A stretch of DNA of 64,000 nt from the IMG/VR virus record IMGVR_UViG_3300006750_000002, positions 126,909 through 190,908 of that record; one strand, written 5' to 3'. The translations under genes were made by a program, and so were the position numbers. Shown here piece by piece: positions 1-64,000 of this stretch. The stretch's first letter is position 1. Every line of letters begins with the position of its first letter. Origin of the DNA: a virus. The notes beneath the pieces are model-generated. The model saw only the letters and a program-made list of their open reading frames with translations, ran no database searches and was not told the origin of the DNA.

Positions 1-25
1 TATTTATATGATATACCTTGTATAG

Positions 26-283
26 ATGGCACTTACTAACACAGACAAAAAAGAGATAGAGAGAATTGCTAGAAAAGAAATCAAAGACTTCCTTAAAACT
101 ACTTCTTTTGAAAAGGACGTTATTGATGTGGTGGAAAAACAACTAAAAAGAAAGAATAGTAAACTTTCTAAAACTCATCGTGCGGAAGTGGTAGATGTGA
201 GCACTAAGGTATTAATAGAACTATATAAAACTTTCTGGTTAAGAAGGAATTTTTGGGATAGCCAAATTAAAAATGTTAAGTAA
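26..283 (+). CDS. hypothetical phage protein
   Basis: ORF 85 aa; TATTTATA at 1-8 upstream; no recognised motif. Confidence 0.75.
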   Translation: MALTNTDKKEIERIARKEIKDFLKTTSFEKDVIDVVEKQLKRKNSKLSKTHRAEVVDVSTKVLIELYKTFWLRRNFWDSQIKNVK

Positions 284-285
284 AT

Positions 286-1035
286 ATGAACGCATTAGAC
301 CAACATGAACGTAATATGAAAAGAATGGTTAACAATGTTAGCCAAGAATTAGGGCCTAGAAAAGGAATTGAAGCTGTTAAATCACGAGACGAACTTATGA
401 AAGTAGCTGAAACTAACGAAGAGTTAAGTGAAGATGAAGAATTCGAAGAACAAACTTCTGCGGGTGCGTCAGGGGCATTTGTAGCTCCTATGGGGTGGAC
501 AGCAGACCAGGGAATAAATAAAGAGGAAGAATTCGAAGAACAAACTTCTGCGGGTGCGTCAGGGGCATACTCCCAACCCGCTATATGGGCAAAAAATAAA
601 AAGAACTGGAGAGCGGTAAGTGACCCTAACTTTCCTAAGTATGGGGGACCTGGAGCGAAATATGTTAGAATAAAAGAAAAATGTGGAAAGTTTCCATATT
701 GTAACCAAGGGAGTATGGACGCTTTAGAGTTCTATGAAGATAAAACTTTACAAGAAGCTATTAAAAACGTTTCTAAAAAAACTAATAAATCAGAAACTTA
801 TTTAAAAAATATAATTTTACGGGAGATGCAAAGCATGTTTCAAAAAGACATGAAAAAATATAAGGTTGAAAAAATGAAACCTTACAAAAAAAAATACACT
901 AAAGAAGAGGTTGATGAGATGATTAAGAGAGGGTTTTACCATTCACCCATCACATCTTTAGTGGGTAATGTGAAAATGGATAAACCCATTGGTCAGATTT
1001 ATTCCATGAAAGGTAATAAACCTAAGTACGAATAG
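286..1035 (+). CDS. hypothetical protein with internal duplicated EEEFEEQTSAGASGA peptide
   Basis: ORF 249 aa; repeat visible at DNA level. Confidence 0.8.
   Translation: MNALDQHERNMKRMVNNVSQELGPRKGIEAVKSRDELMKVAETNEELSEDEEFEEQTSAGASGAFVAPMGWTADQGINKEEEFEEQTSAGASGAYSQPAIWAKNKKNWRAVSDPNFPKYGGPGAKYVRIKEKCGKFPYCNQGSMDALEFYEDKTLQEAIKNVSKKTNKSETYLKNIILREMQSMFQKDMKKYKVEKMKPYKKKYTKEEVDEMIKRGFYHSPITSLVGNVKMDKPIGQIYSMKGNKPKYE
436..568 (+). repeat. 43-bp perfect direct repeat (436-478 and 526-568, period 90 nt)
   Basis: GAAGAATTCGAAGAACAAACTTCTGCGGGTGCGTCAGGGGCAT read twice. Confidence 0.95.
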
Positions 1036-1074
1036 GATTAAATGTATATTTATATAATATAAAAGAAAAAGGTC

Positions 1075-1839
1075 ATGTCTAAAATTAAAGTAAATAAGAA
1101 AGTGAAAACCACTATTCAAGACATTTTTGAAAGTGAACTTAAACCTATGGTGCAAAAAGAGATACTTAAAAAAAGAGTTAAAAAACACATTAGAGAGGCA
1201 GCAAGTGATACTCATAATTTTCCAGGGTATGTTCTAACAAATCAAGCTTTACAGGATTCTAAAAAATCTAATGATGAAGCTATGGATGCGGTTTATGATA
1301 AGATTAAAAATTACTTAGATATTAAAAATAATTCACACGCGTCTTTTCCACATCAGAATAATTCTAAAACTGACTACCAATCACCCATGTACAGAAATAG
1401 TACTGGAGAAGAAGAATATATCGAAGACTGGAGAGGCATGGGACTTACAGACTTACAGTATCAAAACAAACCAAACAAACAGTTTGAAGACCAAGTAAAT
1501 GATTATATTGATGGGTCTACTAGAACCGGCAATAACACGGGTAAGGACTCGTCAGGTCAAGAAGTGGGCAATGTAGTACCTTCTAAACTAGGTAAAGACA
1601 TTCAAAAGCAGACTAAACGGAAGTATAAGAAACTCCAAAGTGACGAGTGGGCAGAGGCTATCCCCAATAGGTACGGTAATAGAAAAGCTAACGCAAATTA
1701 CATGGTAGCCGAAGCACTTAACGAATTGACATATAACGTATTATATGGCTCTTTAAAGGAAGGTTTTAGTAATGATAACCAGAAAAGATTAATACTGGAA
1801 GAAGTCAGTAAAGAATTAAAGAAAAGAGAGGGTAAGTAA
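1075..1839 (+). CDS. hypothetical protein (possible virion/scaffold-like)
   Basis: ORF 254 aa; TATTTATA at 1047-1054. Confidence 0.75.
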   Translation: MSKIKVNKKVKTTIQDIFESELKPMVQKEILKKRVKKHIREAASDTHNFPGYVLTNQALQDSKKSNDEAMDAVYDKIKNYLDIKNNSHASFPHQNNSKTDYQSPMYRNSTGEEEYIEDWRGMGLTDLQYQNKPNKQFEDQVNDYIDGSTRTGNNTGKDSSGQEVGNVVPSKLGKDIQKQTKRKYKKLQSDEWAEAIPNRYGNRKANANYMVAEALNELTYNVLYGSLKEGFSNDNQKRLILEEVSKELKKREGK

Positions 1840-1890
1840 TTCTTACTTCTAAAACTTTATTAAGTAACATTCTTTCCTATATTTATCTTT

Positions 1891-2358
1891 ATGGGAGATA
1901 GAAGAAAATTTTCACATTTAGAATTTTATAGATACGTTAGTGAACCAGTACCCCAAAAAGACTTGGATGTGTGGTTTAAAGCTAATGATATTATCCAAGA
2001 GAAGTCCGAATTATTTTTTTACTTTATAAAATCACTATATGTATTAGTGGATAAAACGTACCTGGGTCCTGACATCATAAGAGATGTGGAAAGCAAAAAT
2101 CATTTTAAATGGTGTTGGTCTAAGGTGGTAAGTAATTTAGAGAAAGAAGGCATTAGATTTAATGAGAGCGGGGAACATTTTGACTACTTTTTGAATTTCT
2201 TTTTAGAGTCATTTTATTCTTACGACAGTACTTTAGTTATTGATAAGGTAGATAAATTTTTCTCTACCCTTTTCGTCATCAAAGACCGAAAAACCAAATC
2301 GGAATTAGACATTTATACAGAACTATATAAAACTTTAGACAATAATCTTATCAAATAA
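1891..2358 (+). CDS. hypothetical protein
   Basis: ORF 155 aa. Confidence 0.75.
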   Translation: MGDRRKFSHLEFYRYVSEPVPQKDLDVWFKANDIIQEKSELFFYFIKSLYVLVDKTYLGPDIIRDVESKNHFKWCWSKVVSNLEKEGIRFNESGEHFDYFLNFFLESFYSYDSTLVIDKVDKFFSTLFVIKDRKTKSELDIYTELYKTLDNNLIK

Positions 2359-2444
2359 AGTTGACTTATCACCATCTTAGGGTTAGTTTTTTAATGTAGG
2401 CCATAAACTTACGCAATAATAAATTTTAAATTAATACAAAAAAA

Positions 2445-2621
2445 ATGGAGACATTAATACAACTTAAAGAACTAGTAGAAAGCCTATCTGTAGATACTAG
2501 TAAATTTTTTGAAAACACGAATAAGAGTGCTGGGACTAGAGCAAGAAAAACCGCACAACAAATTAAGAATTTGTGTCAAGACTTACGAAAAGAAATTTTA
2601 ATCGCTAATAAAGGAGAGTGA
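2445..2621 (+). CDS. histone H1-like protein, Hc1 family (58 aa, missed by ORF track)
   Basis: manual translation METLIQLKELVESLSVDTSKFFENTNKSAGTRARKTAQQIKNLCQDLRKEILIANKGE; NKSAGTRARK matches the Hc1-type N-terminal motif. Confidence 0.8.
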   Translation: METLIQLKELVESLSVDTSKFFENTNKSAGTRARKTAQQIKNLCQDLRKEILIANKGE

Positions 2622-2818
2622 CCATGAAATTAATAACAGAATTTTTATTTTTACTTTCTGTTTTATTAATGATGAGGTACTTAATTGTGTTCGGTGTTAA
2701 TCTTATGAGTAATCCACCTAAAAAAACAAAGATGAGACATTATAAAGATATTCCTGTGGATGAGATAATTATTTTTTTTACAATATCTTATTTTTTAACA
2801 TATATAATTTTTAAATGA
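2618..2818 (+). CDS. small membrane protein
   Basis: two hydrophobic stretches; likely start is ATG at 2624. Confidence 0.65.
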   Translation: MTMKLITEFLFLLSVLLMMRYLIVFGVNLMSNPPKKTKMRHYKDIPVDEIIIFFTISYFLTYIIFK

Positions 2819-3294
2819 GTTTATTTGACAACATACAAAGAATTGGTAAATGTTTTTATGGGATTAGGAAACATGAAAATTATTTTATTTTAGACTTAAT
2901 GTTTCCAGTTAATTGGGCCTATGAGGGGTTATTCGATAAAGAAAAAATAGCTGTTAAAGTTAATAAAAACTCTAATGGGACATTTGTGGTTTCTTTTTAC
3001 TGTCTAGATACTAAGGACGAAGTTAGTTTTTTAGAAACTGAAGTTATACGAATTGTTAGGATAAATCAAGACGAGGAAGATAAACAAAGGCTATTGGTAG
3101 AGAAAAAAGAAGAACTAGAAAGGTTATTTATGTCTAAAAACTTAGAAGATTTAAAGAATATTACCTTTAACCATAAAACTAACGTTGAACTACCAGACAT
3201 ATCACTAACAAACCATAATGGGAAAGATAACAAAGACACTGGAATGGTTGCAGAAACAGGTGAAAAAGGACACCAACCAAATCCAAAACCATAA
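2815..3294 (+). CDS. hypothetical protein
   Basis: ORF 159 aa; overlaps next ORF by 77 nt. Confidence 0.75.
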   Translation: MSLFDNIQRIGKCFYGIRKHENYFILDLMFPVNWAYEGLFDKEKIAVKVNKNSNGTFVVSFYCLDTKDEVSFLETEVIRIVRINQDEEDKQRLLVEKKEELERLFMSKNLEDLKNITFNHKTNVELPDISLTNHNGKDNKDTGMVAETGEKGHQPNPKP

Positions 3295-3649
3295 AAGTAA
3301 AACTATAGAGAAAATTAAAATTGAATTACCTACGTTTGAAAAAAACCATCTGGATATGCCACAGTTTAGTGAGAAATATTTAAAAGAAAAGAAGGAAGAA
3401 AGGGACGCACCAAAGGTTATGGAGGGATATTTAGTTTCCCTCCTAAATCTTTCAGACAATTTACCCTTCACAGTCCTAAAATCAGAAATGAGTTTTACAG
3501 TAGATTCTAACACCTATGTTAAAATATTGAAAGAAGTGGAAAGGATTAAAGTGGGTGAGGATGTGGAACCAGAATTATTGAATATAGACCCTACTTTTGA
3601 CGTACAAATAGGAGAGATTTTAGTAACATTTATATTAGGAAAGGATTAG
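3218..3649 (+). CDS. hypothetical protein
   Basis: ORF 143 aa. Confidence 0.7.
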   Translation: MGKITKTLEWLQKQVKKDTNQIQNHKSKTIEKIKIELPTFEKNHLDMPQFSEKYLKEKKEERDAPKVMEGYLVSLLNLSDNLPFTVLKSEMSFTVDSNTYVKILKEVERIKVGEDVEPELLNIDPTFDVQIGEILVTFILGKD

Positions 3650-4278
3650 TAGGTGTAGTGCTTATAAAGTAAGGTTCTGGAAAATCCCTTAGATTCTAAC
3701 AAGTTGTATAACTCTTTTCTTTGAATGGTAGATAAATCCCTACTAATGAGAAAATTAAACTTCCCTTTATCTGCAAAATATTTTTTAATACACGATAAAA
3801 ATCTAGAGGATTCACTCACATTTTTTAAACTGAATAAGTGGAATAAGTCGTTATTTTGTATGACAATTTTATTGTTAAGTGAGAATATTTGCATTATATT
3901 CTTACTGTTTAGGTATCTATCGTATAATTCTTTAAAGTAGACCCTCTTTTCTAATTGGTGGTCATAAATCTTCTCCTCTACATCAAAAGGGCGTATCTTG
4001 AGAATTTGGTATTTTTTATTTTTCATTATAACCTCAGTTAATCTTCCTAATTCATCTCTCCTATGTATTGGTGATTTCTTGCACTGACCCAGGCATACTA
4101 AAGCTAGCTCAAATGAACACTCCCTTTTTTTATTATATTTTACGGGAAATATAACATTTGATTTTTTATGGATTTCTTTGTATTTTTTATTAATGTTAGT
4201 AAAGATACGAGAAGTCGCGACAATTCTTTTTTTTGATTTGTTGTTAAATAAAACAATTTGATAACTAGTAACATCCAT
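3646..4278 (-). CDS. hypothetical protein
   Basis: ORF 210 aa; start abuts dnaJ start (CATATG 4276-4281). Confidence 0.7.
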
Positions 4279-5229
4279 ATGAAAAATTATTATGAAATTT
4301 TAGGTATAAGTAAAGAGGCAACAGCGGAAGAAATAAAAAAAAGTTATCGTAAACTTTCACTGCAGTACCATCCAGATAAAAACCCTGATGGGGAATCGAG
4401 GTTTAAAGAGCTATCAGAAGCTTATAGCATATTGGGGGATGAGGAGAAAAGAAGTAAGTACGATAGTGGGGGGATGAACATGGAAGACATGTTTTCTAAT
4501 GGTGGGAACCCCTTCGATATGTTTGGTGACCTATTTGGTGGTAGGGGGTTCAACAACTCTCCCCGCACCCGTAGGGGTAAGGACCTTAACGTCAATCTTA
4601 ATATAACTCTAGAGGAATCTTATTTCGGCAAAGATAGAGCTTTAAGGTTTAATCGAGTGTCCACCAATAACAAAATGTGTGGTACATGTAAAGGCCATGG
4701 GGTTGTACAACAAATGGTGCAACATGGACCTTTTAGGCAAATGATTAATAGTGTGTGTGTTTCCTGTCAGGGAAATGGATTTGAAGGTGGCGGGTTCCAC
4801 AACAACGAAGAAATTAAATTTTCAATACCTAGAGGGATAGATGATGGCTTATTGATGAAATTGAGGGGAAAGGGAAATTCCGTATGGGGTGGAATAGACG
4901 GTGACTTATTGATTAAAATAAGAATTTTACCACATAGTCATTTTAAACGTGCCGCTGAACAACTCCATTATATGTTAGATATGAACTTCGTAGATATTTG
5001 TTTAGGGAAAGAAATCCTAATAAACCATTTTGACGGACCTATTAAGGTAGATGTCCCACCTAATTCAGATTTTAAAAAACCCTTAAGGGTAAAAGAAAAA
5101 GGATTTTATGATAGTACAGGTTTTAAAGGGGATTTATATGTTTTCATAAACCCAACAATCCCCCAACAGATAAACCAGAGTGAAATAAAGTTATTGGAAG
5201 AAATAAAAAAAGAAGAAAATTTTAACTGA
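4279..5229 (+). CDS. dnaJ: DnaJ-family co-chaperone (J domain, partial Zn finger, C-terminal domain)
   Basis: NYYEILG...YHPDKNP J-domain HPD motif; G/F-rich linker; only two CxxCxGxG repeats; start re-set to ATG 4279. Confidence 0.93.
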
Positions 5230-5414
5230 TGGGGAAGAAAAAATGTAAAGGTTGTAAAAATAAACCTATGGGAGATTTAAATGGGCAAAAAAAAGAGGAA
5301 GAGACATTATCCCCTCTTGCCAAAACCCTAATTGTTATTTACACGGTATTGGCAGCGTATGGTGTGGTACGATTAGTAATTGACTTAAATTCACTGGTAA
5401 CTATTTTATGGTAA
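5229..5414 (+). CDS. small membrane protein with CxxC
   Basis: KKKCKGCK N-terminus plus one TM helix. Confidence 0.6.
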   Translation: MGKKKCKGCKNKPMGDLNGQKKEEETLSPLAKTLIVIYTVLAAYGVVRLVIDLNSLVTILW

Positions 5415-6583
5415 TGGAAGAACAATTAAATTTATTTAATACTGAACAAGACTATTTTGATTTTGAGTTGATGAAACAAAAGTTAATAGATAATCTCGAC
5501 ATGCTAAAAGAGATGAGTGTGGAGGAACAGACACTATACAAAAAATGGCAGGAAATGAATAAGGGGTCTAAAATGTCTAAAATAAAAAAGAAACTTCTGG
5601 GTTATAAAAATAATTTATGGGCACCTACAGATATGTTAGATGTGGGCTTAACGGTAAAGGAGATAATGGAAATTGAACCTTATGTTGTTATGGCAACACC
5701 AGGAAAAGGGGTTACCGAATGGGTAAACTACCGAAAACTCATCCACACAATGGAATGGGTTGCAAACCCTGGACGTAATATGAAATTCTGGGTAAGAGAT
5801 AGGAAAACAGATAAAGTCCTTGGTTTGGTATGTTTGGGGTCTGACGTTACAAGTATTAAAGTTAGAGACGCTTACATAGGTTGGGATAAAACCAACAAGT
5901 TTGACCAACACAAGTTAAACAACACCGCTATAGCTACAACTATATGTTCTACACAACCAGGTGGGTATAATATGTTAATGGGTAAATTAATAGCAGCATT
6001 AACTACTTGTAAAACAATCAGAGATGCTTGGGAAGAAAAATACGGCGATAAACTAATTGCTGTAGGAACGACAGCACTGTACGGAATTAACTCAATGTAT
6101 AATGGAATACCACACTTCAAAACGATGGGGGAGACCTCAGGTAAAGTTAGGTTAAAACCTGATGATAGTGCATACCTACCATGGAATAAATGGTTAAAGG
6201 AAAATCACCCAGAAGAACACGCAAAAGCTATAAGTGCTACAGGACCTAAACAGAATATCCTTAACAAGGTTTTTAAACATTGTGGAATAAAAGGGTCCAC
6301 ATACGACCACGGATTCAAGAGAGGAGTTTATCTCGCAATGATGTATGACAATGGTTGTGAGTTCTTACGAGAAGAGGTAAAAGAGAAGGACCTAAAAATG
6401 AAGAAGAAATTTCAAGACGACATCACATATACAGATAAGTGGTGGAAGAAAAAAGCGGTTGGGAGGTATAAAAATATGTGTGAACAAGATAGACTTAAAC
6501 CAGAACACCTATTCTATTGGGACGCAATAGATATCTCTTGGGAACAGATGAAGGAAAAATATTTAAAAGAAGTGGGAAGGTAA
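5408..6583 (+). CDS. DUF4338/DruA-like domain protein
   Basis: PGRNMKFWVRD...VLGLVCLGS...RDAYIGW...GYNMLMGKLIAAL resembles the DUF4338 family. Confidence 0.6.
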   Translation: MVMEEQLNLFNTEQDYFDFELMKQKLIDNLDMLKEMSVEEQTLYKKWQEMNKGSKMSKIKKKLLGYKNNLWAPTDMLDVGLTVKEIMEIEPYVVMATPGKGVTEWVNYRKLIHTMEWVANPGRNMKFWVRDRKTDKVLGLVCLGSDVTSIKVRDAYIGWDKTNKFDQHKLNNTAIATTICSTQPGGYNMLMGKLIAALTTCKTIRDAWEEKYGDKLIAVGTTALYGINSMYNGIPHFKTMGETSGKVRLKPDDSAYLPWNKWLKENHPEEHAKAISATGPKQNILNKVFKHCGIKGSTYDHGFKRGVYLAMMYDNGCEFLREEVKEKDLKMKKKFQDDITYTDKWWKKKAVGRYKNMCEQDRLKPEHLFYWDAIDISWEQMKEKYLKEVGR

Positions 6584-6701
6584 TGGGGGGCACAAACAAC
6601 ACTAATAGTGACATTATTCATTTTAGAAGTTGTAGTTCGGTTAACAGATGAGTTATCAACCCAAGACGTTAATTAATAATTTGACAAAACAATAAAATAT
6701 C

Positions 6702-6944
6702 ATGAAAAAAAGAACAATAAACGAATTAAGGCAGGTTAAATCCTATGGGTATAGGCCACCATCACCGTCTAAGGTAAAAGTACCTAAACAAATAACAAAA
6801 ATAATTGACAATTATTATGAGAAAGTTAATTTTGACCCACAACATATTGTTGATTTAATAAAGGCATTCCCGAATGATGAAGATTTAGGTAGAGAAATGA
6901 GAAGTTACTATCACTTTATGTTGGAGGAAAAAAATATTAAATAG
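6702..6944 (+). CDS. hypothetical protein
   Basis: ORF 80 aa. Confidence 0.65.
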   Translation: MKKRTINELRQVKSYGYRPPSPSKVKVPKQITKIIDNYYEKVNFDPQHIVDLIKAFPNDEDLGREMRSYYHFMLEEKNIK

Positions 6945-6976
6945 TTTGGTTTATTAGATTATATTATTTATGTTTG
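6945..6976 (+). promoter_or_regulatory. Bacteroidota sigma-70-type promoter
   Basis: TTTG (6945-48), 20 nt, TATGTTTG (6969-76). Confidence 0.7.
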
Positions 6977-7014
6977 TTGAAAGAAATTTATAATTATTAA
7001 AAATAAAAAACACC

Positions 7015-7335
7015 ATGAGAGTAACTAAAAAAGAAAAAATGGGAAATTACATTTGTAAAATAGGTAAATACGATATTAGACAAATTGTTAAGCAGGGCGG
7101 TATTAGTAGGGGTGGTATTAGTAGGGGTGGTATTAGTAGGGGCAGTTTCGGTAAGGTAACCCACCAAAAAGGAAGTTGTGAAGCGAGGATATACCTTGGT
7201 AAAAAATTAATACAAGGTAATGTGAAAGATATTAAAGAAGCTATTAATAAAGCTTTTGAAATGACTTGTAAAGAAGGGGCACAACAACAGGTAGATAAAA
7301 GATTATTGGAAAAGCATAATTTAACTTGTGTTTAG
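7015..7335 (+). CDS. hypothetical protein with (GGISR)3 repeat
   Basis: ORF 106 aa. Confidence 0.7.
   Translation: MRVTKKEKMGNYICKIGKYDIRQIVKQGGISRGGISRGGISRGSFGKVTHQKGSCEARIYLGKKLIQGNVKDIKEAINKAFEMTCKEGAQQQVDKRLLEKHNLTCV
7099..7143 (+). repeat. 15-bp tandem repeat x3 (GGTATTAGTAGGGGT)
   Basis: three copies, last one ends in C instead of T. Confidence 0.95.
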
Positions 7336-7421
7336 ACAACCATAGGTGATGCAGGTAATGATAGTGATTCCACAGTAGGCACCTTAAGAGCGAAAAAAAT
7401 CTATTATTTTTAGAAATTTAT

Positions 7422-7461
7422 AAAAAAGGGGGAAGGGGTAGAACCACTCCCCCTTTTTTTT
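7422..7461 (+). terminator. intrinsic terminator
   Basis: AAAAAAGGGGGA...TCCCCCTTTTTTTT stem plus U-tract. Confidence 0.75.
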
Positions 7462-7525
7462 AGGTATAATGTGTGGGTATTTATTGAAGAGAGGTGATAT
7501 TTATAACTAAACAAGAAATCTAGGA

Positions 7526-8899
7526 ATGAGTTTTACAAGTTTATTAAACGAGGTTAGAGAGATATTAGAACAAGAGTTGTCACGTCTGGATGTGATGATG
7601 GATAGGTACACCAAACCTAAGAAAAAGAATAATGGGAAAGTAATTCCAGCAAAAATACCAAAAGAGACACTTATAAAATTAATTTTAGGTGACCCCACTA
7701 GTAGATACGAGGGGGACGGTGAAGACCGGGACCCTCATCTGATGGACGAGATAAAAGTCCAAAAAGTAGGGAAATACACTCAGTGGATAATTAAATTGTG
7801 GTTAGAATTACAACAAAAAGCTCAAGAAGAACATGAGTATTCCCCACAACCTAATTCACCTTACCAGACCAACCTTAACCAATTACAAAAACTATTTTTA
7901 GAAGACCTGTACAAAACAACTGAAGATTTAATTAAGTTTGATAGGTTTAAAAGCCAAATAGACGCTAGTAAAAGAGATATTAATAAAATTTCTTCAACAG
8001 ATGAATTATATGTATTAACAAAAGATTTCTCATTAGAAAAAGCAACGAGCACTAAAGCTGAACAAAAAGAAAAAAGAAAACGTGAGGATGTAAAGTATCT
8101 ATATGATGGAAATAGGTGGGAAGTGGTAGCACCCAAAACCAAAGCAGTAAGTTGTGATATGGCTGGAGCACCCTTAACCAGATGGTGTACCGCTTCGGCC
8201 AATTACAGTTATTTTGAAAGATATAACCCCCAAGGACCCTTATACATAATAAGAGATAAGAATGATATTGTAACTTCTGGGGGTAAAGGAGAAGGTGAAC
8301 CAAGACCTAAATATCAGTTCCATTTCCCATCCAACCAGTATATGGACCAAGACGATAGAAGTGTTAATCTAGAACAGCTGTTGACCACTGGTGGAGAACT
8401 AGAAGAACTAAAGGGATTCTTTAAACACGAATTTGCAAAAGCTCTTAACAAAGACTTTGGTGACCAAGTACAAATAAACTATCCTGGTGACCAGATATCT
8501 AGATTTATAGGTCTTTATGGTTTCGAGGAATTCTTAGATAAGTTACCGAAGTCTTTAAAAAGGTTTGATTTTGAAAAAAGCAAAAATAGAGCTTACGGGG
8601 ATAAGAAAGATAAACTACCTGCACAACCCCTACATCCTAAAATTTTAAATTTTCCTAACTTAGAGGTGTTACACATTGAAGGATTATTAAGTGAACTACC
8701 TGAAGATATTAGTAAATTACAAAATCTAATATTTATTTCTATACCTGACAATCCATCGTTAAAAACTTTACCAGAGTCATTAGCTGACTTACCTAAGTTA
8801 GAAGTTTTAAATGTTAGATTTAACCCTAATCTAAAAATAGGGCCTAGAGTCCAAGAGATGATAGATGGGGGAGATGTGGTATTGATAGAGGGAGGGTAG
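7526..8899 (+). CDS. WCT-core family protein with C-terminal leucine-rich repeats
   Basis: core KYTQW...RDIN...SCDMAGAPLTRWCTAS; LRR-like LPEDISKLQNL / LPESLADLPKLEVL. Confidence 0.75.
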   Translation: MSFTSLLNEVREILEQELSRLDVMMDRYTKPKKKNNGKVIPAKIPKETLIKLILGDPTSRYEGDGEDRDPHLMDEIKVQKVGKYTQWIIKLWLELQQKAQEEHEYSPQPNSPYQTNLNQLQKLFLEDLYKTTEDLIKFDRFKSQIDASKRDINKISSTDELYVLTKDFSLEKATSTKAEQKEKRKREDVKYLYDGNRWEVVAPKTKAVSCDMAGAPLTRWCTASANYSYFERYNPQGPLYIIRDKNDIVTSGGKGEGEPRPKYQFHFPSNQYMDQDDRSVNLEQLLTTGGELEELKGFFKHEFAKALNKDFGDQVQINYPGDQISRFIGLYGFEEFLDKLPKSLKRFDFEKSKNRAYGDKKDKLPAQPLHPKILNFPNLEVLHIEGLLSELPEDISKLQNLIFISIPDNPSLKTLPESLADLPKLEVLNVRFNPNLKIGPRVQEMIDGGDVVLIEGG

Positions 8900-9041
8900 G
8901 AGTTGATTCACTCCTGGTCAGTAGTTTTTACAAACAACTAAAATATCTTTCACCCCTATCACATAGTATGGTTAAAGTCTAGTTTATCTTGATAAGTAAT
9001 TTATTCTTAACTATTATTAACTCATAAAATATTTATATGAT

Positions 9042-9377
9042 ATGGATGTGGATGTAGAGATATATTGTAAAAACTTAAAAGCGTTTTTCACCAATAACCC
9101 TAACAGTAAAGAAGAATTAATGTCGAGTGTTCCTGGAGTTACCTTTGCTAGTTTTATGGGAAGAGTGAGTGTAGTTGCTGGGAAAAACTTTAAAAAGGGT
9201 GGGGACCCATCGTTAACTAGAAAACAACTATTAGACACATTAAATGACCTGTATTTGGAATATGTGGAAGAAAATCATCTAGAACTCTCTAAAGAAGTGG
9301 GAATGGTGGAAACATCACCACTTAACGAAGATAAAATATTCCAAACCTTCAAAGGATTTAATATAGGGCTTAACTAA
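9042..9377 (+). CDS. hypothetical protein
   Basis: ORF 111 aa; TATTTATA 9030-9037. Confidence 0.7.
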   Translation: MDVDVEIYCKNLKAFFTNNPNSKEELMSSVPGVTFASFMGRVSVVAGKNFKKGGDPSLTRKQLLDTLNDLYLEYVEENHLELSKEVGMVETSPLNEDKIFQTFKGFNIGLN

Positions 9378-9385
9378 TAAGATTT

Positions 9386-9892
9386 TTAGGTTGATTTTGC
9401 TTGTATGACTATCCAGTTGTTACTGTCTGACCATACAGCACATCCGTTGTACGCCTTATTTATCCCGTAAGACGCAACACCATCGATAGTCTGCCCAACT
9501 GGAGCTGTGATATCAACAGTGTTTGAGGCCGATACTGTTCCATCATTTACGAATCTGATGAATCTATATGGTGTCTCAGCTGCGGAGGGTAATGTTAATG
9601 TGTGGGTCCCCGAACCCCCTGTCCATGACATATACACCATATCGTTACTGGCAGTATATAAAGAACTACCCCCAGGACCTACCGACAAAAGATAAGGCAC
9701 AAGTGTCGAAAGGCAAGGTGCTATCATATCACAAGGGAATGGTTCAGGTTCAGGTAGGCAATTTAAATATTCTTGTGTGAAAGCAGAATATCTTTGTGGT
9801 GTAGAACTTAATCTCTTAAGTTCCTCACATGGTCCCCAGCTACAACCATAATACTTGTTACCTAACTGATTTAACCAATCGAGATTATCCAT
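9386..9892 (-). CDS. putative virion structural protein (beta-rich, tail-fibre-like C-terminal domain)
   Basis: TLTLPSAA...RFIRFVND...TIDG...YNGCAVWSDSNNWIVI pattern typical of tail/baseplate appendages. Confidence 0.5.
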   Translation of the reverse strand: MDNLDWLNQLGNKYYGCSWGPCEELKRLSSTPQRYSAFTQEYLNCLPEPEPFPCDMIAPCLSTLVPYLLSVGPGGSSLYTASNDMVYMSWTGGSGTHTLTLPSAAETPYRFIRFVNDGTVSASNTVDITAPVGQTIDGVASYGINKAYNGCAVWSDSNNWIVIQAKST

Positions 9893-9909
9893 ATCTATAA
9901 ATCCTTGCG

Positions 9910-11577
9910 TTACATTCTACTTAATTCACCTCTAACCCAAGGTTCGTGATTAGGGCCTAAAGTATAAACAAACTGTCTACCTTGTCTTTCCATTTTCACT
10001 ATCCCAGAGTTGTTTATAACTGCAAAAAATTCAGAGTTGTGCCCTGGGGTATAAGTTCTCCCTATAGAATCATAAAATTCTTTTCTAGTCTTCCCAGGGT
10101 TATTTTTAACAAAGTCCACAAATAATTGAGTTAATGAACCTTCTTTAGGGGGGTATTTAAAAGTTAAAGGTGTATTATATCTATTAGGTTCCCACAATTT
10201 TTTCTGTTCTTGTGTCATTTCTTTAATCTCAGGTCGAGATAATAGGTACCTTAAGTTCGGTAATAAAATATTATTTAAGAAACTTTTTTCGGGTCTTGGC
10301 ACCCATGAGTTCCACTCCTTGTCTAGAAATGTATTTTTAAAACGGTCTTTTTCTGGTAAACCTAACCTATCCCCTATAACTTCCTTATAACCATCTCTAC
10401 GTGAAGCCTCAACAATTTTCTCAGGAAGGATTCTAAAATACCAACCAATGCCCTCAACCAAGTCGTTTTCTTCTGTAGGTGTTATCACTCGGTCAAAGTC
10501 GGATACAATTATCTCATACTCCCCATCAACAAAGAGCTCAACACCTATAGGGGTCGTATAAATTTTATCTCCCGTGTGCTTTACGTACCATTCATGACGA
10601 CCTGACACTTCAAGTTCCCAGGTACCACTTTCTGTATTAAATTTAATTTTTTGACCCAGTAGTTTATCCGTTATTGAGTTAACAAATTGATTTAGAGACA
10701 TATTCCCAACATTAGAGTTTGCTAACTCTTCATAATATTTTGATTCTTTTTCATATAAATCAGTTATTACTTTTTTAGCTGTATTTGGTAACATGTTAGT
10801 AACTATATCCCCAACCCTACTATTCAGCCTATTATCCTGCATATCAAACCACTCGTCATCTCGTGGTGAATCTAAAGTTTTTTTACCTGTCTTATGGTTA
10901 GTATGTAAAGATGGGAACTTTTTAAAAAGAGCTATTTTATACCCTGAACTAGAATCTTTCTTTATTAGATAATATAAAACACCCAGTTTTGAATAATGGT
11001 CAAATTGGGAACTATTATTTTTCATGGCGGTACACCATTTGGTGTTAGCACCGTAATAACAAGAAGCTCCATGACTTTTTGGCCTAATTATTATCCAGTT
11101 ATCGTCTTCATATACCCTATCTACTTCTTTTTTTAGTTCTTTCTCTTTTTGTCTTTTACTGGTCGACGTACTCAGTTCATCTACTATAAATTCTAATTCA
11201 TTTATATTTGCATATGAATTTATATCTTTAGGTGATTTTTTTACGATAGGGCTAACACTTAATTGGTTATACATAAATTCAGGGGTCAACCTACTTAAGT
11301 TTGCATCAAACTTTTGTACCACAGAATAAATGTCTAGAGGGTTTATGCCACCTTCACCTAGGTAAGTGTCGACCATCCATCTTAAATATTTATGGTTGCC
11401 TGATGGGTCATTATCCACAAAAACTTGAAATCTTTCCTCTAAATCGACACCCTGTAAAAAGTGATGGTAAGGATTACCAGGTTCTGTGTAAGGCCATGAC
11501 TCACCTATTTGGTTTTTAAAGAAATTCTTAACATCTTCTAACCTTCCTTCTAATAATATGTGTTTGTTATATCTCAT
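9910..11577 (-). CDS. WCT-core family protein
   Basis: KYLRW...KDINSY...ASCYYGANTKWCTAM; paralogous to 7526 and 11579 ORFs. Confidence 0.75.
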   Translation of the reverse strand: MRYNKHILLEGRLEDVKNFFKNQIGESWPYTEPGNPYHHFLQGVDLEERFQVFVDNDPSGNHKYLRWMVDTYLGEGGINPLDIYSVVQKFDANLSRLTPEFMYNQLSVSPIVKKSPKDINSYANINELEFIVDELSTSTSKRQKEKELKKEVDRVYEDDNWIIIRPKSHGASCYYGANTKWCTAMKNNSSQFDHYSKLGVLYYLIKKDSSSGYKIALFKKFPSLHTNHKTGKKTLDSPRDDEWFDMQDNRLNSRVGDIVTNMLPNTAKKVITDLYEKESKYYEELANSNVGNMSLNQFVNSITDKLLGQKIKFNTESGTWELEVSGRHEWYVKHTGDKIYTTPIGVELFVDGEYEIIVSDFDRVITPTEENDLVEGIGWYFRILPEKIVEASRRDGYKEVIGDRLGLPEKDRFKNTFLDKEWNSWVPRPEKSFLNNILLPNLRYLLSRPEIKEMTQEQKKLWEPNRYNTPLTFKYPPKEGSLTQLFVDFVKNNPGKTRKEFYDSIGRTYTPGHNSEFFAVINNSGIVKMERQGRQFVYTLGPNHEPWVRGELSRM

Positions 11578-11578
11578 T

Positions 11579-13324
11579 TTACCCTATTCTATAAATATAA
11601 AACCATTCACCATCATAAAATACTTCACGTTCTTCACCATCATAACCCGCAAGACCATTTCCTCTACCGTCAGAGGATACAACCTCTCTCACAAATTCAT
11701 CTTCGTCTATAAAATGGGTAATATCTAACCCATACATTTCTATATACTCCATAGGGTCACTTCTGACCTCATCTAATTTAACCTCTACCGCATTTTCTAT
11801 ATCCTCTTCTGTCCATTCATAATTGTCCTCGTCTTCTTTAATTTCTTCTTGTCGTTCCTCTAATGCCTCTATTTGGTCTTGAATATATTCTTTATCCACT
11901 TCTCTTTCCACTTCTTCTAATTCATACCCGTGGTCTGCTATCTGTTCGTCTATAGCTTCTAATTGGTCTTTAAAATACTGGGTCATTACTTTATCCTCTT
12001 CATCTAAATAACTCTCAGGACTTTCTTCCACATCTTCTCTAATAAAGTCTTCTACATACCTAGCAACATCATCACCATCTATGTAATTGGAATAAAAATC
12101 CAGGCTAAAACCTTCATACCCAACGTCCTCAACTAAACTTCTTACTTGTTCTTCAGCAGCGTCATTAGCTTCATCATCATCACCTATCGAATATTCACCC
12201 CCACCATATTCAAATACAGGTAATTCACCATAGTGAGAGTGTCCCTCATACATGATATCGTAAACTGAAGAAGTATTTTCCCTTTCTTCTTCCAGTTCTT
12301 CCTCTAAATTATTTAAATCTTCACCATATTCTTGAGCTCTTTCACCATTAATATCTTCAATTACTTCAGGGTCATTTTCCATGTCGATACGAAGGTCTGC
12401 AATCTGTTCCTCCAAAGAGGATATCTCCTCACTATTATCTTCCCACTCACCTTCATCTTTTAAGTATTCCATTAATGCGTTAGCTCTTACACCTATAGAG
12501 TCTGTATCTTCTGGGTTCCATTCATTGCCCTCTTTCCGTGATTCTGCTTGAGCACTTAATAGTCTTATTCTTTCTCTTCTACGTTGGGCCCATTCATTTT
12601 GTCTTGCCTGTCTCTCCAACTCCATAGCTTTTATCTCAGCACTAATGGCTTCTATTTGGTCTTTATAAGTGTACTCAAAGAAACTTTCTATAGCACCCAT
12701 CAAAGGATGTTTTAAAATATACTCTATGGGTGTTGTGTCACTAATTAAGTTATCTGGGGCATCATAAAAACTTTTACCTCCCCTATATGTTTTATTTAAT
12801 GCTATTTTATAGTAGGGATTAGAAGTAGGTAATGTTTTATCTAATATGTAAAAAAGTTTACCTTCTTTGTTATAATTTTTAAAGTGGGAAGGTTTGTCTG
12901 TAGATGCGGTACACCATTTTGTGCCCCTACCATAATAACAAGATGAGTCATGAGATTCTGGAACTACTACCTTAAAACGGTCATCTTCGTAAATGACTTC
13001 AGATTGTTCGTGAGTATCGATAACTCTTTGTCGTTCTTTTAACTTAACTAAAACTTGATTTAGTTCATGATAATCCTTATATGAGTATAAATCTTTTTTG
13101 GATAAGTTATTCCTTTTTCTATCAAAAGATTCTACAGTGTCCAGTAACATTTCTAAGTAAATGTCGTTTTGAATTGTAGAATTAGTATAGTCTCTAGCAA
13201 TCCACTCCAAATATTTCTGGTTATTTGCTATAGTACCACTCCCAGTTACCATCTTATCCCAGATGTCTAAGGGTATATTATACTTTTCTTTTACTCTTGA
13301 TATTCTATTTTCTACTAGCAGCAT
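11579..13324 (-). CDS. WCT-core family protein with very acidic C-terminal half
   Basis: KYLEW...KDLYSY...SSCYYGRGTKWCTAS; D/E-rich tail. Confidence 0.75.
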   Translation of the reverse strand: MLLVENRISRVKEKYNIPLDIWDKMVTGSGTIANNQKYLEWIARDYTNSTIQNDIYLEMLLDTVESFDRKRNNLSKKDLYSYKDYHELNQVLVKLKERQRVIDTHEQSEVIYEDDRFKVVVPESHDSSCYYGRGTKWCTASTDKPSHFKNYNKEGKLFYILDKTLPTSNPYYKIALNKTYRGGKSFYDAPDNLISDTTPIEYILKHPLMGAIESFFEYTYKDQIEAISAEIKAMELERQARQNEWAQRRRERIRLLSAQAESRKEGNEWNPEDTDSIGVRANALMEYLKDEGEWEDNSEEISSLEEQIADLRIDMENDPEVIEDINGERAQEYGEDLNNLEEELEEERENTSSVYDIMYEGHSHYGELPVFEYGGGEYSIGDDDEANDAAEEQVRSLVEDVGYEGFSLDFYSNYIDGDDVARYVEDFIREDVEESPESYLDEEDKVMTQYFKDQLEAIDEQIADHGYELEEVEREVDKEYIQDQIEALEERQEEIKEDEDNYEWTEEDIENAVEVKLDEVRSDPMEYIEMYGLDITHFIDEDEFVREVVSSDGRGNGLAGYDGEEREVFYDGEWFYIYRIG

Positions 13325-13417
13325 TCTTTACTTTAACTTATAAATACCTATCTTCTTTATCGTTTACTATTGTAACTTCTCTTCTTGTAATATAAATACT
13401 TATAAAAGTGGTATCGT

Positions 13418-13999
13418 ATGGATAATAACAAATCATATATAACGGGATTCATCATAACAGTATTTTTTTTAATGATTTTGATGATTTACAAGACTAATAA
13501 AGAAAATAATAATATTTACACACCAAGTTACGTGGACTCTTTACATCTGCAAATGCATATAAAAGATTCCACAATTAGGCATTTTAATACCTACATACCT
13601 TTTGGGTCACCATTAGACAGCCTTATTATTAGTAGTGACTTTGGGTCGAGGGTACACCCCATCAGTAAACATAAGAAGTTCCATGAAGGGTTAGACTTAA
13701 GGGGGGGTTATAGTGATACCGTATATTGTACCGCGGCAGGGATAGTTATGGAAGCGAGGAGAAAAGGAGGTTATGGTAAACATGTGATGATAAACCATAA
13801 TAACGGTTATCAGACAGTATATGCTCATCTAAGTCAAATACTAGTTAAAAAGGGACAACACGTAACGGATACCACCCCAATAGGTAAGGTTGGGAATACG
13901 GGGATTAGTACGGGTTGTCATCTACACTATGAAATAATTAAAGATGGTGAAAAGATTAATCCAGAAGATTTACTTTACAAAGAAATAGATAAGTTGTAA
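13418..13999 (+). CDS. M23 family metallopeptidase with N-terminal membrane anchor
   Basis: HEGLDL (HxxxD), YAHL, STGCHLHYEI (HxH). Confidence 0.92.
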   Translation: MDNNKSYITGFIITVFFLMILMIYKTNKENNNIYTPSYVDSLHLQMHIKDSTIRHFNTYIPFGSPLDSLIISSDFGSRVHPISKHKKFHEGLDLRGGYSDTVYCTAAGIVMEARRKGGYGKHVMINHNNGYQTVYAHLSQILVKKGQHVTDTTPIGKVGNTGISTGCHLHYEIIKDGEKINPEDLLYKEIDKL

Positions 14000-14039
14000 T
14001 ATTTATCGGTATAATAAAAGGATTTTAAGACAAAAAACT

Positions 14040-14261
14040 ATGCAAGAACATGAATTACCAATGAAGGAGACTGATAACTCTTTAGAAATTACATTATGTG
14101 GAAAGGGAAGTTGTAAATGTCCCGCGGTTGACATTCACACTGACCGTGATGATGTTATAATTGGAGGTGACGATGAAGGATTTACTACATTCACAAAAGA
14201 ACAATTTGAGTTATTAGTGAACGAAGTTAAAAACGGCAGATTCGACAAATACATCAAATAA
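14040..14261 (+). CDS. small hypothetical protein with CGKGSCKCP motif
   Basis: ORF 73 aa. Confidence 0.65.
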   Translation: MQEHELPMKETDNSLEITLCGKGSCKCPAVDIHTDRDDVIIGGDDEGFTTFTKEQFELLVNEVKNGRFDKYIK

Positions 14262-14262
14262 G

Positions 14263-14400
14263 ATGGGGTGTGGTTGTAAAAAAAATAAAGGAACTGGTAA
14301 ATCTAATGGTAAGTTAGGCAGTAAAAATATGCAAGAACTTATAAGGGAAAAGATTACTGAACAAATTAACAAAAACACAAATTTAAAGAAAGGGGTATAA
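14263..14400 (+). CDS. small basic protein MGCGCKK... (45 aa, missed by ORF track)
   Basis: manual translation; fills the gap between 14261 and the terminator. Confidence 0.55.
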   Translation: MGCGCKKNKGTGKSNGKLGSKNMQELIREKITEQINKNTNLKKGV

Positions 14401-14412
14401 ATCCCCTTTTTT
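14389..14412 (+). terminator. intrinsic terminator
   Basis: AAAGGGG-TATAAAT-CCCCTTTTTT. Confidence 0.7.
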
Positions 14413-14430
14413 ATTGCCCACAAACTATTT

Positions 14431-15543
14431 ATGGGTATGAAATTACTTCATACAGTGCAAACACTAGTAGAACAAAAAGAACAACCTTTTTGGGTTAAAA
14501 CAGCGCTGGAGAGTTGGTATTGGGCAGACATTGCGGAAACTGTTAAATTATTTGGTGGTGACCTACATGAATATTATAAAGCTCTAGACAGTAGAGGTTT
14601 GGGTGAAGAGTTCTTAAATCAAATTGGTCACTGGGACGAATCCCCTAATTTTTATATTATAGAAGCTTTAGGGGGTAGAAAGGCACTAAATAGTGGAACC
14701 ATGGATACGGATTTAGTTATAAAATACGTGGTAGATAACATAATAGAAAACGAGATTACCGATTTAAATAAATCCCAAGTAGACGGAAAGACGTACCTTA
14801 CGTTAGACATGTACGACAAATCATTATTTTTTGACGAGGGAAATTTCGGTAGTGACACAAGTTGTGAACAAATAGCGGAATTAATTTTCCAAGACAAGCT
14901 TTGGGAGTCGTGGCTCGACTTTAGGAGGCCTTGGACCGCAGACTTGAATGAGTTAGTAGACAACCTAACTCTAGAAAACTATAGGTTGTTATTAACTGAA
15001 ATAATGCATAATAATAAAACCTTAACTTGTTTTAGGGAAGAATTTGAATGGTGGGTCGAAGAAGATAATATAGGTGATGATACTTTTTATCTTGACCCTT
15101 CTCGTATGAATAGTTTTTTAAATGACGATGACAGGTACAATTTTGTTGTATTATTGGAATGTGCGGATGGGTTAGAAGATTATGCGGAGGAACTAAAAGG
15201 GTCTTACAATCTAGCATATAATGAAGAATTAGAATCACAATATTATAATGAGTACCACAAAGCATTAGAAGAATTACTAGGTAAACCTGTAGGTACAGAC
15301 AAAACATACGAGTACAGAGGTAAAGAAAAAATCGAACTTGAAGCGGACGTTTACGACGTTACAGACTTAGTAAATCGCACACTAATCTCCGTAGCTTCAG
15401 ATGATGTGGAAATGGGACACTCCAATTTCGGCGAGATTTATAGAAGTGAAGTGGAAGGGTTATGTCCTGGTGATTTCGATGAAGTTTATGATGACGAAAA
15501 ACTTTGGGCAAGATATAATGAGTTAATCTATGAATCCGTATAA
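14431..15543 (+). CDS. acidic hypothetical protein with LVEQ leader
   Basis: ORF 370 aa; probable start ATG 14437 (MKLLHTVQTLVEQ). Confidence 0.75.
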   Translation: MGMKLLHTVQTLVEQKEQPFWVKTALESWYWADIAETVKLFGGDLHEYYKALDSRGLGEEFLNQIGHWDESPNFYIIEALGGRKALNSGTMDTDLVIKYVVDNIIENEITDLNKSQVDGKTYLTLDMYDKSLFFDEGNFGSDTSCEQIAELIFQDKLWESWLDFRRPWTADLNELVDNLTLENYRLLLTEIMHNNKTLTCFREEFEWWVEEDNIGDDTFYLDPSRMNSFLNDDDRYNFVVLLECADGLEDYAEELKGSYNLAYNEELESQYYNEYHKALEELLGKPVGTDKTYEYRGKEKIELEADVYDVTDLVNRTLISVASDDVEMGHSNFGEIYRSEVEGLCPGDFDEVYDDEKLWARYNELIYESV

Positions 15544-16396
15544 TCATAAACAATATAATATGAAACTAAAACAGATTTATTTAGAGAGTGAAGAGTACTA
15601 TCACGACATTGTTACAAAAAAGACAATATACTTACACCATACCGCTGGAAGCCATAGACCTGACTGGACCGTAGCTAACTGGGAAAGAGATAAAACTAAA
15701 AGTGGTGAAGTGAGACATATCGCCACTGCCTATGTTATAGGAGGTAAATCAACCAGAGATGGGAATACTAAATGGGATGGTACCGTTATAGAATGTCACC
15801 CACCAGAAAAGTGGGCACACCACCTGGGAATCAAAGCAAGAAATAATAGAACATTAAATAAAGAAAGTATTGGGATTGAGATATGTAACTATGGACCTAT
15901 TAAAGTTAAAGATGGGGAGTACTTCAACTATGTTAATAGTAGGGTACCTAAAGAAGACGTTATTGACTTAGGTTTTACCTTTAAAGGATATAATCACTAT
16001 CACGCTTATACTAATTCACAAATAGAGTCCACAAGACAACTTATCCATTACCTAAGTGATAAGTTTAAGATAGATGTCGCTAAAGGGATGAAAAGAATCA
16101 TAAATAAATCCTTAAAGATGCCAACAGACCTAGATTTATTAGGTAACCAAAAATGGTTAAATATCCAAGGATATCTAGGAGCTAACGGTAGGGTATTAGC
16201 GGAAGATGGAGTAGATGGGAGAAATACACAATACGCTGTAGATTCTTATCTTCATGACAAAAAAGGAGATGCTTTTGCATTGAATAAACAAGCTTTAGTT
16301 GGAGCGGAAGGAGTATGGACACATACTAATGTAAGAAAGGATAAATTTGACCTGTCCCCACAACCTAAGTTAATTGAAATGTTAAGTGAATTATAA
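15530..16396 (+). CDS. N-acetylmuramoyl-L-alanine amidase (Amidase_2) with inserted peptidoglycan-binding-like segment
   Basis: IYLHHTAG, ATAYVIG, WAHHLG, SIGIEI, WTHTNVRKDKFD; EDGVDGRNTQYAV insert; probable start ATG 15560. Confidence 0.85.
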   Translation: MNPYNHKQYNMKLKQIYLESEEYYHDIVTKKTIYLHHTAGSHRPDWTVANWERDKTKSGEVRHIATAYVIGGKSTRDGNTKWDGTVIECHPPEKWAHHLGIKARNNRTLNKESIGIEICNYGPIKVKDGEYFNYVNSRVPKEDVIDLGFTFKGYNHYHAYTNSQIESTRQLIHYLSDKFKIDVAKGMKRIINKSLKMPTDLDLLGNQKWLNIQGYLGANGRVLAEDGVDGRNTQYAVDSYLHDKKGDAFALNKQALVGAEGVWTHTNVRKDKFDLSPQPKLIEMLSEL

Positions 16397-16451
16397 ACCT
16401 TAAAGGTTTACGCTTAACATTTACTTGTGTATAATTTATAAAAGATAACTT

Positions 16452-16652
16452 ATGAAAATAATTACACACAAATTTAGAAGACAAAATAACGACATCGTCT
16501 ACTTAGTGAATCTAGTAGATGTTACGGGACACCCCCTCAAAAGTTTAATGGCTAAAAATAAAGAAGAGTGTATTGTTCTTGCGGATACTCTAGCTGTAGA
16601 AAATGGGATAATGAACGTACTACATAACCCAGGGTATTCAATAGTGGAGTAA
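16452..16652 (+). CDS. hypothetical protein
   Basis: ORF 66 aa. Confidence 0.6.
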   Translation: MKIITHKFRRQNNDIVYLVNLVDVTGHPLKSLMAKNKEECIVLADTLAVENGIMNVLHNPGYSIVE

Positions 16653-16828
16653 TGTCACAACAATTATTAAATAAAAAAATAGAAAAAGTGATAGATAAAT
16701 TAAGGATATCACAAGCGGAGAAAGACGAAAAGTCAATTCAAAAGTACATAAACGAGTTAAATGAGTTATGGGACGAATCCAGTGAAGAAATGAAAAAAAA
16801 TGCTCGTATAGATGGTTTCGATGTGTAG
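16652..16828 (+). CDS. hypothetical helical protein (58 aa, missed by ORF track)
   Basis: manual translation MSQQLLNKKIEKVIDKL...GFDV; start overlaps the upstream stop. Confidence 0.55.
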   Translation: MSQQLLNKKIEKVIDKLRISQAEKDEKSIQKYINELNELWDESSEEMKKNARIDGFDV

Positions 16829-16847
16829 ACCATCAAAACTATTTTAA

Positions 16848-17069
16848 ATGGAAAAAAAAGAAAAACTGAGAAGTTTAGTTTCTCAAAAAGATAAAATCAC
16901 TAAAGAAATAGAACAAATTCAAAGTGAATGTTCTCATTCAGATAAACACATAAAATTTGTAGGTGACGATAAAGGAAGTGCTACTAAACCCATGTGGGTT
17001 TGTAAATTATGTGAAAAAGTACTAAACCTACCAGCACAAAAAGAAATAGAAACTTGGATGAAGAAATAA
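16848..17069 (+). CDS. small Zn-finger-like protein
   Basis: CSH...WVCKLC. Confidence 0.6.
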   Translation: MEKKEKLRSLVSQKDKITKEIEQIQSECSHSDKHIKFVGDDKGSATKPMWVCKLCEKVLNLPAQKEIETWMKK

Positions 17070-17135
17070 AGTTTAATTACCTAGAACATAATAAGTAATT
17101 TTTTTATATTTATATAACCACAACAATAAGATTAT

Positions 17136-17324
17136 ATGTTAATAGTAAAAGTACAAAAAAACAATATAGAAAGAGCTCTTAAAGAGATGAAGAGAAAGGT
17201 AATTAATACACAAATCCTAAAAGAGTGTAGGGAAAGAAAACATTTCACCAAACCATCAATTATCCGCAGAGATGAAATTCAAAAAGCGAGTTACGTACAA
17301 AAAAAGTTTGGGGACGAAGATTAA
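17136..17324 (+). CDS. rpsU: ribosomal protein bS21
   Basis: NIERALKEMKRK...ERKHFTKPSIIRR...KASYVQ, typical Bacteroidota-type bS21. Confidence 0.9.
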   Translation: MLIVKVQKNNIERALKEMKRKVINTQILKECRERKHFTKPSIIRRDEIQKASYVQKKFGDED

Positions 17325-20074
17325 GGTTCAAATATGGTAGGGCTTTGTACATAAGTTACAAAATCTTCAAATGATTTAACATAGTAGGTTTCTCTACTCC
17401 TACTAGTTTTGTCTTCTACGTCCCAAACATCCACATCAAAACTAATGGTTTCGTCCTCAGTATCTATTTTTTTAATACCCACTATTCTATATGGGTTATT
17501 AGGGTCACCATACTTTTTACTATATTTATGTATACCCCAGTTATGAGACTCAAATTTTTCTTTCTTTAAATAATCGTCAACTTTCTCTATAAAATCTTTT
17601 CTTCTTTCTATATCCACATCATCTATTTTTTCTAAAAATCGGTCAATTTCAGATTCAACCTCTTCTTCTGTTCCCTCTGCCCACTCATATGAGTCATAAT
17701 ACACATCCTGAGGTTCAGAGGAGATAGCGTTGATAGCGTTACTTTCATTAAATAATGTATCTAATGTATCGGTATCTTGTAGGTGGGTGGTTACTAAGTA
17801 AAGTAAAGGTTCCCAACCTATATGTACCATTACACTATCACGACCTATGTGGTCATACTCTAAATAAATTTCATCCTTGAACCACTTTTCTAATTCTATA
17901 ACCCTCTGCTTACCAATACCCGAGCCCACCTCATATAGTAAGTCTGGAGTAAAATTGTCCCATTCTTGATGGAAATATTTTTCAAAAAAGTCATTTATTT
18001 CCCCCTCTTCAAAATCAAAACACGCCCTATCTATAGGTTTGTCGGTACCTTCGAATAAGTTCATTAACTCTGTCACTTTTTTTAATTGTGAGTCATTAAA
18101 CCAACAAGACATATAATTTAATTCGTCCGAATCCAATTCCTCATAATGGTCACCATAATAATTATCATGAACTAAATCATAATAGTAATCACCCTCACCC
18201 AAGTCCAAAACATTTTGTAACCAATCATCCTTTTTTAAATAAACGTTAATTCCGTCAGGGACAATCTCGATTTCATCTTCACCTCCTCGAGTGTAGTAAC
18301 TTTCACTATATTCCTCAAAGTCACCAAAATAATCAACTAACTCTTCAGGGTCTCCAGTATTATTATTTATATTGTATATAAGTGCACCCAGTTTGCTATG
18401 GTTTTTACCATCTAGTAAAACACCTTCATCAAATTCCATATTGTATTTAATTCTTTCATATAAACTATATTTTAAATGAAAAAACTTTTGTAATTCTTTT
18501 TCTTGACTAAGGACCTCCATATGGTTTTCCCCTCGTCCCGCAGTATTATACATAGACTTCTGACTACCAGGTTCACGTAAAAGAGGGATTTTACCTCTAT
18601 CTATAAATAAAAGTTGGTTAGAGTTTTTTGCGGGCACTAATTTTCTTTTTTTAAATTCAATAATGTAAGGGGTTCCCTTACTTGCTTGAATTTTTAAAGT
18701 GTCACTGTAATTACAATAGTCAGTGTCTGGTATCCTACATAGGTCATTAACCCTAAGAGGAACATACACCCTATAGTCTTCGTTATCCAGTACTATTTTT
18801 TTAGGTATATTTGCCTCACCGTCTGTTTGTTCATATAAATCTTCAGATTCTTGTGAAGACTCTCTACCATACCTTTCGGTAATGTCTTTTAAGAGTATGT
18901 CATAAAGTTGTTCACCCTCGTCATCACTTAACCCATGTCTTAGTTTAGTGTTCTCCACAGCACCTCTAATGGTCTCCTCGAAGGACCTATCTTGTTTGAG
19001 TCTTCTCGCATTAAGACCAGAAGTCTGTGCATCTATTTCGTGGTCTTGAGTATAATACTCTAAACCTTTTAAATCTTTTTTAATTTTTCCGAGGTGTGTA
19101 CCCATTACTTCTTGTTCCGCATGTCTAATTTCATGTCTAATATACTCAGTTAAGTAATCTTCAATGTGTATATAACTTTCTGGTTCCATTAGAGGGTTAA
19201 TTGTCAAACCTATTTCTATAGTATCATCACCAACGTAGTACGCTTCTAAATGAAACTCATCTTTAATGTCCTCATCTCTACTGATAGTCAATTCTAAAGT
19301 AAACATGTAGTTATCTATTTCATAGATAATTTCATCTGGTCTTAGGTCCTCAGGCAAATAGTAAGTTTCAACATTAGGGTTGGTGGTACTCTTTTTAACT
19401 AGTGATATGACATCTCCCACCATTTCCAAAGTTTCGCTATAAAAATTACTTTGTTCATTTAGATTTTCTCGGCCTTCATCTAACGATTTTAATTTACCAC
19501 CTAATTTTTTTATTATGTGATTAAAAACATTTTTAAACCCTATTATACCAACCCCAACCAGTACACTTTTTAGATAACCTGTGGGTGAACCTGGGTTAAT
19601 TAAACCCTGATTAATGAGAAATAATAATCCGTCTATTATGGGGAAAGCTAAAAAGGTGAAAGCGACTATATCCACTAAAGAATTTACGGTATAACCTAAA
19701 GAATTACCTATTTTAATTGATATGTCCTCCACAGACTTTAAAAAATCTAACACTACTGACAAACCATCAGTTAGACCTCTTTCTCTAATTATATTTAAAA
19801 GTTTTTGGATTTTATCTTGATGTCTACCAACCAGAATCCACATAGCGGTTATGTAAAGAAGAACAGCATCTTGTTCTGTTAAAGTCGGCATTGTGCCAGC
19901 CATTAATTCCATAACGACAGGTAACATTGCGGTAATCCCCACCCCAAAGGTGAAAGTCCCACCTATAACTCCCCCCAAATCCAACAAGGTTTTCTTAACT
20001 ACAGAGTCCTTTTCCTCTAGGGTTTCTAATATTAACCCCTGTTGGTTAATAGTATTAATTAGACTAATATTCAT
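17321..20074 (-). CDS. 917-aa modular protein: membrane module + zincin-like HExxH module + degenerate WCT-like module + acidic module
   Basis: hydrophobic N-terminal ~190 aa; HEIRH...EIDA; YRVYVP...LC...YC; modules bounded by LNEQ and LYEQ. Confidence 0.7.
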   Translation of the reverse strand: MNISLINTINQQGLILETLEEKDSVVKKTLLDLGGVIGGTFTFGVGITAMLPVVMELMAGTMPTLTEQDAVLLYITAMWILVGRHQDKIQKLLNIIRERGLTDGLSVVLDFLKSVEDISIKIGNSLGYTVNSLVDIVAFTFLAFPIIDGLLFLINQGLINPGSPTGYLKSVLVGVGIIGFKNVFNHIIKKLGGKLKSLDEGRENLNEQSNFYSETLEMVGDVISLVKKSTTNPNVETYYLPEDLRPDEIIYEIDNYMFTLELTISRDEDIKDEFHLEAYYVGDDTIEIGLTINPLMEPESYIHIEDYLTEYIRHEIRHAEQEVMGTHLGKIKKDLKGLEYYTQDHEIDAQTSGLNARRLKQDRSFEETIRGAVENTKLRHGLSDDEGEQLYDILLKDITERYGRESSQESEDLYEQTDGEANIPKKIVLDNEDYRVYVPLRVNDLCRIPDTDYCNYSDTLKIQASKGTPYIIEFKKRKLVPAKNSNQLLFIDRGKIPLLREPGSQKSMYNTAGRGENHMEVLSQEKELQKFFHLKYSLYERIKYNMEFDEGVLLDGKNHSKLGALIYNINNNTGDPEELVDYFGDFEEYSESYYTRGGEDEIEIVPDGINVYLKKDDWLQNVLDLGEGDYYYDLVHDNYYGDHYEELDSDELNYMSCWFNDSQLKKVTELMNLFEGTDKPIDRACFDFEEGEINDFFEKYFHQEWDNFTPDLLYEVGSGIGKQRVIELEKWFKDEIYLEYDHIGRDSVMVHIGWEPLLYLVTTHLQDTDTLDTLFNESNAINAISSEPQDVYYDSYEWAEGTEEEVESEIDRFLEKIDDVDIERRKDFIEKVDDYLKKEKFESHNWGIHKYSKKYGDPNNPYRIVGIKKIDTEDETISFDVDVWDVEDKTSRSRETYYVKSFEDFVTYVQSPTIFEP

Positions 20075-20078
20075 TTAA

Positions 20079-20462
20079 GTGGTTTTAATAATAAATATAA
20101 TCTTAAAGGTATTTATATGTATGGAATTATCAATAGGTAAAAATACACTACCGATAGAAGTTAGAGACACACCTACTCAAATACAATTAGGTATGATGGG
20201 GAGAAAAAAATTAGTCGGAGGTATGTTATTCGTATTTTCAGAAGTACGTGAACAATCTTTTTGGATGAAAAATTGTCTAATACCCTTAGATATTATAATG
20301 TTGGTGAATAGGGTAGTGACACACATACATCATGACTGCCATCCATGCATAACTAATCAATGTAATAGTTATCAAGGAATTGGTAATGAAGTGTTAGAAT
20401 TAAATGGTGGTGATGCCGTTAGATTGGGAATCGAAGAGGGTCACACTTTAAACTTTATGTGA
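20079..20462 (+). CDS. DUF192 (UPF0127) family protein
   Basis: LGMMGR...GGMLFVF...FWMKNCLIPLDII...VLELNGG; probable start ATG 20121. Confidence 0.88.
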   Translation: MVLIINIILKVFICMELSIGKNTLPIEVRDTPTQIQLGMMGRKKLVGGMLFVFSEVREQSFWMKNCLIPLDIIMLVNRVVTHIHHDCHPCITNQCNSYQGIGNEVLELNGGDAVRLGIEEGHTLNFM

Positions 20463-20486
20463 TTTCCCAACAAAACTCACAAATGT

Positions 20487-22412
20487 TCAGTTAATCTTTT
20501 CACCTATTTTATTTAATAATTCGTGGGCTAACCCCACATTACCCATAGCTTTAACCACGTCAGTTTTACCCACAATAGGGACCTTCTCAATAACAGACTT
20601 TAATGTACTTAAGATTTTAGGGACCTCATCTATGGCTAGTTTTTCTAATCCCTGTTCCCCAACAAATGCGGTAAAATCACTAATACCTGTGGGGTCTGGA
20701 GCTAATTGAACTATTCTGGAACTTAAATCAAGTAAATCAGACGTTACAGTAAACATCTCCTTTTCAATAACTTTCAAGTCACTCGCGTTAGGTGAATCCT
20801 TAAACTTATCTAAAGCTATTTCTAAATCTGTATTGTTCTTTTTAATTTCGTATACATTTTTACCTATTAAAGCTAACATGACTGGCATCCCTACTACCCC
20901 TGTAGCACCGATGGCTGCTGCTCCTAAATCACCTAATGCGTCTGTTATAAAGGAAGTCTCTAATAAAGTTTTCTTTATATTATATTTAATTTCATTAACA
21001 CTACTATTGTCTATTTTTTCTTTTAATGTTTTAACTATTTCTTTTTGTACCCATTTCACGAACTCTACATAACGAGTAGTTTGACCATCAGGTTTCTTAT
21101 AAGACCCTTCAGGGTTCCTCTTAGCTCTCGAGAAGAAATTAAGTCCACTTACATTTGTTATGCATTTATGCCCTCCACTATTGGCTTGAATTACATCCCA
21201 AGCGGACACCGTTATAGTGTCTAGAATTTGTTTTTCCTCTTCATTTAAATCTTGCCAGGGAGTATCAATTATGTTCACCACTTCCCCATATACTGGCAAC
21301 TCTACAGGCGGCATGTTATTAAGTTTGTCTTTATTGCGTCCTTTATATAATGCAAATAAGTCTGAAGTTTTAAAACCAATACTAGAGTCATCCGCTTTGG
21401 TTTCCCCTATTCTTTTGATGACAGAAACAGGAATCTGATGTTGTTTTAATTGAGGTTCGATTTTCTTAAGTACCTCTTGTGCGATATCTGCTAAATTAAT
21501 TCCTTTAAGGGCTCTATCTTCTTTAAATGGGTTACAGGATGCCTGTACTAAACCCATCGGCCATGCGATTACTAAAAAGTCAGCGTCTGGATATATTTTA
21601 AACGGTGTGTAACGGTCATAGGAACCTGGTTTAAATAAACTTCCTCCTCCATACTGTACAATTATATTATCCTCTAAAGTAAGTTTATCACTTTCTTCTT
21701 GGGATTTAATGTACTTTTCTTGGTTAACCTTCATTTGTTCTGGTGTAGTGAAATTTTCGTCTCCAGCAATCGAATTAATATTATGAAAAATATTCATTAA
21801 GGATGGGGAAGACCTATCTACAAGTGCTTCTAAGAACCCTGGTTTATTTTTGTAAGCTAATAACAACTTATTGGTTAAGAGGGCTAACATCCATTTATTA
21901 CTTGGGACCGTACCGTTAGAGTCGAACTTTTTAATGTAATTCATTACATCATCTGGTGTGAGACCATGTTTTGCGTAATCAGCACTATCGACTGTTGATA
22001 TTCTCATTACGTCATCTGTAGTAAAGATGTCACTAGGACTTACAACCTGAGAAAGTGTTTCTACATTAGAACGAGCTCCTCTAAATTGTGTTGAGGTATC
22101 GCCCTCTACACCAGATTGACTGTCATGGTGGTCAGTATGTATAGTGAACATTGGTTTACCATGAGCAAAGTCTACTAATACTTGCATTGTGTCTCCTTCA
22201 GCTTTTGGTTTAGCTACAGAAAATTCTTTATCACCATATTGTATAACGTGTGTGTCCACCACCTCCACGCCATACTTTTCTAAATATTCTTTCATAGCAA
22301 TAGCCGACACTACCCCATCTAAATCTTGGTGAAAATAAATTTCCGCTTTAGGATATCTTTTTACTATTTGGTTAATATCCTGTATCCCACTTTCTTTGAT
22401 TATTTTTTCCAT
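20487..22412 (-). CDS. DHH-family phosphoesterase fused to a hydrophobic C-terminal module
   Basis: FHQDLDG, VDFA, HTDHHD, STVDSA; C-terminal GAAAIGATG module after VNE/LLE. Confidence 0.72.
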   Translation of the reverse strand: MEKIIKESGIQDINQIVKRYPKAEIYFHQDLDGVVSAIAMKEYLEKYGVEVVDTHVIQYGDKEFSVAKPKAEGDTMQVLVDFAHGKPMFTIHTDHHDSQSGVEGDTSTQFRGARSNVETLSQVVSPSDIFTTDDVMRISTVDSADYAKHGLTPDDVMNYIKKFDSNGTVPSNKWMLALLTNKLLLAYKNKPGFLEALVDRSSPSLMNIFHNINSIAGDENFTTPEQMKVNQEKYIKSQEESDKLTLEDNIIVQYGGGSLFKPGSYDRYTPFKIYPDADFLVIAWPMGLVQASCNPFKEDRALKGINLADIAQEVLKKIEPQLKQHQIPVSVIKRIGETKADDSSIGFKTSDLFALYKGRNKDKLNNMPPVELPVYGEVVNIIDTPWQDLNEEEKQILDTITVSAWDVIQANSGGHKCITNVSGLNFFSRAKRNPEGSYKKPDGQTTRYVEFVKWVQKEIVKTLKEKIDNSSVNEIKYNIKKTLLETSFITDALGDLGAAAIGATGVVGMPVMLALIGKNVYEIKKNNTDLEIALDKFKDSPNASDLKVIEKEMFTVTSDLLDLSSRIVQLAPDPTGISDFTAFVGEQGLEKLAIDEVPKILSTLKSVIEKVPIVGKTDVVKAMGNVGLAHELLNKIGEKIN

Positions 22413-22427
22413 ATAATATAAATAGTA

Positions 22428-23048
22428 TTAGTACTCACAATTGGAAAATAAATTGGATTCCTTTATTCTTCTATTACATACACCAAAAGGACAATTCCAG
22501 GACTTAATCTTTTTAGCTGCTTCATCAAATTTACCATATTTGACATCTTGAATCCATGCACTTAATCTAATACCAGGGTTATTTCTACTTCCTTCACAAC
22601 CCGTATTAAAGGCTAAAGAAACCATTGCATCGTACTGACATTGGTTTAATTTAGCACCAGGTAAATCATTTGCACTCCAAACCTTTACTATTCTATTAAC
22701 ACAACCTTCAAACCCACGTAAGTCTTCTTTTAAATACTGTATGGCCTCTTCTTGAGTTATAACCTTCCCTTCGGTAGCATGTTTACCAGTGTGACCATAA
22801 CCTATGGTTAATGTACCTTTAGGTATACCATTTTTATACCTACTACTGTCATATTTTATAGGTGGGTCATTATAATAGCCGTCATCATAGGTGTATAGTA
22901 CAGGTTCACCACCCACCCCTTCATCGTCTGTTAAGAAAGTGATAAGTTGGTCAGACGAAGAAGTGGGCGTCACAACAATCTCCTCTTCCTCAATTAATAA
23001 AGAAAGTTCACTTATAAGTTTCATACCTATAAATACCATAATAAACAA
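22428..23048 (-). CDS. phage lysozyme (GH24) with acidic leader
   Basis: E...Y D...TLTIGYGHT, LNQCQYDAMVSLAFNTG, RRIKESNLF; probable start ATG 23024. Confidence 0.88.
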   Translation of the reverse strand: MFIMVFIGMKLISELSLLIEEEEIVVTPTSSSDQLITFLTDDEGVGGEPVLYTYDDGYYNDPPIKYDSSRYKNGIPKGTLTIGYGHTGKHATEGKVITQEEAIQYLKEDLRGFEGCVNRIVKVWSANDLPGAKLNQCQYDAMVSLAFNTGCEGSRNNPGIRLSAWIQDVKYGKFDEAAKKIKSWNCPFGVCNRRIKESNLFSNCEY

Positions 23049-23054
23049 TAATGA

Positions 23055-23324
23055 CTATTTGCCCAACTCCCTTTGTAGGTACCAAAGGGCTTTTTCTAAG
23101 TCTTGTTGGATGTCGTCTTTTTTCCCCGCACGTGAAATATATTTTATCACATTCCCTAAATTAAAATTTAGGCCCCAGGACTCAATCACCTTAATAGCTT
23201 CATAGGGGTTGTCTTCACCACCGTAATGGAGAGGATGGTTCACAGCATTAGAATCCTCCAGATTTGTTTTGAGGATACTAGAAGTAGACATTTGCCTATT
23301 ACTTTGTGATTTCTTGAATAACAT
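23055..23324 (-). CDS. DUF3310 family protein
   Basis: VNHPLHY...EAIKVI...FNLGNVIKYISRAGKK...DLEKALWYL. Confidence 0.88.
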   Translation of the reverse strand: MLFKKSQSNRQMSTSSILKTNLEDSNAVNHPLHYGGEDNPYEAIKVIESWGLNFNLGNVIKYISRAGKKDDIQQDLEKALWYLQRELGK

Positions 23325-23625
23325 TATCGACTGGGGATAGAACGTCTTTATATTCCTTCTCTAAATCTCCTATTAAATCCAATACTCGACTAGTTAGAGC
23401 CTCAACCTTGTTAACATCTGATTTGAGAATACTAATTAACTCTACTTTGGTTTCGATGTCTCCGGGTAGGACAAGTACTTTATAACCAAATTGTTCAGAC
23501 AGGCCTTTAGCAAACGCTTTTAATTCTTCCTGCGGGGGTACTCTTAATAGTTGGACCACTAGTATAGGTTCGTATTTTTCATTTAGTAAGGTTTCCAGCT
23601 TAGTTAGTAGTTCTGTATCTTTCAT
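23299..23625 (-). CDS. hypothetical protein
   Basis: ORF 108 aa. Confidence 0.65.
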   Translation of the reverse strand: MKDTELLTKLETLLNEKYEPILVVQLLRVPPQEELKAFAKGLSEQFGYKVLVLPGDIETKVELISILKSDVNKVEALTSRVLDLIGDLEKEYKDVLSPVDNVIQEITK

Positions 23626-23801
23626 TTTTTTCTTTTAGTGTTAAATGTGTAATTTTATCCCATTTTTAGGGTAACGATAGTTTCTTTTTGAATAATACAG
23701 TGACTCCACCTGAAGATAAAGAGTTTCAAGTGATAATAGTGTTAGTACTGACCATATATTTAATGGTCTTTTGTGGAATGGCATAATTCTTTTGGGATTA
23801 C

Positions 23802-23831
23802 TTGTTTTATCAAAAAAAGTTATTATCTTTG
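23802..23831 (+). promoter_or_regulatory. Bacteroidota sigma-70-type promoter
   Basis: TTG (23802-04), 19 nt, TATCTTTG (23824-31). Confidence 0.65.
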
Positions 23832-23866
23832 TATTCTAATAATATTAATAAACTACAATAAAATAA

Positions 23867-24655
23867 ATGATAATGGTAGAAAAAATTATGGAACCTTTAA
23901 CACAATCTGACATCGAAACCGTCGCCCCATCAGTTTACGCTACAACACCGTCAACTAACGTGTCCGATAAATATACTTTTATTCCCACCACCCAAATAAT
24001 GAATGATTTAGGTCAGGAGGGTTGGCAGGTGTATGATGCGAGTCAAAGAAATTCAAGAAGTGGGCAAGACATGTTTACAAAACATATGTTGAGATTTAGA
24101 AACGAGGATGTTCCCATGGTTGGAGGAATCGTCCCTGAAATTCTTCTCACTAATTCCCATGATGGTAGAAACGCTTTTAACCTCCACGCTGGGTTATTCA
24201 GGCTAGTTTGTTCCAATGGGTTGGTAATCGCAGACCAGACTTTTGAAAAAGTTAAAATTAAACATCAGTGGTATGACCTTAAAGATGTGCAAAGAATTAC
24301 AGATGATGTTATAACGTCTATCCCCACTATTATGAGTCGTGTTGACGACTTTAAAAATACTAAACTTAGTGATGCAGCTAAAAAAGATTTCGCTAAGAAA
24401 GCAATATTAGCTCGTTGGAAGAGTGGTCAAGAGTACATCCCCTTGACTGAAATTTTAAAACCAACCCGAGGGGAAGACCGAGGAGATAAATTGTGGGAAG
24501 TATTTAATTTGGTCCAGGAAAAAATCATCAGAGGTGGTATCACTTACTATCTAGCTTCTGGAAGGCAACAAACCGTTAGAGAGCTAACCAACATTGACCA
24601 AAGGTTAAACGTAAATAAAAAATTATGGACACTCGCTGAAGAGTATGTGTCGTAA
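23867..24655 (+). CDS. DUF932/DUF945 family protein
   Basis: SDKYTFIPT, TKHMLRFR, EILLTNSHDG...AGLFRLVCSNGL, LWEVFNLVQE, LNVNKKLW. Confidence 0.9.
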   Translation: MIMVEKIMEPLTQSDIETVAPSVYATTPSTNVSDKYTFIPTTQIMNDLGQEGWQVYDASQRNSRSGQDMFTKHMLRFRNEDVPMVGGIVPEILLTNSHDGRNAFNLHAGLFRLVCSNGLVIADQTFEKVKIKHQWYDLKDVQRITDDVITSIPTIMSRVDDFKNTKLSDAAKKDFAKKAILARWKSGQEYIPLTEILKPTRGEDRGDKLWEVFNLVQEKIIRGGITYYLASGRQQTVRELTNIDQRLNVNKKLWTLAEEYVS

Positions 24656-24675
24656 AAAATATAAAGTTATATAAA

Positions 24676-24707
24676 ATGAAAAACCCTCCTACTGGAGGGT
24701 TTTTCAT
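24676..24707. terminator. bidirectional terminator between convergent genes
   Basis: perfect inverted repeat ATGAAAAACCCTCC-TACT-GGAGGGTTTTTCAT. Confidence 0.85.
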
Positions 24708-24716
24708 TTAGACATG

Positions 24717-24941
24717 CTATTTTCTGTCTAGGATTTTCAATAAGAGGATAACCGCAATTAATCCTACAAATCCCGAACTACCCAGGGAATTAATAAGACC
24801 AGTAACATTGCCTACCACATCCATACCGAATATGGGTGTGCCGAACAATACTTGAACTAACACCCCTACCGATAAGAAAGTGATTAGTAAGTCAGATACT
24901 CCAGTAAAAAATCCTTTAATCATGTTAAAAACGTTTTCCAT
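24717..24941 (-). CDS. small membrane protein
   Basis: two to three hydrophobic helices. Confidence 0.7.
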   Translation of the reverse strand: MENVFNMIKGFFTGVSDLLITFLSVGVLVQVLFGTPIFGMDVVGNVTGLINSLGSSGFVGLIAVILLLKILDRK

Positions 24942-25229
24942 TTTAATGTTTTTTTAAAGGTTTAGGTACATACACGTGCTTTGTACTAGTGGTAGAATAC
25001 TATAATCCTATTCACTACTCAAATAATTAAGTGGATATGTTATAAAAATAGGGGTAGTCTAAATATTTTTTTTATCGTGCAACTCTACAACAAACCCATA
25101 TATTGTCCCCTACTTTAAGTGGCCATTAGTTTTTTTTACTATTTTGGTGGTGGCATATTAAGGTAAAGTATTATTTTTACGATGAAAAAATAGATTGGTT
25201 TTGTACCTTTTTTTCCCTATATTTGTATT

Positions 25230-27017
25230 ATGGGTGAAAAAATTAATAAATGGGACACACTTTTTAAGGGTGTAGATGAAAAATTTGAGTTATTATCTTA
25301 TGAAGATTGTAACGTAGTAGACGGAAACGGGGGTGAACTAGTGAAAAAAACTAGTGTACCTTATGTACATAAAAAACATAGTAAGAGAACGAAACATGTT
25401 GAGGTTAGGCACTTCACACCAAAAACAGAGGTGATGGCTCTTGGTGAAAAGGAATGGTTAGAAAAATCGGTACAGGTACTTAATAGTGCTTTAGTGAGGA
25501 GAACTACTGTAGTGTTAGAAAAGAATGAAGATAAGGTTAAACTTTCTATGTTTAATTTTCGTAAAAGGAGACAGGTGGGACACCGATATTTCGCTAAAGG
25601 TAGTAAGGATATTCACATTACTTTTAATTTAAAAACTAAGAACTTCTACATTACCAACTCTCATTTTGCACATAGACGTAGAACCACCTCCGTCACTAAA
25701 AATGATTTTTCAAAAATTATTAATCAAATACATTCTTTAACGTTCACCAACCCATTTGGCCCACTAGTCCATCCTGAAACCCAACGAGGTACGACAACAC
25801 CCCCAAACGTTAACGCATTAAAAGCTTTAATAGGGTTAGTGGAAGAATTAGAGTTGGACATTACGGTATTGCCTAATAGTGTGAACTCACCAGGGGATTT
25901 GTTAGGAACAATTATAATGGAATGGTTTATAAAGGTGTGGAAAATTAAAACACCCAACGACTACACTTACTACCTGTTAAAACATTATCCTGGAATTAAA
26001 AAACTAAGAAAATATAATATGAGTTTAATTCATACTATATTAGGTGAAAGGGGACTTAAAGGTAAGTTTTATAATAAATTACTTAATCTTGAACCAGAAA
26101 TTAATGTTACAGACCTACACTTACTCCAGAGAACCTTAGGGGATGATGGGGTAAAAAGAATCTCCGTACATATATTAGCTTCTAGTAAAACTTTCGAAGA
26201 TACTAAGTTCACCCAACCCGAACATCTAATTACTAATGTAGGGTATTGGGATAAGCTTTCTAAATATGAGAAAAATAATATAATCAATATATACAATACC
26301 TGTAAAGACCCTACTAGAATTCAAGGATTTATAGATTTATTGTTGGACCACTTTAAAATTAAAAATAAATTACAAGGTTATGGTGTTATTAAAAATATAA
26401 AATCTAAAACCCTGGATAAATTTAATGACGAACATAGTGAATGGTCTAATTTACTTCACGGATGTGAAAGAACCACACAAGTCAATTACCTATACCCAGA
26501 TAACTTTTTAACTCATATAGAAAAACCTATAGAATTAGATGGTAACATATATTTTGTGAAAGTATTAAAGGACGATAGTGATTACTTTAAAGAAGGGCAA
26601 ATTCAAAATCACTGCGTAAGAACTTATTTGGATAGATACACAAGTATTATAATTTCAGTTAGAAAAAATCATGAAAGTGGAATGGAAAGAATGACTTGTG
26701 AGTTTAGGAAGGAGTGGTATGCGAGAGGGGGAGAAGAGTACAATACACCAACGTTATCTCAAGCTAGAATGAAATACAATAATATTCCACAAGGAGACTG
26801 GGAAGTTATTATGAAGTTATTACGAAAAGAATTTTTAGATTATAGTTGTAAACCTAAAAATAATACAATGCCAATAATTAAGATTAGTAATAAAATGACA
26901 AACCATGTTGAGACTTTAAAATATGACGTAGAAGTTAATCGGTTTATAAGTGATGGCGTACCCACCACACCAAGGGATAGACGTGAAAATTATGTTGGAG
27001 ATGATTTACCTTTTTAA
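25230..27017 (+). CDS. PcfJ-like domain protein
   Basis: LKDDSDYFKEGQIQNHCVRTY...IISVR...RMTCEF...QARMKYN; TATATTTG at 25218-25225. Confidence 0.75.
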   Translation: MGEKINKWDTLFKGVDEKFELLSYEDCNVVDGNGGELVKKTSVPYVHKKHSKRTKHVEVRHFTPKTEVMALGEKEWLEKSVQVLNSALVRRTTVVLEKNEDKVKLSMFNFRKRRQVGHRYFAKGSKDIHITFNLKTKNFYITNSHFAHRRRTTSVTKNDFSKIINQIHSLTFTNPFGPLVHPETQRGTTTPPNVNALKALIGLVEELELDITVLPNSVNSPGDLLGTIIMEWFIKVWKIKTPNDYTYYLLKHYPGIKKLRKYNMSLIHTILGERGLKGKFYNKLLNLEPEINVTDLHLLQRTLGDDGVKRISVHILASSKTFEDTKFTQPEHLITNVGYWDKLSKYEKNNIINIYNTCKDPTRIQGFIDLLLDHFKIKNKLQGYGVIKNIKSKTLDKFNDEHSEWSNLLHGCERTTQVNYLYPDNFLTHIEKPIELDGNIYFVKVLKDDSDYFKEGQIQNHCVRTYLDRYTSIIISVRKNHESGMERMTCEFRKEWYARGGEEYNTPTLSQARMKYNNIPQGDWEVIMKLLRKEFLDYSCKPKNNTMPIIKISNKMTNHVETLKYDVEVNRFISDGVPTTPRDRRENYVGDDLPF

Positions 27018-27064
27018 TCATATTTTGTATATTTTATTAAAATAAATTTTTTATAATAATTAAG

Positions 27065-28141
27065 ATGAGAGTAAAATTAGAATATATTTGGTTGGACGGT
27101 AACGAACCTACTCAGAAACTAAGGAGTAAGACTAAAATTTGGGATTATTACCACATGACAGACCCTCTAGAATTAAATGGTAGGGTATTAGCATATAACG
27201 GAAGAGTAATTCCTAGTCCAGATGAACTACCTAATTGGAATTTTGATGGGTCCTCCACTAACCAAGCTAAAGGTAATAAATCGGATTGTGTATTAAAACC
27301 GGTTCGTATTGTAATGGACCCACAAAGGTTAGACGGTTTTTTAGTTATGTGTGAGGTAATGAATAGTGATGGTACACCACATAAAACTAATAAAAGACAT
27401 AATTTAATTGACGACCCAGAGTATTGGTTTGGTTTCGAACAAGAATACATCTTAACTAAAACTGGTACCCCACTAGGGTTCCCTACTGAAGGTTACCCAA
27501 AACCACAAGGAGACTATTACTGTGGTTTAGGTTCAGAGAATGTGGTGGGTAGAGATATCGTAGAAGAACACTTACAGGTCTGTTTAGAAGCTAACCTTAA
27601 TATTACAGGTACTAACGCAGAGGTAATGATTGGACAATGGGAATACCAAATACTCTCAAAAGGGGCTAAAAAAGCGAGTGATGAATTATGGTTATCTAGG
27701 TTTTTATTAATTAGACTAACTGAAAAGTATGACTTAAGAGTAGACTTTAAACCAAAACCTGTCGAGGGTGATTGGAATGGTTCTGGGTTGCATGTGAATT
27801 TTTCTAGTGACTTAACAAGAGAAGTTGGAGGGGAAGAAATGTTTAATTCAATATGTGAAAAATTAGGTAACACACATAGTAAACATATGGAGGTTTATGG
27901 GGAAGAAAACAACAAAAGACTTACGGGTTTACACGAAACACAACACATTAATAAATTTAGTTATGGGGTTAGTGATAGAGGAGCTAGTATCCGAATACCA
28001 CCTTCAACTGTAGAAAATGGTTGGAAGGGTTATTTAGAAGATAGAAGGCCGGCAAGTAACGCGGACCCATACCTATTGACGGGTACAATATACGATACTC
28101 TATTAAAGGCAGAAGATAAATTTAGAACAATAGAAGTTTAA
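27065..28141 (+). CDS. glnII: glutamine synthetase type II
   Basis: LEYIWLDG, FDGSST, GFEQEY, QGDYYCG, NAEVMIGQWEYQ, GDWNGSG, RLTGLHET, DRGASIRIP, EDRRPASNADPY. Confidence 0.93.
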   Translation: MRVKLEYIWLDGNEPTQKLRSKTKIWDYYHMTDPLELNGRVLAYNGRVIPSPDELPNWNFDGSSTNQAKGNKSDCVLKPVRIVMDPQRLDGFLVMCEVMNSDGTPHKTNKRHNLIDDPEYWFGFEQEYILTKTGTPLGFPTEGYPKPQGDYYCGLGSENVVGRDIVEEHLQVCLEANLNITGTNAEVMIGQWEYQILSKGAKKASDELWLSRFLLIRLTEKYDLRVDFKPKPVEGDWNGSGLHVNFSSDLTREVGGEEMFNSICEKLGNTHSKHMEVYGEENNKRLTGLHETQHINKFSYGVSDRGASIRIPPSTVENGWKGYLEDRRPASNADPYLLTGTIYDTLLKAEDKFRTIEV

Positions 28142-28143
28142 AA

Positions 28144-28422
28144 ATGAAAATAACATTATTTAGTCAGTGGGAGTGTAAAACCTGTGTGGAACTTAAAGAA
28201 AAACTAAAAGAAGAAAAGATAACCTATAAAATTATAGAAGTCTTAGACCATAAAGAACTGTGGAAAGAAATTAGAGAACGACAACTTCAGTTAGAACCTA
28301 AAAGTATAATGTATACCCCCACTTTGTTAGTGGAGAGTAATGGTGTTGGGGTTTATATTTCAGCTGGTAGAGATTTTGATGGGGTAGAAGAGGCTTTAAA
28401 CAAACTAAAAGAATATTTATAA
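28144..28422 (+). CDS. glutaredoxin-like protein
   Basis: CKTC...YTPTL thioredoxin fold. Confidence 0.7.
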   Translation: MKITLFSQWECKTCVELKEKLKEEKITYKIIEVLDHKELWKEIRERQLQLEPKSIMYTPTLLVESNGVGVYISAGRDFDGVEEALNKLKEYL

Positions 28423-28424
28423 TT

Positions 28425-28736
28425 ATGGAAGTAAATGATAACACTTTAGAAAAAACTCTAAAAGATAATAAGGTAGTTTTATTAGATTTTTGGGCAGAAT
28501 GGTGTGGGCCTTGCAGATTATTAGGCCCTACTATGGAAGAATTAAAAACAGATTTTGAAGGTAAAGCACTTGTAGGTAAGATAAATGTCACAGACAATCC
28601 TCACTCCTCTGACGAGTATGGGGTACGAAGTATTCCCACAGTCATCATGTATAAAGATGGTAAAGAGGTAGAAAGGTTGGTAGGTATCAGGGATAAAACT
28701 TTTTATAGTGATAAAATTAATTATTATTTAAATTAA
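28425..28736 (+). CDS. trxA: thioredoxin
   Basis: LLDFWAEWCGPC, VRSIPT. Confidence 0.95.
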   Translation: MEVNDNTLEKTLKDNKVVLLDFWAEWCGPCRLLGPTMEELKTDFEGKALVGKINVTDNPHSSDEYGVRSIPTVIMYKDGKEVERLVGIRDKTFYSDKINYYLN

Positions 28737-28737
28737 A

Positions 28738-29010
28738 ATGAAAACATTGTTATTATATTCTGAAGAGGGTTGTCCTTGGTGTACTCAGATGAAAGGTTTA
28801 TTGGAAGAAAATAATATTAGGTTCTTAGTTAGAGATATTGAGAGATATGATAAGGAGTGGGAGAAGGTTAGTGAAGAAGCTAAAACAGAGTACATCCCAA
28901 CAGCTTGTATAGTAGACCACCAAGAAAAAACCAAAACTTATTTAACACCAGATGTCGACTTTGACGAGATTGAAGAAGGTGTGGAGAAAATTAAAATATT
29001 AATGAAATAA
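28738..29010 (+). CDS. glutaredoxin-like protein
   Basis: CPWC...YIPT. Confidence 0.75.
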   Translation: MKTLLLYSEEGCPWCTQMKGLLEENNIRFLVRDIERYDKEWEKVSEEAKTEYIPTACIVDHQEKTKTYLTPDVDFDEIEEGVEKIKILMK

Positions 29011-29612
29011 TGGGATTAGATATTTCATATTATAGTAATGTAAAACGTATACCTGACGAAGAAATTCCAGCGGGTGTGGAACCATTTAACCGAGCCTATG
29101 ATGATTGGGTATATGGTTTTTATGATAAAGGGTATAATCTACATTATATTGACACAGATAGGGGTTTGTTTGGTGGCCACATGAAAGGGTTAGAACCTGG
29201 ATGGTATAAAACCAAATCTGGAGATGAAGGTGGTTATCTTAGAGCGGGAAGTTATTCGGGATACAATGAGTGGAGAAGCGACCTTGCGTTAGCGGCAGGT
29301 TACCCTGGTGGGGCAGAAGAAGTTTGGAGTATGTCTGATAAACTCTACCAACCAGATAGCCCACCCTTTTTAGAATTAATTTATTTTTCTGACTCTGATG
29401 GTATCATAGGTCCAGAGGTTAGTAAAAAACTTTATAATGATTTTGTTAAGTACGAAAATAATATTAAACAAGTAATAGATACATGGTACCTTAAATTTGA
29501 CCCCAAAAAAGAGTTCGATACCGGTCAGTTCAAATGGTTCATTCACAAATATGAGGAATGGAAAGAGGCTTTTAAAACTGCGTCAGAAAACGGGTTTGTC
29601 TCCTTTCACTAA
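29010..29612 (+). CDS. hypothetical phage protein
   Basis: MGLDI start; ORF 200 aa. Confidence 0.75.
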   Translation: MGLDISYYSNVKRIPDEEIPAGVEPFNRAYDDWVYGFYDKGYNLHYIDTDRGLFGGHMKGLEPGWYKTKSGDEGGYLRAGSYSGYNEWRSDLALAAGYPGGAEEVWSMSDKLYQPDSPPFLELIYFSDSDGIIGPEVSKKLYNDFVKYENNIKQVIDTWYLKFDPKKEFDTGQFKWFIHKYEEWKEAFKTASENGFVSFH

Positions 29613-29615
29613 AAC

Positions 29616-30503
29616 TTGACAATACACTTTATTTTTATTATTCTTCTATCAAACATTAAAATAATGGTAGAAGAAACCCCGACCCTAGAACAAATCGCCG
29701 AATTAAATCCAGACGCTATAGTGTTAGACGGTCTACATGGAGCAATCGTCGGTATAGGGTATTCAAAAGATTTAGAACCTAGGTTGATTTATTCAATAGA
29801 AACTATTATATTAACTCTTATGGGACGTGACAAAATGACAGAACAAGAAGCTATAGAATTTTATGACTATAATATTGCAGATGGGTATTTTGGAAAACAT
29901 GGCCCCATATTTTTAGAAAAACCAACACAACAAAGTAGTGAGGTTATAGGAAAAGAAGGTGCCATAGAATTTAATAATTTACCTTCAAAATCTTCTACAC
30001 CTACTATGACATATGCTGGAGTGGGTTCCAGAGTTACTCCAGCTTCTATATTAAAAGCTATGACAGACGTAGCTAAAATGCTTGAGTCTAAAGGATATAC
30101 TTTAAATACAGGTAAAACATTTAGAAATAAAGAAGAAGGTGCAGATAAGGCATTTTCAGATGGTACAACTCAAAAGAATTTGTTTTCACCAGAAGTACAA
30201 GGTAGTAGAATAAAAGAACAAACTATAGCTAAAGAAATACATCCTGCACCCTCAAGATTAAAGGGTGGAGGCCTTAAACTTATGGCTAGAAATACTAATC
30301 AAATATTTGGAGATAATTTAGATACTCCTGTTGATTTTGTATTATTCTACGCTGAAGAAACAGATAATCCATTAAGACCTAAAGGTGGAACAGGGCAAGC
30401 AGTAGAAATGGCTAGGCGTAAAGGTATTCCAACTATTAATATGACTGATACTAATTGGAAAAATCAATTAGAAAAAGTATTAGAATTACCCAATAACAAC
30501 TAA
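29616..30503 (+). CDS. fusion of a phage hypothetical domain and a SLOG/DprA-like domain
   Basis: N-half LDGLHGAIVG...EAIEFYDYNI; C-half YAGVGSR...GAD...GGTGQAVEMARRKGIP; probable start ATG 29663. Confidence 0.65.
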   Translation: MTIHFIFIILLSNIKIMVEETPTLEQIAELNPDAIVLDGLHGAIVGIGYSKDLEPRLIYSIETIILTLMGRDKMTEQEAIEFYDYNIADGYFGKHGPIFLEKPTQQSSEVIGKEGAIEFNNLPSKSSTPTMTYAGVGSRVTPASILKAMTDVAKMLESKGYTLNTGKTFRNKEEGADKAFSDGTTQKNLFSPEVQGSRIKEQTIAKEIHPAPSRLKGGGLKLMARNTNQIFGDNLDTPVDFVLFYAEETDNPLRPKGGTGQAVEMARRKGIPTINMTDTNWKNQLEKVLELPNNN

Positions 30504-30530
30504 AAAAAATAAAAATATTACTCCAGGGGC

Positions 30531-30558
30531 TTGACAGGGGGAATTTTTTTCCTATAAT
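30531..30558 (+). promoter_or_regulatory. canonical -35/-10 promoter-like site
   Basis: TTGACA (30531-36), 16 nt, TATAAT (30553-58). Confidence 0.45.
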
Positions 30559-30635
30559 TAAACAACGTTAGTGACTTTTACCATTTTTTTACTTACTTAT
30601 ACAACTATTCAAAACAGACTTTAAAACTAGAAATT

Positions 30636-32075
30636 ATGAATTTACGAGACTCACTTCAGACACAAGACACGGTAACCGAAAAGGGGATGACAACTAACTC
30701 ATCTACTTTAAATCACTGTGTAGACCTATTTTTTCAGATAGGTGCGATGAGAGGGATGGACAAGAAAAGACTTGTTTCTAAATTCTCAAAGGCATATAAC
30801 GAAGACGCTCTAATGTCCATGAGAATTTTATTCTGGGCAAGAGACGTAAGAGGTGGTGCTGGTGAAAGACAAATTTTTAGAGATTTACTAGATTGGTTAT
30901 GTGAAAACCACAGTGATGTACTAAACAAAAATGTTCACTTAATTAGTGAATATGGAAGGTGGGATGATATTTTGACACTTGTTGGTACTACAAACTGTTG
31001 GTTGGAACCATTAGCTTTAATCAAAACCGCTTTGGAAAACAAAGATGGGTTATGTGCAAAGTGGATGCCAAGAAAAGGTGTGAAAGCAAATACGATTAGA
31101 AAGTACATGAAAATGACACCTAAAGAATATCGTAAGATGGTAGTGGGGCTAACTAATGTGGTGGAAACTAGTATGTGTGCTAAGGAATGGGAGAATATTG
31201 ATTATTCTAAATTACCATCCTTGGCATCGTCTAGGTACCAAAGAGCATTCCATAAGAATGATGGTGAAAGGTATGAGGAGTATGTAGAGTCTCTTAAAAA
31301 GGGAACTACTAAGATTAACAGTGGAGCAGTTTACCCTTACGACATCACTAAATCTGTTAAGTTCGGTGACGTGGAAGTTGCTAGTGAACAGTGGAAAGTT
31401 TTACCTAATTACATGGAAGGTTCTGAAGAAAGAATTCTCCCAGTGGTAGATGTTTCAGGTTCGATGGGTTGTCCCGTGGGAAATAACCCTAACCTTACTT
31501 GTTTGGATGTCGCAATCTCATTAGGTTTATACATTTCGGAAAGAAACTTAGGACCCTTCCAAGATACGTTTGTAACGTTCTCGGCGAGACCGAAACTTCA
31601 AGTACTTAATGGTAACCTAAGGGATAGAATAGTGCAATTGTCACAAGCGGATTGGGGCATGACCACTAACCTAGAAGCTACCTTTCAACTGATTCTAGGT
31701 CAAGCTGTTAAACACCAAGTTTCACAAGATGAAATGCCTACCAAAGTATTGATTCTCTCAGATATGGAATTTGATGAAGCTACAGCTAAGTCATGGAGAA
31801 CTTACGATAAAGTACCTCAGTGGAATCCAACCGCACAACAAATGATTAAAGGAATGTATGAAGAAGCTGGATACGAAATGCCAGATATCGTTTACTGGAA
31901 CTTAAATGCCAGAAATGATAATTTCCCAACTTCAGTTAATGAAATGGGAACAGCGTTAGTGTCTGGTTTCTCTCCTTCAATCATGAAAAGTATTTTAACA
32001 TGTGAGGAGTTTACTCCTTACAAAATAATGATGGAGACTATCGACTCTGGTCGATACGAACCAATCAGGGTCTGA
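30636..32075 (+). CDS. DUF2828 / TROVE-like protein with C-terminal vWA domain
   Basis: RDVRGGAGER, YGRWDD, LCAKWMPR, VDVSGSM (MIDAS), TFS, ILSDMEFD, IVYWNL, LVSGFSPS. Confidence 0.8.
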   Translation: MNLRDSLQTQDTVTEKGMTTNSSTLNHCVDLFFQIGAMRGMDKKRLVSKFSKAYNEDALMSMRILFWARDVRGGAGERQIFRDLLDWLCENHSDVLNKNVHLISEYGRWDDILTLVGTTNCWLEPLALIKTALENKDGLCAKWMPRKGVKANTIRKYMKMTPKEYRKMVVGLTNVVETSMCAKEWENIDYSKLPSLASSRYQRAFHKNDGERYEEYVESLKKGTTKINSGAVYPYDITKSVKFGDVEVASEQWKVLPNYMEGSEERILPVVDVSGSMGCPVGNNPNLTCLDVAISLGLYISERNLGPFQDTFVTFSARPKLQVLNGNLRDRIVQLSQADWGMTTNLEATFQLILGQAVKHQVSQDEMPTKVLILSDMEFDEATAKSWRTYDKVPQWNPTAQQMIKGMYEEAGYEMPDIVYWNLNARNDNFPTSVNEMGTALVSGFSPSIMKSILTCEEFTPYKIMMETIDSGRYEPIRV

Positions 32076-32237
32076 TGGGTAGACCAAAGAATCTCTTCGG
32101 CAAAATTTAACTATAAATCAAAACCAGAGAGAGAGGTGGAAGTTACTCCCCACCTTGTTGAATAACAAAAAAAGGGGTATTTAGTCTCAGGAGTCCTAAG
32201 TAAAAAAAGAGTCCAAACATGATTCTGACTACCCAGA
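32076..32237 (+). ncRNA. candidate structured RNA 1 (multi-stem, ~160 nt)
   Basis: TGGGTAG/CTACCCA, AGAATC/GATTCT and AGGTGG/CCACCT pairings; TCGGCAA after the 5' stem. Confidence 0.4.
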
Positions 32238-32275
32238 AGATTTGACAACTATCGTGACATGTTCACGTTTTTATA

Positions 32276-32334
32276 GAAAGGAAGGTTACAGCAATCTTTA
32301 ATTGTAACCAAATCAAACAACGACCCCCTTCCTG
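32276..32334 (+). ncRNA. candidate structured RNA 2
   Basis: AGGAAGG/CCTTCCT and GGTTACA/TGTAACC stems; ACAGCAA; similar to 43547-43609. Confidence 0.45.
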
Positions 32335-32342
32335 AATTTATT

Positions 32343-32371
32343 AAAACCCCAGTGACGACTGGGGTTTTTTT
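32343..32371 (+). terminator. intrinsic terminator
   Basis: AAAACCCCAGT-GACG-ACTGGGGTTTTTTT. Confidence 0.88.
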
Positions 32372-32372
32372 A

Positions 32373-32404
32373 TTTGCATATATAAAGTATTTTCCCTATA
32401 TTTG
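32373..32404 (+). promoter_or_regulatory. Bacteroidota sigma-70-type promoter
   Basis: TTTG (32373-76), 20 nt, TATATTTG (32397-404). Confidence 0.75.
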
Positions 32405-32424
32405 TATTAATAAAATTAGAAATT

Positions 32425-33165
32425 ATGCCAAAGATATTTGAAGTAGGGGGTTGTGTTAGAGATGAGATACTAGGTGTCCACACAAATGACATTGATTTCA
32501 CTTTTGTACTAGATGATATTAATCAGACAGTAGATGAAGGTTGGGAACAAATGTTGGGCCACTTAAAATCCACAGGATTTAAAATATTTTTGGAGACAAA
32601 AGATTGTTTTACTGTAAGAGCCAAATTCCCTAAAGGACATAAACACGAAGGTCTAGTTGCAGATTTTGTAATGGCAAGAAAAGAAGTGGGCGTGATTCCT
32701 GGTACTAGAAAACCTGTTCTTAAGTTGGGCACCCTAGAGGATGATTTGACTCGAAGAGATTTTACACTAAACGCTTTAGCCAAAGATTTAGATGGTAACA
32801 TCATCGATTTATTTGATGGGCAACTTCATTTGATTTTAAATTTGTTGATTACTCCTTTGGACCCAGTTACCACCTTTTTAGACGACCCTCTTCGTATGAT
32901 TCGCGCACTTAGATTTCACATTACCAGAGGTTTTCAAATCCATGAAACTGTATGGGAAGCAATTTTCACTCCAGGCCTTATAGATAAGTTGGAAGAAGTG
33001 GTTTCACAAGAACGAATCCAAGGAGAAGTTATGAAAATGATGAAACACGACACAGTAAAAACTTTACGATTGTTTTCTAAGATTGATAAAGCAGAACCTA
33101 GATTATTAGAAATTATGTTTGGTGGTGACATGTGGTTACTACCAACAAACAAAAAACAAAGATGA
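32425..33165 (+). CDS. class II tRNA nucleotidyltransferase (CCA-adding/poly(A) polymerase family), minimal form
   Basis: VGGCVRD, DIDF, DLTRRDFTLNALA, DDPLRMIRALRF, SQERI; no HD domain. Confidence 0.88.
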   Translation: MPKIFEVGGCVRDEILGVHTNDIDFTFVLDDINQTVDEGWEQMLGHLKSTGFKIFLETKDCFTVRAKFPKGHKHEGLVADFVMARKEVGVIPGTRKPVLKLGTLEDDLTRRDFTLNALAKDLDGNIIDLFDGQLHLILNLLITPLDPVTTFLDDPLRMIRALRFHITRGFQIHETVWEAIFTPGLIDKLEEVVSQERIQGEVMKMMKHDTVKTLRLFSKIDKAEPRLLEIMFGGDMWLLPTNKKQR

Positions 33166-33483
33166 AGGTGAGTAACTGTTGGTATCTTTAAAATCACATA
33201 TTCAAGCGTTACAATGATACGAAAAACAATTAAAATGGTTATTAGTATCTATGAAATCATATATGCAAGTATTGTTGTGATATGAAAAATGATGAGATGT
33301 AGGACATTTGACGCTGCAACTTCTTATCAATTGGATTGAAAAGTAAACTGATGAGTTTACATTCTACAACAGTTTGTCAACCAACTGGGGTTGTGGGGTT
33401 CGATACCGCACATGGATTTAATCGTAAATCACATGATAAGAATTTTGTTAAAACTGAAACTATGGGATTACTAGTTCAGATTT

Positions 33484-33714
33484 TCACCTAGTCTTAAGGT
33501 ACTCCATAATTAACTGTACCATGTTGGCGTCAAAATATCTAGAATCAAATTCTGCTACAATTTCACTGGAATCTTCAGTTTCGTGATATATCATATAACG
33601 AGGATAATCAAAACCGTCAGTATATTCCACTACCAGTTCCCCATCTTTATACTCTGTTCTACTAATCTCGTCAATACCAAACTCCCTTAAGAGTTTTCTA
33701 ATTTGTTTTGTCAT
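33484..33714 (-). CDS. hypothetical protein
   Basis: ORF 76 aa. Confidence 0.6.
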   Translation of the reverse strand: MTKQIRKLLREFGIDEISRTEYKDGELVVEYTDGFDYPRYMIYHETEDSSEIVAEFDSRYFDANMVQLIMEYLKTR

Positions 33715-34250
33715 TTATTTATTATTTTAATAATTCTCTTGTTACTGTTCACGATAGAATCTAGATAGTGTAAACTATCCCTAACTAACTCAACAGCAAT
33801 CACTAGATTTTCTTTTTCTTGTTTAATCTTTCCAATTTCATTCATATGGTTAAACAATGTGGAATCATAGTCGTCACATGTTTGTGATAACAAACCTTTT
33901 AACACTTCCCTATCATTTTCCACAACTTGTATTGTTGAGTCTTTTTTAATAACGAAAGATTTAAGTTTCTCTATTTCTAAGCTTTCTGAGTTAACAACCT
34001 CTTTTAGTGTATTAATTGATTGTGACGTTTTTTTACGTTCTTCCCCACGCTTTACAATAACTGAATCAGCTAAACTTAAAGTTCTCTCAATATCATCAAT
34101 TAAGTTACTATCCACTTTAGTTACGTGTTCTATTGGTACGACCTTTAGAATCTTTTTTTCTGGAAAGTTATTTACATACATAGATATGAAATAACAAAGG
34201 CACCCAGTAATGACACCAATAAATAAACATTTCAATCCTCCGCTAAACAT
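33711..34250 (-). CDS. membrane-anchored coiled-coil protein (spanin-like candidate)
   Basis: N-terminal TM followed by coiled coil. Confidence 0.45.
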   Translation of the reverse strand: MFSGGLKCLFIGVITGCLCYFISMYVNNFPEKKILKVVPIEHVTKVDSNLIDDIERTLSLADSVIVKRGEERKKTSQSINTLKEVVNSESLEIEKLKSFVIKKDSTIQVVENDREVLKGLLSQTCDDYDSTLFNHMNEIGKIKQEKENLVIAVELVRDSLHYLDSIVNSNKRIIKIINK

Positions 34251-34495
34251 TCCATTAATTTTTCATTCATTATACTTAATTTCTCTTCGTACCGAATATT
34301 TAATTCTTCAAGAGATTCTATGCGGTCTTTGTGGTCGTCAATACGACTCATACATGTGTTTTCAAAGTTAACTAGTTGTTGTTCATGTATTTTTACCATG
34401 TCAACATACAAATAACCAATAACCACCAAAGCTATAAACGCAATCGCGGCAATTGGGTTTTTAATGAACTGTTCAAGTGTTACGGGTAATTTCAT
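34232..34495 (-). CDS. single-TM protein (holin-like candidate)
   Basis: PIAAIAFIALVVIGYLYV TM plus coiled coil. Confidence 0.45.
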   Translation of the reverse strand: MKLPVTLEQFIKNPIAAIAFIALVVIGYLYVDMVKIHEQQLVNFENTCMSRIDDHKDRIESLEELNIRYEEKLSIMNEKLMECLAED

Positions 34496-34655
34496 TTAGT
34501 TTAAATTCTCCTCTAGATTTATTAATAAATAGGTCCACCGTTGATAAATGACACTTTCATATTTTTTCCTTTATCTCATTAATAAGCATTCGTTAGTTTT
34601 AAAATCGATTACTTACCTCCCTACGTCCCAAGACGTAAATAATTTGGTAATTAAG

Positions 34656-34686
34656 TTTGTATTATAAGTTAATTGTTGTATATTTG
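34656..34686 (+). promoter_or_regulatory. Bacteroidota sigma-70-type promoter
   Basis: TTTG (34656-59), 19 nt, TATATTTG (34679-86). Confidence 0.72.
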
Positions 34687-34721
34687 TATTGTTCAATTAA
34701 TCACACTTAAACGACATACTT

Positions 34722-35291
34722 ATGACAGACCAGGAGACTATACAAAAACTTAAAGAGTATACAGGAAATAACGGATTTCTTAAATCAGTACTAAACGGTT
34801 ATAACCGTTGGGGAGGATTAACACCTAAACAAATGGAAGCAGTTAAGAAATTTTTTACACCTAAAAAACCAAAAGGGAGTATCGAACCCATCAAGGTAAA
34901 CATCGACGTAATTTTAAAAAGATATGTTGCGAGAGGAATATCAGAAGCGTATGGTTTAGACAAGATTACACCTATAACGGTTACGATTTCTGAGGTCAAC
35001 GCTCTAACCGCTAAAGCGGTGAGAGTAAAAGGGAAGATGACCTTTACAGATGTTGGGTGTTGTCGCTGTTGTGGTAGAGACCTTACGGATTGGATATCCA
35101 AGGCTTCTGGAATCGGTCCCACCTGTGCAAAATATATGGGAATTAAAAGACCTACGACTAAAGCAGATATTGTTGAGTTTAATAAAAACTTGAAAGAAAG
35201 AATTGAGGAGATGGGTGAGTTTGAATTCTGGATTCCAAAATCTCATATCAAAGATGTGATGGGAAGTTTTAAATACATCTTGGAGTGTTAA
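34722..35291 (+). CDS. protein with DUF6011-like Zn-finger
   Basis: CRCCGRDLTD..S...GIGPTCA. Confidence 0.7.
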   Translation: MTDQETIQKLKEYTGNNGFLKSVLNGYNRWGGLTPKQMEAVKKFFTPKKPKGSIEPIKVNIDVILKRYVARGISEAYGLDKITPITVTISEVNALTAKAVRVKGKMTFTDVGCCRCCGRDLTDWISKASGIGPTCAKYMGIKRPTTKADIVEFNKNLKERIEEMGEFEFWIPKSHIKDVMGSFKYILEC

Positions 35292-35298
35292 TGAACAT

Positions 35299-35323
35299 AA
35301 TGGGGCTTGGCCCCATTTTTTTT
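35299..35323 (+). terminator. intrinsic terminator
   Basis: AATGGGG-CTTGG-CCCCATTTTTTTT. Confidence 0.7.
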
Positions 35324-35367
35324 GTAAGAGACTTTTCTTAACCATTATTATTCCCTATATTTATATC

Positions 35368-35751
35368 ATGAATTATCATGAAGACGACAGAGCACAACGA
35401 CTATTAGATGTCTTTCCTTTAAATGAAGGGCAAATTAATATTAGTTATATAAATTCTACAGAACATATTGTAGCTTGGCATAAACACGAGAAACAAACGG
35501 ACTATTGGATTTGTTTAAAAGGAAGTTTAAAAGTTGGATGGGCAACTGAAGATGATGGGTGTGAGTTTAAATATCTTTCAGAAAAAAATCTTAATGTGTT
35601 AGAAATCCCCCCAGGGATATATCACGGATATAAAGCATTAGAACCAGGAACAATCCTTGCTTATTATGTTACTAGAAAATATGACCCAAACGACGAACAT
35701 AGAGCTAATATCGGACACTTTGGTGAGGAATGGAAGACAGAAAATAAATAA
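35368..35751 (+). CDS. cupin, dTDP-sugar epimerase/isomerase-like
   Basis: AWHKHEKQTD...LKGSLKV...LEIPPGIYHGY. Confidence 0.75.
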   Translation: MNYHEDDRAQRLLDVFPLNEGQINISYINSTEHIVAWHKHEKQTDYWICLKGSLKVGWATEDDGCEFKYLSEKNLNVLEIPPGIYHGYKALEPGTILAYYVTRKYDPNDEHRANIGHFGEEWKTENK

Positions 35752-35757
35752 GTAAAT

Positions 35758-36438
35758 ATGGAAAACAATATAGGTAAAGATTTTAGTTTATACGCTAGAA
35801 GTATGAAAAATAACATAAGTTCTACCGCGTTATGGGACTATGAAAATAGTATGACACCATACATTTTAGAAGAAAGGGAAATGAGAGCAACACAAATGGA
35901 CATTTTTTCTCGTCTGATGATGGAAAGATTAATATGGGTAGCAGGACCAATTGTGGATGTTACAGGACAAATCTTACAAGCTCAGTTAATGTATTTAGAT
36001 ACGGTGAATGCTGATGACATTAGGATACACATAGATTCACCAGGTGGTTCTGTAAAAGCAGGGTTAGGAGTTGTAGATGTGATGGATTATGTCAGTTGTG
36101 ATATCAGGACCGTAAATACTGGGATGGCAGCGTCCATGGGTTCAGTACTTCTTGCTTGTGGTACGAAAGGTAAACGTAACTCTTTAAAGTATAGTAAAAC
36201 CATGTTACACCAGTCTAGTGGTGGAGCTGTGGGAAATATCCAAGACGCACGTATCACTATGGATGAATGGGAAAAAACTAATAAAATCCTATTTAAAATA
36301 CTAGGTAAATCTTGTGGTAAAACAGCAAAACAAGTGGAAAAGGATGCACAAAGAGATTTGTGGTTAGATTCCCAAGAAGCACAAGACTATGGAATAATTG
36401 ATGAAATAATACAAAACTCAAAAGCATTTAAAAAATGA
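35758..36438 (+). CDS. clpP: ATP-dependent Clp protease proteolytic subunit
   Basis: DIFSRL, IDSPGGSV, GMAASMG (Ser), MLHQ (His), RDLW (Asp), YGIID. Confidence 0.95.
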   Translation: MENNIGKDFSLYARSMKNNISSTALWDYENSMTPYILEEREMRATQMDIFSRLMMERLIWVAGPIVDVTGQILQAQLMYLDTVNADDIRIHIDSPGGSVKAGLGVVDVMDYVSCDIRTVNTGMAASMGSVLLACGTKGKRNSLKYSKTMLHQSSGGAVGNIQDARITMDEWEKTNKILFKILGKSCGKTAKQVEKDAQRDLWLDSQEAQDYGIIDEIIQNSKAFKK

Positions 36439-37034
36439 AAAAAGAACCAACTTGGGGAGGGAAAGAAAAGGATTTAGAGTCTTCCAGTGAAAGTGACAAT
36501 CAAATTACAAGGGTAGATAACCATATCTATTTTTATTCTGAAGTGGAACGTCCAAAAATGTTAGAACTTAATAAGAAAATTAATGAATTAGATATTAATT
36601 TACAAACCATAAGTTTAAAATTAGGTACAGAACCACCAAAGATGTACTTACATATTAATTCGTATGGGGGAAGTATATTTGCGGGATTATCTACTCTAGA
36701 TACCATAAGAAATACTAAATGTGATGTGGTTACAATTATAGAAGGGTGTGCGGCAAGTGCAGGAACAATGATAAGTGTGGTGGGTAAAGAAAGACACATG
36801 CATAAACACGCTTACATGTTAATACACCAACTAAGTGCTGGGACCTGGGGAAAATATAACGACCTAGTTGATGATATGGAAAATAACACCAGACTTATGA
36901 AAATGATAAAGAAACTATATGCTGAGTATAGTCAGGTCCCTAAAGAAGAATTAGATGAAATTCTTAAACATGATTTATGGTGGGATGCGGAAAAATGCTT
37001 AGAGTATGGTTTGGTAGATAAAATTTTAGATTAA
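36435..37034 (+). CDS. second, divergent ClpP-family protease
   Basis: INSYGGS, GCAASAG, LIHQ, HDLWWDA, YGLVD; triad appears intact. Confidence 0.85.
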   Translation: MKKEPTWGGKEKDLESSSESDNQITRVDNHIYFYSEVERPKMLELNKKINELDINLQTISLKLGTEPPKMYLHINSYGGSIFAGLSTLDTIRNTKCDVVTIIEGCAASAGTMISVVGKERHMHKHAYMLIHQLSAGTWGKYNDLVDDMENNTRLMKMIKKLYAEYSQVPKEELDEILKHDLWWDAEKCLEYGLVDKILD

Positions 37035-37044
37035 ACATTAAAAT

Positions 37045-37491
37045 ATGATAGTAGAGAAGTATGTGAAATTATTAGATAATATTGCAGAAAAATTTAACGA
37101 TAAAGATAAGATTAAATCTTTTTTCAATACTTACAAATGGAAGATATTGTTATTTATTTTTCTAATGAGAGGGCTGGGGGTGATGTATGAAGTTTATACC
37201 ATTGGGACCTGTGTTAATTGTGGTAACCTAACCGAAGACCAAATGAGGGATATTGTTAAGAACAGTGAAACCGTGTCAGAATTTACTAACCAATTAAAAT
37301 TCGTCCCACATACCGACTTAATCACCTATTTTAAAGATTTATGGTTACCACTATGTGCGAATTGGGCAGCTATGTTTTTAAGTTTATCTATACTGTATGT
37401 GGTGTGGAAGGTACTCTCTACGGTACTTCTAAAGGCATACCTAAGTGTCGTAAAAAATACGACATCAAAACAAAAAAATAAAAAAATATGA
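37045..37491 (+). CDS. membrane protein with CxxC
   Basis: two TM helices flanking CVNC. Confidence 0.6.
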
Positions 37492-37904
37492 GAATAATAA
37501 CTGATTATGGAGAAATAATAATTTCATTATTTGGTGAGACGCCTGACACTAAAAAAAACTTTGAAACTTTAATCGATAATGGGTTCTACAGGGATTTAAC
37601 TTTTCATAGGGTTATCCCAGGATTTGTAGTACAAGGAGGGTGCCCAAACGGTGATGGTAGCGGTGGCCCTGGGCACACCATCAAATGTGAAGTAAATAGT
37701 GACAAACAATATCACGACAGGGGTATTTTATCTATGGCACATAGAGGTAAAGACACTGGGGGTTCACAATTCTTCATCTGTCTAAATAGACATACGACAC
37801 AACACCTAGATGGTTTACACACTTGTTTTGGTGAAGTAATAAAAGGAATGGGTATTATTGACAAAATTAAACAAGGTGATAAATTTAGTATAGTAAAAAA
37901 TTAG
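37488..37904 (+). CDS. cyclophilin-type peptidyl-prolyl isomerase
   Basis: [37 protein letters not shown]. Confidence 0.93.
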
Positions 37905-37907
37905 AAT

Positions 37908-38387
37908 ATGGAAAAAGTAGAAATTATGATGTATACAATGCCCACATGTGGATATTGTACAAAAATGAAAGGAGAGTTAGAAAAATCTAATATTACCTAT
38001 ACTGAAAAAAATTATAAAGATAATAAAGAGGAGTGGGAACATATTAAATCACTTACCAGGAGTGCAGTATTTCCTACATTCGTAGTGGGTAAAGAATACC
38101 TAATCCCAAATAGAGACTTTAAAACCCCTCAGGAAGCCATCCAGTCTCTCCAATACTACCAAAATAGTATGCATAGAGACCAAACTATTGAAGATTTAGT
38201 TGAACTATTAAAAAATAATATGTATATGACCAAGATGGCTCTAGATAAAATAGAGGCCATTAATGTTAAACTGACTAAACAAGAGAAGGTAGAGGCACAA
38301 AATGCAATACAAGAAGATAGGAAAGAACATCTAGAACAACAAAAGAAAATAATGGATAAAATACGACTTAAAAAAACTATAAGTTAA
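37908..38387 (+). CDS. glutaredoxin-like protein with coiled-coil tail
   Basis: CGYC...VFPTF. Confidence 0.75.
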   Translation: MEKVEIMMYTMPTCGYCTKMKGELEKSNITYTEKNYKDNKEEWEHIKSLTRSAVFPTFVVGKEYLIPNRDFKTPQEAIQSLQYYQNSMHRDQTIEDLVELLKNNMYMTKMALDKIEAINVKLTKQEKVEAQNAIQEDRKEHLEQQKKIMDKIRLKKTIS

Positions 38388-38550
38388 AAATTAATAACCA
38401 CATTACAATACTTATTAATATGAAGGTCCATCACCCCATGGTTATAAAAAAATTACCAAGTAATAATGTGTTAGTAGCTTTACCTGACTACCCTAGACCT
38501 ATTATTATGTCAAGACAACAGTTTGAGATAGATAAAAGAAAGTATGTGGG

Positions 38551-38778
38551 ATGTTAGGTGGGGACAACCAAGATAAAATTTTTGATAAGATAATAAAATG
38601 CGTATTAACAGGTCAACTTACTGAAAAAAAAGATTTAAAGCTTTTTGGGATTACCGAACCTAATCTACAAAAAGAAGTTATGTGGAAACTGTTTGAAGAA
38701 AAAGTGGCTACAACCCATGACAAAAAAGAAAAACATGGATTAATCAATCTATTCCACAGAACGAATCTTCTATCTTAA
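38551..38778 (+). CDS. hypothetical protein
   Basis: ORF 75 aa; KDLKLFGI resembles KDFKLFGI inside the next ORF. Confidence 0.5.
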   Translation: MLGGDNQDKIFDKIIKCVLTGQLTEKKDLKLFGITEPNLQKEVMWKLFEEKVATTHDKKEKHGLINLFHRTNLLS

Positions 38779-38794
38779 AGGATATTTATGATTA

Positions 38795-41700
38795 ATGAGA
38801 CTAAATGCCCACCATAGTGGAGAGAACATAGACCCTGAATTACAATGGGCTATAGATAATTCGTACCGTACCAACCCAGAGTTGAGAGACGATATTTTAG
38901 ACTCACTAGAAGATGAAGAATTAGAATCTTACATCGTTAATGTAGAACATGGAGATGTAAAACTTAAAGCTCCCCCCGAACAAATATTACAAAAACTTAC
39001 CGGATTATCCGATTTAGGTAATATTGTTACAACCATGAGAGGTGGTAATGGTGTAGCCGTGTTAACCGATAAAGATTTGGTAATTAAAATCACTGGTGAT
39101 AAAGCTGAATACATTACATCAAAAGAGTTAGAAAATATTAACAGTGAGTATGTGGTTAAAGTACATAGTAGTAAAGTTATTGACCCTGACGACCAAAGTA
39201 TATATACACCAGATAGTAAACCTGCTTATTTAATAATTATGGACAAAGTGGACGCTCCCACCATACAACAAGAACGTGACTGGTTTGACTGTTGTTGTAC
39301 TGAAGATAAACCCATTTATATCGATTTTACAGACCCCGATGGAGATGCAGTAGTTCATCCACCTGTAGATGATTATGATAAATGTAATAAGATTTATGAC
39401 GATATTATGAATATCAGAAAAGAGATAGAAAGAGTGGGAAGAAGATGGGTGGATATAGGAATAGATAATGTAGGCATTAAAGATGGGAAATATGTCCTAA
39501 TAGATTTAGGAACCAACGACCCATTACCCTTAAATGAAAATACTAATACTCTTACAAAAAAATTAAAGGAGTCCATTACCCACCCCACCATCCCCTTTAC
39601 AAGTAAAGTAAAAAGAATTCTGCAGGTCGCTTTAGATATGGGATTCAAAAAAGGTGAAACACTTAATCTTATAGGAATCGATTGGAAAGAGAATAAAGGG
39701 GCGGCAGAATTTCGTAAAAACCTATCTAAATTTTTTGATATAAATCTTAGTTTGTCACACGACTTGAGTTTTATATTTGAATATAATATAAAGATAGGTA
39801 ATGAAAAGGTGTCCACTTGGGTTCTACCGACAATTTATGAAAGTAATGTGTATGTTTATGGTGATTACGATACGCACTACGAATATACCGACTGTGATGA
39901 AACGGGGATTTCGTTAGGTCCTTGGGCTGTGGGTGAGGAATGTGAATGTGAAAGGGGTACGATTTATGATAGTGAGGACGATGAGTATCGGGCTTGTACT
40001 GAGAGTGAACTAGACACCATACACTCTGATGAGGAATGTGAGTGTGAATATTGGGCCAACGACGATGTTGTGGTATATTACTACCCTATATATGAAACAC
40101 AAATATATAGTACTGTTGACCCAGAGACTGCGGGATGTGACCACACTGAACATACCCATTTAAGTGATTATATTCATTGTTTGGAATCAACTGGTGATGT
40201 TGTTAGGGTAATGTCAGAAATGCATATATCCGATACGGCCCATGAACTAGAGGATGATTTTGATTATGGGTTGGGCCAGGAAATCGCTGACGATTCGGGA
40301 CGACCCTGGTCCAGTGTGGAGTTCGAGGAACATAACCCGTCAGTGGAAATGAGAAGGCTAAACGACTTATATCCAGACAGTACACCTACCTCAGAAAAAT
40401 TAAATGAACAACAAATGACCATGTTCCCAACAGGACACTGGAGGTTTCCTGTGGGAAAGGAGGGTGAGGCTGTGAAAGAGATACAAGAACAGTTACCAGA
40501 ACACATAGTGAAGTTAATATTCCAACAATGGGATAAGGAAGAACCACTTCAAATGAATGATAAAGATTTTAAATTATTTGGCATCCCTCATAAAGTTAGA
40601 TTATTGATAGCATTAATAGTAAGGTACTTACAAAACACCACTAGACCTATTCCAGTTCGTAGAGTGTGGGACTGTGAGGATTTAAAATATTTATTTACTA
40701 AAGAAGATAGACATATAGTTCAAAAGTACCTATGCGAAGAGGATTTTGATTATGAAATGATGTATGGGTATGATGAGTGGGATGATGGAATGCCAGACCA
40801 ACTGGATGAGAAAAGTTGGGGTTTGGTCACCAAGATATTAGGTGTAGATGAATCTATTGCGGAAAATTTATTAAAAGATAACCCCCAAACGCAAGCGGAA
40901 GAAGAATTATTGGCCAATAAAGAAGATGATGTAGATACAATAAGATACCTATTGAAGTGGTCCAATGAAAGAGGTGCAGGTGACGCAACCTATACCGCGA
41001 TAAAAGATTCTATGAAAGATGAAATAGAGGACCACTTTGAACAGGAGGGTAAATTTGAATATAATAGTAAAGGAGAGTTAGTCTACATAATTGAAGCAGA
41101 TTTAAAGGACTATGTCCAAGACCCTAACGCTTGGGACAATACGGATAGGTTTCAATCACATGAAGACTTTTCGGGACTAGACCTGGAAGATATACTATAC
41201 GATATTAATTTGGAGAGTGACTCCACCCTTAACCCCTATACTTCCTCCCTTCATACTATACCTAATGTAATATTTGATATATTCATGGTTAGCGACTTCT
41301 CTACCCAGTGGTATTCTGATAAACATGAATTAACTGTAGACACTAAATTCTTTGATAGTTACTGGTACCCAGATTATGATATTAATCAAGATTTTATGGA
41401 TAGAATGGGGGAGGCATATTATGACCAACTTAAAGGAACCATGAATGAAGGAAAAAGTTACGGTGCTGAGATAGAACTTGACCATAATAACGCTTACATT
41501 GAAGCTGGACCAATCACCAAGACAGAAATTCAGATTCTTAATATGATTATGGGTAAATTTTCACAACAGGAACTTACTGACCTTACAACTATTGATTATC
41601 ATAATGTGGGTTTAGACTTGGAGATAAAGTGGAGTAACTTTATTAAGTTAATTGGTGAAAAGACAGGTAACTCAGAAGATTTTGCTAAAAGTACTCGATG

Positions 41701-42823
41701 GGCAAAATGGGTGTTGGACAATAGGGATAGAGCAGAGGGTGCTAATGAAGATGGCGAAGTTGTTATTGATTTTAACAATATAGATATTTTAACTAGAAAT
41801 TACCCATCAGTTTATGAAGTAGAAGGAGATGAATCCATATGGCAAAGAGAATATAGACGAGCGGCAGTAGAAATACCAGCATTTGATGATGAGGATGCTA
41901 GAGAAAGAGCTAATGCAAGTTTCTGGGAGTATGACCCTGAGTTTGAAACTTATGATTATGGGAATAGTGATACTGATGAGTTTAATATTGAAGATATTAC
42001 TCATTATCAAACCCTTAAAGAACAAATTATCAATACTGAAAATTTACCAGAAGAAGAGATAAGTCCTGACTTAGTTGAAGGTGATAAAGTTTTTGTTTGG
42101 GATGTAGAACCAGATTTCGCTGTCTATCACAACCCAGCACCTCCAGGAACTACACCAAATACAATACCCTCCGCATTTATTGGGACAGTAACAGAAGTAA
42201 TACCAGATGATGAGATTGATAGACATGCCTACCGAGGAGGTATAAAATATATGGTAGATAGTATGTCAGGTTTAATAGGTCTATACCCAGGAAGAAGTGA
42301 TGGTTTGGGAGAGATGGGGAGGTGGGGGTTCCATAGAGATAAGTGGGTTAAGTTAAACAAGGAAAACCTACAAGAGATTAAAAAAATTACCAACACAAAA
42401 AACATTGAAAGACAAAAAGATTTCACCTTAAAAAGGTCTTTTATGGAATCAATCAATAATTTAACGGAAAAAGAGATTACCACTATCAAGGAAAGTGTGG
42501 TGGTAAGTAGAGTTACATTATTTGATTATTTAGACGAACTCAGTAAAAGTAGTTTAGTAAATGAAAATGAGTTACCTGAATTATTAATCGGAGGCAGAAA
42601 CTGGACAGATAAGTTTACCGTTTCTAAGTCCATGGACCTAGACGACCTTAAAGAAAATTCTAACAAAGTAAGGGATATCGTATTCAATAATGCAAAACTA
42701 AAACTAAGTAAAAAATTAGAAAACCCTTCTTTTATTGAAACTAAAAGAGAGTTGTTAGAGACCGCTAAAAGTATTGTCACGCTTTGGGAAGAGTCAAGAA
42801 GAAACAAAAATAGGGTTAGTTGA
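38795..42823 (+). CDS. 1342-aa modular polyprotein-like protein with N-terminal protein-kinase-like module
   Basis: GGNGVAV...VIKIT...LIIMDKV...DIGIDNV...LIDLG kinase-like motifs; further modules separated by LNE/LKE/MNE/LQE. Confidence 0.75.
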   Translation: MRLNAHHSGENIDPELQWAIDNSYRTNPELRDDILDSLEDEELESYIVNVEHGDVKLKAPPEQILQKLTGLSDLGNIVTTMRGGNGVAVLTDKDLVIKITGDKAEYITSKELENINSEYVVKVHSSKVIDPDDQSIYTPDSKPAYLIIMDKVDAPTIQQERDWFDCCCTEDKPIYIDFTDPDGDAVVHPPVDDYDKCNKIYDDIMNIRKEIERVGRRWVDIGIDNVGIKDGKYVLIDLGTNDPLPLNENTNTLTKKLKESITHPTIPFTSKVKRILQVALDMGFKKGETLNLIGIDWKENKGAAEFRKNLSKFFDINLSLSHDLSFIFEYNIKIGNEKVSTWVLPTIYESNVYVYGDYDTHYEYTDCDETGISLGPWAVGEECECERGTIYDSEDDEYRACTESELDTIHSDEECECEYWANDDVVVYYYPIYETQIYSTVDPETAGCDHTEHTHLSDYIHCLESTGDVVRVMSEMHISDTAHELEDDFDYGLGQEIADDSGRPWSSVEFEEHNPSVEMRRLNDLYPDSTPTSEKLNEQQMTMFPTGHWRFPVGKEGEAVKEIQEQLPEHIVKLIFQQWDKEEPLQMNDKDFKLFGIPHKVRLLIALIVRYLQNTTRPIPVRRVWDCEDLKYLFTKEDRHIVQKYLCEEDFDYEMMYGYDEWDDGMPDQLDEKSWGLVTKILGVDESIAENLLKDNPQTQAEEELLANKEDDVDTIRYLLKWSNERGAGDATYTAIKDSMKDEIEDHFEQEGKFEYNSKGELVYIIEADLKDYVQDPNAWDNTDRFQSHEDFSGLDLEDILYDINLESDSTLNPYTSSLHTIPNVIFDIFMVSDFSTQWYSDKHELTVDTKFFDSYWYPDYDINQDFMDRMGEAYYDQLKGTMNEGKSYGAEIELDHNNAYIEAGPITKTEIQILNMIMGKFSQQELTDLTTIDYHNVGLDLEIKWSNFIKLIGEKTGNSEDFAKSTRWAKWVLDNRDRAEGANEDGEVVIDFNNIDILTRNYPSVYEVEGDESIWQREYRRAAVEIPAFDDEDARERANASFWEYDPEFETYDYGNSDTDEFNIEDITHYQTLKEQIINTENLPEEEISPDLVEGDKVFVWDVEPDFAVYHNPAPPGTTPNTIPSAFIGTVTEVIPDDEIDRHAYRGGIKYMVDSMSGLIGLYPGRSDGLGEMGRWGFHRDKWVKLNKENLQEIKKITNTKNIERQKDFTLKRSFMESINNLTEKEITTIKESVVVSRVTLFDYLDELSKSSLVNENELPELLIGGRNWTDKFTVSKSMDLDDLKENSNKVRDIVFNNAKLKLSKKLENPSFIETKRELLETAKSIVTLWEESRRNKNRVS

Positions 42824-42868
42824 GGTAGTGTCTAACGTACTAAGAACGAGGTATTCTACACTTAAAAG

Positions 42869-42899
42869 TTGGTAATTAAAAAAAACCTCCTTATATTTG
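42869..42899 (+). promoter_or_regulatory. Bacteroidota sigma-70-type promoter
   Basis: TTG (42869-71), 20 nt, TATATTTG (42892-99); implies real HD-gene start is ATG 42920. Confidence 0.65.
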
Positions 42900-42919
42900 T
42901 ACTTATAAAACAAATAGTA

Positions 42920-43453
42920 ATGAAGTATTTTGAAGAAGTAGAAGAATTGGCGAGAGAGTTACACGGTGACCAGAAAAGAAAATATACTGGAGAACCTTAC
43001 GTTAATCACACAGTAACAGTCGCTAATATAGTTAAAAAGCACGGTGGTGACGAACCTATGGTGTATGCTGCCATTCTTCACGATGTGTTAGAAGATACAC
43101 CCACCACCGAAAACGAACTGATGGACTTACTTATGGACATATTTGATAATTATATGATTAGTAGAGACGTGGTAATGTTGGTTAAAGAACTTACCGATGT
43201 TTATGTTACAGAAAATTTTCCAAACACTAACAGAAAAGGTCGGAAAGAAATGGAGGCAATGAGATTGGGTAAGGTGTCACCCAGGGTACAGACAATCAAA
43301 TACGCAGACCTTCTAGACAATAGTAGAGATATAGTTTATAATGACCCTAAGTTCGCTAAAGTATACCTAAAAGAGAAAGAACAAATATTAAAATATATGA
43401 CTAAGGGAAATAAAGAACTTTATAATAAAAATCTTAAACTATTGTCTTTATAG
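42920..43453 (+). CDS. HD-domain hydrolase, RelA/SpoT (small alarmone hydrolase, Mesh1-like)
   Basis: HGDQKRKYTGEPYVNH, AAILHDVLEDT, ELTD, IKYADLLDN. Confidence 0.85.
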   Translation: MKYFEEVEELARELHGDQKRKYTGEPYVNHTVTVANIVKKHGGDEPMVYAAILHDVLEDTPTTENELMDLLMDIFDNYMISRDVVMLVKELTDVYVTENFPNTNRKGRKEMEAMRLGKVSPRVQTIKYADLLDNSRDIVYNDPKFAKVYLKEKEQILKYMTKGNKELYNKNLKLLSL

Positions 43454-43546
43454 TATGTTTTCTATATATTTGTTATGTCAAATGACAAACTGATTGATAA
43501 AAGTGAAAGAAGGTTTTAATTAACGTATTAAGGCACAACAATCTAT

Positions 43547-43609
43547 AAAAGAAAGGAGTTACGCAATGATATCTGGAACTACGTAACTTTAAAAAAGAAC
43601 CTTTCTTTT
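43547..43609 (+). ncRNA. candidate structured RNA element, related to 32276-32334
   Basis: AAAAGAAAGG/CCTTTCTTTT 10-bp and AGTTACG/CGTAACT 7-bp stems. Confidence 0.45.
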
Positions 43610-43612
43610 TAT

Positions 43613-43684
43613 GCGGGTGTAGTTTAATTGTAAAACGCTTAACATCCAGTTAGGAGTTGGGAGTTCAAGTCTCACCCATCCGCT
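43613..43684 (+). tRNA. atypical tRNA-Gly(UCC)-like gene (A33, bulged T-stem, no encoded CCA)
   Basis: acceptor GCGGGTG/CATCCGC, D-stem GTTT/AAAC, anticodon stem CTTAA/TTAGG with loop CA-TCC-AG, T-loop TTCAAGT, U73. Confidence 0.65.
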
Positions 43685-43730
43685 CTAATTCCCTGAAAAG
43701 GGTGGTGGAAGTCGAATCCGATTCGGCCCC

Positions 43731-43761
43731 AAAGCCAGAGTTTAATTACTCTGGCTTTTTT
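43731..43761 (+). terminator. intrinsic terminator
   Basis: AAAGCCAGAGT/ACTCTGGCTTT plus U-tract. Confidence 0.8.
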
Positions 43762-43788
43762 ATTAAAAATAAATTTAAAAAAAATATT

Positions 43789-43971
43789 ATGCCAAAAAGT
43801 AAACACAGAAAAAATCAAAAACAAAAATCTAGACAACGTACACTACGTCTGAGGAACCAAAAAAAGAAAGAAATGGAACAGTATTTTGAAATGTTATCCC
43901 AAGCCCAAAAAGAACAAAAACAATCTGAGACTATTGTACCCTCCAACCCGTACGACCTAACTGACAAATAA
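43789..43971 (+). CDS. small basic protein (MPKSKHRK...)
   Basis: start re-set to ATG 43789 because the longer ORF overlaps the tRNA. Confidence 0.6.
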   Translation: MPKSKHRKNQKQKSRQRTLRLRNQKKKEMEQYFEMLSQAQKEQKQSETIVPSNPYDLTDK

Positions 43972-44006
43972 AAATAAATTCCATTAATTTGAAGTATTTA
44001 TAGTTA

Positions 44007-45254
44007 ATGGAAAGAGGAAAAACTATAAAAGAACAAACCCCTAACTTAACCCCTGAGGAGATTGTAGGTAATTTCCTAGATTTTTGTCAGGATAATTTAG
44101 GATATCGAACCCCTGCGTCGGTAGAGTTGGTAACGGATAGGGATAAGTTAGTTACTTTGGCTTCTTATAATCTAAACGACAGTAGTGTAAGAGTTTACTC
44201 TAAAAACAGAGCACTCGCAGACATACTTAGAAGTATCGCACACGAACTAGTTCATCACAAACAATTAGAAGATGGTAGAATTGATGTTAACAATCCACCC
44301 CAGGATGTTGGTGGTGAGATTGAAGACGAGGCAAATGCTGTAGCGGGTCAACTAGTAAAAGCTTTTGCTTATACTGATGTAAACATCTACGAAAATTGGA
44401 GTAAATCTAGGGCTGTGGGACGAGGACAAACCTTTTGTCAAGATAAAGAGGAAAATATAACCATTACAGATACCGTCAAAGGTTATGGGCAGAATCTAAT
44501 ACATGGGACCACTAAAACCAAAGAAAATAATTTTAAACCAAACTTAAGAGAAGGGTCATTTAGTATCCCTGCTCAGAGTAAAGATTTGTTGGGTTTAGTA
44601 AATGAAGAGACCGACACAAACAAATTAAAATTAATACAAGAAGTAATTCACAATCAATTAAGGTATCTTAATAAAAATCAAGAAGTCTTAAATGAAGAGT
44701 CAATAGTGAATTTCAAGAAGATAGGTGATGGAACTGTAACACCTATAGATGTTAAAATAATGAATCACCTTATTAGGGATTATAGTAAAGATGAAATAAA
44801 AGATATGGTAGGCATTAGTGCTTATAGTTTGGATTTAACGCATATCTTTAAATTATATGGAGGACCTAGACTGTGGAGTTTCTATGGAAAACGGTTAGTA
44901 CAGTTTATTTATGACAGTAATTATAATGTTACGGAAAACAATGTTGGTGACCCACTACCACCGTTAAATACATACTCTATAACTCGAAGTTCAGTTGCAG
45001 TACAAAGAGTATCACAAGACTATAGAGTTGAAGCTCAGGACACCAACTTCAACGGGTTTATGTGTGGTGTTCAGGAAGACTTCTGGGGGTATGACCCAAC
45101 CTTTATCAGTCAGGAAGTACTAGATGATGACTTCGTAGGTGATGAAGAATGGGTATCAGTAAGTATGAATGGTAAACGAATTTGGGGCGGAACTGAAAGT
45201 GAAATAGAAGGAAAAGAAGATTTCAACCCTTATAATAGGGAATGTAATTATTAA
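44007..45254 (+). CDS. modular protein: zincin-like HExxH module + repeated unknown module
   Basis: HELVHH...EDEANA; C-terminal module after LNEE is homologous to modules in 38795 and 46229 ORFs; TATTTATA 43995-44002. Confidence 0.72.
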   Translation: MERGKTIKEQTPNLTPEEIVGNFLDFCQDNLGYRTPASVELVTDRDKLVTLASYNLNDSSVRVYSKNRALADILRSIAHELVHHKQLEDGRIDVNNPPQDVGGEIEDEANAVAGQLVKAFAYTDVNIYENWSKSRAVGRGQTFCQDKEENITITDTVKGYGQNLIHGTTKTKENNFKPNLREGSFSIPAQSKDLLGLVNEETDTNKLKLIQEVIHNQLRYLNKNQEVLNEESIVNFKKIGDGTVTPIDVKIMNHLIRDYSKDEIKDMVGISAYSLDLTHIFKLYGGPRLWSFYGKRLVQFIYDSNYNVTENNVGDPLPPLNTYSITRSSVAVQRVSQDYRVEAQDTNFNGFMCGVQEDFWGYDPTFISQEVLDDDFVGDEEWVSVSMNGKRIWGGTESEIEGKEDFNPYNRECNY

Positions 45255-45266
45255 AAAAACAAAGTT

Positions 45267-46229
45267 ATGAAAATTATAATTACAGAAGAACAACTTAAAA
45301 AGATAATGGAGATTAAAACGACTTTACACGAAGTCGCTCTATCATCACCTGTACCTTATAACGGAGTTAACACGTCCATTCCTGAAGGTACATTAAAACT
45401 ATATGACGGGTTAGGTAAAGGTAGGAGAGAAAAGAGAGATGAGGTAAGGCAAATGCAACAAGACCTCATCACTCTTAATTACATATTACCGAGATTTGGA
45501 GTTGACGGTAAGTTCGGTAGAGAGACCCTCGTGTCAGTAAATGCTTTTCAAAAAGACCATGGGTTTGTAGAAAGTGAAACGGTCACCCAAGAAATGTTAA
45601 CAGCACTCAAAAATCCTAAAAACTTAAATAAAAATCCTGAAATCAATGACCCCAAACAAGTTAAAAAACACGCTAAACAAGGGAACATAAAACCTTTTAG
45701 TCCTGCAGTTGTTGACGCAATTAGGAAAGCAAGTGGTGAAAATGGTGTAAGTGAAGAACTAATGTTTACGATTGCTAATATTGAATCTGGGGGGGACCCC
45801 ACCGCAAGAAACAAACGGAGTGGTGCTTCAGGATTGTATCAGATAATGCCTAAATATTTTAATGACTATGGTGTTAATGGCACAACAGTATGGGACCCTT
45901 ATGAAAATGCGGATGCAGCAGCTAAAGGACTTAAAAGAAAAATTGAAAGGTTAACGAAGGTAATAAAATCCTCACCCACTAATCCCCAAATTTATATGGC
46001 ACACAATCAAGGTAGTGGGGGATTTGAAATTATTTATAATGCTTGTAAAAACTTTGGTGGTTTAGATGGTAAAGAATCTTTACAACAATCTTCTAACAGT
46101 CTTGGGTATGGAAGAAGAACTGGGAGTAAAATATATAGAAATATGAGAGGTAATAAAGGAAACCACCCATGTCAATTTATGGACAGTTGGGGTGACATAT
46201 ATGACAGTAAAAAGACTTCTTACGCATAA
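45267..46229 (+). CDS. peptidoglycan-binding domain + lytic transglycosylase (SLT/GH23)
   Basis: VRQMQQDL...VDGKFGRETLVSVNAFQ; IANIESGG...ASGLYQIM...DPYEN...YMAHNQG. Confidence 0.88.
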   Translation: MKIIITEEQLKKIMEIKTTLHEVALSSPVPYNGVNTSIPEGTLKLYDGLGKGRREKRDEVRQMQQDLITLNYILPRFGVDGKFGRETLVSVNAFQKDHGFVESETVTQEMLTALKNPKNLNKNPEINDPKQVKKHAKQGNIKPFSPAVVDAIRKASGENGVSEELMFTIANIESGGDPTARNKRSGASGLYQIMPKYFNDYGVNGTTVWDPYENADAAAKGLKRKIERLTKVIKSSPTNPQIYMAHNQGSGGFEIIYNACKNFGGLDGKESLQQSSNSLGYGRRTGSKIYRNMRGNKGNHPCQFMDSWGDIYDSKKTSYA

Positions 46230-49045
46230 TGTATACACTAAAAGAAATAAGAAAGATTTTAAATATTCAAGAACAAGACCCTAATGAAGATTCTTGGTCT
46301 GATGGAGATGCGATGGAAGACAATAAAGGAGACGGTAAATCTTTTACACCTTTTGAATTAGCTATCCTTAAATTAATCCACCAAAACTTAACCAAAGAGA
46401 TGATGGAGGATGTCCTAGTTAGCCATGCTTATCCTAATGATGTTGGTAGGAAATGGCAAAACATTGCAAAATTAGTTGGTTTAAGACATGACATTCAAAA
46501 ACGACATTCAATGGAAGATATCGCATATGATAAAAGATATGTGAAGTGGGCATTAGATAATTGGACTGAAGACGGCGATTATGCTTCGATAGAAAAACCA
46601 ATAAAAGTTCCACCCAAAAGCTATGAAGTTGACCGAGAAGAATCAGGTACTCAAGTAGAGTATAAAGATGGTTCAACCACTGTAATTGCTTATGATGAAG
46701 ACATGGCAAGTGATACCGCAGATAATGAGTTTTGGGACTGGGGCGGTGAAATGGAAACTACCGATTATGGTGATTATGAAACTTACGATAGTTCTATTAC
46801 CAAAGTCATACCTACAGAAGTATTAAGTGAAGAGAAACAAAAAGAATTTAATGAGTTAGTTAAGTTGTGTGAATTAGGTGAAAAGTACACACCAAAAATT
46901 GTGGGAGGAGTAACTAAAGAAACTTTAGTGGGATTCCTCAAAGAGAATATAAATGATATGGTTTATATTGATGAACCTAAAGAAAAACATGTCAGAAGAA
47001 TGGCTAGTGAGTTAGGTCCACTAGAAGGATTCCCAATAGAAAGGTTTAAAAACATGCCTCCACCAGAAAATGAATCTACACAAACAGAAGAAGAAATAGA
47101 TTATCTTGATAGTATTCCTGTAGAAAAAAGTTTTATTGAAAATGCGGATAATATAAACCAACAATTTAAAAAGTTTCTAGAAACAAAAGAATTAGAATTT
47201 CCAGAAGAAGAGTTAAAAGATGTGATGAAAGGAGTTAAGTCTATCATACTACAATTAAAGTATCATTATAATAGACCAAGACCTTATCAAGTCGCAAAAG
47301 CAAAAAACTTACAATTAGATTCAGAACATTTAAAATCAGCTAGCACACCATCGTACCCATCCGGACATGCAACCCAAGGTACCTTCATTGGAAGATATCT
47401 GTCGGACCTATATCCTGAGTATGAAAAAGAATTAAGACAGGCGGGGGAAGATATTTCATTCAGTAGAAATATGGCAAAAGTTCATTACCCAAGTGACTCC
47501 GAGTTTGGAAAAATATTAGGAAATGGCCTTTATGAATTTCTACACCACCAACTAGAAAGTTTAGATGAAGAAACGGATATTTTTGGACAAGGGTTGGCAA
47601 GTCCCATAGGGCCTGAAGAATTTGAGGGTAGTGATGGAGAGTGGGAAGAGCTAATTAAGAAAAATGAAACACCAGAAGAATATGATGACGGTGGGGCCGA
47701 CGCACAAATTGGATTTGTCACACCCTCTAGTGAAGTAGTTGATAACATATGTAAAGTGAAGGGTTTTTGTCAGGCACAAGGACCTATAACATTTGGGCAA
47801 CTTAGAGAGTTAGTGGAAACTGCAACTAATAAAAGAATTATCACGGATTTAAGTCGTGGTGCTTTTAAGACATTGTGGAGGATAATCCCTTTTTTCTTAC
47901 CACAAGTATTATTAGCTTCAGTGGGCGTTACCGTTACTAGAGCTATTAATAAAGTTATTACGCCCGCGTTAAAGGACACTAAAGGGTATAAGTCCTGGTG
48001 GGGGAAAGTGGTTTTAAAAGCTATGGATATTGCGGAAGGAGATTATATTCCCGATGTCGCGTTAGGTGATGACCCACTCAGTAAAATATTCTTTATTTCC
48101 GATGGACTACTCCAAATGGTCAGAGACAAGTATAAACTTAAATTTGCTAGATATGTCGCAGAAGTTGCCGCTAATGAACCTGACAATAAACCTGTACCAG
48201 AATGGTTTGTTGAAAATTTATTGAGGGATTATTTAAATCAAAAATTCTTATTAAATCCCCCATTACCTATTAAAACCAACACCAAAACAAATTTACAAGA
48301 ACCCCCATATAGTGATGATGAAGATACGAATGGTGTAGATTTATCACAAGACGACAATTCATTAAATGAAGAAAAGGATGAACCAGATTGGTCTATACGA
48401 CGGGGTAAACAACATTACGCGATGAATGCGGAGAACACACCAACCGAACCTATAACAGCGTTCAATAATTATTTAGTTAAAAATTCTCCTTTTATCATTG
48501 AAGGATTCGATTTCTATTTAAGTGCGGTTCCAGGTAACATGCCAGGAGAAGCAAGAGTAGATGTTTATGTGCCTATGATGGATGATAGTACACTAGCAGA
48601 TGAGATATGGAACACCGAGAGAAATTATATGACTAGAGAATATAGTGCCAACATGGTTTATTGGGACAATCATGACGATATAGACCATTATGAATTTACT
48701 GAACATACTGATATGTTACACAATATAGGTTATGACCAGAAATTTGGAGAATACTATTATTATGAAGATTTTCAAGAGAAGTTCCCTGAACATATAAAAC
48801 AAATATTCCACACAATTAAATACACCAATCTATTAAATGCACCTGGTAAACAATATGAACATATGTGGAGAAGTAAAAGAAATACTCTTAATAGAAAACT
48901 GGTGAGTCTCTCTAAATTATTTGGTCTAGATAGTGTAGTAATCAACAGAGACCCCCAGAGACCCTGGAAAAGACAGGTAGATTCTTATGGTAACGAAGAA
49001 ATTCGCCCAGGGAAAACCGTACCTAGAGAATGGCCTCGCTCTTAA
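46229..49045 (+). CDS. 938-aa modular protein: repeated module + PAP2/haloperoxidase-type phosphatase + two unknown modules
   Basis: KYHYNRPRP, PSYPSGHA, SRNMAKVHYPSD (PAP2 C1-C3 motifs). Confidence 0.78.
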   Translation: MYTLKEIRKILNIQEQDPNEDSWSDGDAMEDNKGDGKSFTPFELAILKLIHQNLTKEMMEDVLVSHAYPNDVGRKWQNIAKLVGLRHDIQKRHSMEDIAYDKRYVKWALDNWTEDGDYASIEKPIKVPPKSYEVDREESGTQVEYKDGSTTVIAYDEDMASDTADNEFWDWGGEMETTDYGDYETYDSSITKVIPTEVLSEEKQKEFNELVKLCELGEKYTPKIVGGVTKETLVGFLKENINDMVYIDEPKEKHVRRMASELGPLEGFPIERFKNMPPPENESTQTEEEIDYLDSIPVEKSFIENADNINQQFKKFLETKELEFPEEELKDVMKGVKSIILQLKYHYNRPRPYQVAKAKNLQLDSEHLKSASTPSYPSGHATQGTFIGRYLSDLYPEYEKELRQAGEDISFSRNMAKVHYPSDSEFGKILGNGLYEFLHHQLESLDEETDIFGQGLASPIGPEEFEGSDGEWEELIKKNETPEEYDDGGADAQIGFVTPSSEVVDNICKVKGFCQAQGPITFGQLRELVETATNKRIITDLSRGAFKTLWRIIPFFLPQVLLASVGVTVTRAINKVITPALKDTKGYKSWWGKVVLKAMDIAEGDYIPDVALGDDPLSKIFFISDGLLQMVRDKYKLKFARYVAEVAANEPDNKPVPEWFVENLLRDYLNQKFLLNPPLPIKTNTKTNLQEPPYSDDEDTNGVDLSQDDNSLNEEKDEPDWSIRRGKQHYAMNAENTPTEPITAFNNYLVKNSPFIIEGFDFYLSAVPGNMPGEARVDVYVPMMDDSTLADEIWNTERNYMTREYSANMVYWDNHDDIDHYEFTEHTDMLHNIGYDQKFGEYYYYEDFQEKFPEHIKQIFHTIKYTNLLNAPGKQYEHMWRSKRNTLNRKLVSLSKLFGLDSVVINRDPQRPWKRQVDSYGNEEIRPGKTVPREWPRS

Positions 49046-49083
49046 TCATTTACATTTGATGGGATGGGGGTTAAAATTGACAT

Positions 49084-49587
49084 ATGTTAGTGGTAAGATA
49101 CATTATAGAAATTATGAAATTTTTACGTAGAGGGCTCCAACCCAGATACTACCTGATAAAGATAAGGTTTGGGGACATAAAGCCTTTCTATTCCTTGGAT
49201 GAGTGGGGCCGTCAAAAGGGTAAACGGATAAGGGAAAATCCCTTACCCCCTAAGAATGCCTACCCTTGGAATAAATTAAGAAAGTCGTTAACCCAATTCG
49301 GGTACATACCTTCTATTGTCACCTACCAATATAAAGATAAAAGTGATGTAAGGTATCGTCTAATTGATGGTAACCATAGGTATCACGTCTTGTCGGAAAC
49401 CTATAAAAAGGCAGATTCCATTAAAGTGTGGGTGTGTAGGGAAAAGACCAAACGATACGAATTTGTCCATAATAAAGGGAGTATACTTATGCAACAAAAA
49501 AAGGACGCGTTAGATAAACTTACACAACATAGGGACAAAATTAGACGTAAACGCCCCATATACTGGAAATTAAAAAATAGAAGATGA
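49084..49587 (+). CDS. ParB/Srx-like nuclease-fold protein
   Basis: YRLIDGNHRY. Confidence 0.6.
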   Translation: MLVVRYIIEIMKFLRRGLQPRYYLIKIRFGDIKPFYSLDEWGRQKGKRIRENPLPPKNAYPWNKLRKSLTQFGYIPSIVTYQYKDKSDVRYRLIDGNHRYHVLSETYKKADSIKVWVCREKTKRYEFVHNKGSILMQQKKDALDKLTQHRDKIRRKRPIYWKLKNRR

Positions 49588-49799
49588 AAACAAAAGCAGA
49601 TTATTATGAATGGTTGATGATGGAACACGGTAGGGTTTCGGAAACAATGAGAAAAGTCCCCAAACTGTCCATTGAAGAACAATCTAAAAGTGTTAATATG
49701 GTAGAATATAGTGTTGACAACATGAAAAAAATAAATGAATTAAAGACAACTATGTTAAGATTAGAAAACGAGGCTAACAGAATTACCAGATATTTATAG
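49584..49799 (+). CDS. hypothetical protein
   Basis: ORF 71 aa. Confidence 0.65.
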   Translation: MKTKADYYEWLMMEHGRVSETMRKVPKLSIEEQSKSVNMVEYSVDNMKKINELKTTMLRLENEANRITRYL

Positions 49800-49802
49800 A
49801 TA

Positions 49803-50012
49803 ATGTCGTTACGCCCACCCACCATTAAAGTAATTCTCGAATTAACATCTTTTTTAATACAAGTAGTTGTAAGTTTTTTAATTCTCTGCTTGTTTTTACC
49901 CTTCATTATTGTTAAGATTATGGTAGAGGAAACATTTAATAACATTAAGACCACCATTCACCTATTAGGTCAATCAAACTTTATAAAAAGAATAAAAAGA
50001 ATAAAAAAATGA
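49803..50012 (+). CDS. small membrane protein
   Basis: one long hydrophobic segment. Confidence 0.5.
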   Translation: MSLRPPTIKVILELTSFLIQVVVSFLILCLFLPFIIVKIMVEETFNNIKTTIHLLGQSNFIKRIKRIKK

Positions 50013-50263
50013 ATTCAAATGAGTTTATATATTGGTTGAGAGGGATAGTTGACTCCACTACTTTTATGCCTACTAAGGAAACTTGGGATATTATAGTAGA
50101 CGTGATAAAAACTGTTAAATTATCTAAGAAAGAACCTACCCCTTTAAATGATGCGGTAGTACACCGATTAAATGTGTTAAATTCTCCAGGAACTGGAAAT
50201 CCGAATCCCTATGAAATTAAATGTGATAATACAACAAAACAAGGTAACCCTTTAAAAGACTAA
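50009..50263 (+). CDS. hypothetical protein
   Basis: MNSNEFIYWLRG start; ORF 84 aa. Confidence 0.7.
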   Translation: MNSNEFIYWLRGIVDSTTFMPTKETWDIIVDVIKTVKLSKKEPTPLNDAVVHRLNVLNSPGTGNPNPYEIKCDNTTKQGNPLKD

Positions 50264-50266
50264 AAG

Positions 50267-50467
50267 ATGGCTTATTTAATTATTAAAAAAATGACAGACC
50301 CCATTACAGGTAAAATAAATTTTATTGTTTTAAATGATGGTTTAAGTCAAATCATGGAAATACAGGAGAAAGAGAAAGCAGAAAATCTGGTAGAAGTATT
50401 CAACCAAAACTCAGATAGTGGATGGGTGTATGAAATAAAAGAAGTATGTGACCCACATAATAGATAA
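50267..50467 (+). CDS. hypothetical protein
   Basis: ORF 66 aa. Confidence 0.65.
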   Translation: MAYLIIKKMTDPITGKINFIVLNDGLSQIMEIQEKEKAENLVEVFNQNSDSGWVYEIKEVCDPHNR

Positions 50468-50470
50468 AAG

Positions 50471-50659
50471 ATGGGAAGTATAGAAGATTCATACTGGGAA
50501 GTTTACACTCAAATTGAAAAGTTGGGGTTAAGAGAAGAATTTAACCAACAACTTAAAGAAATGACTGATAGTGAAAAATTTAAGTACATGGAAACTCATC
50601 GTAGATGGGAATATGCGTGTGATAAAGTAGTTAAAAAATTTAGAAAGAAAGATGATTAG
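50471..50659 (+). CDS. hypothetical protein
   Basis: ORF 62 aa. Confidence 0.65.
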   Translation: MGSIEDSYWEVYTQIEKLGLREEFNQQLKEMTDSEKFKYMETHRRWEYACDKVVKKFRKKDD

Positions 50660-50743
50660 TACTATAATTTCTTCGATAGTGGTAATGGTAGTGGTTCACT
50701 TACTAATAGTAAGTGCTGGAAAACTGAATAAAAAAAAATAAAA

Positions 50744-50935
50744 ATGAAGATATTTTTAATATGGCTTCCATATACGATTTTGGGTTTCTTGTGGTTACAT
50801 CTCTACATTAGTCACCATAAAATAAAATATATGAACCCACTCAAAACGATAGGGTTACTTTATCTTTGGCCCATCTCTATATTATTTAATTTACCAAGTC
50901 TATTAATAAAGATTAAGGATAAATTGAACATTTAA
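50744..50935 (+). CDS. small membrane protein
   Basis: two hydrophobic helices. Confidence 0.6.
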   Translation: MKIFLIWLPYTILGFLWLHLYISHHKIKYMNPLKTIGLLYLWPISILFNLPSLLIKIKDKLNI

Positions 50936-50958
50936 AAAAATAATAGTACTTTTATTCT

Positions 50959-51489
50959 ATGGACTTATCATATAAAATAAAAAACGAAGATAGAAGAAAC
51001 CACCCACTTAAATGGTGGTTAATGCCAGATGATACAGTGATAGCAATATACCAAGGAGTTAGGGGAGAAAATCCTGACCTAGATTTTATTGTTAAATATC
51101 GAAGTCCTGGTAAAAGATTAAGAACCCCTTCCCACACCCACTGGATAGTGGATTTATTAGTTAAATGTGAGTATGACAAAGATTTAGTTAAATTATACGT
51201 TGAACATTTAATTAAGATGTATGAAGAAATAAAACCCTTTCAGACCCAACAAGACCGTAATAATTACACACTTAAATACGTACCTAGCACAGTAGCTTTG
51301 TTTGGTGAATTAGATAACGCTGGGTACTATTCCGTTAAAATGTTAACTACAATAGTAGAACTATTTTGTAAATGTGAGAAACAAACAACAGGGGCGTTTA
51401 TGTTTAAAGGATTACTTAATCTAGTTAAAGAATACTGTGAAGGCAAAAAAGACTTCTATCAAATTGTAGGGTATTCAAAACGTGTGTAA
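50959..51489 (+). CDS. hypothetical protein
   Basis: ORF 176 aa. Confidence 0.7.
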   Translation: MDLSYKIKNEDRRNHPLKWWLMPDDTVIAIYQGVRGENPDLDFIVKYRSPGKRLRTPSHTHWIVDLLVKCEYDKDLVKLYVEHLIKMYEEIKPFQTQQDRNNYTLKYVPSTVALFGELDNAGYYSVKMLTTIVELFCKCEKQTTGAFMFKGLLNLVKEYCEGKKDFYQIVGYSKRV

Positions 51490-51510
51490 AAGAACTAAAC
51501 CAAAATAAAG

Positions 51511-51861
51511 ATGAGTAAAATAAATTATCCAGATACCGTACAAAAATGGCTAGATGGTTTCTATGACCATTTAATAGAAATGGGATTTTTTACTGACCAC
51601 GAATTAGGGCATTTTTCCGAAGAAAAAGCTAAATTAAACTTTCAAGTGGTGATAGGTGATGCTGCATTTCAATCATGGATAAAAGAAGGTGAGGTTAAAA
51701 TAGAACCTAGAAAATTGACTACATTACTATTTCAAGTAATCGTGAAAAGTCACCTAGAAGAACTTAAAGAAGAAGGCCTTATAGACTCTATTGAAGATGT
51801 ACCAGGTGGTGAGATAATGTGGTTAACTAATAAAGACAAAGACGAAAATAAAGGTTTATGA
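51511..51861 (+). CDS. hypothetical protein
   Basis: ORF 116 aa. Confidence 0.65.
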   Translation: MSKINYPDTVQKWLDGFYDHLIEMGFFTDHELGHFSEEKAKLNFQVVIGDAAFQSWIKEGEVKIEPRKLTTLLFQVIVKSHLEELKEEGLIDSIEDVPGGEIMWLTNKDKDENKGL

Positions 51862-52049
51862 ATATAAACACTCAGATTATAGTAAAAAATAAAGCTCTTG
51901 CTGTGGTAGAAAGTTGTAAAACTTTAGAACAATTATTGGGTGCTAAGAAATACGTAGAAAGATATAATCTCATATTTTCAGATTTAATTGGGTATTCTGA
52001 ACTAAGTAGGTTAATTTTAAAGAAACAAACACAATGTCTAAAAAATTAG
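51858..52049 (+). CDS. hypothetical protein
   Basis: ORF 63 aa. Confidence 0.6.
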   Translation: MNINTQIIVKNKALAVVESCKTLEQLLGAKKYVERYNLIFSDLIGYSELSRLILKKQTQCLKN

Positions 52050-52696
52050 AAATATGTATAGGTAAGTGGGGGTATGAATTAACCATGAATGAATTTACCC
52101 CACAGGAGTATAAAAAAATTACAGACTTCGCACTGAAAAATGAAATCAGTATAGAAGATGTTTTTTTATACCATGCGGGTGAAGTGTTAGGCACAGGTAA
52201 TGATTGGTATGATTTTGATAATTTAGGGCACTACTATGGTCCCAGTAGTCCCCATTGTTCTATAATGGTATTTAATGAGAATAGAGAACTATTAGAGGAA
52301 TGTAATATAGATGAGGTAGATTATAAAGAAGTCATTTCTAAAATTGAAGAAGACATAAATAATGTATTGGTAACTTATGTGTCCTCAGAAAAAGGAAATT
52401 TAAAAACTTTTGAATTAGAATTAAAAGATAATGAGGAGTTTGATGTCCAAAACCTGAAATTAGAAATAAATGTTATCCTCACCTCTACCAATGTTTATGA
52501 AATAGTTAATGAAGTGACATATAATGGGGAACCATTATATGGGGACGGAGGTGGAACAACTGGAAAGGGGTTAAATTGTGACATTAAATTACCCTTAACA
52601 ATTATAGAAGAAGAAAAACAACTCACTGTAAGTGCTTTACAAGATTTAAAAGAGAAAGAAAAATGGCTCGAGGGTGAAGGACCACAAACAGACTAG
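52034..52696 (+). CDS. acidic hypothetical protein
   Basis: ORF 220 aa. Confidence 0.7.
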   Translation: MSKKLEICIGKWGYELTMNEFTPQEYKKITDFALKNEISIEDVFLYHAGEVLGTGNDWYDFDNLGHYYGPSSPHCSIMVFNENRELLEECNIDEVDYKEVISKIEEDINNVLVTYVSSEKGNLKTFELELKDNEEFDVQNLKLEINVILTSTNVYEIVNEVTYNGEPLYGDGGGTTGKGLNCDIKLPLTIIEEEKQLTVSALQDLKEKEKWLEGEGPQTD

Positions 52697-52883
52697 ACTT
52701 ATGGGAATCTTAGTGACCATAATGGTGGCAAGTATGGTGGTAATATTTGTTAGGGACTTGGTGTCTATAATATTTAACCCTGGGAGTTGGTTAACTAACA
52801 TTGATGATAAAAATATTGGAGTATATGGTAAAATTAAAAACTTAATATATGGAAGACCAAAAAGGAAAAGACCGAGTAACTGA
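52674..52883 (+). CDS. small membrane protein
   Basis: N-terminal TM. Confidence 0.55.
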   Translation: MKDHKQTRLMGILVTIMVASMVVIFVRDLVSIIFNPGSWLTNIDDKNIGVYGKIKNLIYGRPKRKRPSN

Positions 52884-53052
52884 ATTTGTGTGTGACAAAT
52901 GCAATTACCCAATGCATGATATGGTAGAAATAGGATTTTTGGGTGACCCTACTGAGAATAGAGACGAATGTAACCCTTTTACTGAACTAGTGGTACTCTG
53001 CCCTAAATGTACCCCGATAGAGTTCCTCAGAAATAAAAAAAGTATTAAATAA
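52849..53052 (+). CDS. small Zn-ribbon protein
   Basis: CDKC...CPKC. Confidence 0.6.
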   Translation: MEDQKGKDRVTEFVCDKCNYPMHDMVEIGFLGDPTENRDECNPFTELVVLCPKCTPIEFLRNKKSIK

Positions 53053-53205
53053 ATTTCTATTATTAATTAAAAATATATTACTATATTTGTATAATTAAAT
53101 AATTAAAAATAGAAGACATGAAGTTAATAAAATACGTAATTTTAACAATATTAGTGATTTTAGGTGTAAAAGCTATACTCGGGGGTGGTAAGGAAAAAGA
53201 ATAGG

Positions 53206-53532
53206 TTAATTAAAAAATTTCATAACACTAAGAGTTAGAATCATTAATCCTTGCACTATCAGGAAGATGGTAATCGCTTGAGTTTTAAAAGTGGTAAGTT
53301 CAGTCATTTTCTTACTTAATTCTTTAAGTTGTGTGGGGGACACTACCTCATCCATTGATTTCTTCCAAGATTTAAGGTCTTTTATGGACTCCTCTTTCCC
53401 TTTAAGTTTCACAATTTCGTGCTTTAGTTCTAGAATTTGACCATTAAGGTTAGATATTCCCTCGTTAAGTCTTTCTAATTCATTAATGACGAGTTTTGAG
53501 TACTCATTCCAACCATTCTGTTCATCTGCCAT
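53206..53532 (-). CDS. coiled-coil protein with C-terminal TM
   Basis: heptad pattern then AITIFLIVQGLMILTL. Confidence 0.7.
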   Translation of the reverse strand: MADEQNGWNEYSKLVINELERLNEGISNLNGQILELKHEIVKLKGKEESIKDLKSWKKSMDEVVSPTQLKELSKKMTELTTFKTQAITIFLIVQGLMILTLSVMKFFN

Positions 53533-53533
53533 A

Positions 53534-54055
53534 TCACACTATTTTCCTAATCAACTCCATTTTATCCTGAGAACAAATCTCACTATCCCTAATAATTTTT
53601 TCTAACGATTCTATTTTTTTCTTTTGTTCCATATGTTCGGTGACATCAAAAGCACAACCAACGACACCGATAACTACCTTTTCTTCACTTAATATTGGTG
53701 TACAGTGAGTGTGCCATATCCTCCCTATATGTTCATAATTATATTGTACTGGGACCCCACCTAAAGCTTTTATGTGGGATTTAATGGGGCCAAAATTATC
53801 GTCCACTGTCTCAAAATATTCGTACAAACTTTTCCCTATACTTTTATCTGGTTTAACTCCTAAATTTTTTAATCCCCTTCCCTCAGATAAGGTAAAAACT
53901 AGATTCTTATCTACTGCCCAGATAGCTGAACCAGCGGGACGATTGTTGAATATTGACCTAATTAAGGCATCCCTCTTTTTCCTATTTAAATCCCTATCAA
54001 TTAAAGTATCGGTCAACTGCTTCAAGTAACTTAAATTGCATTCTAGTGTCTCCAT
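53534..54055 (-). CDS. stand-alone PAS-domain protein
   Basis: IWAVDKNLVFTLSEG...IGKSLYEYF...ALGG...WHTHCTPI...VIGVVGCAFDVTE (PAS/PAC). Confidence 0.82.
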   Translation of the reverse strand: METLECNLSYLKQLTDTLIDRDLNRKKRDALIRSIFNNRPAGSAIWAVDKNLVFTLSEGRGLKNLGVKPDKSIGKSLYEYFETVDDNFGPIKSHIKALGGVPVQYNYEHIGRIWHTHCTPILSEEKVVIGVVGCAFDVTEHMEQKKKIESLEKIIRDSEICSQDKMELIRKIV

Positions 54056-54072
54056 AAATTGGCAAGTTTTTA

Positions 54073-54086
54073 TATTTATATAAATA
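54073..54086. promoter_or_regulatory. palindromic double TATTTATA site between divergent genes
   Basis: TATTTATATAAATA is a perfect 14-bp palindrome. Confidence 0.5.
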
Positions 54087-54352
54087 TGGAGAAACCAAAA
54101 GAAAGAAGGAAAAGACTTATAAAAAACTGGGACGACAGCAAAATAGACCAGGTAGAAAAATCATTTAAAGATTTAATCGACTTAGGGTGTGAACACTGGA
54201 CACAAAATTACACTCTTTCACACACTGACAAAATGTCCCAGTTAGACCTGATGTTAGAGTATTTTGAAAACTCAAACATAGAAGAGTACGAGAAATGCCA
54301 ATATATTTTAGATATTAAAAATGCCATAAATACTCATCGATATATGTTGTAA
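54087..54352 (+). CDS. hypothetical protein (UVR-like EEYEKC tail)
   Basis: start re-set to ATG 54087. Confidence 0.6.
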
Positions 54353-54356
54353 CATA

Positions 54357-54388
54357 TTTGGTAATACACAGAGAAAGCCTTATATTTG
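54357..54388 (+). promoter_or_regulatory. Bacteroidota sigma-70-type promoter
   Basis: TTTG (54357-60), 20 nt, TATATTTG (54381-88). Confidence 0.7.
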
Positions 54389-54521
54389 TGTTAACAATAA
54401 ATGGTTATTCGGAAAAATTGAAACAGTCGGATTAATCTTAGTGGTCGTACCGATACTATCACCAGTAGTGTTCCGTGTTTAATCATTTATTATTATTAAC
54501 CATTTTTAAATCCCATATTCT

Positions 54522-55406
54522 ATGAAGCCAGTCAGATTAAAAGACCTACACATCCCCCATGAAGTTTTACAACCTATGAAAACTAACACTGAGTTGGATG
54601 CCTTTGTATCTGTAAGGGGAGGGTTCCTACCCTCAACAGTTTATATTGTGGTTGGTGGTGCTGGCACTGGTAAAACTTCGTGGGCTATCGATACCCTTTC
54701 TAAATTACAAAGTAATAACCCCACTAAGAAGTGTTTATATATTTCAGGGGAACAAGATGAGATTGACAATTATGAACTATCTACCTTTATTCCAGGACTA
54801 TTAGAATTGGACACTATTTATCTTGCTGGTGTTAAAAACCCACAAAAACTCATAGAGGAAACGTTAGACCAAGGGTGGGATATGGTAATGATGGATTCTT
54901 TAGAGGTGGTTTCAGGACGTATAGAGACTACCACAGACCTTAACTCTAGGCAAAGTTTAAAATGGGTCATGGACCTCATGTTTAAACATAAGAGAGGGAA
55001 TAACCCTACTAACACTTACACGGGATTCTTGGTCATCCAACAGGCTACTAAGAGTGGGGTTTTTAAAGGGGATTCCTCTATCGAGTTCGACACTACTGGT
55101 ATGTTATATATTCGTAAAGGCCAGGGAAGTGAGAGACACTTGGAGTTCAGTAAGAATCGTAGAGGGGAATCTAACACTAAGTTATTCTATAAATTAGATG
55201 ATGGGCAAATGGTTTACATGAAAGAGGAAGAAGAAATTGTTGAGTCTCCAGTTAAACCCACTATTGGTATTCCTACAATTGCTTTCGCTTCTATAATCAA
55301 AGCTCTAGCTAAAAAAAGATTCAAAACCAACCTTACCCAAAATGAATCATTTGTTATTGTAAAAGAGTTAGAAAATACTTACCAAGAGTTGGTTAAACAG
55401 TGTTAA
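54522..55406 (+). CDS. RadA/Sms-like RecA-fold ATPase lacking Zn finger and Lon domain
   Basis: GGFLP, GGAGTGKT (Walker A), YISGEQ, MVMMDS (Walker B), SKNRRG. Confidence 0.75.
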   Translation: MKPVRLKDLHIPHEVLQPMKTNTELDAFVSVRGGFLPSTVYIVVGGAGTGKTSWAIDTLSKLQSNNPTKKCLYISGEQDEIDNYELSTFIPGLLELDTIYLAGVKNPQKLIEETLDQGWDMVMMDSLEVVSGRIETTTDLNSRQSLKWVMDLMFKHKRGNNPTNTYTGFLVIQQATKSGVFKGDSSIEFDTTGMLYIRKGQGSERHLEFSKNRRGESNTKLFYKLDDGQMVYMKEEEEIVESPVKPTIGIPTIAFASIIKALAKKRFKTNLTQNESFVIVKELENTYQELVKQC

Positions 55407-56818
55407 TTTATTATTTCACAAGGGTCGAATGGACCGAATAAATCCTGTTTTCCAGTTTTCCCTCTTGAAGATTTGTAACCTTTTACATTGTCAGCTTGCT
55501 CACTCATTAAAACTTTTCCTTGACCCGTTACAATAGTAATCCATGGAACGTCATTGTGAGAATCCGCTACTAACCCTTTAATTTGTATTGTCACAGAACC
55601 CAACCCATCCGATTTAGTTTCAGTATTAGATATTTCAAACGCTTGTCTAGAGGACACAACCACACTCCCTTCCCTACTACCACCTTTAACTGTAATCTGG
55701 CCTATAGGATTTCCCGAGTCACTGTCCCCCCCAGCATTGTTTAGGTTTATCACACCTAGTAATCCTGTCTCACCAACCCTAACGTCGTTCATGTATATAG
55801 CAAATCTTGCTTTATTACAACTGTGGCCACCAGGTTTACCTTGGGTATTTATAGAGGTCCTACCATCATTCAACTTTAAACTTCTAGCTTTTTCAATTTC
55901 TATCGCTTTTACATTTTCGTCATACTCTTCCTGAGTTATTTTAGGTTTCACGTTTGGACCTTTATCGTTATTAGCTAACGCAATCTTTAACTTTTCAATG
56001 GTTTTATCAAAAGCTTCAGTAGGGGCATAATACCCAACGATTACTTTCATACCTGTAAGACATTTCCTCTCCTCCTCAGCTCCTCTCCTTACTAGTTCCA
56101 GTGTTACACGAAGTGCTACAATTTGCCCAGGATTTTTATACTTATTAATATCCCTTCTACTGTCTATACATCCGCCCGTATCTGTCACCCATGAATCAAA
56201 GAAAGGTTTGCCTCCATTTTTAGTGGGGTCCAGGATTATTTTTATTTCACTATCGGGTGCAGATAATTCAGTTTTTATAGCGTTCCACAAATTAATCCCT
56301 CTCTTAGCTGCAAGTTCTTCATTTTCTCTTTGACTACCAGTAAAAAAACTTTCTGGTTCAGTATGTTTATATCCAGATTCTGCACTAACTCTAAAATCTT
56401 TATTAGCGTGACCTGCCTTAACAGGACCGTTTAATTCGTTACTAGCGGAACTATAAATTTGTGCGAACGCAATATTCACATCAAACTGTTCTGTATCTAT
56501 TTGTGGGGAGGAATCTATAGCTAACTGTAACGCGTCTACAAATTCCCTCACCATAACAGGATTTTTATCCACACCAGAAGGGAACTCACCCCACGCGTAA
56601 AGACTAAACGTTTTATTATCTATGTCTCTTAGTGGCCCTGTTTTAGGTGCCCCCCTAGGTATTTTTTTATCTTTAGGGAGACAACATCTTGTCCCTAATT
56701 TCTCTAAACCGTCAGGGCACTTACCATTAGTTTGTTCATTAATAGTTTGACCTAAATCATAACCTATTAGGGACTTCATTTTTTTAATCTCGTTCTCTAT
56801 TAATCTTATTTTCATCAT
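55403..56818 (-). CDS. hypothetical protein with LIENE/INEQ leader
   Basis: ORF 471 aa. Confidence 0.75.
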   Translation of the reverse strand: MMKIRLIENEIKKMKSLIGYDLGQTINEQTNGKCPDGLEKLGTRCCLPKDKKIPRGAPKTGPLRDIDNKTFSLYAWGEFPSGVDKNPVMVREFVDALQLAIDSSPQIDTEQFDVNIAFAQIYSSASNELNGPVKAGHANKDFRVSAESGYKHTEPESFFTGSQRENEELAAKRGINLWNAIKTELSAPDSEIKIILDPTKNGGKPFFDSWVTDTGGCIDSRRDINKYKNPGQIVALRVTLELVRRGAEEERKCLTGMKVIVGYYAPTEAFDKTIEKLKIALANNDKGPNVKPKITQEEYDENVKAIEIEKARSLKLNDGRTSINTQGKPGGHSCNKARFAIYMNDVRVGETGLLGVINLNNAGGDSDSGNPIGQITVKGGSREGSVVVSSRQAFEISNTETKSDGLGSVTIQIKGLVADSHNDVPWITIVTGQGKVLMSEQADNVKGYKSSRGKTGKQDLFGPFDPCEIIN

Positions 56819-56967
56819 AAATAAATATATTACCCTTAACCTTTATTCTCTTTTAATTTCAGATAAAGGTATGGACCTTATTAGGATTTTTTTTGGCACC
56901 CATTCGAATACGTTGGTTTAATATTTCCGGTTGGTGAATGAATGTAATAGTTAATATTATTTGTGTT

Positions 56968-58419
56968 TCACCTTCTTCTTGAAACCCTATCCCACTTAGC
57001 ACCACTAGGTGGCACCGAGAAATTCATCCACCTAAGAGGAGAAATGTTGGTACCGTCATCTATTTTAACCTTTAATGTAGTGTTCGGGATTAATTTATTT
57101 ACGGTTAAGTAAAGTTCACTAAGGGTACTATCAAAATCACGTCTTTCGTTATTTATACCCATTACAATATTCAGAACAAAATTATTACTACCATCCCTAA
57201 AGTAATCAACTACTCTAACATTTTCAATTGATTCTATTTCATTAATGTATTCCATTTCACCCAGACCCATTTCTTCAGTTTCTTTTTCCAGATTTAATAG
57301 GAACTGGTCTACAATGGATTGTATAGCTTTAATAAGTTTATCGGAGTTAGGACTTACTTGTTCAGATAATGTACCACCTATGTTTGTACAAATAGGGTTA
57401 TCAACATAAAAATACCTACTACCTTCAGGTTTAGGTAAAACCATTTTATCAGTATAAACATATTGCTTGTCTTTCATAACAACTTCTTTTTGTCTACCAC
57501 CTATAATAGTTTCACCATCTAAAGTACCATAACCTACCAAATCTACATTTCTTTGTTTAGATACATAAACATTTCCAGTTATTCTATATGCTCCACTATC
57601 TGGATTCATTATGGTGGAAGGCAAATTCTCAATTTTCCATACTTTCTTACACTGTATAGTTTTTAATTCTCCATCTTTTTCCATAATTAAATCTATCCCT
57701 AAAAATACATCTATTATGTCACCACCACCACCCTTATGTATTAGTTCCCATCCACAATCCAACATAGAGTTAAGAACAAAATCCTCAATCTCCTCACCTT
57801 GTAAAGAATAATATAAAGATTGTGTGGTATATAAGTCAGATTTACTAATAAATTTATCATATAATATTTCTGGATAGTTACTTACAACATCAACGACATT
57901 CTGAAGTATATGTATATTACCATCATTTAAATCATTTAACAAATCTTCAGAAGTAAAAGTTTTAGATTTTTCTACTATGTCAGTAATTAAAACAGCCAAG
58001 TCAGAATAGTTAGTATCTAGTTTATTAACTGGGTCCCATTCTAAGTTACCATCTACTTCCCTATATAAAAAACCTAGTTCAGGTATACGGCCATTAATGA
58101 ACTCCTCTATAGTACCATAAGTTATCTTATCCGTCTCCGAAGGCCACTGCCATTTTCTAGTGGGGTCTAAGTCCTTAAGTCTAGATAATGTAGATAAAGT
58201 TCTTTCTTGTTCTTCTGGTGACATAACTGCATTCCACTTTTGTTTTTTCATATCAAAAACTTTTCTAATTAGTGGGTAAGTTATTTTCCTATAAGTTGAT
58301 TTGTTTAATGTAGCACACAATTTTTTAGATAGAGAACGATTAGGGTATTTTGCACAACCCCTAGGTAAATCACCAGAGTCACCCATTTGTTCAGATAATA
58401 TGTTTAATAGTTTAATCAA
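56968..58419 (-). CDS. modular protein with PD-(D/E)xK nuclease-like module
   Basis: D..LGIDLIM....LKTIQCK; leader ILSEQ and internal TLSEQ before a last ~100-aa module. Confidence 0.6.
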   Translation of the reverse strand: MIKLLNILSEQMGDSGDLPRGCAKYPNRSLSKKLCATLNKSTYRKITYPLIRKVFDMKKQKWNAVMSPEEQERTLSTLSRLKDLDPTRKWQWPSETDKITYGTIEEFINGRIPELGFLYREVDGNLEWDPVNKLDTNYSDLAVLITDIVEKSKTFTSEDLLNDLNDGNIHILQNVVDVVSNYPEILYDKFISKSDLYTTQSLYYSLQGEEIEDFVLNSMLDCGWELIHKGGGGDIIDVFLGIDLIMEKDGELKTIQCKKVWKIENLPSTIMNPDSGAYRITGNVYVSKQRNVDLVGYGTLDGETIIGGRQKEVVMKDKQYVYTDKMVLPKPEGSRYFYVDNPICTNIGGTLSEQVSPNSDKLIKAIQSIVDQFLLNLEKETEEMGLGEMEYINEIESIENVRVVDYFRDGSNNFVLNIVMGINNERRDFDSTLSELYLTVNKLIPNTTLKVKIDDGTNISPLRWMNFSVPPSGAKWDRVSRRR

Positions 58420-58449
58420 ATCACTTCTTTTTTAATTCTATAAGTATCA

Positions 58450-58875
58450 CTACCAAGTTATCCCACCAGTTCCGGTTATATATTTCCAGTGAGAATCTTC
58501 GGGGGAGTTAACTCTTAACATACTATCATAATCTTCTTCATCCCTGGGTGCATAGACTTTTAAATCATAAGGTAATTTCTTACCTCCAAAAAGTTTAACT
58601 ACATCACCAGTAATGTGATGGTCCATCATCCAACCCCAATCAAAATTATGAGTGTCCCATAAATCTTCTACCATATCTATTGGCGAATTAAGATATACAT
58701 TTATTCCTAACCATGCATCACTCATAATAGGTGCACCACGGTAGTAACTTTTTTCCGCAGCAGGGTTAGTGTAGTACTTCAAATCTATTTTCTCCACGAC
58801 AGGATAGACTTGTCTAATCTTTCCGGTCGGTGAATTAAGGTAATCGTTAATGATTTTTTCTACTTCTGGTGTCAT
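58450..58875 (-). CDS. hypothetical protein
   Basis: ORF 141 aa. Confidence 0.65.
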   Translation of the reverse strand: MTPEVEKIINDYLNSPTGKIRQVYPVVEKIDLKYYTNPAAEKSYYRGAPIMSDAWLGINVYLNSPIDMVEDLWDTHNFDWGWMMDHHITGDVVKLFGGKKLPYDLKVYAPRDEEDYDSMLRVNSPEDSHWKYITGTGGITW

Positions 58876-58884
58876 AATGGTCCC

Positions 58885-59469
58885 CTAGTCAATTTTATTT
58901 TTTTTAATGGAAAAGTAATATCCAAACTTATTATGTTCATCTCCTGGTTTTAAAAACGTGACCATCCCACTATCTTTAATATCCAATTTTTCTTTAACCT
59001 CCCACCAATTTATTGGAAACCACCAACCACGTTTTCCCATCAAATCCGCCCAAGTAAAGTTACCACCCTCACTAAAACCAGCTCCACCACCACCCCTTTC
59101 AGAATGCTTTATGAAAACATAATTAGCACCATCCCTGTTATAAGCACTTTGAGGCAAAACCTTATCAACATATTCTTTAATTTCCTTACCATATTTTTGA
59201 ATCAAGTATTCCACAACACTTTTTAACCACATTTGATAGTCATCCTCAGCATAGTCTTCACCATTTTCGTCATACCAGGGCAAAACCTCTTTTGCTGTCT
59301 CAAGGGCAGCAACATCAATAATCGAACTTCGCAAACCAGGTGATGACGATAACTTCTTAATAGCGTTTGTTTTCATAAAACCCAAAACCTTATCACCATT
59401 AAAACGTCTCCTAATGGATATAGGTATTTTAGTTTCTTCCTGTAGTATTCTTCTTATAATATTTTTCAT
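58885..59469 (-). CDS. hypothetical protein with ILQEE leader
   Basis: ORF 194 aa. Confidence 0.72.
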   Translation of the reverse strand: MKNIIRRILQEETKIPISIRRRFNGDKVLGFMKTNAIKKLSSSPGLRSSIIDVAALETAKEVLPWYDENGEDYAEDDYQMWLKSVVEYLIQKYGKEIKEYVDKVLPQSAYNRDGANYVFIKHSERGGGGAGFSEGGNFTWADLMGKRGWWFPINWWEVKEKLDIKDSGMVTFLKPGDEHNKFGYYFSIKKNKID

Positions 59470-59654
59470 AAACCAACAACGTTTTCTATTGTAAACCTAA
59501 TTTCAGTTTTAGGGAGAATTTTATTAACATCCCTTTCAATCTCCTCTCGTGTAAGGTAATAATGAAAATGACTAGATGGCCTCGTGAGACCATTCGCATT
59601 AATATCAACAAGCAACACATTAGTACCACCATAAGGATGTTTATAGTATAAATA
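59466..59654 (-). pseudogene. start-less ORF fragment (YYKHPYGGTNVLLVD...NKILPKTEIRFTIENVVGL)
   Basis: open frame bounded upstream by TGA, no ATG; resembles the last module of the 56968 ORF (NKLIPNTTLKVKID). Confidence 0.35.
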
Positions 59655-60111
59655 GTTTCATATATGAGATAATAACAACTAAGTTCTTCCCCATTCTCCC
59701 TTATCCCTCCACTAACGTTTCGGTCAGGGTCACTACGGTCATTTCATTCCCTCCGTTTAATGTGGACTCACTAATTTGTTATTATCGTCCTGGTGGGGGC
59801 ATATATATTAGTAGTAATAATGATAACAACTATAATAATATCCCTACTATTATTCCTTATAGGTTACTTCAAAAAGAATAAGAATAAAAACACTTAAGTT
59901 ATATACCCCAGTATAGTTCCAATAAGAATAACCCTATAGTAAAAGGATACAACCAAATAGTAATGGTTATATGTAAGGAACTTCTTAAATACCATATAGT
60001 ATAATCTCTCAATTGGAATGGTCTTCCTAAGGTAAAGATTATTGGGTAATGGTACACTACCATTGGTATAATATTACAAGTGTTAGTATTTATATTAAAA
60101 GAAACAATATC

Positions 60112-60525
60112 ATGGGACGTAAAATAACATTAACCGAAACACAACTACTAAAGACGATAAGGAAAATTGTAAGAGAAGAAGACATGAGATGGTCTGGGTC
60201 TCCTTATGATTTAGAAGGTCATCATATAATAGGATTCGATAATAGATATGATGCAGATGGCAATTACAAACTCTACTGGGGTGATATAGGTAATGGGGAG
60301 GAACTCGTTACTAATGAAGTATTTACTGCCTTACTTAACACATGGTTAGACCCTAAACCAGAACGTTTCTGTACTGTGGAGGAATTCAAGAGTCGTTATC
60401 CCAAGATAAAGAATAGACTATGGAAAGACCATGAAGACTGGATGGGTAGAAACTATATAAATGAGTATGGTTGTATATTAGTCTGGGATAGTAAATATGG
60501 TAAATTAAATGATACAACTAATTAA
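60112..60525 (+). CDS. hypothetical protein with LTETQL...IVREE leader
   Basis: start re-set to ATG 60112; TATTTATA 60087-60094. Confidence 0.7.
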   Translation: MGRKITLTETQLLKTIRKIVREEDMRWSGSPYDLEGHHIIGFDNRYDADGNYKLYWGDIGNGEELVTNEVFTALLNTWLDPKPERFCTVEEFKSRYPKIKNRLWKDHEDWMGRNYINEYGCILVWDSKYGKLNDTTN

Positions 60526-60859
60526 TACACTATATAATATAATTAAAGAAGAACATGATAATGGTTTTCCTGTGCAAGCAATAATAAAGTATTGGCAAAA
60601 GGAGTTAGGTATTACAGACTGGGTAATAACAACACAACGTATTGAATCAGGTCAAATTGACTATGATGACCAAAACTATTTTATTGGAATTGAACGTAAT
60701 TTTGATAATCAAACAGCGATTATCTATCACGATGTAGACTTGTATGAGGAAGCAATCATACATGAGTTAGTACATGTACAACAACCCACATGGTCTGAAG
60801 ACCAAGTCAGTGCAGAGACCGATATATTGATGAATGAAAAACACCCCAGAAGATTTTAA
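60509..60859 (+). CDS. small zincin-like HExxH protein with IIKEE leader
   Basis: AIIHELVHV. Confidence 0.65.
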   Translation: MIQLINTLYNIIKEEHDNGFPVQAIIKYWQKELGITDWVITTQRIESGQIDYDDQNYFIGIERNFDNQTAIIYHDVDLYEEAIIHELVHVQQPTWSEDQVSAETDILMNEKHPRRF

Positions 60860-61039
60860 AAGGTTATTATAAAACCCTTTCTAAGGGTTTGAAACTAGAC
60901 TCCCACACACCTTATCCCTTAATTTTTTTTACTCTCTTACATAAGACCTTAGACACCTCTATCGAGATTCTATACGTATACACACTACTTATATTATACC
61001 TGTTCCTTAACTACTGCTTCTTATCGTATACTCTTTCCC

Positions 61040-61975
61040 ACCATTTACCACATTCTCCCACTATTCTCCACATTGTAATTAACTCTGACGTACTCCTATC
61101 CAAAGATAATGAATAAATTCCGTCTATAAAAGAGATAGACGAGAATAGTTAGTGGCCGCTGAAGGGATTGTGTCCTCCGCGACTCACGACTGACATTTTG
61201 ACAAATCCTAATATTTAGACCACTATTTTAGAAAAGTTATTAACATGACATACTGTCAGGGGGAATGTAGAGGGGTATTTTATGGGTACCGTTACAGACA
61301 TGGCATAACCCACCCTTCCACACCCTAAAGGTACACAAAATAATTTACATGGCCAAATTTTTATACTGACAATATGACCATTGTTAATAAGTTTTTTTTT
61401 ATCAACACCCCATGTGGATAACTCTTAGTGGACCAGACAAATTGTCATGGGATTTATTTGGCCATGTCAAAAAAAAGTGGTACCTTTAGGGTGGTAGTGG
61501 GAGGGAAGCATACCATAGTGAAACCCACAGACTAGGGCACCAGCATAAAGATACAACAATCTTTTTTAATACACAAGTTGTGTGGTAACTTTTTTTTCCG
61601 TATATTTGTAATGTAATATCTCACAAGGGTAGAACCGAGTGTACTCCACCCTGCCTTAAAGTCTGGGAATTATAATATAAAAGGCAGGGTCGGCCCTCAG
61701 GGTCTTTCACCACGTTTATATTATAAAGGTACGAATAATTTTTTTAACAACCAAATCTGAGGACCACTTTATCACATGACAATATGACAATCCTGCAGGG
61801 GGGACTGCAATGGGGTATGCTATGGGTATGCAGCCCCCATGTTAATACTCTCTCCCTAGACCCCCTTCTGGGACCATGGAGCGGCCCCCTGCCCCCCTGG
61901 TGGCTCGCCGTATCCCCCCTTACTAGCGGCTTTTGAGGGGGTGTAATGGGGGTACGGTCCCGTAAAAGAAATCTG
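61040..61975. other. gene-poor, motif-rich region; candidate replication origin or terminal region
   Basis: no ORF of 60 aa or more after 61116; DnaA-box-like 9-mers, TGACA-N3-TGWCA repeats, GC-rich tract. Confidence 0.45.
61578..61608 (+). promoter_or_regulatory. Bacteroidota sigma-70-type promoter
   Basis: TTG (61578-80), 20 nt, TATATTTG (61601-08). Confidence 0.55.
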
Positions 61976-62043
61976 CACTATAAAATTTTTAGAAATTTTT
62001 TTTTAGATATGCGGAAGTATTTTTATCTAAACTATACAACATT

Positions 62044-62109
62044 ATGAAAAATCATTTTTTAATATCCGATGAAGAAAAGAACAGAATTAGGAATCTACAT
62101 GAATACTAA
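62044..62109 (+). pseudogene. 21-aa leader-only stub MKNHFLISDEEKNRIRNLHEY
   Basis: manual translation; ends at the junction with a tRNA fragment. Confidence 0.5.
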
Positions 62110-62140
62110 TTCAGCGCTCTACCAACTGAGCTATTCCGGC
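62108..62140 (-). pseudogene. 5' half of a tRNA (positions 1-33)
   Basis: GCCGGAA-TA-GCTC-AGTTGGTA-GAGC-G-CTGAA-TT; no T-arm or acceptor 3' strand follows. Confidence 0.8.
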
Positions 62141-62307
62141 GTTTATTCATATCCACTAAATCACTGTATGAGTGATTTCTGAGATACGAATATGATATAA
62201 AAAGTGTTATAAAAGATTTTAATGATATAAAAAACAAAAAAGAGACTGGTTATAAAGTTAAAGCTACTGTAGGTATTAGAGGAATGAAAGATGATGACCC
62301 AATAAAA

Positions 62308-62619
62308 TTAATGATATTTCCTTAGTTCAGTTAGAACGGACTTCCACTTATTACTTTCCTTATCAATCTTGAAGTCACCCTGATAAATGGTACCTAGATG
62401 TTCACCCTTATTCTCACCCTCAAAGTAATAACCACGAACATTAAAGTGCCTGTCAATACCTATTGATACAATACCGCAATGCTCACAAATGCCGAGACCC
62501 TTCTGATAGATACTCCCATTATCCATTTTCACTATTTCCTTACGGTCAACATATAATTCTTTTAACACCGCATCAATGTCCATATCACCATAACCACATA
62601 AACTGCAAAAATCTGCCAT
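62308..62619 (-). CDS. hypothetical protein with two CxxC
   Basis: MADFCSLC...CEHCG. Confidence 0.7.
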   Translation of the reverse strand: MADFCSLCGYGDMDIDAVLKELYVDRKEIVKMDNGSIYQKGLGICEHCGIVSIGIDRHFNVRGYYFEGENKGEHLGTIYQGDFKIDKESNKWKSVLTELRKYH

Positions 62620-62624
62620 ATCTA

Positions 62625-62939
62625 TTATTTTAAACCCCCGTTTTCTGGTACCTCAAACTTAGGGAAATCAATCTTAACATTGGGGAATCGCTCACCAGAA
62701 TCAGTCATCGTAAGAACCTCAAGCTTATCACCAGTCTTCTGGTAAACGTTAAGACCCAAATCCCTGAAACCTTTCATCTCTGGGTCTCTTAAGAATTCAT
62801 CAATACTCAATAACTCCCCACACTCATACCCAGACCCCTTTATCCTATCAGCAATGTATAACTGATAACTGATAAACGTATACTCACGTAACTCTTGCAT
62901 CATACACTTCCACTCTAAATCCCTATCAATATTACTCAT
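62625..62939 (-). CDS. hypothetical protein
   Basis: ORF 104 aa. Confidence 0.65.
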   Translation of the reverse strand: MSNIDRDLEWKCMMQELREYTFISYQLYIADRIKGSGYECGELLSIDEFLRDPEMKGFRDLGLNVYQKTGDKLEVLTMTDSGERFPNVKIDFPKFEVPENGGLK

Positions 62940-63237
62940 TATCTTTTACGTTTCTAGTTTTCATGAACTCATGGAAGTCACCCAGTATCTCACTTAAGGT
63001 TACATTGAGATTGCAATGCATCTTGTTACGAGCATATACAATCTTATCCTCAATAGCATTACCCTCAAGGAATTCAATCACTCGCTCTTCCAAAGTAGGT
63101 GTGAAGTCTTTACCACACATGTGAATATCTCCCTCACCCAAACAGGCTCTACACTCTTCTGGGTCGCCACAATTGATGCAGAGCCGTGGTCGTGGCTCGC
63201 TTATACTTTTAGAATATAAATGTCTACAGTCTTTCAT
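62932..63237 (-). CDS. Cys-rich hypothetical protein
   Basis: CRH...CINC...CRAC; start re-set to ATG 63237, 4 nt after TATCTTTG. Confidence 0.6.
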   Translation of the reverse strand: MKDCRHLYSKSISEPRPRLCINCGDPEECRACLGEGDIHMCGKDFTPTLEERVIEFLEGNAIEDKIVYARNKMHCNLNVTLSEILGDFHEFMKTRNVKDNE

Positions 63238-63272
63238 AGTACAAAGATACGGAATATTTCCCATATATACAA

Positions 63273-63743
63273 ATGTACCCAATAAAAATATCAAATGGTA
63301 TACCTAACTCACAAACATGGGGTGAAGGTGGAGAATATTTTTACAAGGATGTAGGATATAAAGCACCAACTAACGACCCAAACGAACAAAAAATAGTAGT
63401 AAATAAGGTTGCAAAACAAGGAATTAAAAATGTTACCGACTCCATGATAAATGCCAATCCTTTTAATGGAACTTTAAGTAATTACTACTTTGGTGGAATT
63501 TTTGAGGGTGTAAAATACCTATGGGATTTAAGAGGTGTTGCAGGATTTAAAGAATATTCAGGTAAAGACTTAACTGGCATCATATATACAGAAAAAAATA
63601 ATATTCTACCACGACTAGGTATAGATGATGGTGCCGAAAATGGAGTATGGGTGGCTTTCCAAAATGGGAGAAGTATGAATCTGAATACCCAATGGGTCCT
63701 TTATAATTCAACAAGTGGTGTTAAAGTTAAATCACCTAAATAG
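63273..63743 (+). CDS. hypothetical protein
   Basis: ORF 156 aa. Confidence 0.6.
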   Translation: MYPIKISNGIPNSQTWGEGGEYFYKDVGYKAPTNDPNEQKIVVNKVAKQGIKNVTDSMINANPFNGTLSNYYFGGIFEGVKYLWDLRGVAGFKEYSGKDLTGIIYTEKNNILPRLGIDDGAENGVWVAFQNGRSMNLNTQWVLYNSTSGVKVKSPK

Positions 63744-63799
63744 TAATTAAACTAACATTATAGAAATTCTCCGGAGATATTTTTTTCTGAAAATCGAGT

Positions 63800-64000
63800 T
63801 TATCTTACCAGTGCAACAAAACCATCTTTAACCATTACTTCGTTGCCACTAACACTTATACCTTTAACCTGATATATATAAGTTCCAATCGGAACCTGTT
63901 TCCCCCTATACTCACCATTCCATCTTGTATTGATGTTTTCTGATTGGAAAACCATTTGTCCCCACCTATTATAAATTTCTAAGTTATACTCCTCTGCTCC
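63800..64000 (-). CDS. C-terminal end of a protein with a type-B T9SS sorting (gliding-motility-associated/CHU_C) domain; partial
   Basis: manual translation ...LEIYNRWGQMVFQS...WNGEYRGKQVPIGTYIYQV...KDGFVALVR*. Confidence 0.85.
   Translation of the reverse strand, partial: GAEEYNLEIYNRWGQMVFQSENINTRWNGEYRGKQVPIGTYIYQVKGISVSGNEVMVKDGFVALVR

What the first reader, a model, noticed from the sequence alone, without database searches (positions are those of the whole stretch)
7526..62109. Window-wide [I/L/V]-x-E leader code on about 15 putative virion-cargo proteins (candidate capsid-targeting and protease-maturation system)
Seen: many unrelated ORFs start with a short, often basic/amphipathic leader ending in [ILV]-x-E(E/Q). 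Examples are LLNE (7526), ILLE (11577-), LLVE (13324-), LVEQ (14437), YLESEE (15560), ILETLEE (20074-), IIKE (22412-), LLIEEEE (23024-), IKEQ (44007), IITEEQ...LHE (45267), IQEQ (46229), LIENE...INEQ (56818-), LSEQ (58419-), ILQEE (59469-), LTE...IVREE (60112), IIKEE (60509) and LHE (62044 stub). The domains behind these leaders are diverse enzymes (lysozyme, amidase, SLT, DHH, PAP2, nuclease, zincin). Host-like metabolic genes such as glnII, clpP, trxA and cyclophilin do not show this leader. Established: T4 internal proteins use a ~10-aa capsid-targeting leader (IPIII MKTYQEFIAE) removed by prohead protease gp21 after (I/L)-x-E, and phiKZ-like jumbo phages also cleave many head proteins after Glu. 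Inference: this phage packages and matures a large, modular arsenal of injected effectors using one peptide code. Caveat: a 3-residue motif is common by chance, so only positional enrichment counts.
Basis: partly seen in the sequence, partly recalled or inferred. Interest (0 to 1): 0.82.

Follow-up and report, generated by a model that had tools for sequence, protein, structure and literature searches.

The report
Capsid-loading-like leader tags on phage proteins
Several unrelated proteins of this uncultured T4-type jumbo phage start with portable N-terminal tags that end in the cutting motif of the T4-type head protease, so they are most likely loaded into the capsid and clipped as T4 does with its internal proteins, though no experiment shows it.

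Summary
The bare [ILV]-x-E motif is weak evidence. It is enriched at N-termini in the window (45/86 against about 30-33 expected). However, phage T4 shows the same generic excess, and the other 104 genes of this genome show none.

Specific, portable leader families lie underneath it:
- **Type 1** (M-K-I-x-I-T-E-x-Q-L-K-K..h-N-E-Q) sits on three window genes (45267, 56818-, 60112).
- **Type 2** (M-K-x-L-I-R-K-I-L-K-E-E) sits on 59469-, with variants at 46229 and 33714-.

In IMG/VR these motifs lie directly after the start codon in 74% and 93% of matches, on more than 150 unrelated cargo proteins.

Leader-bearing records belong to a clade of roughly 300-kb phages. All four complete genomes of that clade encode a T4 gp21-type (S77) prohead protease, and their capsid protein keeps an L-I-N-E|A junction.

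About 12-14 of the 17 listed examples are plausible leaders, four of them firmly. Two fail (15560 is marginal; the 62044 stub is not a gene).

This contig is a 60% fragment with no head module, so its own protease is unseen. Cleavage and packaging are inferred, not shown.

The scan has reported the same phenomenon before on other genomes. I found no publication describing it.

The parts
45267..46229 (+). SLT transglycosylase with PG_binding_1 domain carrying a type-1 leader (residues 1-22, nt 45267-45332: MKIIITEEQLKKIMEIKTTLHE)
   Evidence: Pfam SLT and PG_binding_1. Type-1 HMM score 27.8 bits, against 10.9 for the best of 2567 interior decoys. It has 114 N-terminal partners with non-homologous cargo. 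The G001 orthologue keeps the leader but has a ~130-aa insertion after it.
55403..56818 (-). 471-aa protein of unknown family with a type-1 variant leader (residues 1-28, nt 56818-56735: MMKIRLIENEIKKMKSLIGYDLGQTINE|Q)
   Evidence: HMM score 17.6 bits. The leader is conserved in G001 although the whole protein is only 27% identical. No Pfam or PHROG family.
60112..60525 (+). 137-aa protein with a type-1 leader (residues 1-22, nt 60112-60177: MGRKITLTETQLLKTIRKIVRE|E). TATTTATA lies at 60087-60094.
   Evidence: HMM score 28.0 bits. It has 19 modular partners. Upstream motif.
58885..59469 (-). 194-aa protein with a type-2 leader (residues 1-11, nt 59469-59437: MKNIIRRILQE|E)
   Evidence: Type-2 HMM score 24.5 bits; the next best N-terminus scores 8.5 and the best decoy 7.1. 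In the IMG/VR scan, 134 of 144 type-2 matches lie directly after ATG, on 113 distinct proteins.
46229..49045 (+). 938-aa PAP2-domain protein with a type-2-like leader (MYTLKEIRKILNIQE|Q, nt 46229-46273)
   Evidence: Pfam PAP2. The N-terminal extension is identical in G001, which supports the 46229 start. It resembles the IRKILNEE leaders of unrelated proteins at E 0.005-0.075.
56968..58419 (-). 483-aa protein, TTG start, with a leader (L/M)IKLLNILSE|Q (nt 58419-58390), a candidate third leader type
   Evidence: Conserved in G001. It resembles MKLLDIL[KS]EQ and MIKILNVLRSIINEQ on unrelated cargo at E 0.01-0.03, which is borderline.
20487..22412 (-). 641-aa DHH-like phosphoesterase with a short leader MEKIIKE|SG (nt 22412-22392). 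TATTTATA lies at 22417-22424.
   Evidence: Weak Pfam DHH match. Orthologues in other contigs all start MKKL[IL][KN]E|SGIRDI, and one (L176) has a full type-2 leader in front.
22428..23024 (-). Phage lysozyme with leader MKLISELSLLIE|EEE (nt 23024-22989), followed by a ~50-aa linker before the catalytic domain
   Evidence: Pfam Phage_lysozyme covers residues 68-183 of the 203-aa call. The leader is conserved in G001 while the rest is only 31% identical.
7526..8899 (+). 457-aa protein with weak LRR-like C-terminus; N-terminus MSFTSLLNEVREILE|QE. TATTTATA lies at 7498-7505.
   Evidence: The N-terminus is identical in G001. A distant 454-aa relative starts MKFTSLLTNLILE|N. Upstream motif. This is a candidate member, not a firm one.
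9910..13324 (-). Two paralogous genes (9910-11577 and 11579-13324) with N-termini MRYNKHILLE|GRLED and MLLVE|N. TATTTATA lies at 11590-11597 and 13339-13346.
   Evidence: Both genes hit the same PHROGs. Relatives start ..HIILE|TILNE|GRLQD. The LLVE of 13324- matches the second site that follows a type-1 leader in a relative, L051. Candidate members.
44007..45254 (+). 415-aa protein, N-terminus MERGKTIKE|QTPN. TATTTATA lies at 43995-44002. It heads the run 44007-49045.
   Evidence: Conserved in G001. It bears only a weak resemblance to type-2 ..ILKEETPN (E 0.075). The G013 homologue does not keep the site. Weak candidate.
33484..33714 (-).
   Evidence: It matches MKKLIRKILREE and MMRNNIRKILREF on unrelated cargo at E 1e-4 to 3e-3.
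14431..15543 (+). 370-aa protein, N-terminus MGMKLLHTVQTLVE|QKEQ
   Evidence: Conserved in G001. No cross-genome modular partner was found. Unverified candidate.
17321..20074 (-). 917-aa protein, N-terminus ..QQGLILE|TLE|EKD
   Evidence: Both sites are conserved in G001. No modular partner was found. Unverified candidate.

Best explanation
**Proposed mechanism.** The window is an accessory-gene region of an uncultured T4-type jumbo phage of Bacteroidota, with an estimated genome size of ~300 kb. A subset of its proteins begins with short portable leader peptides of at least three kinds. By analogy with the T4 capsid targeting sequences and the propeptides of Alt and gp24, I propose four steps:
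1. The leader docks the protein onto the scaffolding core while the prohead assembles.
2. The gp21-type (S77) prohead protease then cuts after the Glu of a hydrophobic-x-Glu site. In type 1 the sites are I-T-E at residue 7 and h-N-E at about residues 15-25. In type 2 the site is L-K-E at residue 11.
3. The mature cargo stays in the head.
4. The cargo probably leaves with the DNA at infection.

**Shown.**
- The leaders exist, are N-terminal, are selected at the protein level, and are shared by unrelated cargo.
- The clade has the protease and a matching junction in its capsid protein.
- Leader-type N-termini go with a late-type upstream motif.

**Inferred.** Docking, cleavage, residence in the virion and injection.
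For: **1. N-terminal position and portability.**
- A degenerate DNA scan of IMG/VR for K-I-x-h-T-E-x-[QEDH]-h-K-K gave 121 matches. Of these, 90 have an ATG 1-4 codons upstream, giving 54 distinct proteins.
- Positions the pattern left free are still conserved (Q at position 8 in 45/54; I/L/V at position 12). Synonymous codons vary freely.
- For type 2, 134 of 144 matches lie directly after ATG, on 113 distinct proteins.
- The type-1 HMM scores 14 N-termini at 17.6 bits or more. The best of 2567 interior decoys scores 10.9.
- Pairs with a similar N-terminal 24-mer but non-homologous cargo number 7780. The same count for interior segments is 91.

**2. Protease context.**
- 17 of 45 leader-bearing records carry Peptidase_S77. 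All 4 complete genomes (257-353 kb) carry it.
- G013 has a T4-type head module: TerL, gp20 portal, S77 protease, acidic scaffold and gp23.

**3. Matching cleavage motif.**
- The capsid proteins of four clade genomes all read ..YENQAS[YH]LINE|A.. This sits between a propeptide that aligns with T4 gp23 residues 6-43 and the mature core.
- The second site of type-1 leaders prefers N at P2 (13/52 against 8% background, p 2.5e-4) and Q at P1' (11/52 against 3%, p 3e-7).
- 40 of 54 leaders have this second site at residues 15-25, against 20% in controls.

**4. T4 precedents.** Read from the T4 record and from papers:
- Alt MELITE| is processed at ITE-6 (PMC5694885).
- gp24 reads MAKINELLRE|.
- IPII and IPIII read MKTYQEFIAE|.
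- gp21 cuts after L/I-x-E, and the CTS is 10-19 residues long (PMC9026906).

**5. Leader conserved where cargo diverges.** Seen between G000 and G001: lysozyme 31% identity and the 56818- protein 27% identity.

**6. Late-type upstream motif.**
- TATTTATA is the most upstream-specific 8-mer in both G000 and G013.
- It precedes the G013 protease and scaffold genes and several leader genes.
- Genes with it carry an N-terminal [ILV]xE[EQN] in 19/65 cases. The figures are 8/86 for TAnnTTTG genes and 46/466 for the rest (Fisher p 0.002 and 4e-5).

**7. Head-module protein with a leader.** A conserved protein next to TerL (p473) has leader-like N-termini ending VLKE|A, KINE|A and SLVE|Q.
Against: - No virion proteomics, cleavage assay or packaging test exists for any member, and there is no cultured close relative.
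- This contig and its sister G001 lack the head module and the protease. The protease is inferred from more distant clade members that share 82 of 190 proteins at a median 39.5% identity.
- The link between leaders and the protease is at lineage level only. Every T4-type phage has gp21, so its presence does not discriminate between functions.
- Type-1 conservation continues past the first I-T-E site, and internal copies exist (genome 120618-122309, residues ~439 and ~467-487). The module is therefore not strictly a terminal propeptide.
- Some cargo is unexpected for head contents: a sigma-70-like factor, a pterin dehydratase, and three kinds of cell-wall hydrolase that could simply be endolysins.
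- There is no sequence homology with the T4 CTS itself.
- TATTTATA often lies only 3-4 nt from the ATG, so its role as a promoter is not settled.
Confidence: 0.6

Rival explanations
1. Most of the pattern is generic. Short hydrophobic-x-Glu strings are common in the helical, Lys/Ile/Glu-rich N-termini of small phage proteins from AT-rich genomes. On this view the 17 examples are not one system.
For: - T4, with only about ten cleaved proteins, shows the same excess of bare [ILV]xE at N-termini (93/225 against 77, z 2.7).
- Genome-wide in G000 the excess is not significant (74/190 against 66).
- Several listed examples have no cross-genome partner (14431, 17321-, 60509).
Against: - Leader HMMs and the two IMG/VR scans show specific modules of 12-22 residues that are almost exclusively N-terminal and sit on unrelated cargo.
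- [ILV]xE[EQ] is enriched in this clade but not in T4.
- The 104 core genes of the same genome show no excess.
Confidence: 0.1
2. The leaders are real portable tags with a different job. One option is N-terminal degrons or recognition tags for a Clp-type protease, which would time the lifetime of accessory proteins (the phage carries two ClpP paralogues at 35758-37034). Another option is tags for some other partner or place, such as the membrane, the tail or the lysis machinery.
For: - Two ClpP genes lie in the window, and one is 64% identical to the G013 copy.
- The Met-Lys-hydrophobic-hydrophobic-hydrophobic start resembles published N-terminal ClpX recognition motifs. This comparison is from my own knowledge and was not tested here.
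- The cargo includes cytoplasmic-looking enzymes and a sigma factor, and several wall hydrolases that could be endolysins needing regulation.
Against: - Nothing ties ClpP to the leaders beyond sharing a lineage.
- This view does not explain why leaders end in the same h-N-E motif as the capsid protein's maturation junction.
- It does not explain the close match to the processed T4 termini ITE-6 and LLRE-10.
- It does not explain the association with the motif that precedes the prohead protease and scaffold genes.
- The leaders are not hydrophobic enough to be signal or SAR sequences.
Confidence: 0.15
3. The leaders act before or during translation or folding. They might be an N-terminal sequence that boosts initiation in a host without Shine-Dalgarno pairing, or a short oligomerisation helix. 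On this view they are never removed.
For: - The start regions are A-rich and lack SD sequences.
- The leaders are Lys/Ile-rich, which AT-rich codons encode.
- Conservation continues past the first Glu site.
Against: - Synonymous codons vary freely at every conserved residue: four Thr codons, three Ile codons and five Leu/Phe codons. Selection is therefore on the peptide, not on the RNA.
- Core, highly expressed structural genes of the same genome do not use the leaders.
- This view does not explain the Glu-terminated design or the Q/N preference after it.
Confidence: 0.08

Closest known systems
Phage T4 capsid targeting sequence (CTS) of internal proteins IPI, IPII and IPIII (MKTYQEFIAE), removed by prohead protease gp21
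   Same: - Both are short N-terminal peptides directly after Met.
- Both are shared by proteins whose mature parts are unrelated.
- Both end in hydrophobic-x-Glu.
- Both occur in a phage lineage with a gp21/S77 protease and a gp23-type capsid protein that has a cleaved propeptide.
   Different: - There is no sequence similarity to MKTYQEFIAE.
- At least three leader types exist here instead of one.
- Type 1 is longer (about 20 residues, with two Glu sites).
- The leaders sit on more than 150 distinct cargo proteins across the clade, against three in T4.
- The host is Bacteroidota.
- Nothing has been shown experimentally.
N-terminal propeptides of T4 Alt (processed at ITE-6) and gp24 (MAKINELLRE|S)
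   Same: - Type 1 starts MK-I-I-I-T-E, the same I-T-E site at nearly the same distance from Met as Alt's MELITE.
- Type 2 ends I-L-K-E at residue 11, close to gp24's L-L-R-E at residue 10.
   Different: - The resemblance covers only 3-4 residues, so homology cannot be claimed.
- Alt also has a C-terminal propeptide (LTE-619), which was not examined here.
Long propeptides of phiKZ / 201phi2-1 / SPN3US head and ejection proteins, cut by the S80 protease (gp175 / gp245)
   Same: - Many head-internal proteins are matured by cleavage after Glu.
- Paralogues with divergent bodies keep conserved N-termini.
- Propeptides can hold multiple sites.
   Different: - Those sites have a small residue at P3 (S/A/G-x-E), whereas here P3 is I/L/V.
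- Those propeptides are mostly longer than 100 residues.
- The protease family differs (S80 against S77).
- Those phages are not T4-type.

Membership tests
T4-type capsid targeting / gp21-cleaved N-terminal propeptide | Short peptide located directly at the N-terminus | tested here: met
   - 90 of 121 type-1 matches and 134 of 144 type-2 matches in IMG/VR lie within 1-4 codons of an ATG.
- The HMM separates N-termini from 2567 interior decoys.
T4-type capsid targeting / gp21-cleaved N-terminal propeptide | Ends in the gp21 motif L/I-x-Glu | tested here: met
   - Type 1 has I-T-E at residue 7 plus a second [ILVM]-x-E at residues 15-25 in 40 of 54 leaders.
- Type 2 has L-K-E at residue 11.
- The motif definition comes from PMC9026906.
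T4-type capsid targeting / gp21-cleaved N-terminal propeptide | Same leader on proteins with unrelated mature parts (portable) | tested here: met
   - 7780 N-terminal modular pairs, against 91 for interior segments.
- 55 type-1 proteins show a mean column identity of 7% outside the leader and have diverse or no Pfam families.
T4-type capsid targeting / gp21-cleaved N-terminal propeptide | The phage encodes a gp21 / Peptidase_S77 prohead protease | tested here: inconclusive
   - Not found on this contig or its sister. Both are about 60% complete and also lack gp23.
- Present in 17 of 45 leader-bearing records and in 4 of 4 complete genomes of the clade.
T4-type capsid targeting / gp21-cleaved N-terminal propeptide | Capsid protein matured at the same kind of site | tested here: met
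   In the clade, though not in this contig, four gp23 homologues keep L-I-N-E|A between the T4-like propeptide and the mature core. Cleavage itself is inferred.
T4-type capsid targeting / gp21-cleaved N-terminal propeptide | Sequence homology to the T4 CTS MKTYQEFIAE | tested here: not met
   Leader consensus sequences show no similarity to the T4 IP leaders read from the T4 record. Only the 3-4-residue sites of Alt and gp24 resemble them.
T4-type capsid targeting / gp21-cleaved N-terminal propeptide | Leader is removed in mature virions and suffices to package a foreign protein | not testable with these tools
   This needs virion N-terminomics and leader-reporter fusions. No cultured close relative exists.
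phiKZ-type (S80 protease) head-protein propeptides | Cleavage motif with a small P3 residue (S/A/G-x-E) and long propeptides | tested here: not met
   P3 at the leader sites is L 27, I 18, V 6, M 1. The leaders are 11-25 residues long. The clade protease matches S77.

The most novel reading that the evidence does not exclude
This clade of ~300-kb T4-type phages of Bacteroidota may use a small alphabet of interchangeable address tags (at least three types) to load well over a hundred unrelated protein families into the capsid for co-injection. The cargo would include cell-wall hydrolases, a DHH phosphoesterase, a PAP2 phosphatase, a sigma factor and many proteins with no known family. That would be an order of magnitude beyond T4's three internal proteins. 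The different tag types might set copy number, position or order of release.
Probability: 0.35. Interest if true: 0.8.

Novelty: new variant of a known kind. Interest (0 to 1): 0.62.

Why it matters
**Injected proteome.** If the tags do load cargo into heads, these abundant aquatic phages would inject a large, quickly evolving protein kit together with their DNA. That would change how their host takeover and counter-defence are read from sequence. Dozens of 'hypothetical' genes would become candidate first-minute effectors.

**Use as a tool.** The tags would also be ready-made packaging signals for loading foreign proteins into phage heads in Bacteroidota systems, as the T4 CTS is used in E. 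coli.

**Testability.** One virion mass-spectrometry experiment with semi-specific searching would settle the question.

Tried and rejected
- **The search for related loci with single proteins.** It found only the sister contig for 45267 and nothing for 56818-.
- **The search for homologous proteins on residues 1-40 of the g096 leader protein.** It returned only orthologues. The word index is unsuited to a 20-residue motif.
- **First IMG/VR pattern.** It had too few fixed bases.
- **Full-text searches for leader strings.** They found nothing relevant. A search for an expanded CTS repertoire in metagenomic T4-like phages found only T4 and SPN3US work.
- **Pfam and PHROGs.** They hold no family for the leaders or for most cargo.
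- **PSSM trained on G013 N-terminal anchors and applied to G000.** It gave p 8e-5, but I reject it as evidence. The score is driven by the position of the start Met and by small-sample noise.
- **Single-linkage clustering at E 0.05.** It chained 412 proteins, including ordinary Rossmann N-termini. I used only stricter thresholds afterwards.
- **Negative controls.** A crAssphage record could not be used because the accession is not held. T4 was used instead.
- **ClpP as the prohead protease.** I considered and rejected this, because the clade has a separate S77 protease inside a T4-type head module.

Full report
**Source and gene calls**

The window is the last 64 kb of a 190,908-bp IMG/VR virus record, with a CheckV completeness of 60%. 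GC content is 34%. Start codons are preceded by A-rich sequence with no Shine-Dalgarno signal, which is typical of Bacteroidota. I called 190 genes, 86 of them in the window.

Pfam confirms the lysozyme, amidase, SLT plus PG_binding_1 and PAP2 calls, and gives a weak DHH match. It also finds two ClpP paralogues. 'Nuclease' and 'zincin' were not confirmed.

**Is the 3-residue motif more than chance?**

| Gene set | [ILV]xE starting at residues 3-23 | Expectation |
|---|---|---|
| Whole genome | 74/190 | about 66 from interior windows (z 1.4) |
| Window | 45/86 | 30.2 interior (z 3.8); 32.9 shuffled N-termini (z 3.0) |
| Other 104 genes (mostly virion and replication) | 29 | 33 |
| Phage T4, 150 kb, same gene caller | 93/225 | 77 (z 2.7) |

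- T4 shows a similar generic excess, so the bare motif is not diagnostic.
- The four-residue form [ILV]xE[EQ] behaves differently:
  - not enriched in T4 (7 against 8.8);
  - enriched in the window (11-13 against about 5);
  - enriched in an independent, complete and distant relative, G013 (35/414 against 14.5, z 5.9).
Two redox genes carry LKEE and LLEE at residues 20-23.

**Leader type 1**

Four proteins of the genome share a module of about 20 residues: K-I-x-[IL]-T-E-x-[QD]-[IL]-K-K-h...h-x-E-[QE]. Three are in the window (45267, 56818-, 60112). The fourth lies just outside it.

A degenerate DNA pattern for the first 11 residues was scanned over IMG/VR:
- 90 of them have an ATG 1-4 codons upstream, giving 54 distinct proteins with unrelated continuations.
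- Positions the pattern left free are still conserved (Gln at position 8 in 45/54; Ile/Leu/Val at position 12; then an acidic stretch).
- Synonymous codons vary freely, so selection acts on the peptide.
- In 40 of the 54, a second [ILVM]-x-Glu follows with its Glu at residues 15-25, against 20% in interior controls.
- That second site prefers Asn before the Glu and Gln after it (p 2.5e-4 and 3e-7).

An HMM of the module scores 14 N-termini of G000 and G013 at 17.6 bits or more. The best of 2567 interior decoys scores 10.9.

**Leader type 2 and other variants**

An all-against-all comparison covered 1850 proteins from this genome, G013 and the fetched loci. It found 7780 pairs with similar N-terminal 24-mers but non-homologous bodies, against 91 such pairs for interior segments. 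At stricter thresholds it exposed a second leader, M-K-x-[LI]-I-R-[KR]-I-L-[KR]-E-E, to which the window gene at 59469- belongs.

A second IMG/VR scan without a start codon in the pattern gave 144 matches. Of these, 134 lie directly after ATG, on 113 distinct proteins.

| Gene | N-terminus | Basis |
|---|---|---|
| 46229 | IRKILNIQE\|Q | type-2 variant |
| 58419- | IKLLNILSE\|Q | resembles MKLLDIL[KS]EQ on other cargo |
| 22412- (DHH gene) | MEKIIKE\|SG | orthologues all start MKKL[IL][KN]E\|SGIRDI; one has a full type-2 leader in front |
| 13324- | MLLVE | matches the second site behind a type-1 leader in a relative |
| 11577- | MRYNKHILLE\|GRLED | relatives read ..IILE\|TILNE\|GRLQD |

Two further leaders are conserved in the sister contig G001 although the bodies are only 31% and 27% identical. 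These are the lysozyme leader (23024-) and the 56818- leader.

Not supported:
- 15560 is marginal. It does not fit the motif, and the amidase domain starts at residue 21.
- 60509 may be read-through of promoter-like DNA.
- The 62044 stub is not a gene.
- 14431 and 17321- are conserved in G001 only.

**Which phages carry the leaders?**

- Of 45 type-1-bearing IMG/VR records, 17 encode a Peptidase_S77 (T4 gp21) protease. All four complete genomes (257-353 kb) do. CheckV estimates put every fragment at a genome size of about 300 kb.
- I fetched the complete 310,542-bp G013. It has a T4-type head module: TerL and gp20 portal (both with inteins), two small proteins, the S77 protease, an acidic scaffold-like protein and gp23.
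- G000 shares 82 of its 190 proteins with G013 at a median 39.5% identity. Only 20 of the 86 window proteins are shared, so the window is a variable accessory region.
- Neither G000 nor G001 holds gp23 or the protease. The head module lies in the missing part, and the protease of this phage is inferred, not seen.
- The nearest cultured phages are distant. Flavobacterium phage immuto has 40% identity in the capsid protein. No virion proteomics is therefore available.

**Does the clade protease plausibly cut such sites?**

- The N-terminal region of G013 gp23 aligns with the T4 gp23 propeptide (residues 6-43) and with the start of the mature T4 protein.
- The only hydrophobic-x-Glu between these two regions is I-N-E at residue 60.
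- All four clade capsid proteins read ..YENQAS[YH]LINE|A.., while the following residues vary.
- This is the same h-N-E that ends many type-1 leaders.
- The clade proteases keep L-I-E near their N-terminus, as T4 gp21 does.
- A conserved protein next to TerL has leader-like N-termini ending VLKE|A, KINE|A and SLVE|Q.

- gp21 cuts after L/I-x-E.
- IP propeptides of 10-19 residues target the proteins to the core and are portable (PMC9026906).
- Alt is processed at ITE-6 and LTE-619 (PMC5694885).
- The T4 record reads Alt MELITE, gp24 MAKINELLRE and IPII/III MKTYQEFIAE.

Type 1 (MKIIITE) and type 2 (..ILKE at residue 11) resemble the Alt and gp24 termini in site and spacing. They show no similarity to the IP leader.

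**Timing of expression**

- TATTTATA is the most upstream-specific 8-mer in both G000 (30 genes) and G013.
- In G013 it precedes the protease and scaffold genes.
- In G000 it precedes large genes outside the window, and the leader genes at 7526, 11577-, 13324-, 22412-, 44007 and 60112. I did not annotate the genes outside the window myself; an earlier, unchecked note of this scan calls one of them a fibre.
- Pooling both genomes, genes with this motif have an N-terminal [ILV]xE[EQN] in 19/65 cases. The figures are 8/86 for genes behind the host-type TAnnTTTG and 46/466 for the rest (Fisher p 0.002 and 4e-5).
- That the motif is a late promoter is my inference. In several genes it lies only 3-4 nt from the ATG, which I cannot explain.

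**Cargo**

Of 55 type-1 proteins, most match no Pfam family. The matches are SLT, GH19, Hydrolase_2, PG_binding_1 (two proteins), a pterin-4a-carbinolamine dehydratase and a sigma-70-like protein. Wall hydrolases recur. This fits penetration enzymes carried in the particle, but it fits regulated endolysins equally well.

**Points against a simple propeptide**

- Conservation runs through the first I-T-E site.
- Internal copies exist. The gene at genome 120618-122309 carries RVLNE|Q and IKLTEADLYKIVDRVLNE|K near its C-terminus. It may be a polyprotein.

**Verdict**

The 3-residue code by itself is not convincing. It is, however, the visible tip of real, portable leader families. I count about 12-14 plausible members in the window, four of them firm.
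- The capsid-targeting and protease-maturation reading is the best explanation (about 0.6). It rests on analogy and on lineage-level association; no step of targeting or cleavage has been observed.
- Earlier follow-ups of this scan reached the same reading on other genomes of T4-type phages of Bacteroidota. Those are unverified notes, not independent evidence.
- I found no paper describing such an expanded leader repertoire.

Noticed in passing
window 43613-43684 (+): Rfam finds a tRNA (41 bits) that ARAGORN did not report. A mechanical ORF (43657-43971) overlaps it and is probably not a gene.
   Followed up: no
window 60860-62300: A stretch of about 1.4 kb has no ORF over 75 aa, lies in the window's most GC-rich 4-kb block (60001-64000, 0.362) and has no Rfam match at gathering score. 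It is a possible non-coding RNA or a decayed gene.
   Followed up: partly
window 35758-36438 and 36435-37034 (+): Two adjacent ClpP-family genes (184 and 105 bits). The first is 64% identical to the single copy in G013. Their role is unknown. They are not the prohead protease, which in this clade is an S77 enzyme.
   Followed up: partly
genome 120618-122309 (-), = L002:1119-2810: This 563-aa protein has internal leader-like modules near its C-terminus (..YRVLNE|Q.. and NVIKLTEADLYKIVDRVLNE|K), followed by a Cys-rich tail of ~75 aa. It is a candidate polyprotein cut at internal sites. The arrangement is conserved in G001.
   Followed up: partly
window, e.g. 9030-9037, 22417-24, 23028-35, 28414-21, 35358-65, 43995-44002: TATTTATA falls into two spacing classes relative to the start codon: 3-4 nt, and 12-28 nt. 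The close class would imply leaderless transcripts, a different start codon, or a role other than a promoter.
   Followed up: no
L136:10414-13458 and L136:13516-16290 (G013): In the complete relative, the large terminase and the gp20 portal genes both carry intein and LAGLIDADG insertions.
   Followed up: no
L184 (IMG/VR 3300042514_002278), ORF starting MKNLIRKILKEE..VVGGAVRDLL: A protein whose N-terminal ..VVGGAVRDLL string resembles that of the window gene at 32425-33165, which an earlier scan note calls a CCA-type enzyme, carries a full type-2 leader in another phage. The window copy has none. The same cargo therefore seems to occur with and without a tag.
   Followed up: no
window 916-1206 (+): There is a sub-threshold match (17 bits, E 3e-4) to positions 10-105 of the Gp23 profile. 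It runs across stop codons between two small genes and is probably noise, but it was not examined.
   Followed up: no
L035 (IMGVR_UViG_GVMAG-S-1006664-8_000001, 5.5 kb): A record labelled as a giant-virus MAG fragment carries both a type-1 and a type-2 leader gene. It is probably a misbinned piece of a phage of this clade.
   Followed up: no

Follow-up and report, generated by a model that had tools for sequence, protein, structure and literature searches.

The gene at positions 38795 to 42823 of the window (the whole stretch of DNA that was analysed, 64,000 nucleotides) probably encodes a precursor, built of cassettes, for internal head proteins (ejection or cargo proteins) of an uncultured giant myovirus whose head genes are T4-like. 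Its modules are separated by a T4-type protease signal at every joint, and the product is therefore most likely a set of separate proteins, packaged in the head for delivery into the host. We infer with good support that the polyprotein is cleaved, packaged in the head and injected, because a close relative (G002) encodes a gp21-type protease, a scaffold with [LI]NE sites and a capsid protein with an INE|A propeptide end.

Module layout and conserved joints

The frame is open over its full length, as originally predicted, and encodes a protein of an uncultured T4-related giant phage, designated P0001. The predicted division into six modules is right, boundaries included, the joints being marked by indels, duplications and paralogue ends in homologues. 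All seven L/M-x-E sites named in that prediction were found in place.

38795..42823 (+): whole open reading frame, modular polyprotein-like gene, 1342 aa plus stop
38795..39538 (+): module 1, residues 1-248; ends in LNE 246-248 (39530-38, +)
39539..39571 (+): 11-residue peptide 249-259, between LNE and LKE 257-259 (39563-71, +)
39572..40408 (+): module 2, Cys-rich and acidic, residues 260-538; ends in LNE 536-538 (40400-08, +)
40409..41449 (+): module 3, large, acidic and mostly helical, residues 539-885; ends in MNE 883-885 (41441-49, +)
41450..42022 (+): module 4, residues 886-1076; ends in LKE 1074-76 (42014-22, +)
42023..42376 (+): module 5, small and beta-rich, residues 1077-1194; ends in LQE 1192-94 (42368-76, +)
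42377..42820 (+): module 6, helical tail, residues 1195-1342

Module 1 consists of a helical N-terminal lead-in (~1-60) followed by a truncated protein-kinase core (~61-248). Module 2 contains the invariant cysteines C367, C383, C385, C401, C415 and C417 and a predicted beta-rich core at 319-498. Module 6 is C-terminal in every homologue and carries the additional conserved sites LTE 1223, VNE 1255 and LKE 1285. No significant match to the whole protein was obtained in Pfam or PHROGs, and tblastn against 50,697 deposited phage genomes (INPHARED) gave no match to the polyprotein. For modules 2, 3, 4 and 6, searches with Pfam, PHROGs, Foldseek, ESM Atlas and VIA-align yielded no fold or function, and the ESM Atlas feature search with module 4 gave no usable match. 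A model of residues 249-1342 (1094 residues; poor, with a mean pLDDT of 54) had no Foldseek match in the PDB at E <= 0.001. Module 5 of this model is possibly an SH3/Tudor/KOW-like barrel: in the wide VIA-align search it matched small barrels weakly (Z 4.4-4.8). Module 6 matched helical structures in that search (Z ~5), and the scores of both modules are below the meaningful level.

A tripeptide of the form [LIM]-[NKQS]-E is present at 5/5 inter-module joints and is kept in 12-13 of the 13 homologues, which share 35-79% identity; the seven sites of the original prediction are kept in 8/9 to 13/13. The end site of module 3 is I/M-N/K-E in 13/13 homologues, and the end sites of modules 4 and 5 are likewise kept in 13/13. 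Large indels, duplications or paralogue ends mark all five joints independently, 0-3 residues after the Glu, with homology breakpoints at residues 248, 538, 885, 1076 and 1194. With this 0-3-residue tolerance, no more than ~2-3% of positions are covered by sites of the [LIM][NKQ]E class, and arithmetic from these counts puts the chance that five independent events all fall at such sites at roughly 1e-8.

The 13 homologues differ in module content, copy number and order, and these differences fall exactly at conserved [LIM]-[NKQ]-E sites. The number of modules ranges from six in P0001 to ~12 in relatives, in which PPK2, HD phosphohydrolase, peptidoglycan-binding (PG_binding), duplicated and other modules are included. 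Clean indels are formed by the cassettes 881-1128 of P0004 and 247-348 of P0009, with LNE at both ends, and by cassette 1700-2070 of P0012, with L/I-KE at both ends. A PPK2 cassette of ~365 aa occupies the position of peptide 249-259 in 8 homologues, and the peptide reads as an empty slot or scar of this cassette. P0003 has module 2 in duplicate. Homologous modules also occur stand-alone and in other orders: module 4 is present in two copies in the relative P0028 and ahead of the kinase module in P0031, and the kinase module has [LIMV]xE on both sides in 11 other architectures, among them some in which it stands alone, at the C-terminus or internally. Cassette exchange between genes and phages is thus demonstrated at the level of sequence comparison. 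Modules can apparently be added, lost, duplicated and moved between cargo genes while the remaining ones stay unaffected, because each carries its own putative cut site.

The original prediction that composition and motif changes line up with the sites held for the position and conservation of the sites and failed for motif counts. P0001 contains 34 [LIMV]xE and 20 [LM]xE tripeptides in total, which is chance level, and [LI]NE is enriched neither in the genome (48 observed vs 39.7 expected) nor within P0001 (2 observed vs 0.96 expected), so that counts provide no basis for the claim. If the joints are cut, ~25 other [LIMV]xE sites would need protection by folding. In the 249-1342 model the surroundings of the joints are low-pLDDT stretches between predicted cores and no predicted domain spans an xxE site; because this model is poor, it lends little weight to the placement of the sites between domains, and it puts LQE 1192-94 at the beginning of a long predicted helix.

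Head protease of the lineage and proposed processing

The relative G002 shows the same local synteny as the window and a tail sheath protein that is 78% identical. It encodes a Peptidase_S77 (Pfam S77, T4 gp21 family; 82 bits vs a cut-off of 27), and the gene is adjoined by an acidic scaffold gene with many [LI]NE sites and by a gene for a capsid protein that resembles gp23 and has the propeptide end HLINE|ATTAD. T4 gp21 cuts after L/I-X-E (PMC9026906). No S77 protease was found in the window's own record (~60% complete) or in G001 (61% complete); the absence from the window's record is uninformative because of its incompleteness. In marine (Tara) data the protease family of this lineage is abundant.

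In T4 the capsid targeting sequence has 10 residues and is processed through residues 8 and 10 (PMC9026906). P0001 lacks a leader with a hydrophobic residue 8 and Glu 10: its residues 8-10 are SGE (S8-G9-E10), the T4-like [IL]-x-E leader site having been lost, while most homologues keep it. The full-length proteins listed number 14, namely P0001 with its 12 homologues and P0028; of these, 9 start with a leader MRxxxxx[ILV]xE or similar, as do the two short kinase-module proteins P0029 and P0030.

The gene is surrounded by other modular genes and preceded by a start-proximal motif.

35758..37034 (+): two tandem ClpP-family protease genes (35758-36438 and 36435-37034), upstream
38783..38790 (+): TATTTATG motif, 4 nt before the start codon
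42869-43453: stand-alone HD gene, downstream
44007..45254 (+): modular gene, 415 aa, with leader MERGKTIKE|
45267..46229 (+): gene, 320 aa, with leader MKIIITE|
46229..49045 (+): modular gene, 938 aa

The three neighbouring cargo genes have leaders of 6-9 residues ending in I/L-x-E. ORF 45267-46229 encodes a lytic transglycosylase and a peptidoglycan-binding segment that is 39% identical to the P0004 cassette. The lytic transglycosylase, peptidoglycan-binding and M23 modules of the neighbours match the PHROG 'internal virion protein with endolysin domain'. ORF 46229-49045 contains a module-4 paralogue (35-201), a PAP2 phosphatase (342-434) and, at 443-691, a cassette with 72% identity to one that lies within the polyprotein homologue P0012; the modules of this ORF are bounded by IQE, LSE, LDE and LQE. 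Module 4 had been predicted to recur in two other ORFs; this is firm for ORF 46229-49045 (profile E 1.4e-27), while in ORF 44007-45254 the match that follows VLNE 227-230 is only weak and partial (E 2.5e-4, 41 residues). Homology between the stand-alone HD gene and the HD cassettes of P0012 and P0028 was considered and rejected, as no relationship was detectable by BLAST.

This same motif, TATTTAT[ATG], stands ahead of 49 ORF starts in the genome and possibly marks late genes. On the coding strand upstream of the ORF the T4 late promoter TATAAATA is absent; its reverse complement, TATTTATA/G, is present there instead.

In the proposed sequence of events the precursor would be made, probably late, from this gene with its TATTTAT[ATG] start-proximal motif and, by the example of T4, be taken into the prohead core. 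There a prohead serine protease of the T4 gp21 type would cut after the Glu of exposed [L/I/M]-[N/K/Q]-E linkers, with proposed cuts at residues 248, 259, 538, 885, 1076 and 1194 and possibly also inside the helical tail. The products would be a truncated protein kinase and four or five other proteins of unknown fold, which, if they behave like T4 Alt and the T4 internal proteins, would leave the head with the DNA at infection.

It is considerably less probable that P0001 stays in one piece as a giant multidomain virion protein, a 'polyvalent protein' that is delivered uncut and has its modules working tethered, and that the conserved L-x-E tripeptides are linker features or minor trimming sites only. 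The N4 virion RNA polymerase and ArdC are polyvalent proteins that are transferred unprocessed (PMC5512222). The motif is short and occurs at chance frequency, P0001 has no N-terminal site, and Pfam and PHROGs revealed no embedded peptidase in P0001, P0004, P0009, P0012 and P0028, four modules being without a recognised fold. However, a mere linker would need no invariant Glu and hydrophobic P3 residue at every joint across proteins of 35-79% identity and unrelated architectures, and in a close relative with a gp21-type protease this tripeptide also stands at the end of the capsid propeptide and at many places in the scaffold.

Processing could alternatively take place in the cytoplasm, by the two upstream ClpP-family proteases or a host protease, in which case the gene product would be a non-virion multi-enzyme precursor and not head cargo. 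The gene order ClpP-ClpP-x-cyclophilin-glutaredoxin-polyprotein is indeed conserved in four relatives, and PHROG names list ClpP-fold enzymes as prohead proteases of some phages. We consider this improbable, since a dedicated protease of the gp21 type is encoded next to the scaffold and capsid genes in this lineage, since the neighbouring genes combine T4-style short leaders with cell-wall-degrading modules typical of ejected virion proteins, and since we know of no specificity of ClpP-type enzymes for sites after L-x-E. Least probable of all, the tripeptides would be scars of cassette-shuffling recombination, conserved at the DNA level and without a role as protease sites: cassette exchange is real and indels repeat the motif at both ends, but the tripeptides are conserved as amino acids, with variation among L/I/M and N/K/Q/S and in the flanking residues, and nine degenerate bases are reasoned to be too short to guide homologous recombination.

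Relation to known systems

A head-packed precursor of this kind would resemble the T4 internal proteins and Alt in several respects. Most homologues and the neighbouring genes carry short N-terminal leaders that end in [IL]-x-E at residues 8-10 or similar, the tripeptide specificity is that of T4 (PMC9026906), a close relative has the gp21-family protease, scaffold and gp23-like capsid protein, and the enzyme cargo is presumed, by analogy with Alt, to be ejected with the DNA. However, T4 cargo consists of single proteins that lose only terminal propeptides, as far as PMC9026906 describes them, whereas the polyprotein, known from sequence alone, chains at least six unrelated modules with a site at every joint and with cassette exchange, and the window's own copy lacks the N-terminal site.

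Polyvalent proteins combine 2-15 unrelated domains in one mosaic phage polypeptide (Iyer et al. 2017, PMC5512222), which is also the composition of P0001, and they too are predicted to be packaged and injected (PMC5512222). Pfam searches at E <= 1 revealed no MPTase-type peptidase, ART, GNAT or other domains characteristic of PMC5512222 beyond the kinase and peptidoglycan-targeting modules. Unlike in polyvalent proteins, release is proposed to occur by the prohead protease at L-x-E joints and not by an embedded peptidase, and the lineage is an uncultured T4-related giant phage.

The giant myoviruses phiKZ, 201phi2-1 and SPN3US (gp175/gp245) likewise have many head-internal proteins, and their gp21-related protease cuts after the Glu of a three-residue motif, in some proteins at several sites (PMC9026906). 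Their motif is S/A/G-X-E, in contrast to L/I/M-X-E here, and the multiple cuts are presented there as redundant propeptide removal and not as the release of a string of enzymes. No sequence similarity to the inner-body or ejection proteins of this group was found (no INPHARED match). By analogy, the gene may also be likened to eukaryotic RNA virus polyproteins, in which one ORF yields several mature products between short protease recognition sites. Here, however, the virus is a dsDNA tailed phage, the protease is proposed to be encoded elsewhere and to act inside the prohead, and the products would be accessory cargo instead of the replication and structural core.

A wider reading can be put forward more tentatively, as a whole that is about as easily wrong as right. 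A widespread uncultured T4-related giant phage lineage may use the prohead-protease tripeptide as a universal cassette delimiter, such that any enzyme flanked by [LIM]-x-E could be plugged into one of a small number of cargo polyprotein genes; the conserved parts of the precursor would take it into the prohead, where it would be cut free before being injected. This cargo would be centred on phosphate and nucleotide chemistry (C-lobe-less kinase, PPK2, HD, PAP2) and would act in the first seconds of infection, before phage gene expression, with possible targets such as the energy charge of the host, polyphosphate or defence signals based on nucleotides.

If the joints are cut, this would be, to our knowledge and in the literature searched, the first true polyprotein of a tailed phage that yields DNA-delivered accessory enzymes. 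It would link the T4 system of capsid targeting and gp21 processing with 'polyvalent proteins', two ideas that have been described separately. It would also provide a simple rule by which the proteins that uncultured giant phages inject could be recognised in metagenomic sequence directly, namely that [LIM]-x-E-bounded modules in genes of this polyprotein type are cargo. Unexplored early-infection activities would come into view (a minimal kinase, PPK2, HD, PAP2 and four modules of unknown fold), and the gene suggests a natural format in which foreign proteins could be plugged in to load them into T4-type heads.

The truncated kinase module

The kinase-like fold proposed for module 1 is borne out by its conserved catalytic residues and its predicted structure. 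The motifs GGNG 83-86, VIK 96-98, DIGIDN 220-225 and DLG 237-239 are present as predicted, and the Gly-loop, Lys, D-x4-N and DLG are intact. The key residues G83, K98, D220, N225 and D237 are >=90% conserved among 20 relatives, and G227 is also nearly invariant. The catalytic loop reads W-V-D, without His. An AF2 model of the module has a pLDDT of 85.8; its best 50 Foldseek matches in the PDB are all kinases (E 1e-4 to 6e-4), and VIA-align gave Z 9-11.5 with rmsd 3.0-4.1 Å over 129-154 residues (PKR, TTK, Pim1, GAK). A profile of the kinase module gave sub-threshold matches only against PDB sequences, 11 of 13 being protein kinases (best E 0.011).

The structural matches cover the N-lobe through DFG only. 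Module 1 and its stand-alone relatives (185-240 aa) end ~5-11 residues past the DLG/DFG-equivalent, and because module 1 stops 9-11 residues after DLG the C-terminal subdomain is missing: a complete C-lobe is not present, the activation segment and the entire C-terminal subdomain (helices F-I) being absent. With all ATP-binding and phosphotransfer residues kept, our guess is that the kinase phosphorylates a host or phage target early in infection; lacking the C-lobe, which binds the substrate, it may also be inactive or act on a small molecule.

The kinase of polyvalent proteins has similarly kept its catalytic residues and lost the entire C-terminal subdomain, and it also exists in stand-alone versions (PMC5512222). 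Kinase-PolyVal (PF18762) is marked by a Glu ahead of strand 2, a Gln in the final strand of the N-lobe and an insert that separates the catalytic His from the Asp. Unlike members of that family, the window's module has no significant match to it (P0001 at E <= 1, module 1 at E <= 0.1). One of the 20 kinase-module relatives matches PF18762 at E 0.018, and weak Pkinase and ABC1 matches occur in others.

Joint sites and module borders in homologues

The 64-kb window forms the end of a 190.9-kb IMG/VR record, the completeness of which is judged to be ~60 %. The source record is that of a myovirus, encoding a 1161-aa tail sheath, a baseplate wedge protein and DNA replication genes, together with many large ORFs without a family match. 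The feature under study is:

38795-42823, + strand: polyprotein-like ORF, 1342 codons in one uninterrupted reading frame (protein P0001)

Pfam and PHROG searches with the 1342-aa protein gave no significant match, and a comparison of the ORF with 50,697 deposited phage genomes gave no match. The original prediction divided P0001 into six modules (residues 1-248, 260-538, 539-885, 886-1076, 1077-1194 and 1195-1342) separated by L/M-x-E sites, and these sites were indeed found at LNE 246-248, LKE 257-259, LNE 536-538, MNE 883-885, LKE 1074-1076 and LQE 1192-1194. P0001 contains 34 [LIMV]xE sites, 20 of which are [LM]xE, and [LI]NE occurs at expectation both genome-wide (48 observed versus 39.7 expected) and within P0001. 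The motif count by itself thus carries no meaning, and the test is therefore whether these particular sites, here called joints and presumed to be cut after the Glu, mark real module borders.

A search of 5.8 billion proteins yielded 12 homologues of 1077-2340 aa, and a viral contig scan one more (P0028, 2457 aa). The six proposed modules were mapped onto these homologues and large indels were listed. Joint sites were kept in 12-13 of the 13 sequences, at overall identities down to 35 %, and the border fell 0-3 residues past the Glu in every indel or duplication case examined. At this tolerance [LIM][NKQ]E-class sites cover ~2-3 % of positions; by our own arithmetic, five independent coincidences would have a probability of ~1e-8.

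Judged from the aligned sequences, each predicted joint is independently supported by homologue mapping and indels. At joint 248/259 a PPK2 cassette of ~365 aa (Pfam E 1e-73) is present in eight homologues, between LNE 246-248 and an L-K/Q/N-E equivalent of 257-259, while P0009 has an extra 102-aa cassette flanked by two LNE sites. The kinase module (module 1) is absent from five homologues (P0003, P0010, P0011, P0013 and P0014), and in P0003 its place is taken by an additional module 2. This duplication also marks joint 538, where P0004 harbours a 248-aa peptidoglycan-binding cassette (LNE 881-883 to LNE 1129-1131). Joint 885 has ~157 added residues in P0012 (INE 1335-37 to INE 1492-94). At joint 1076, P0012 has 371 added residues, including an HD domain, flanked by two L/I-K-E sites, and P0028 has two module-4 copies with ~415 residues separating them. 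P0028 also has ~97 added residues at joint 1194 (LTE 2213-15 to MTE 2311-13).

In the window, the position of the PPK2 cassette of the eight homologues is taken by an 11-residue peptide, NTNTLTKKLKE (39539-39571), between two cut-type sites. It looks like a slot emptied by loss of the cassette, or one still unfilled.

A structure model covering residues 249-1342 is of low quality (mean pLDDT 54). In it, all joints lie in low-confidence stretches separating the confident cores (~319-498, 669-718, 899-1008, 1079-1180 and 1195-1340); LQE 1192-94 opens a predicted long helix. No solved fold matched this model; module 5 showed a weak likeness to small SH3/Tudor/KOW barrels (Z 4.4-4.8). Six cysteines are invariant in module 2. 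Module 6 is helical, C-terminal in every case, and has three further conserved [LV]-x-E sites; as a guess, it may anchor the precursor in the core and later be degraded.

The kinase module and module mobility

The kinase-like motifs predicted for module 1 are present at GGNG 83-86, VIK 96-98, DIGIDN 220-225 and DLG 237-239. Residues G83, K98, D220, N225, G227 and D237 are nearly invariant in an alignment of 20 relatives and, by sequence, correspond to the protein-kinase set for ATP binding and phosphotransfer. The AlphaFold model of module 1 is confident (pLDDT 85.8, pTM 0.79), its top Foldseek matches in the PDB are all protein kinases, and VIA-align superposed it on PKR, TTK, Pim1 and GAK with Z 9-11.5 and an rmsd of 3.0-4.1 A over 129-154 residues. 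The predicted kinase-like fold is thus upheld, but it is complete only as far as the DFG motif: the alignment covers model residues ~61-248, from the N-lobe to this motif, and module 1 and its stand-alone relatives end 5-11 residues past the DFG-equivalent. The kinases of polyvalent proteins have lost the whole C-terminal subdomain while retaining the active site (Iyer et al.; PMC5512222), and module 1 resembles them in both respects. The Pfam model of the polyvalent-protein kinase family (PF18762) did not match module 1 of the window and matched one of its relatives only weakly (E 0.018). Module 1 is therefore termed kinase-fold and polyvalent-kinase-like, not a member shown by profile.

Module 1 was checked for occurrence alone and in other orders, and both were found. 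An exhaustive HMMER search detected it as stand-alone proteins of 273 and 294 aa, with distant relatives of 185-240 aa, in N-terminal and in internal position, and at the C terminus of large proteins that differ in the rest of their make-up. Among proteins of these kinds, [MVIL]-x-E precedes and [LIM]-x-E follows the module in 11. In P0031, a relative of other architecture, a module-4-like segment precedes module 1, so that the order is reversed. Module 4 had been claimed to recur in two further ORFs; the copy in 46229-49045 is clear (profile E 1.4e-27), that in 44007-45254 faint (E 2.5e-4).

46229-49045: modular protein of 938 aa, with a PAP2 phosphatase flanked by LKE and LDE (Pfam E 5e-9), a module-4 paralogue and a P0012-like cassette

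Residues 443-691 of this protein (LDE to LQE) share 72 % identity with residues 441-693 of P0012, the polyprotein of a different phage (E 3e-114). Between P0012 and P0001, module 1 is 69 % identical and modules 2-6 are 27-51 % identical. The cassette identity is far above that of modules 2-6, and therefore cassettes move from one cargo gene to another as well as between phages. A stand-alone HD phosphohydrolase gene (42869-43453) immediately follows the polyprotein gene; BLAST detected no homology between it and the HD cassettes in P0012 and P0028.

Head protease and leader sequences

A T4-type protease was not found in the window's record, which is incomplete (~60 %). The related phage genome G002 (246 kb, 77 % complete) has a tail sheath 78 % identical to that of the window's phage and shares with the window the gene order ClpP-ClpP-x-cyclophilin-glutaredoxin-polyprotein. 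It encodes a Peptidase_S77 protein of the T4 gp21 family (82 bits, cut-off 27), next to it a scaffold-like acidic protein in which [LI]NE is frequent, and a gp23-family capsid protein (215 bits).

L015 1363-2073, - strand: G002 Peptidase_S77 protein

L015 1-1259, - strand: G002 scaffold-like protein, dense in [LI]NE, with a His/Gly/Asp-rich low-complexity middle
L017 2123-3325, - strand: G002 capsid protein, 598 aa, exceeding T4 gp23 in size

The N-terminal segment of the capsid protein ends HLINE|ATTAD, at the cleavage position of T4 gp23. Metagenomes contain thousands of members of the protease family, several of them Tara (marine)-labelled and on contigs of 230-317 kb.

According to PMC9026906, T4 gp21 cleavage after L/I-X-E is established, the 10-residue capsid targeting sequence of T4 internal proteins is processed via residues 8 and 10, and a 7-residue propeptide is removed from Alt. 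Of the 14 full-length proteins compared (P0001, the 12 homologues and P0028), 9 have a start of the type MRxxxxx[ILV]xE or similar, as do P0029 and P0030, two short proteins with the kinase module. The leaders of the three neighbouring genes read MERGKTIKE, MKIIITE and MYTLKE. Residues 8-10 of P0001 are SGE, which makes leader removal unlikely, and its leader probably stays on.

Proposed fate of the precursor and neighbouring genes

The cassette architecture, joints, module mobility and kinase fold are established, and so is the presence in a close relative of a head maturation system of the gp21 type. T4 biology suggests that the precursor would enter the prohead and be cut at the joints, and that the pieces would leave the head with the DNA. 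Roles of the kinase and the remaining pieces are speculative. Neighbouring genes encode transglycosylase, peptidoglycan-binding, M23 and PAP2 modules, which is consistent with an ejected set acting at, and just within, the envelope. It is possible that P0001 is a giant virion protein left unprocessed, or that the adjacent ClpP pair does the processing; both fit the amino-acid-level conservation and the head genes of the relative less well than cutting by a gp21-type protease. Junction motifs as recombination scars, also a possible explanation, fit the same evidence less well too. The parts of the proposed route are already known: capsid targeting and gp21 processing in T4, processed ejection proteins of the phiKZ type, and polyvalent proteins with C-lobe-less kinases. 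In the literature searched, neither a tailed-phage polyprotein with prohead-protease sites as joints nor PPK2 as virion cargo was described.

Directly upstream of the polyprotein, 35758-38387 encodes a tandem pair of ClpP-family proteases, a prolyl isomerase of the cyclophilin type and a glutaredoxin/thioredoxin-like protein, and also contains a small ORF. This block is kept in the relatives L003, L012 and L014 and may be a folding or processing helper set for the Cys-rich cargo.

Of 128 occurrences of the motif TATTTAT[ATG] in the genome, 49 (38783-38790, 43995-44002, 35358-35365 and 46 further places) precede the ATG of an ORF of 50 aa or more by 0-27 nt. The distance to the start codon is often only 2-5 nt, too short for a Shine-Dalgarno sequence to fit in. 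The motif matches the T4 late promoter TATAAATA in reverse complement and may be a late promoter yielding near-leaderless mRNAs. Elsewhere in the window (30636-33165), a tRNA nucleotidyltransferase gene comes after a gene for a Ro60/TROVE-like RNA-binding protein (PHROG E 8e-153). The relative L003, an NCBI metagenome contig, encodes a PAS histidine kinase and response regulator pair (601-2660) ~8 kb upstream of its polyprotein.
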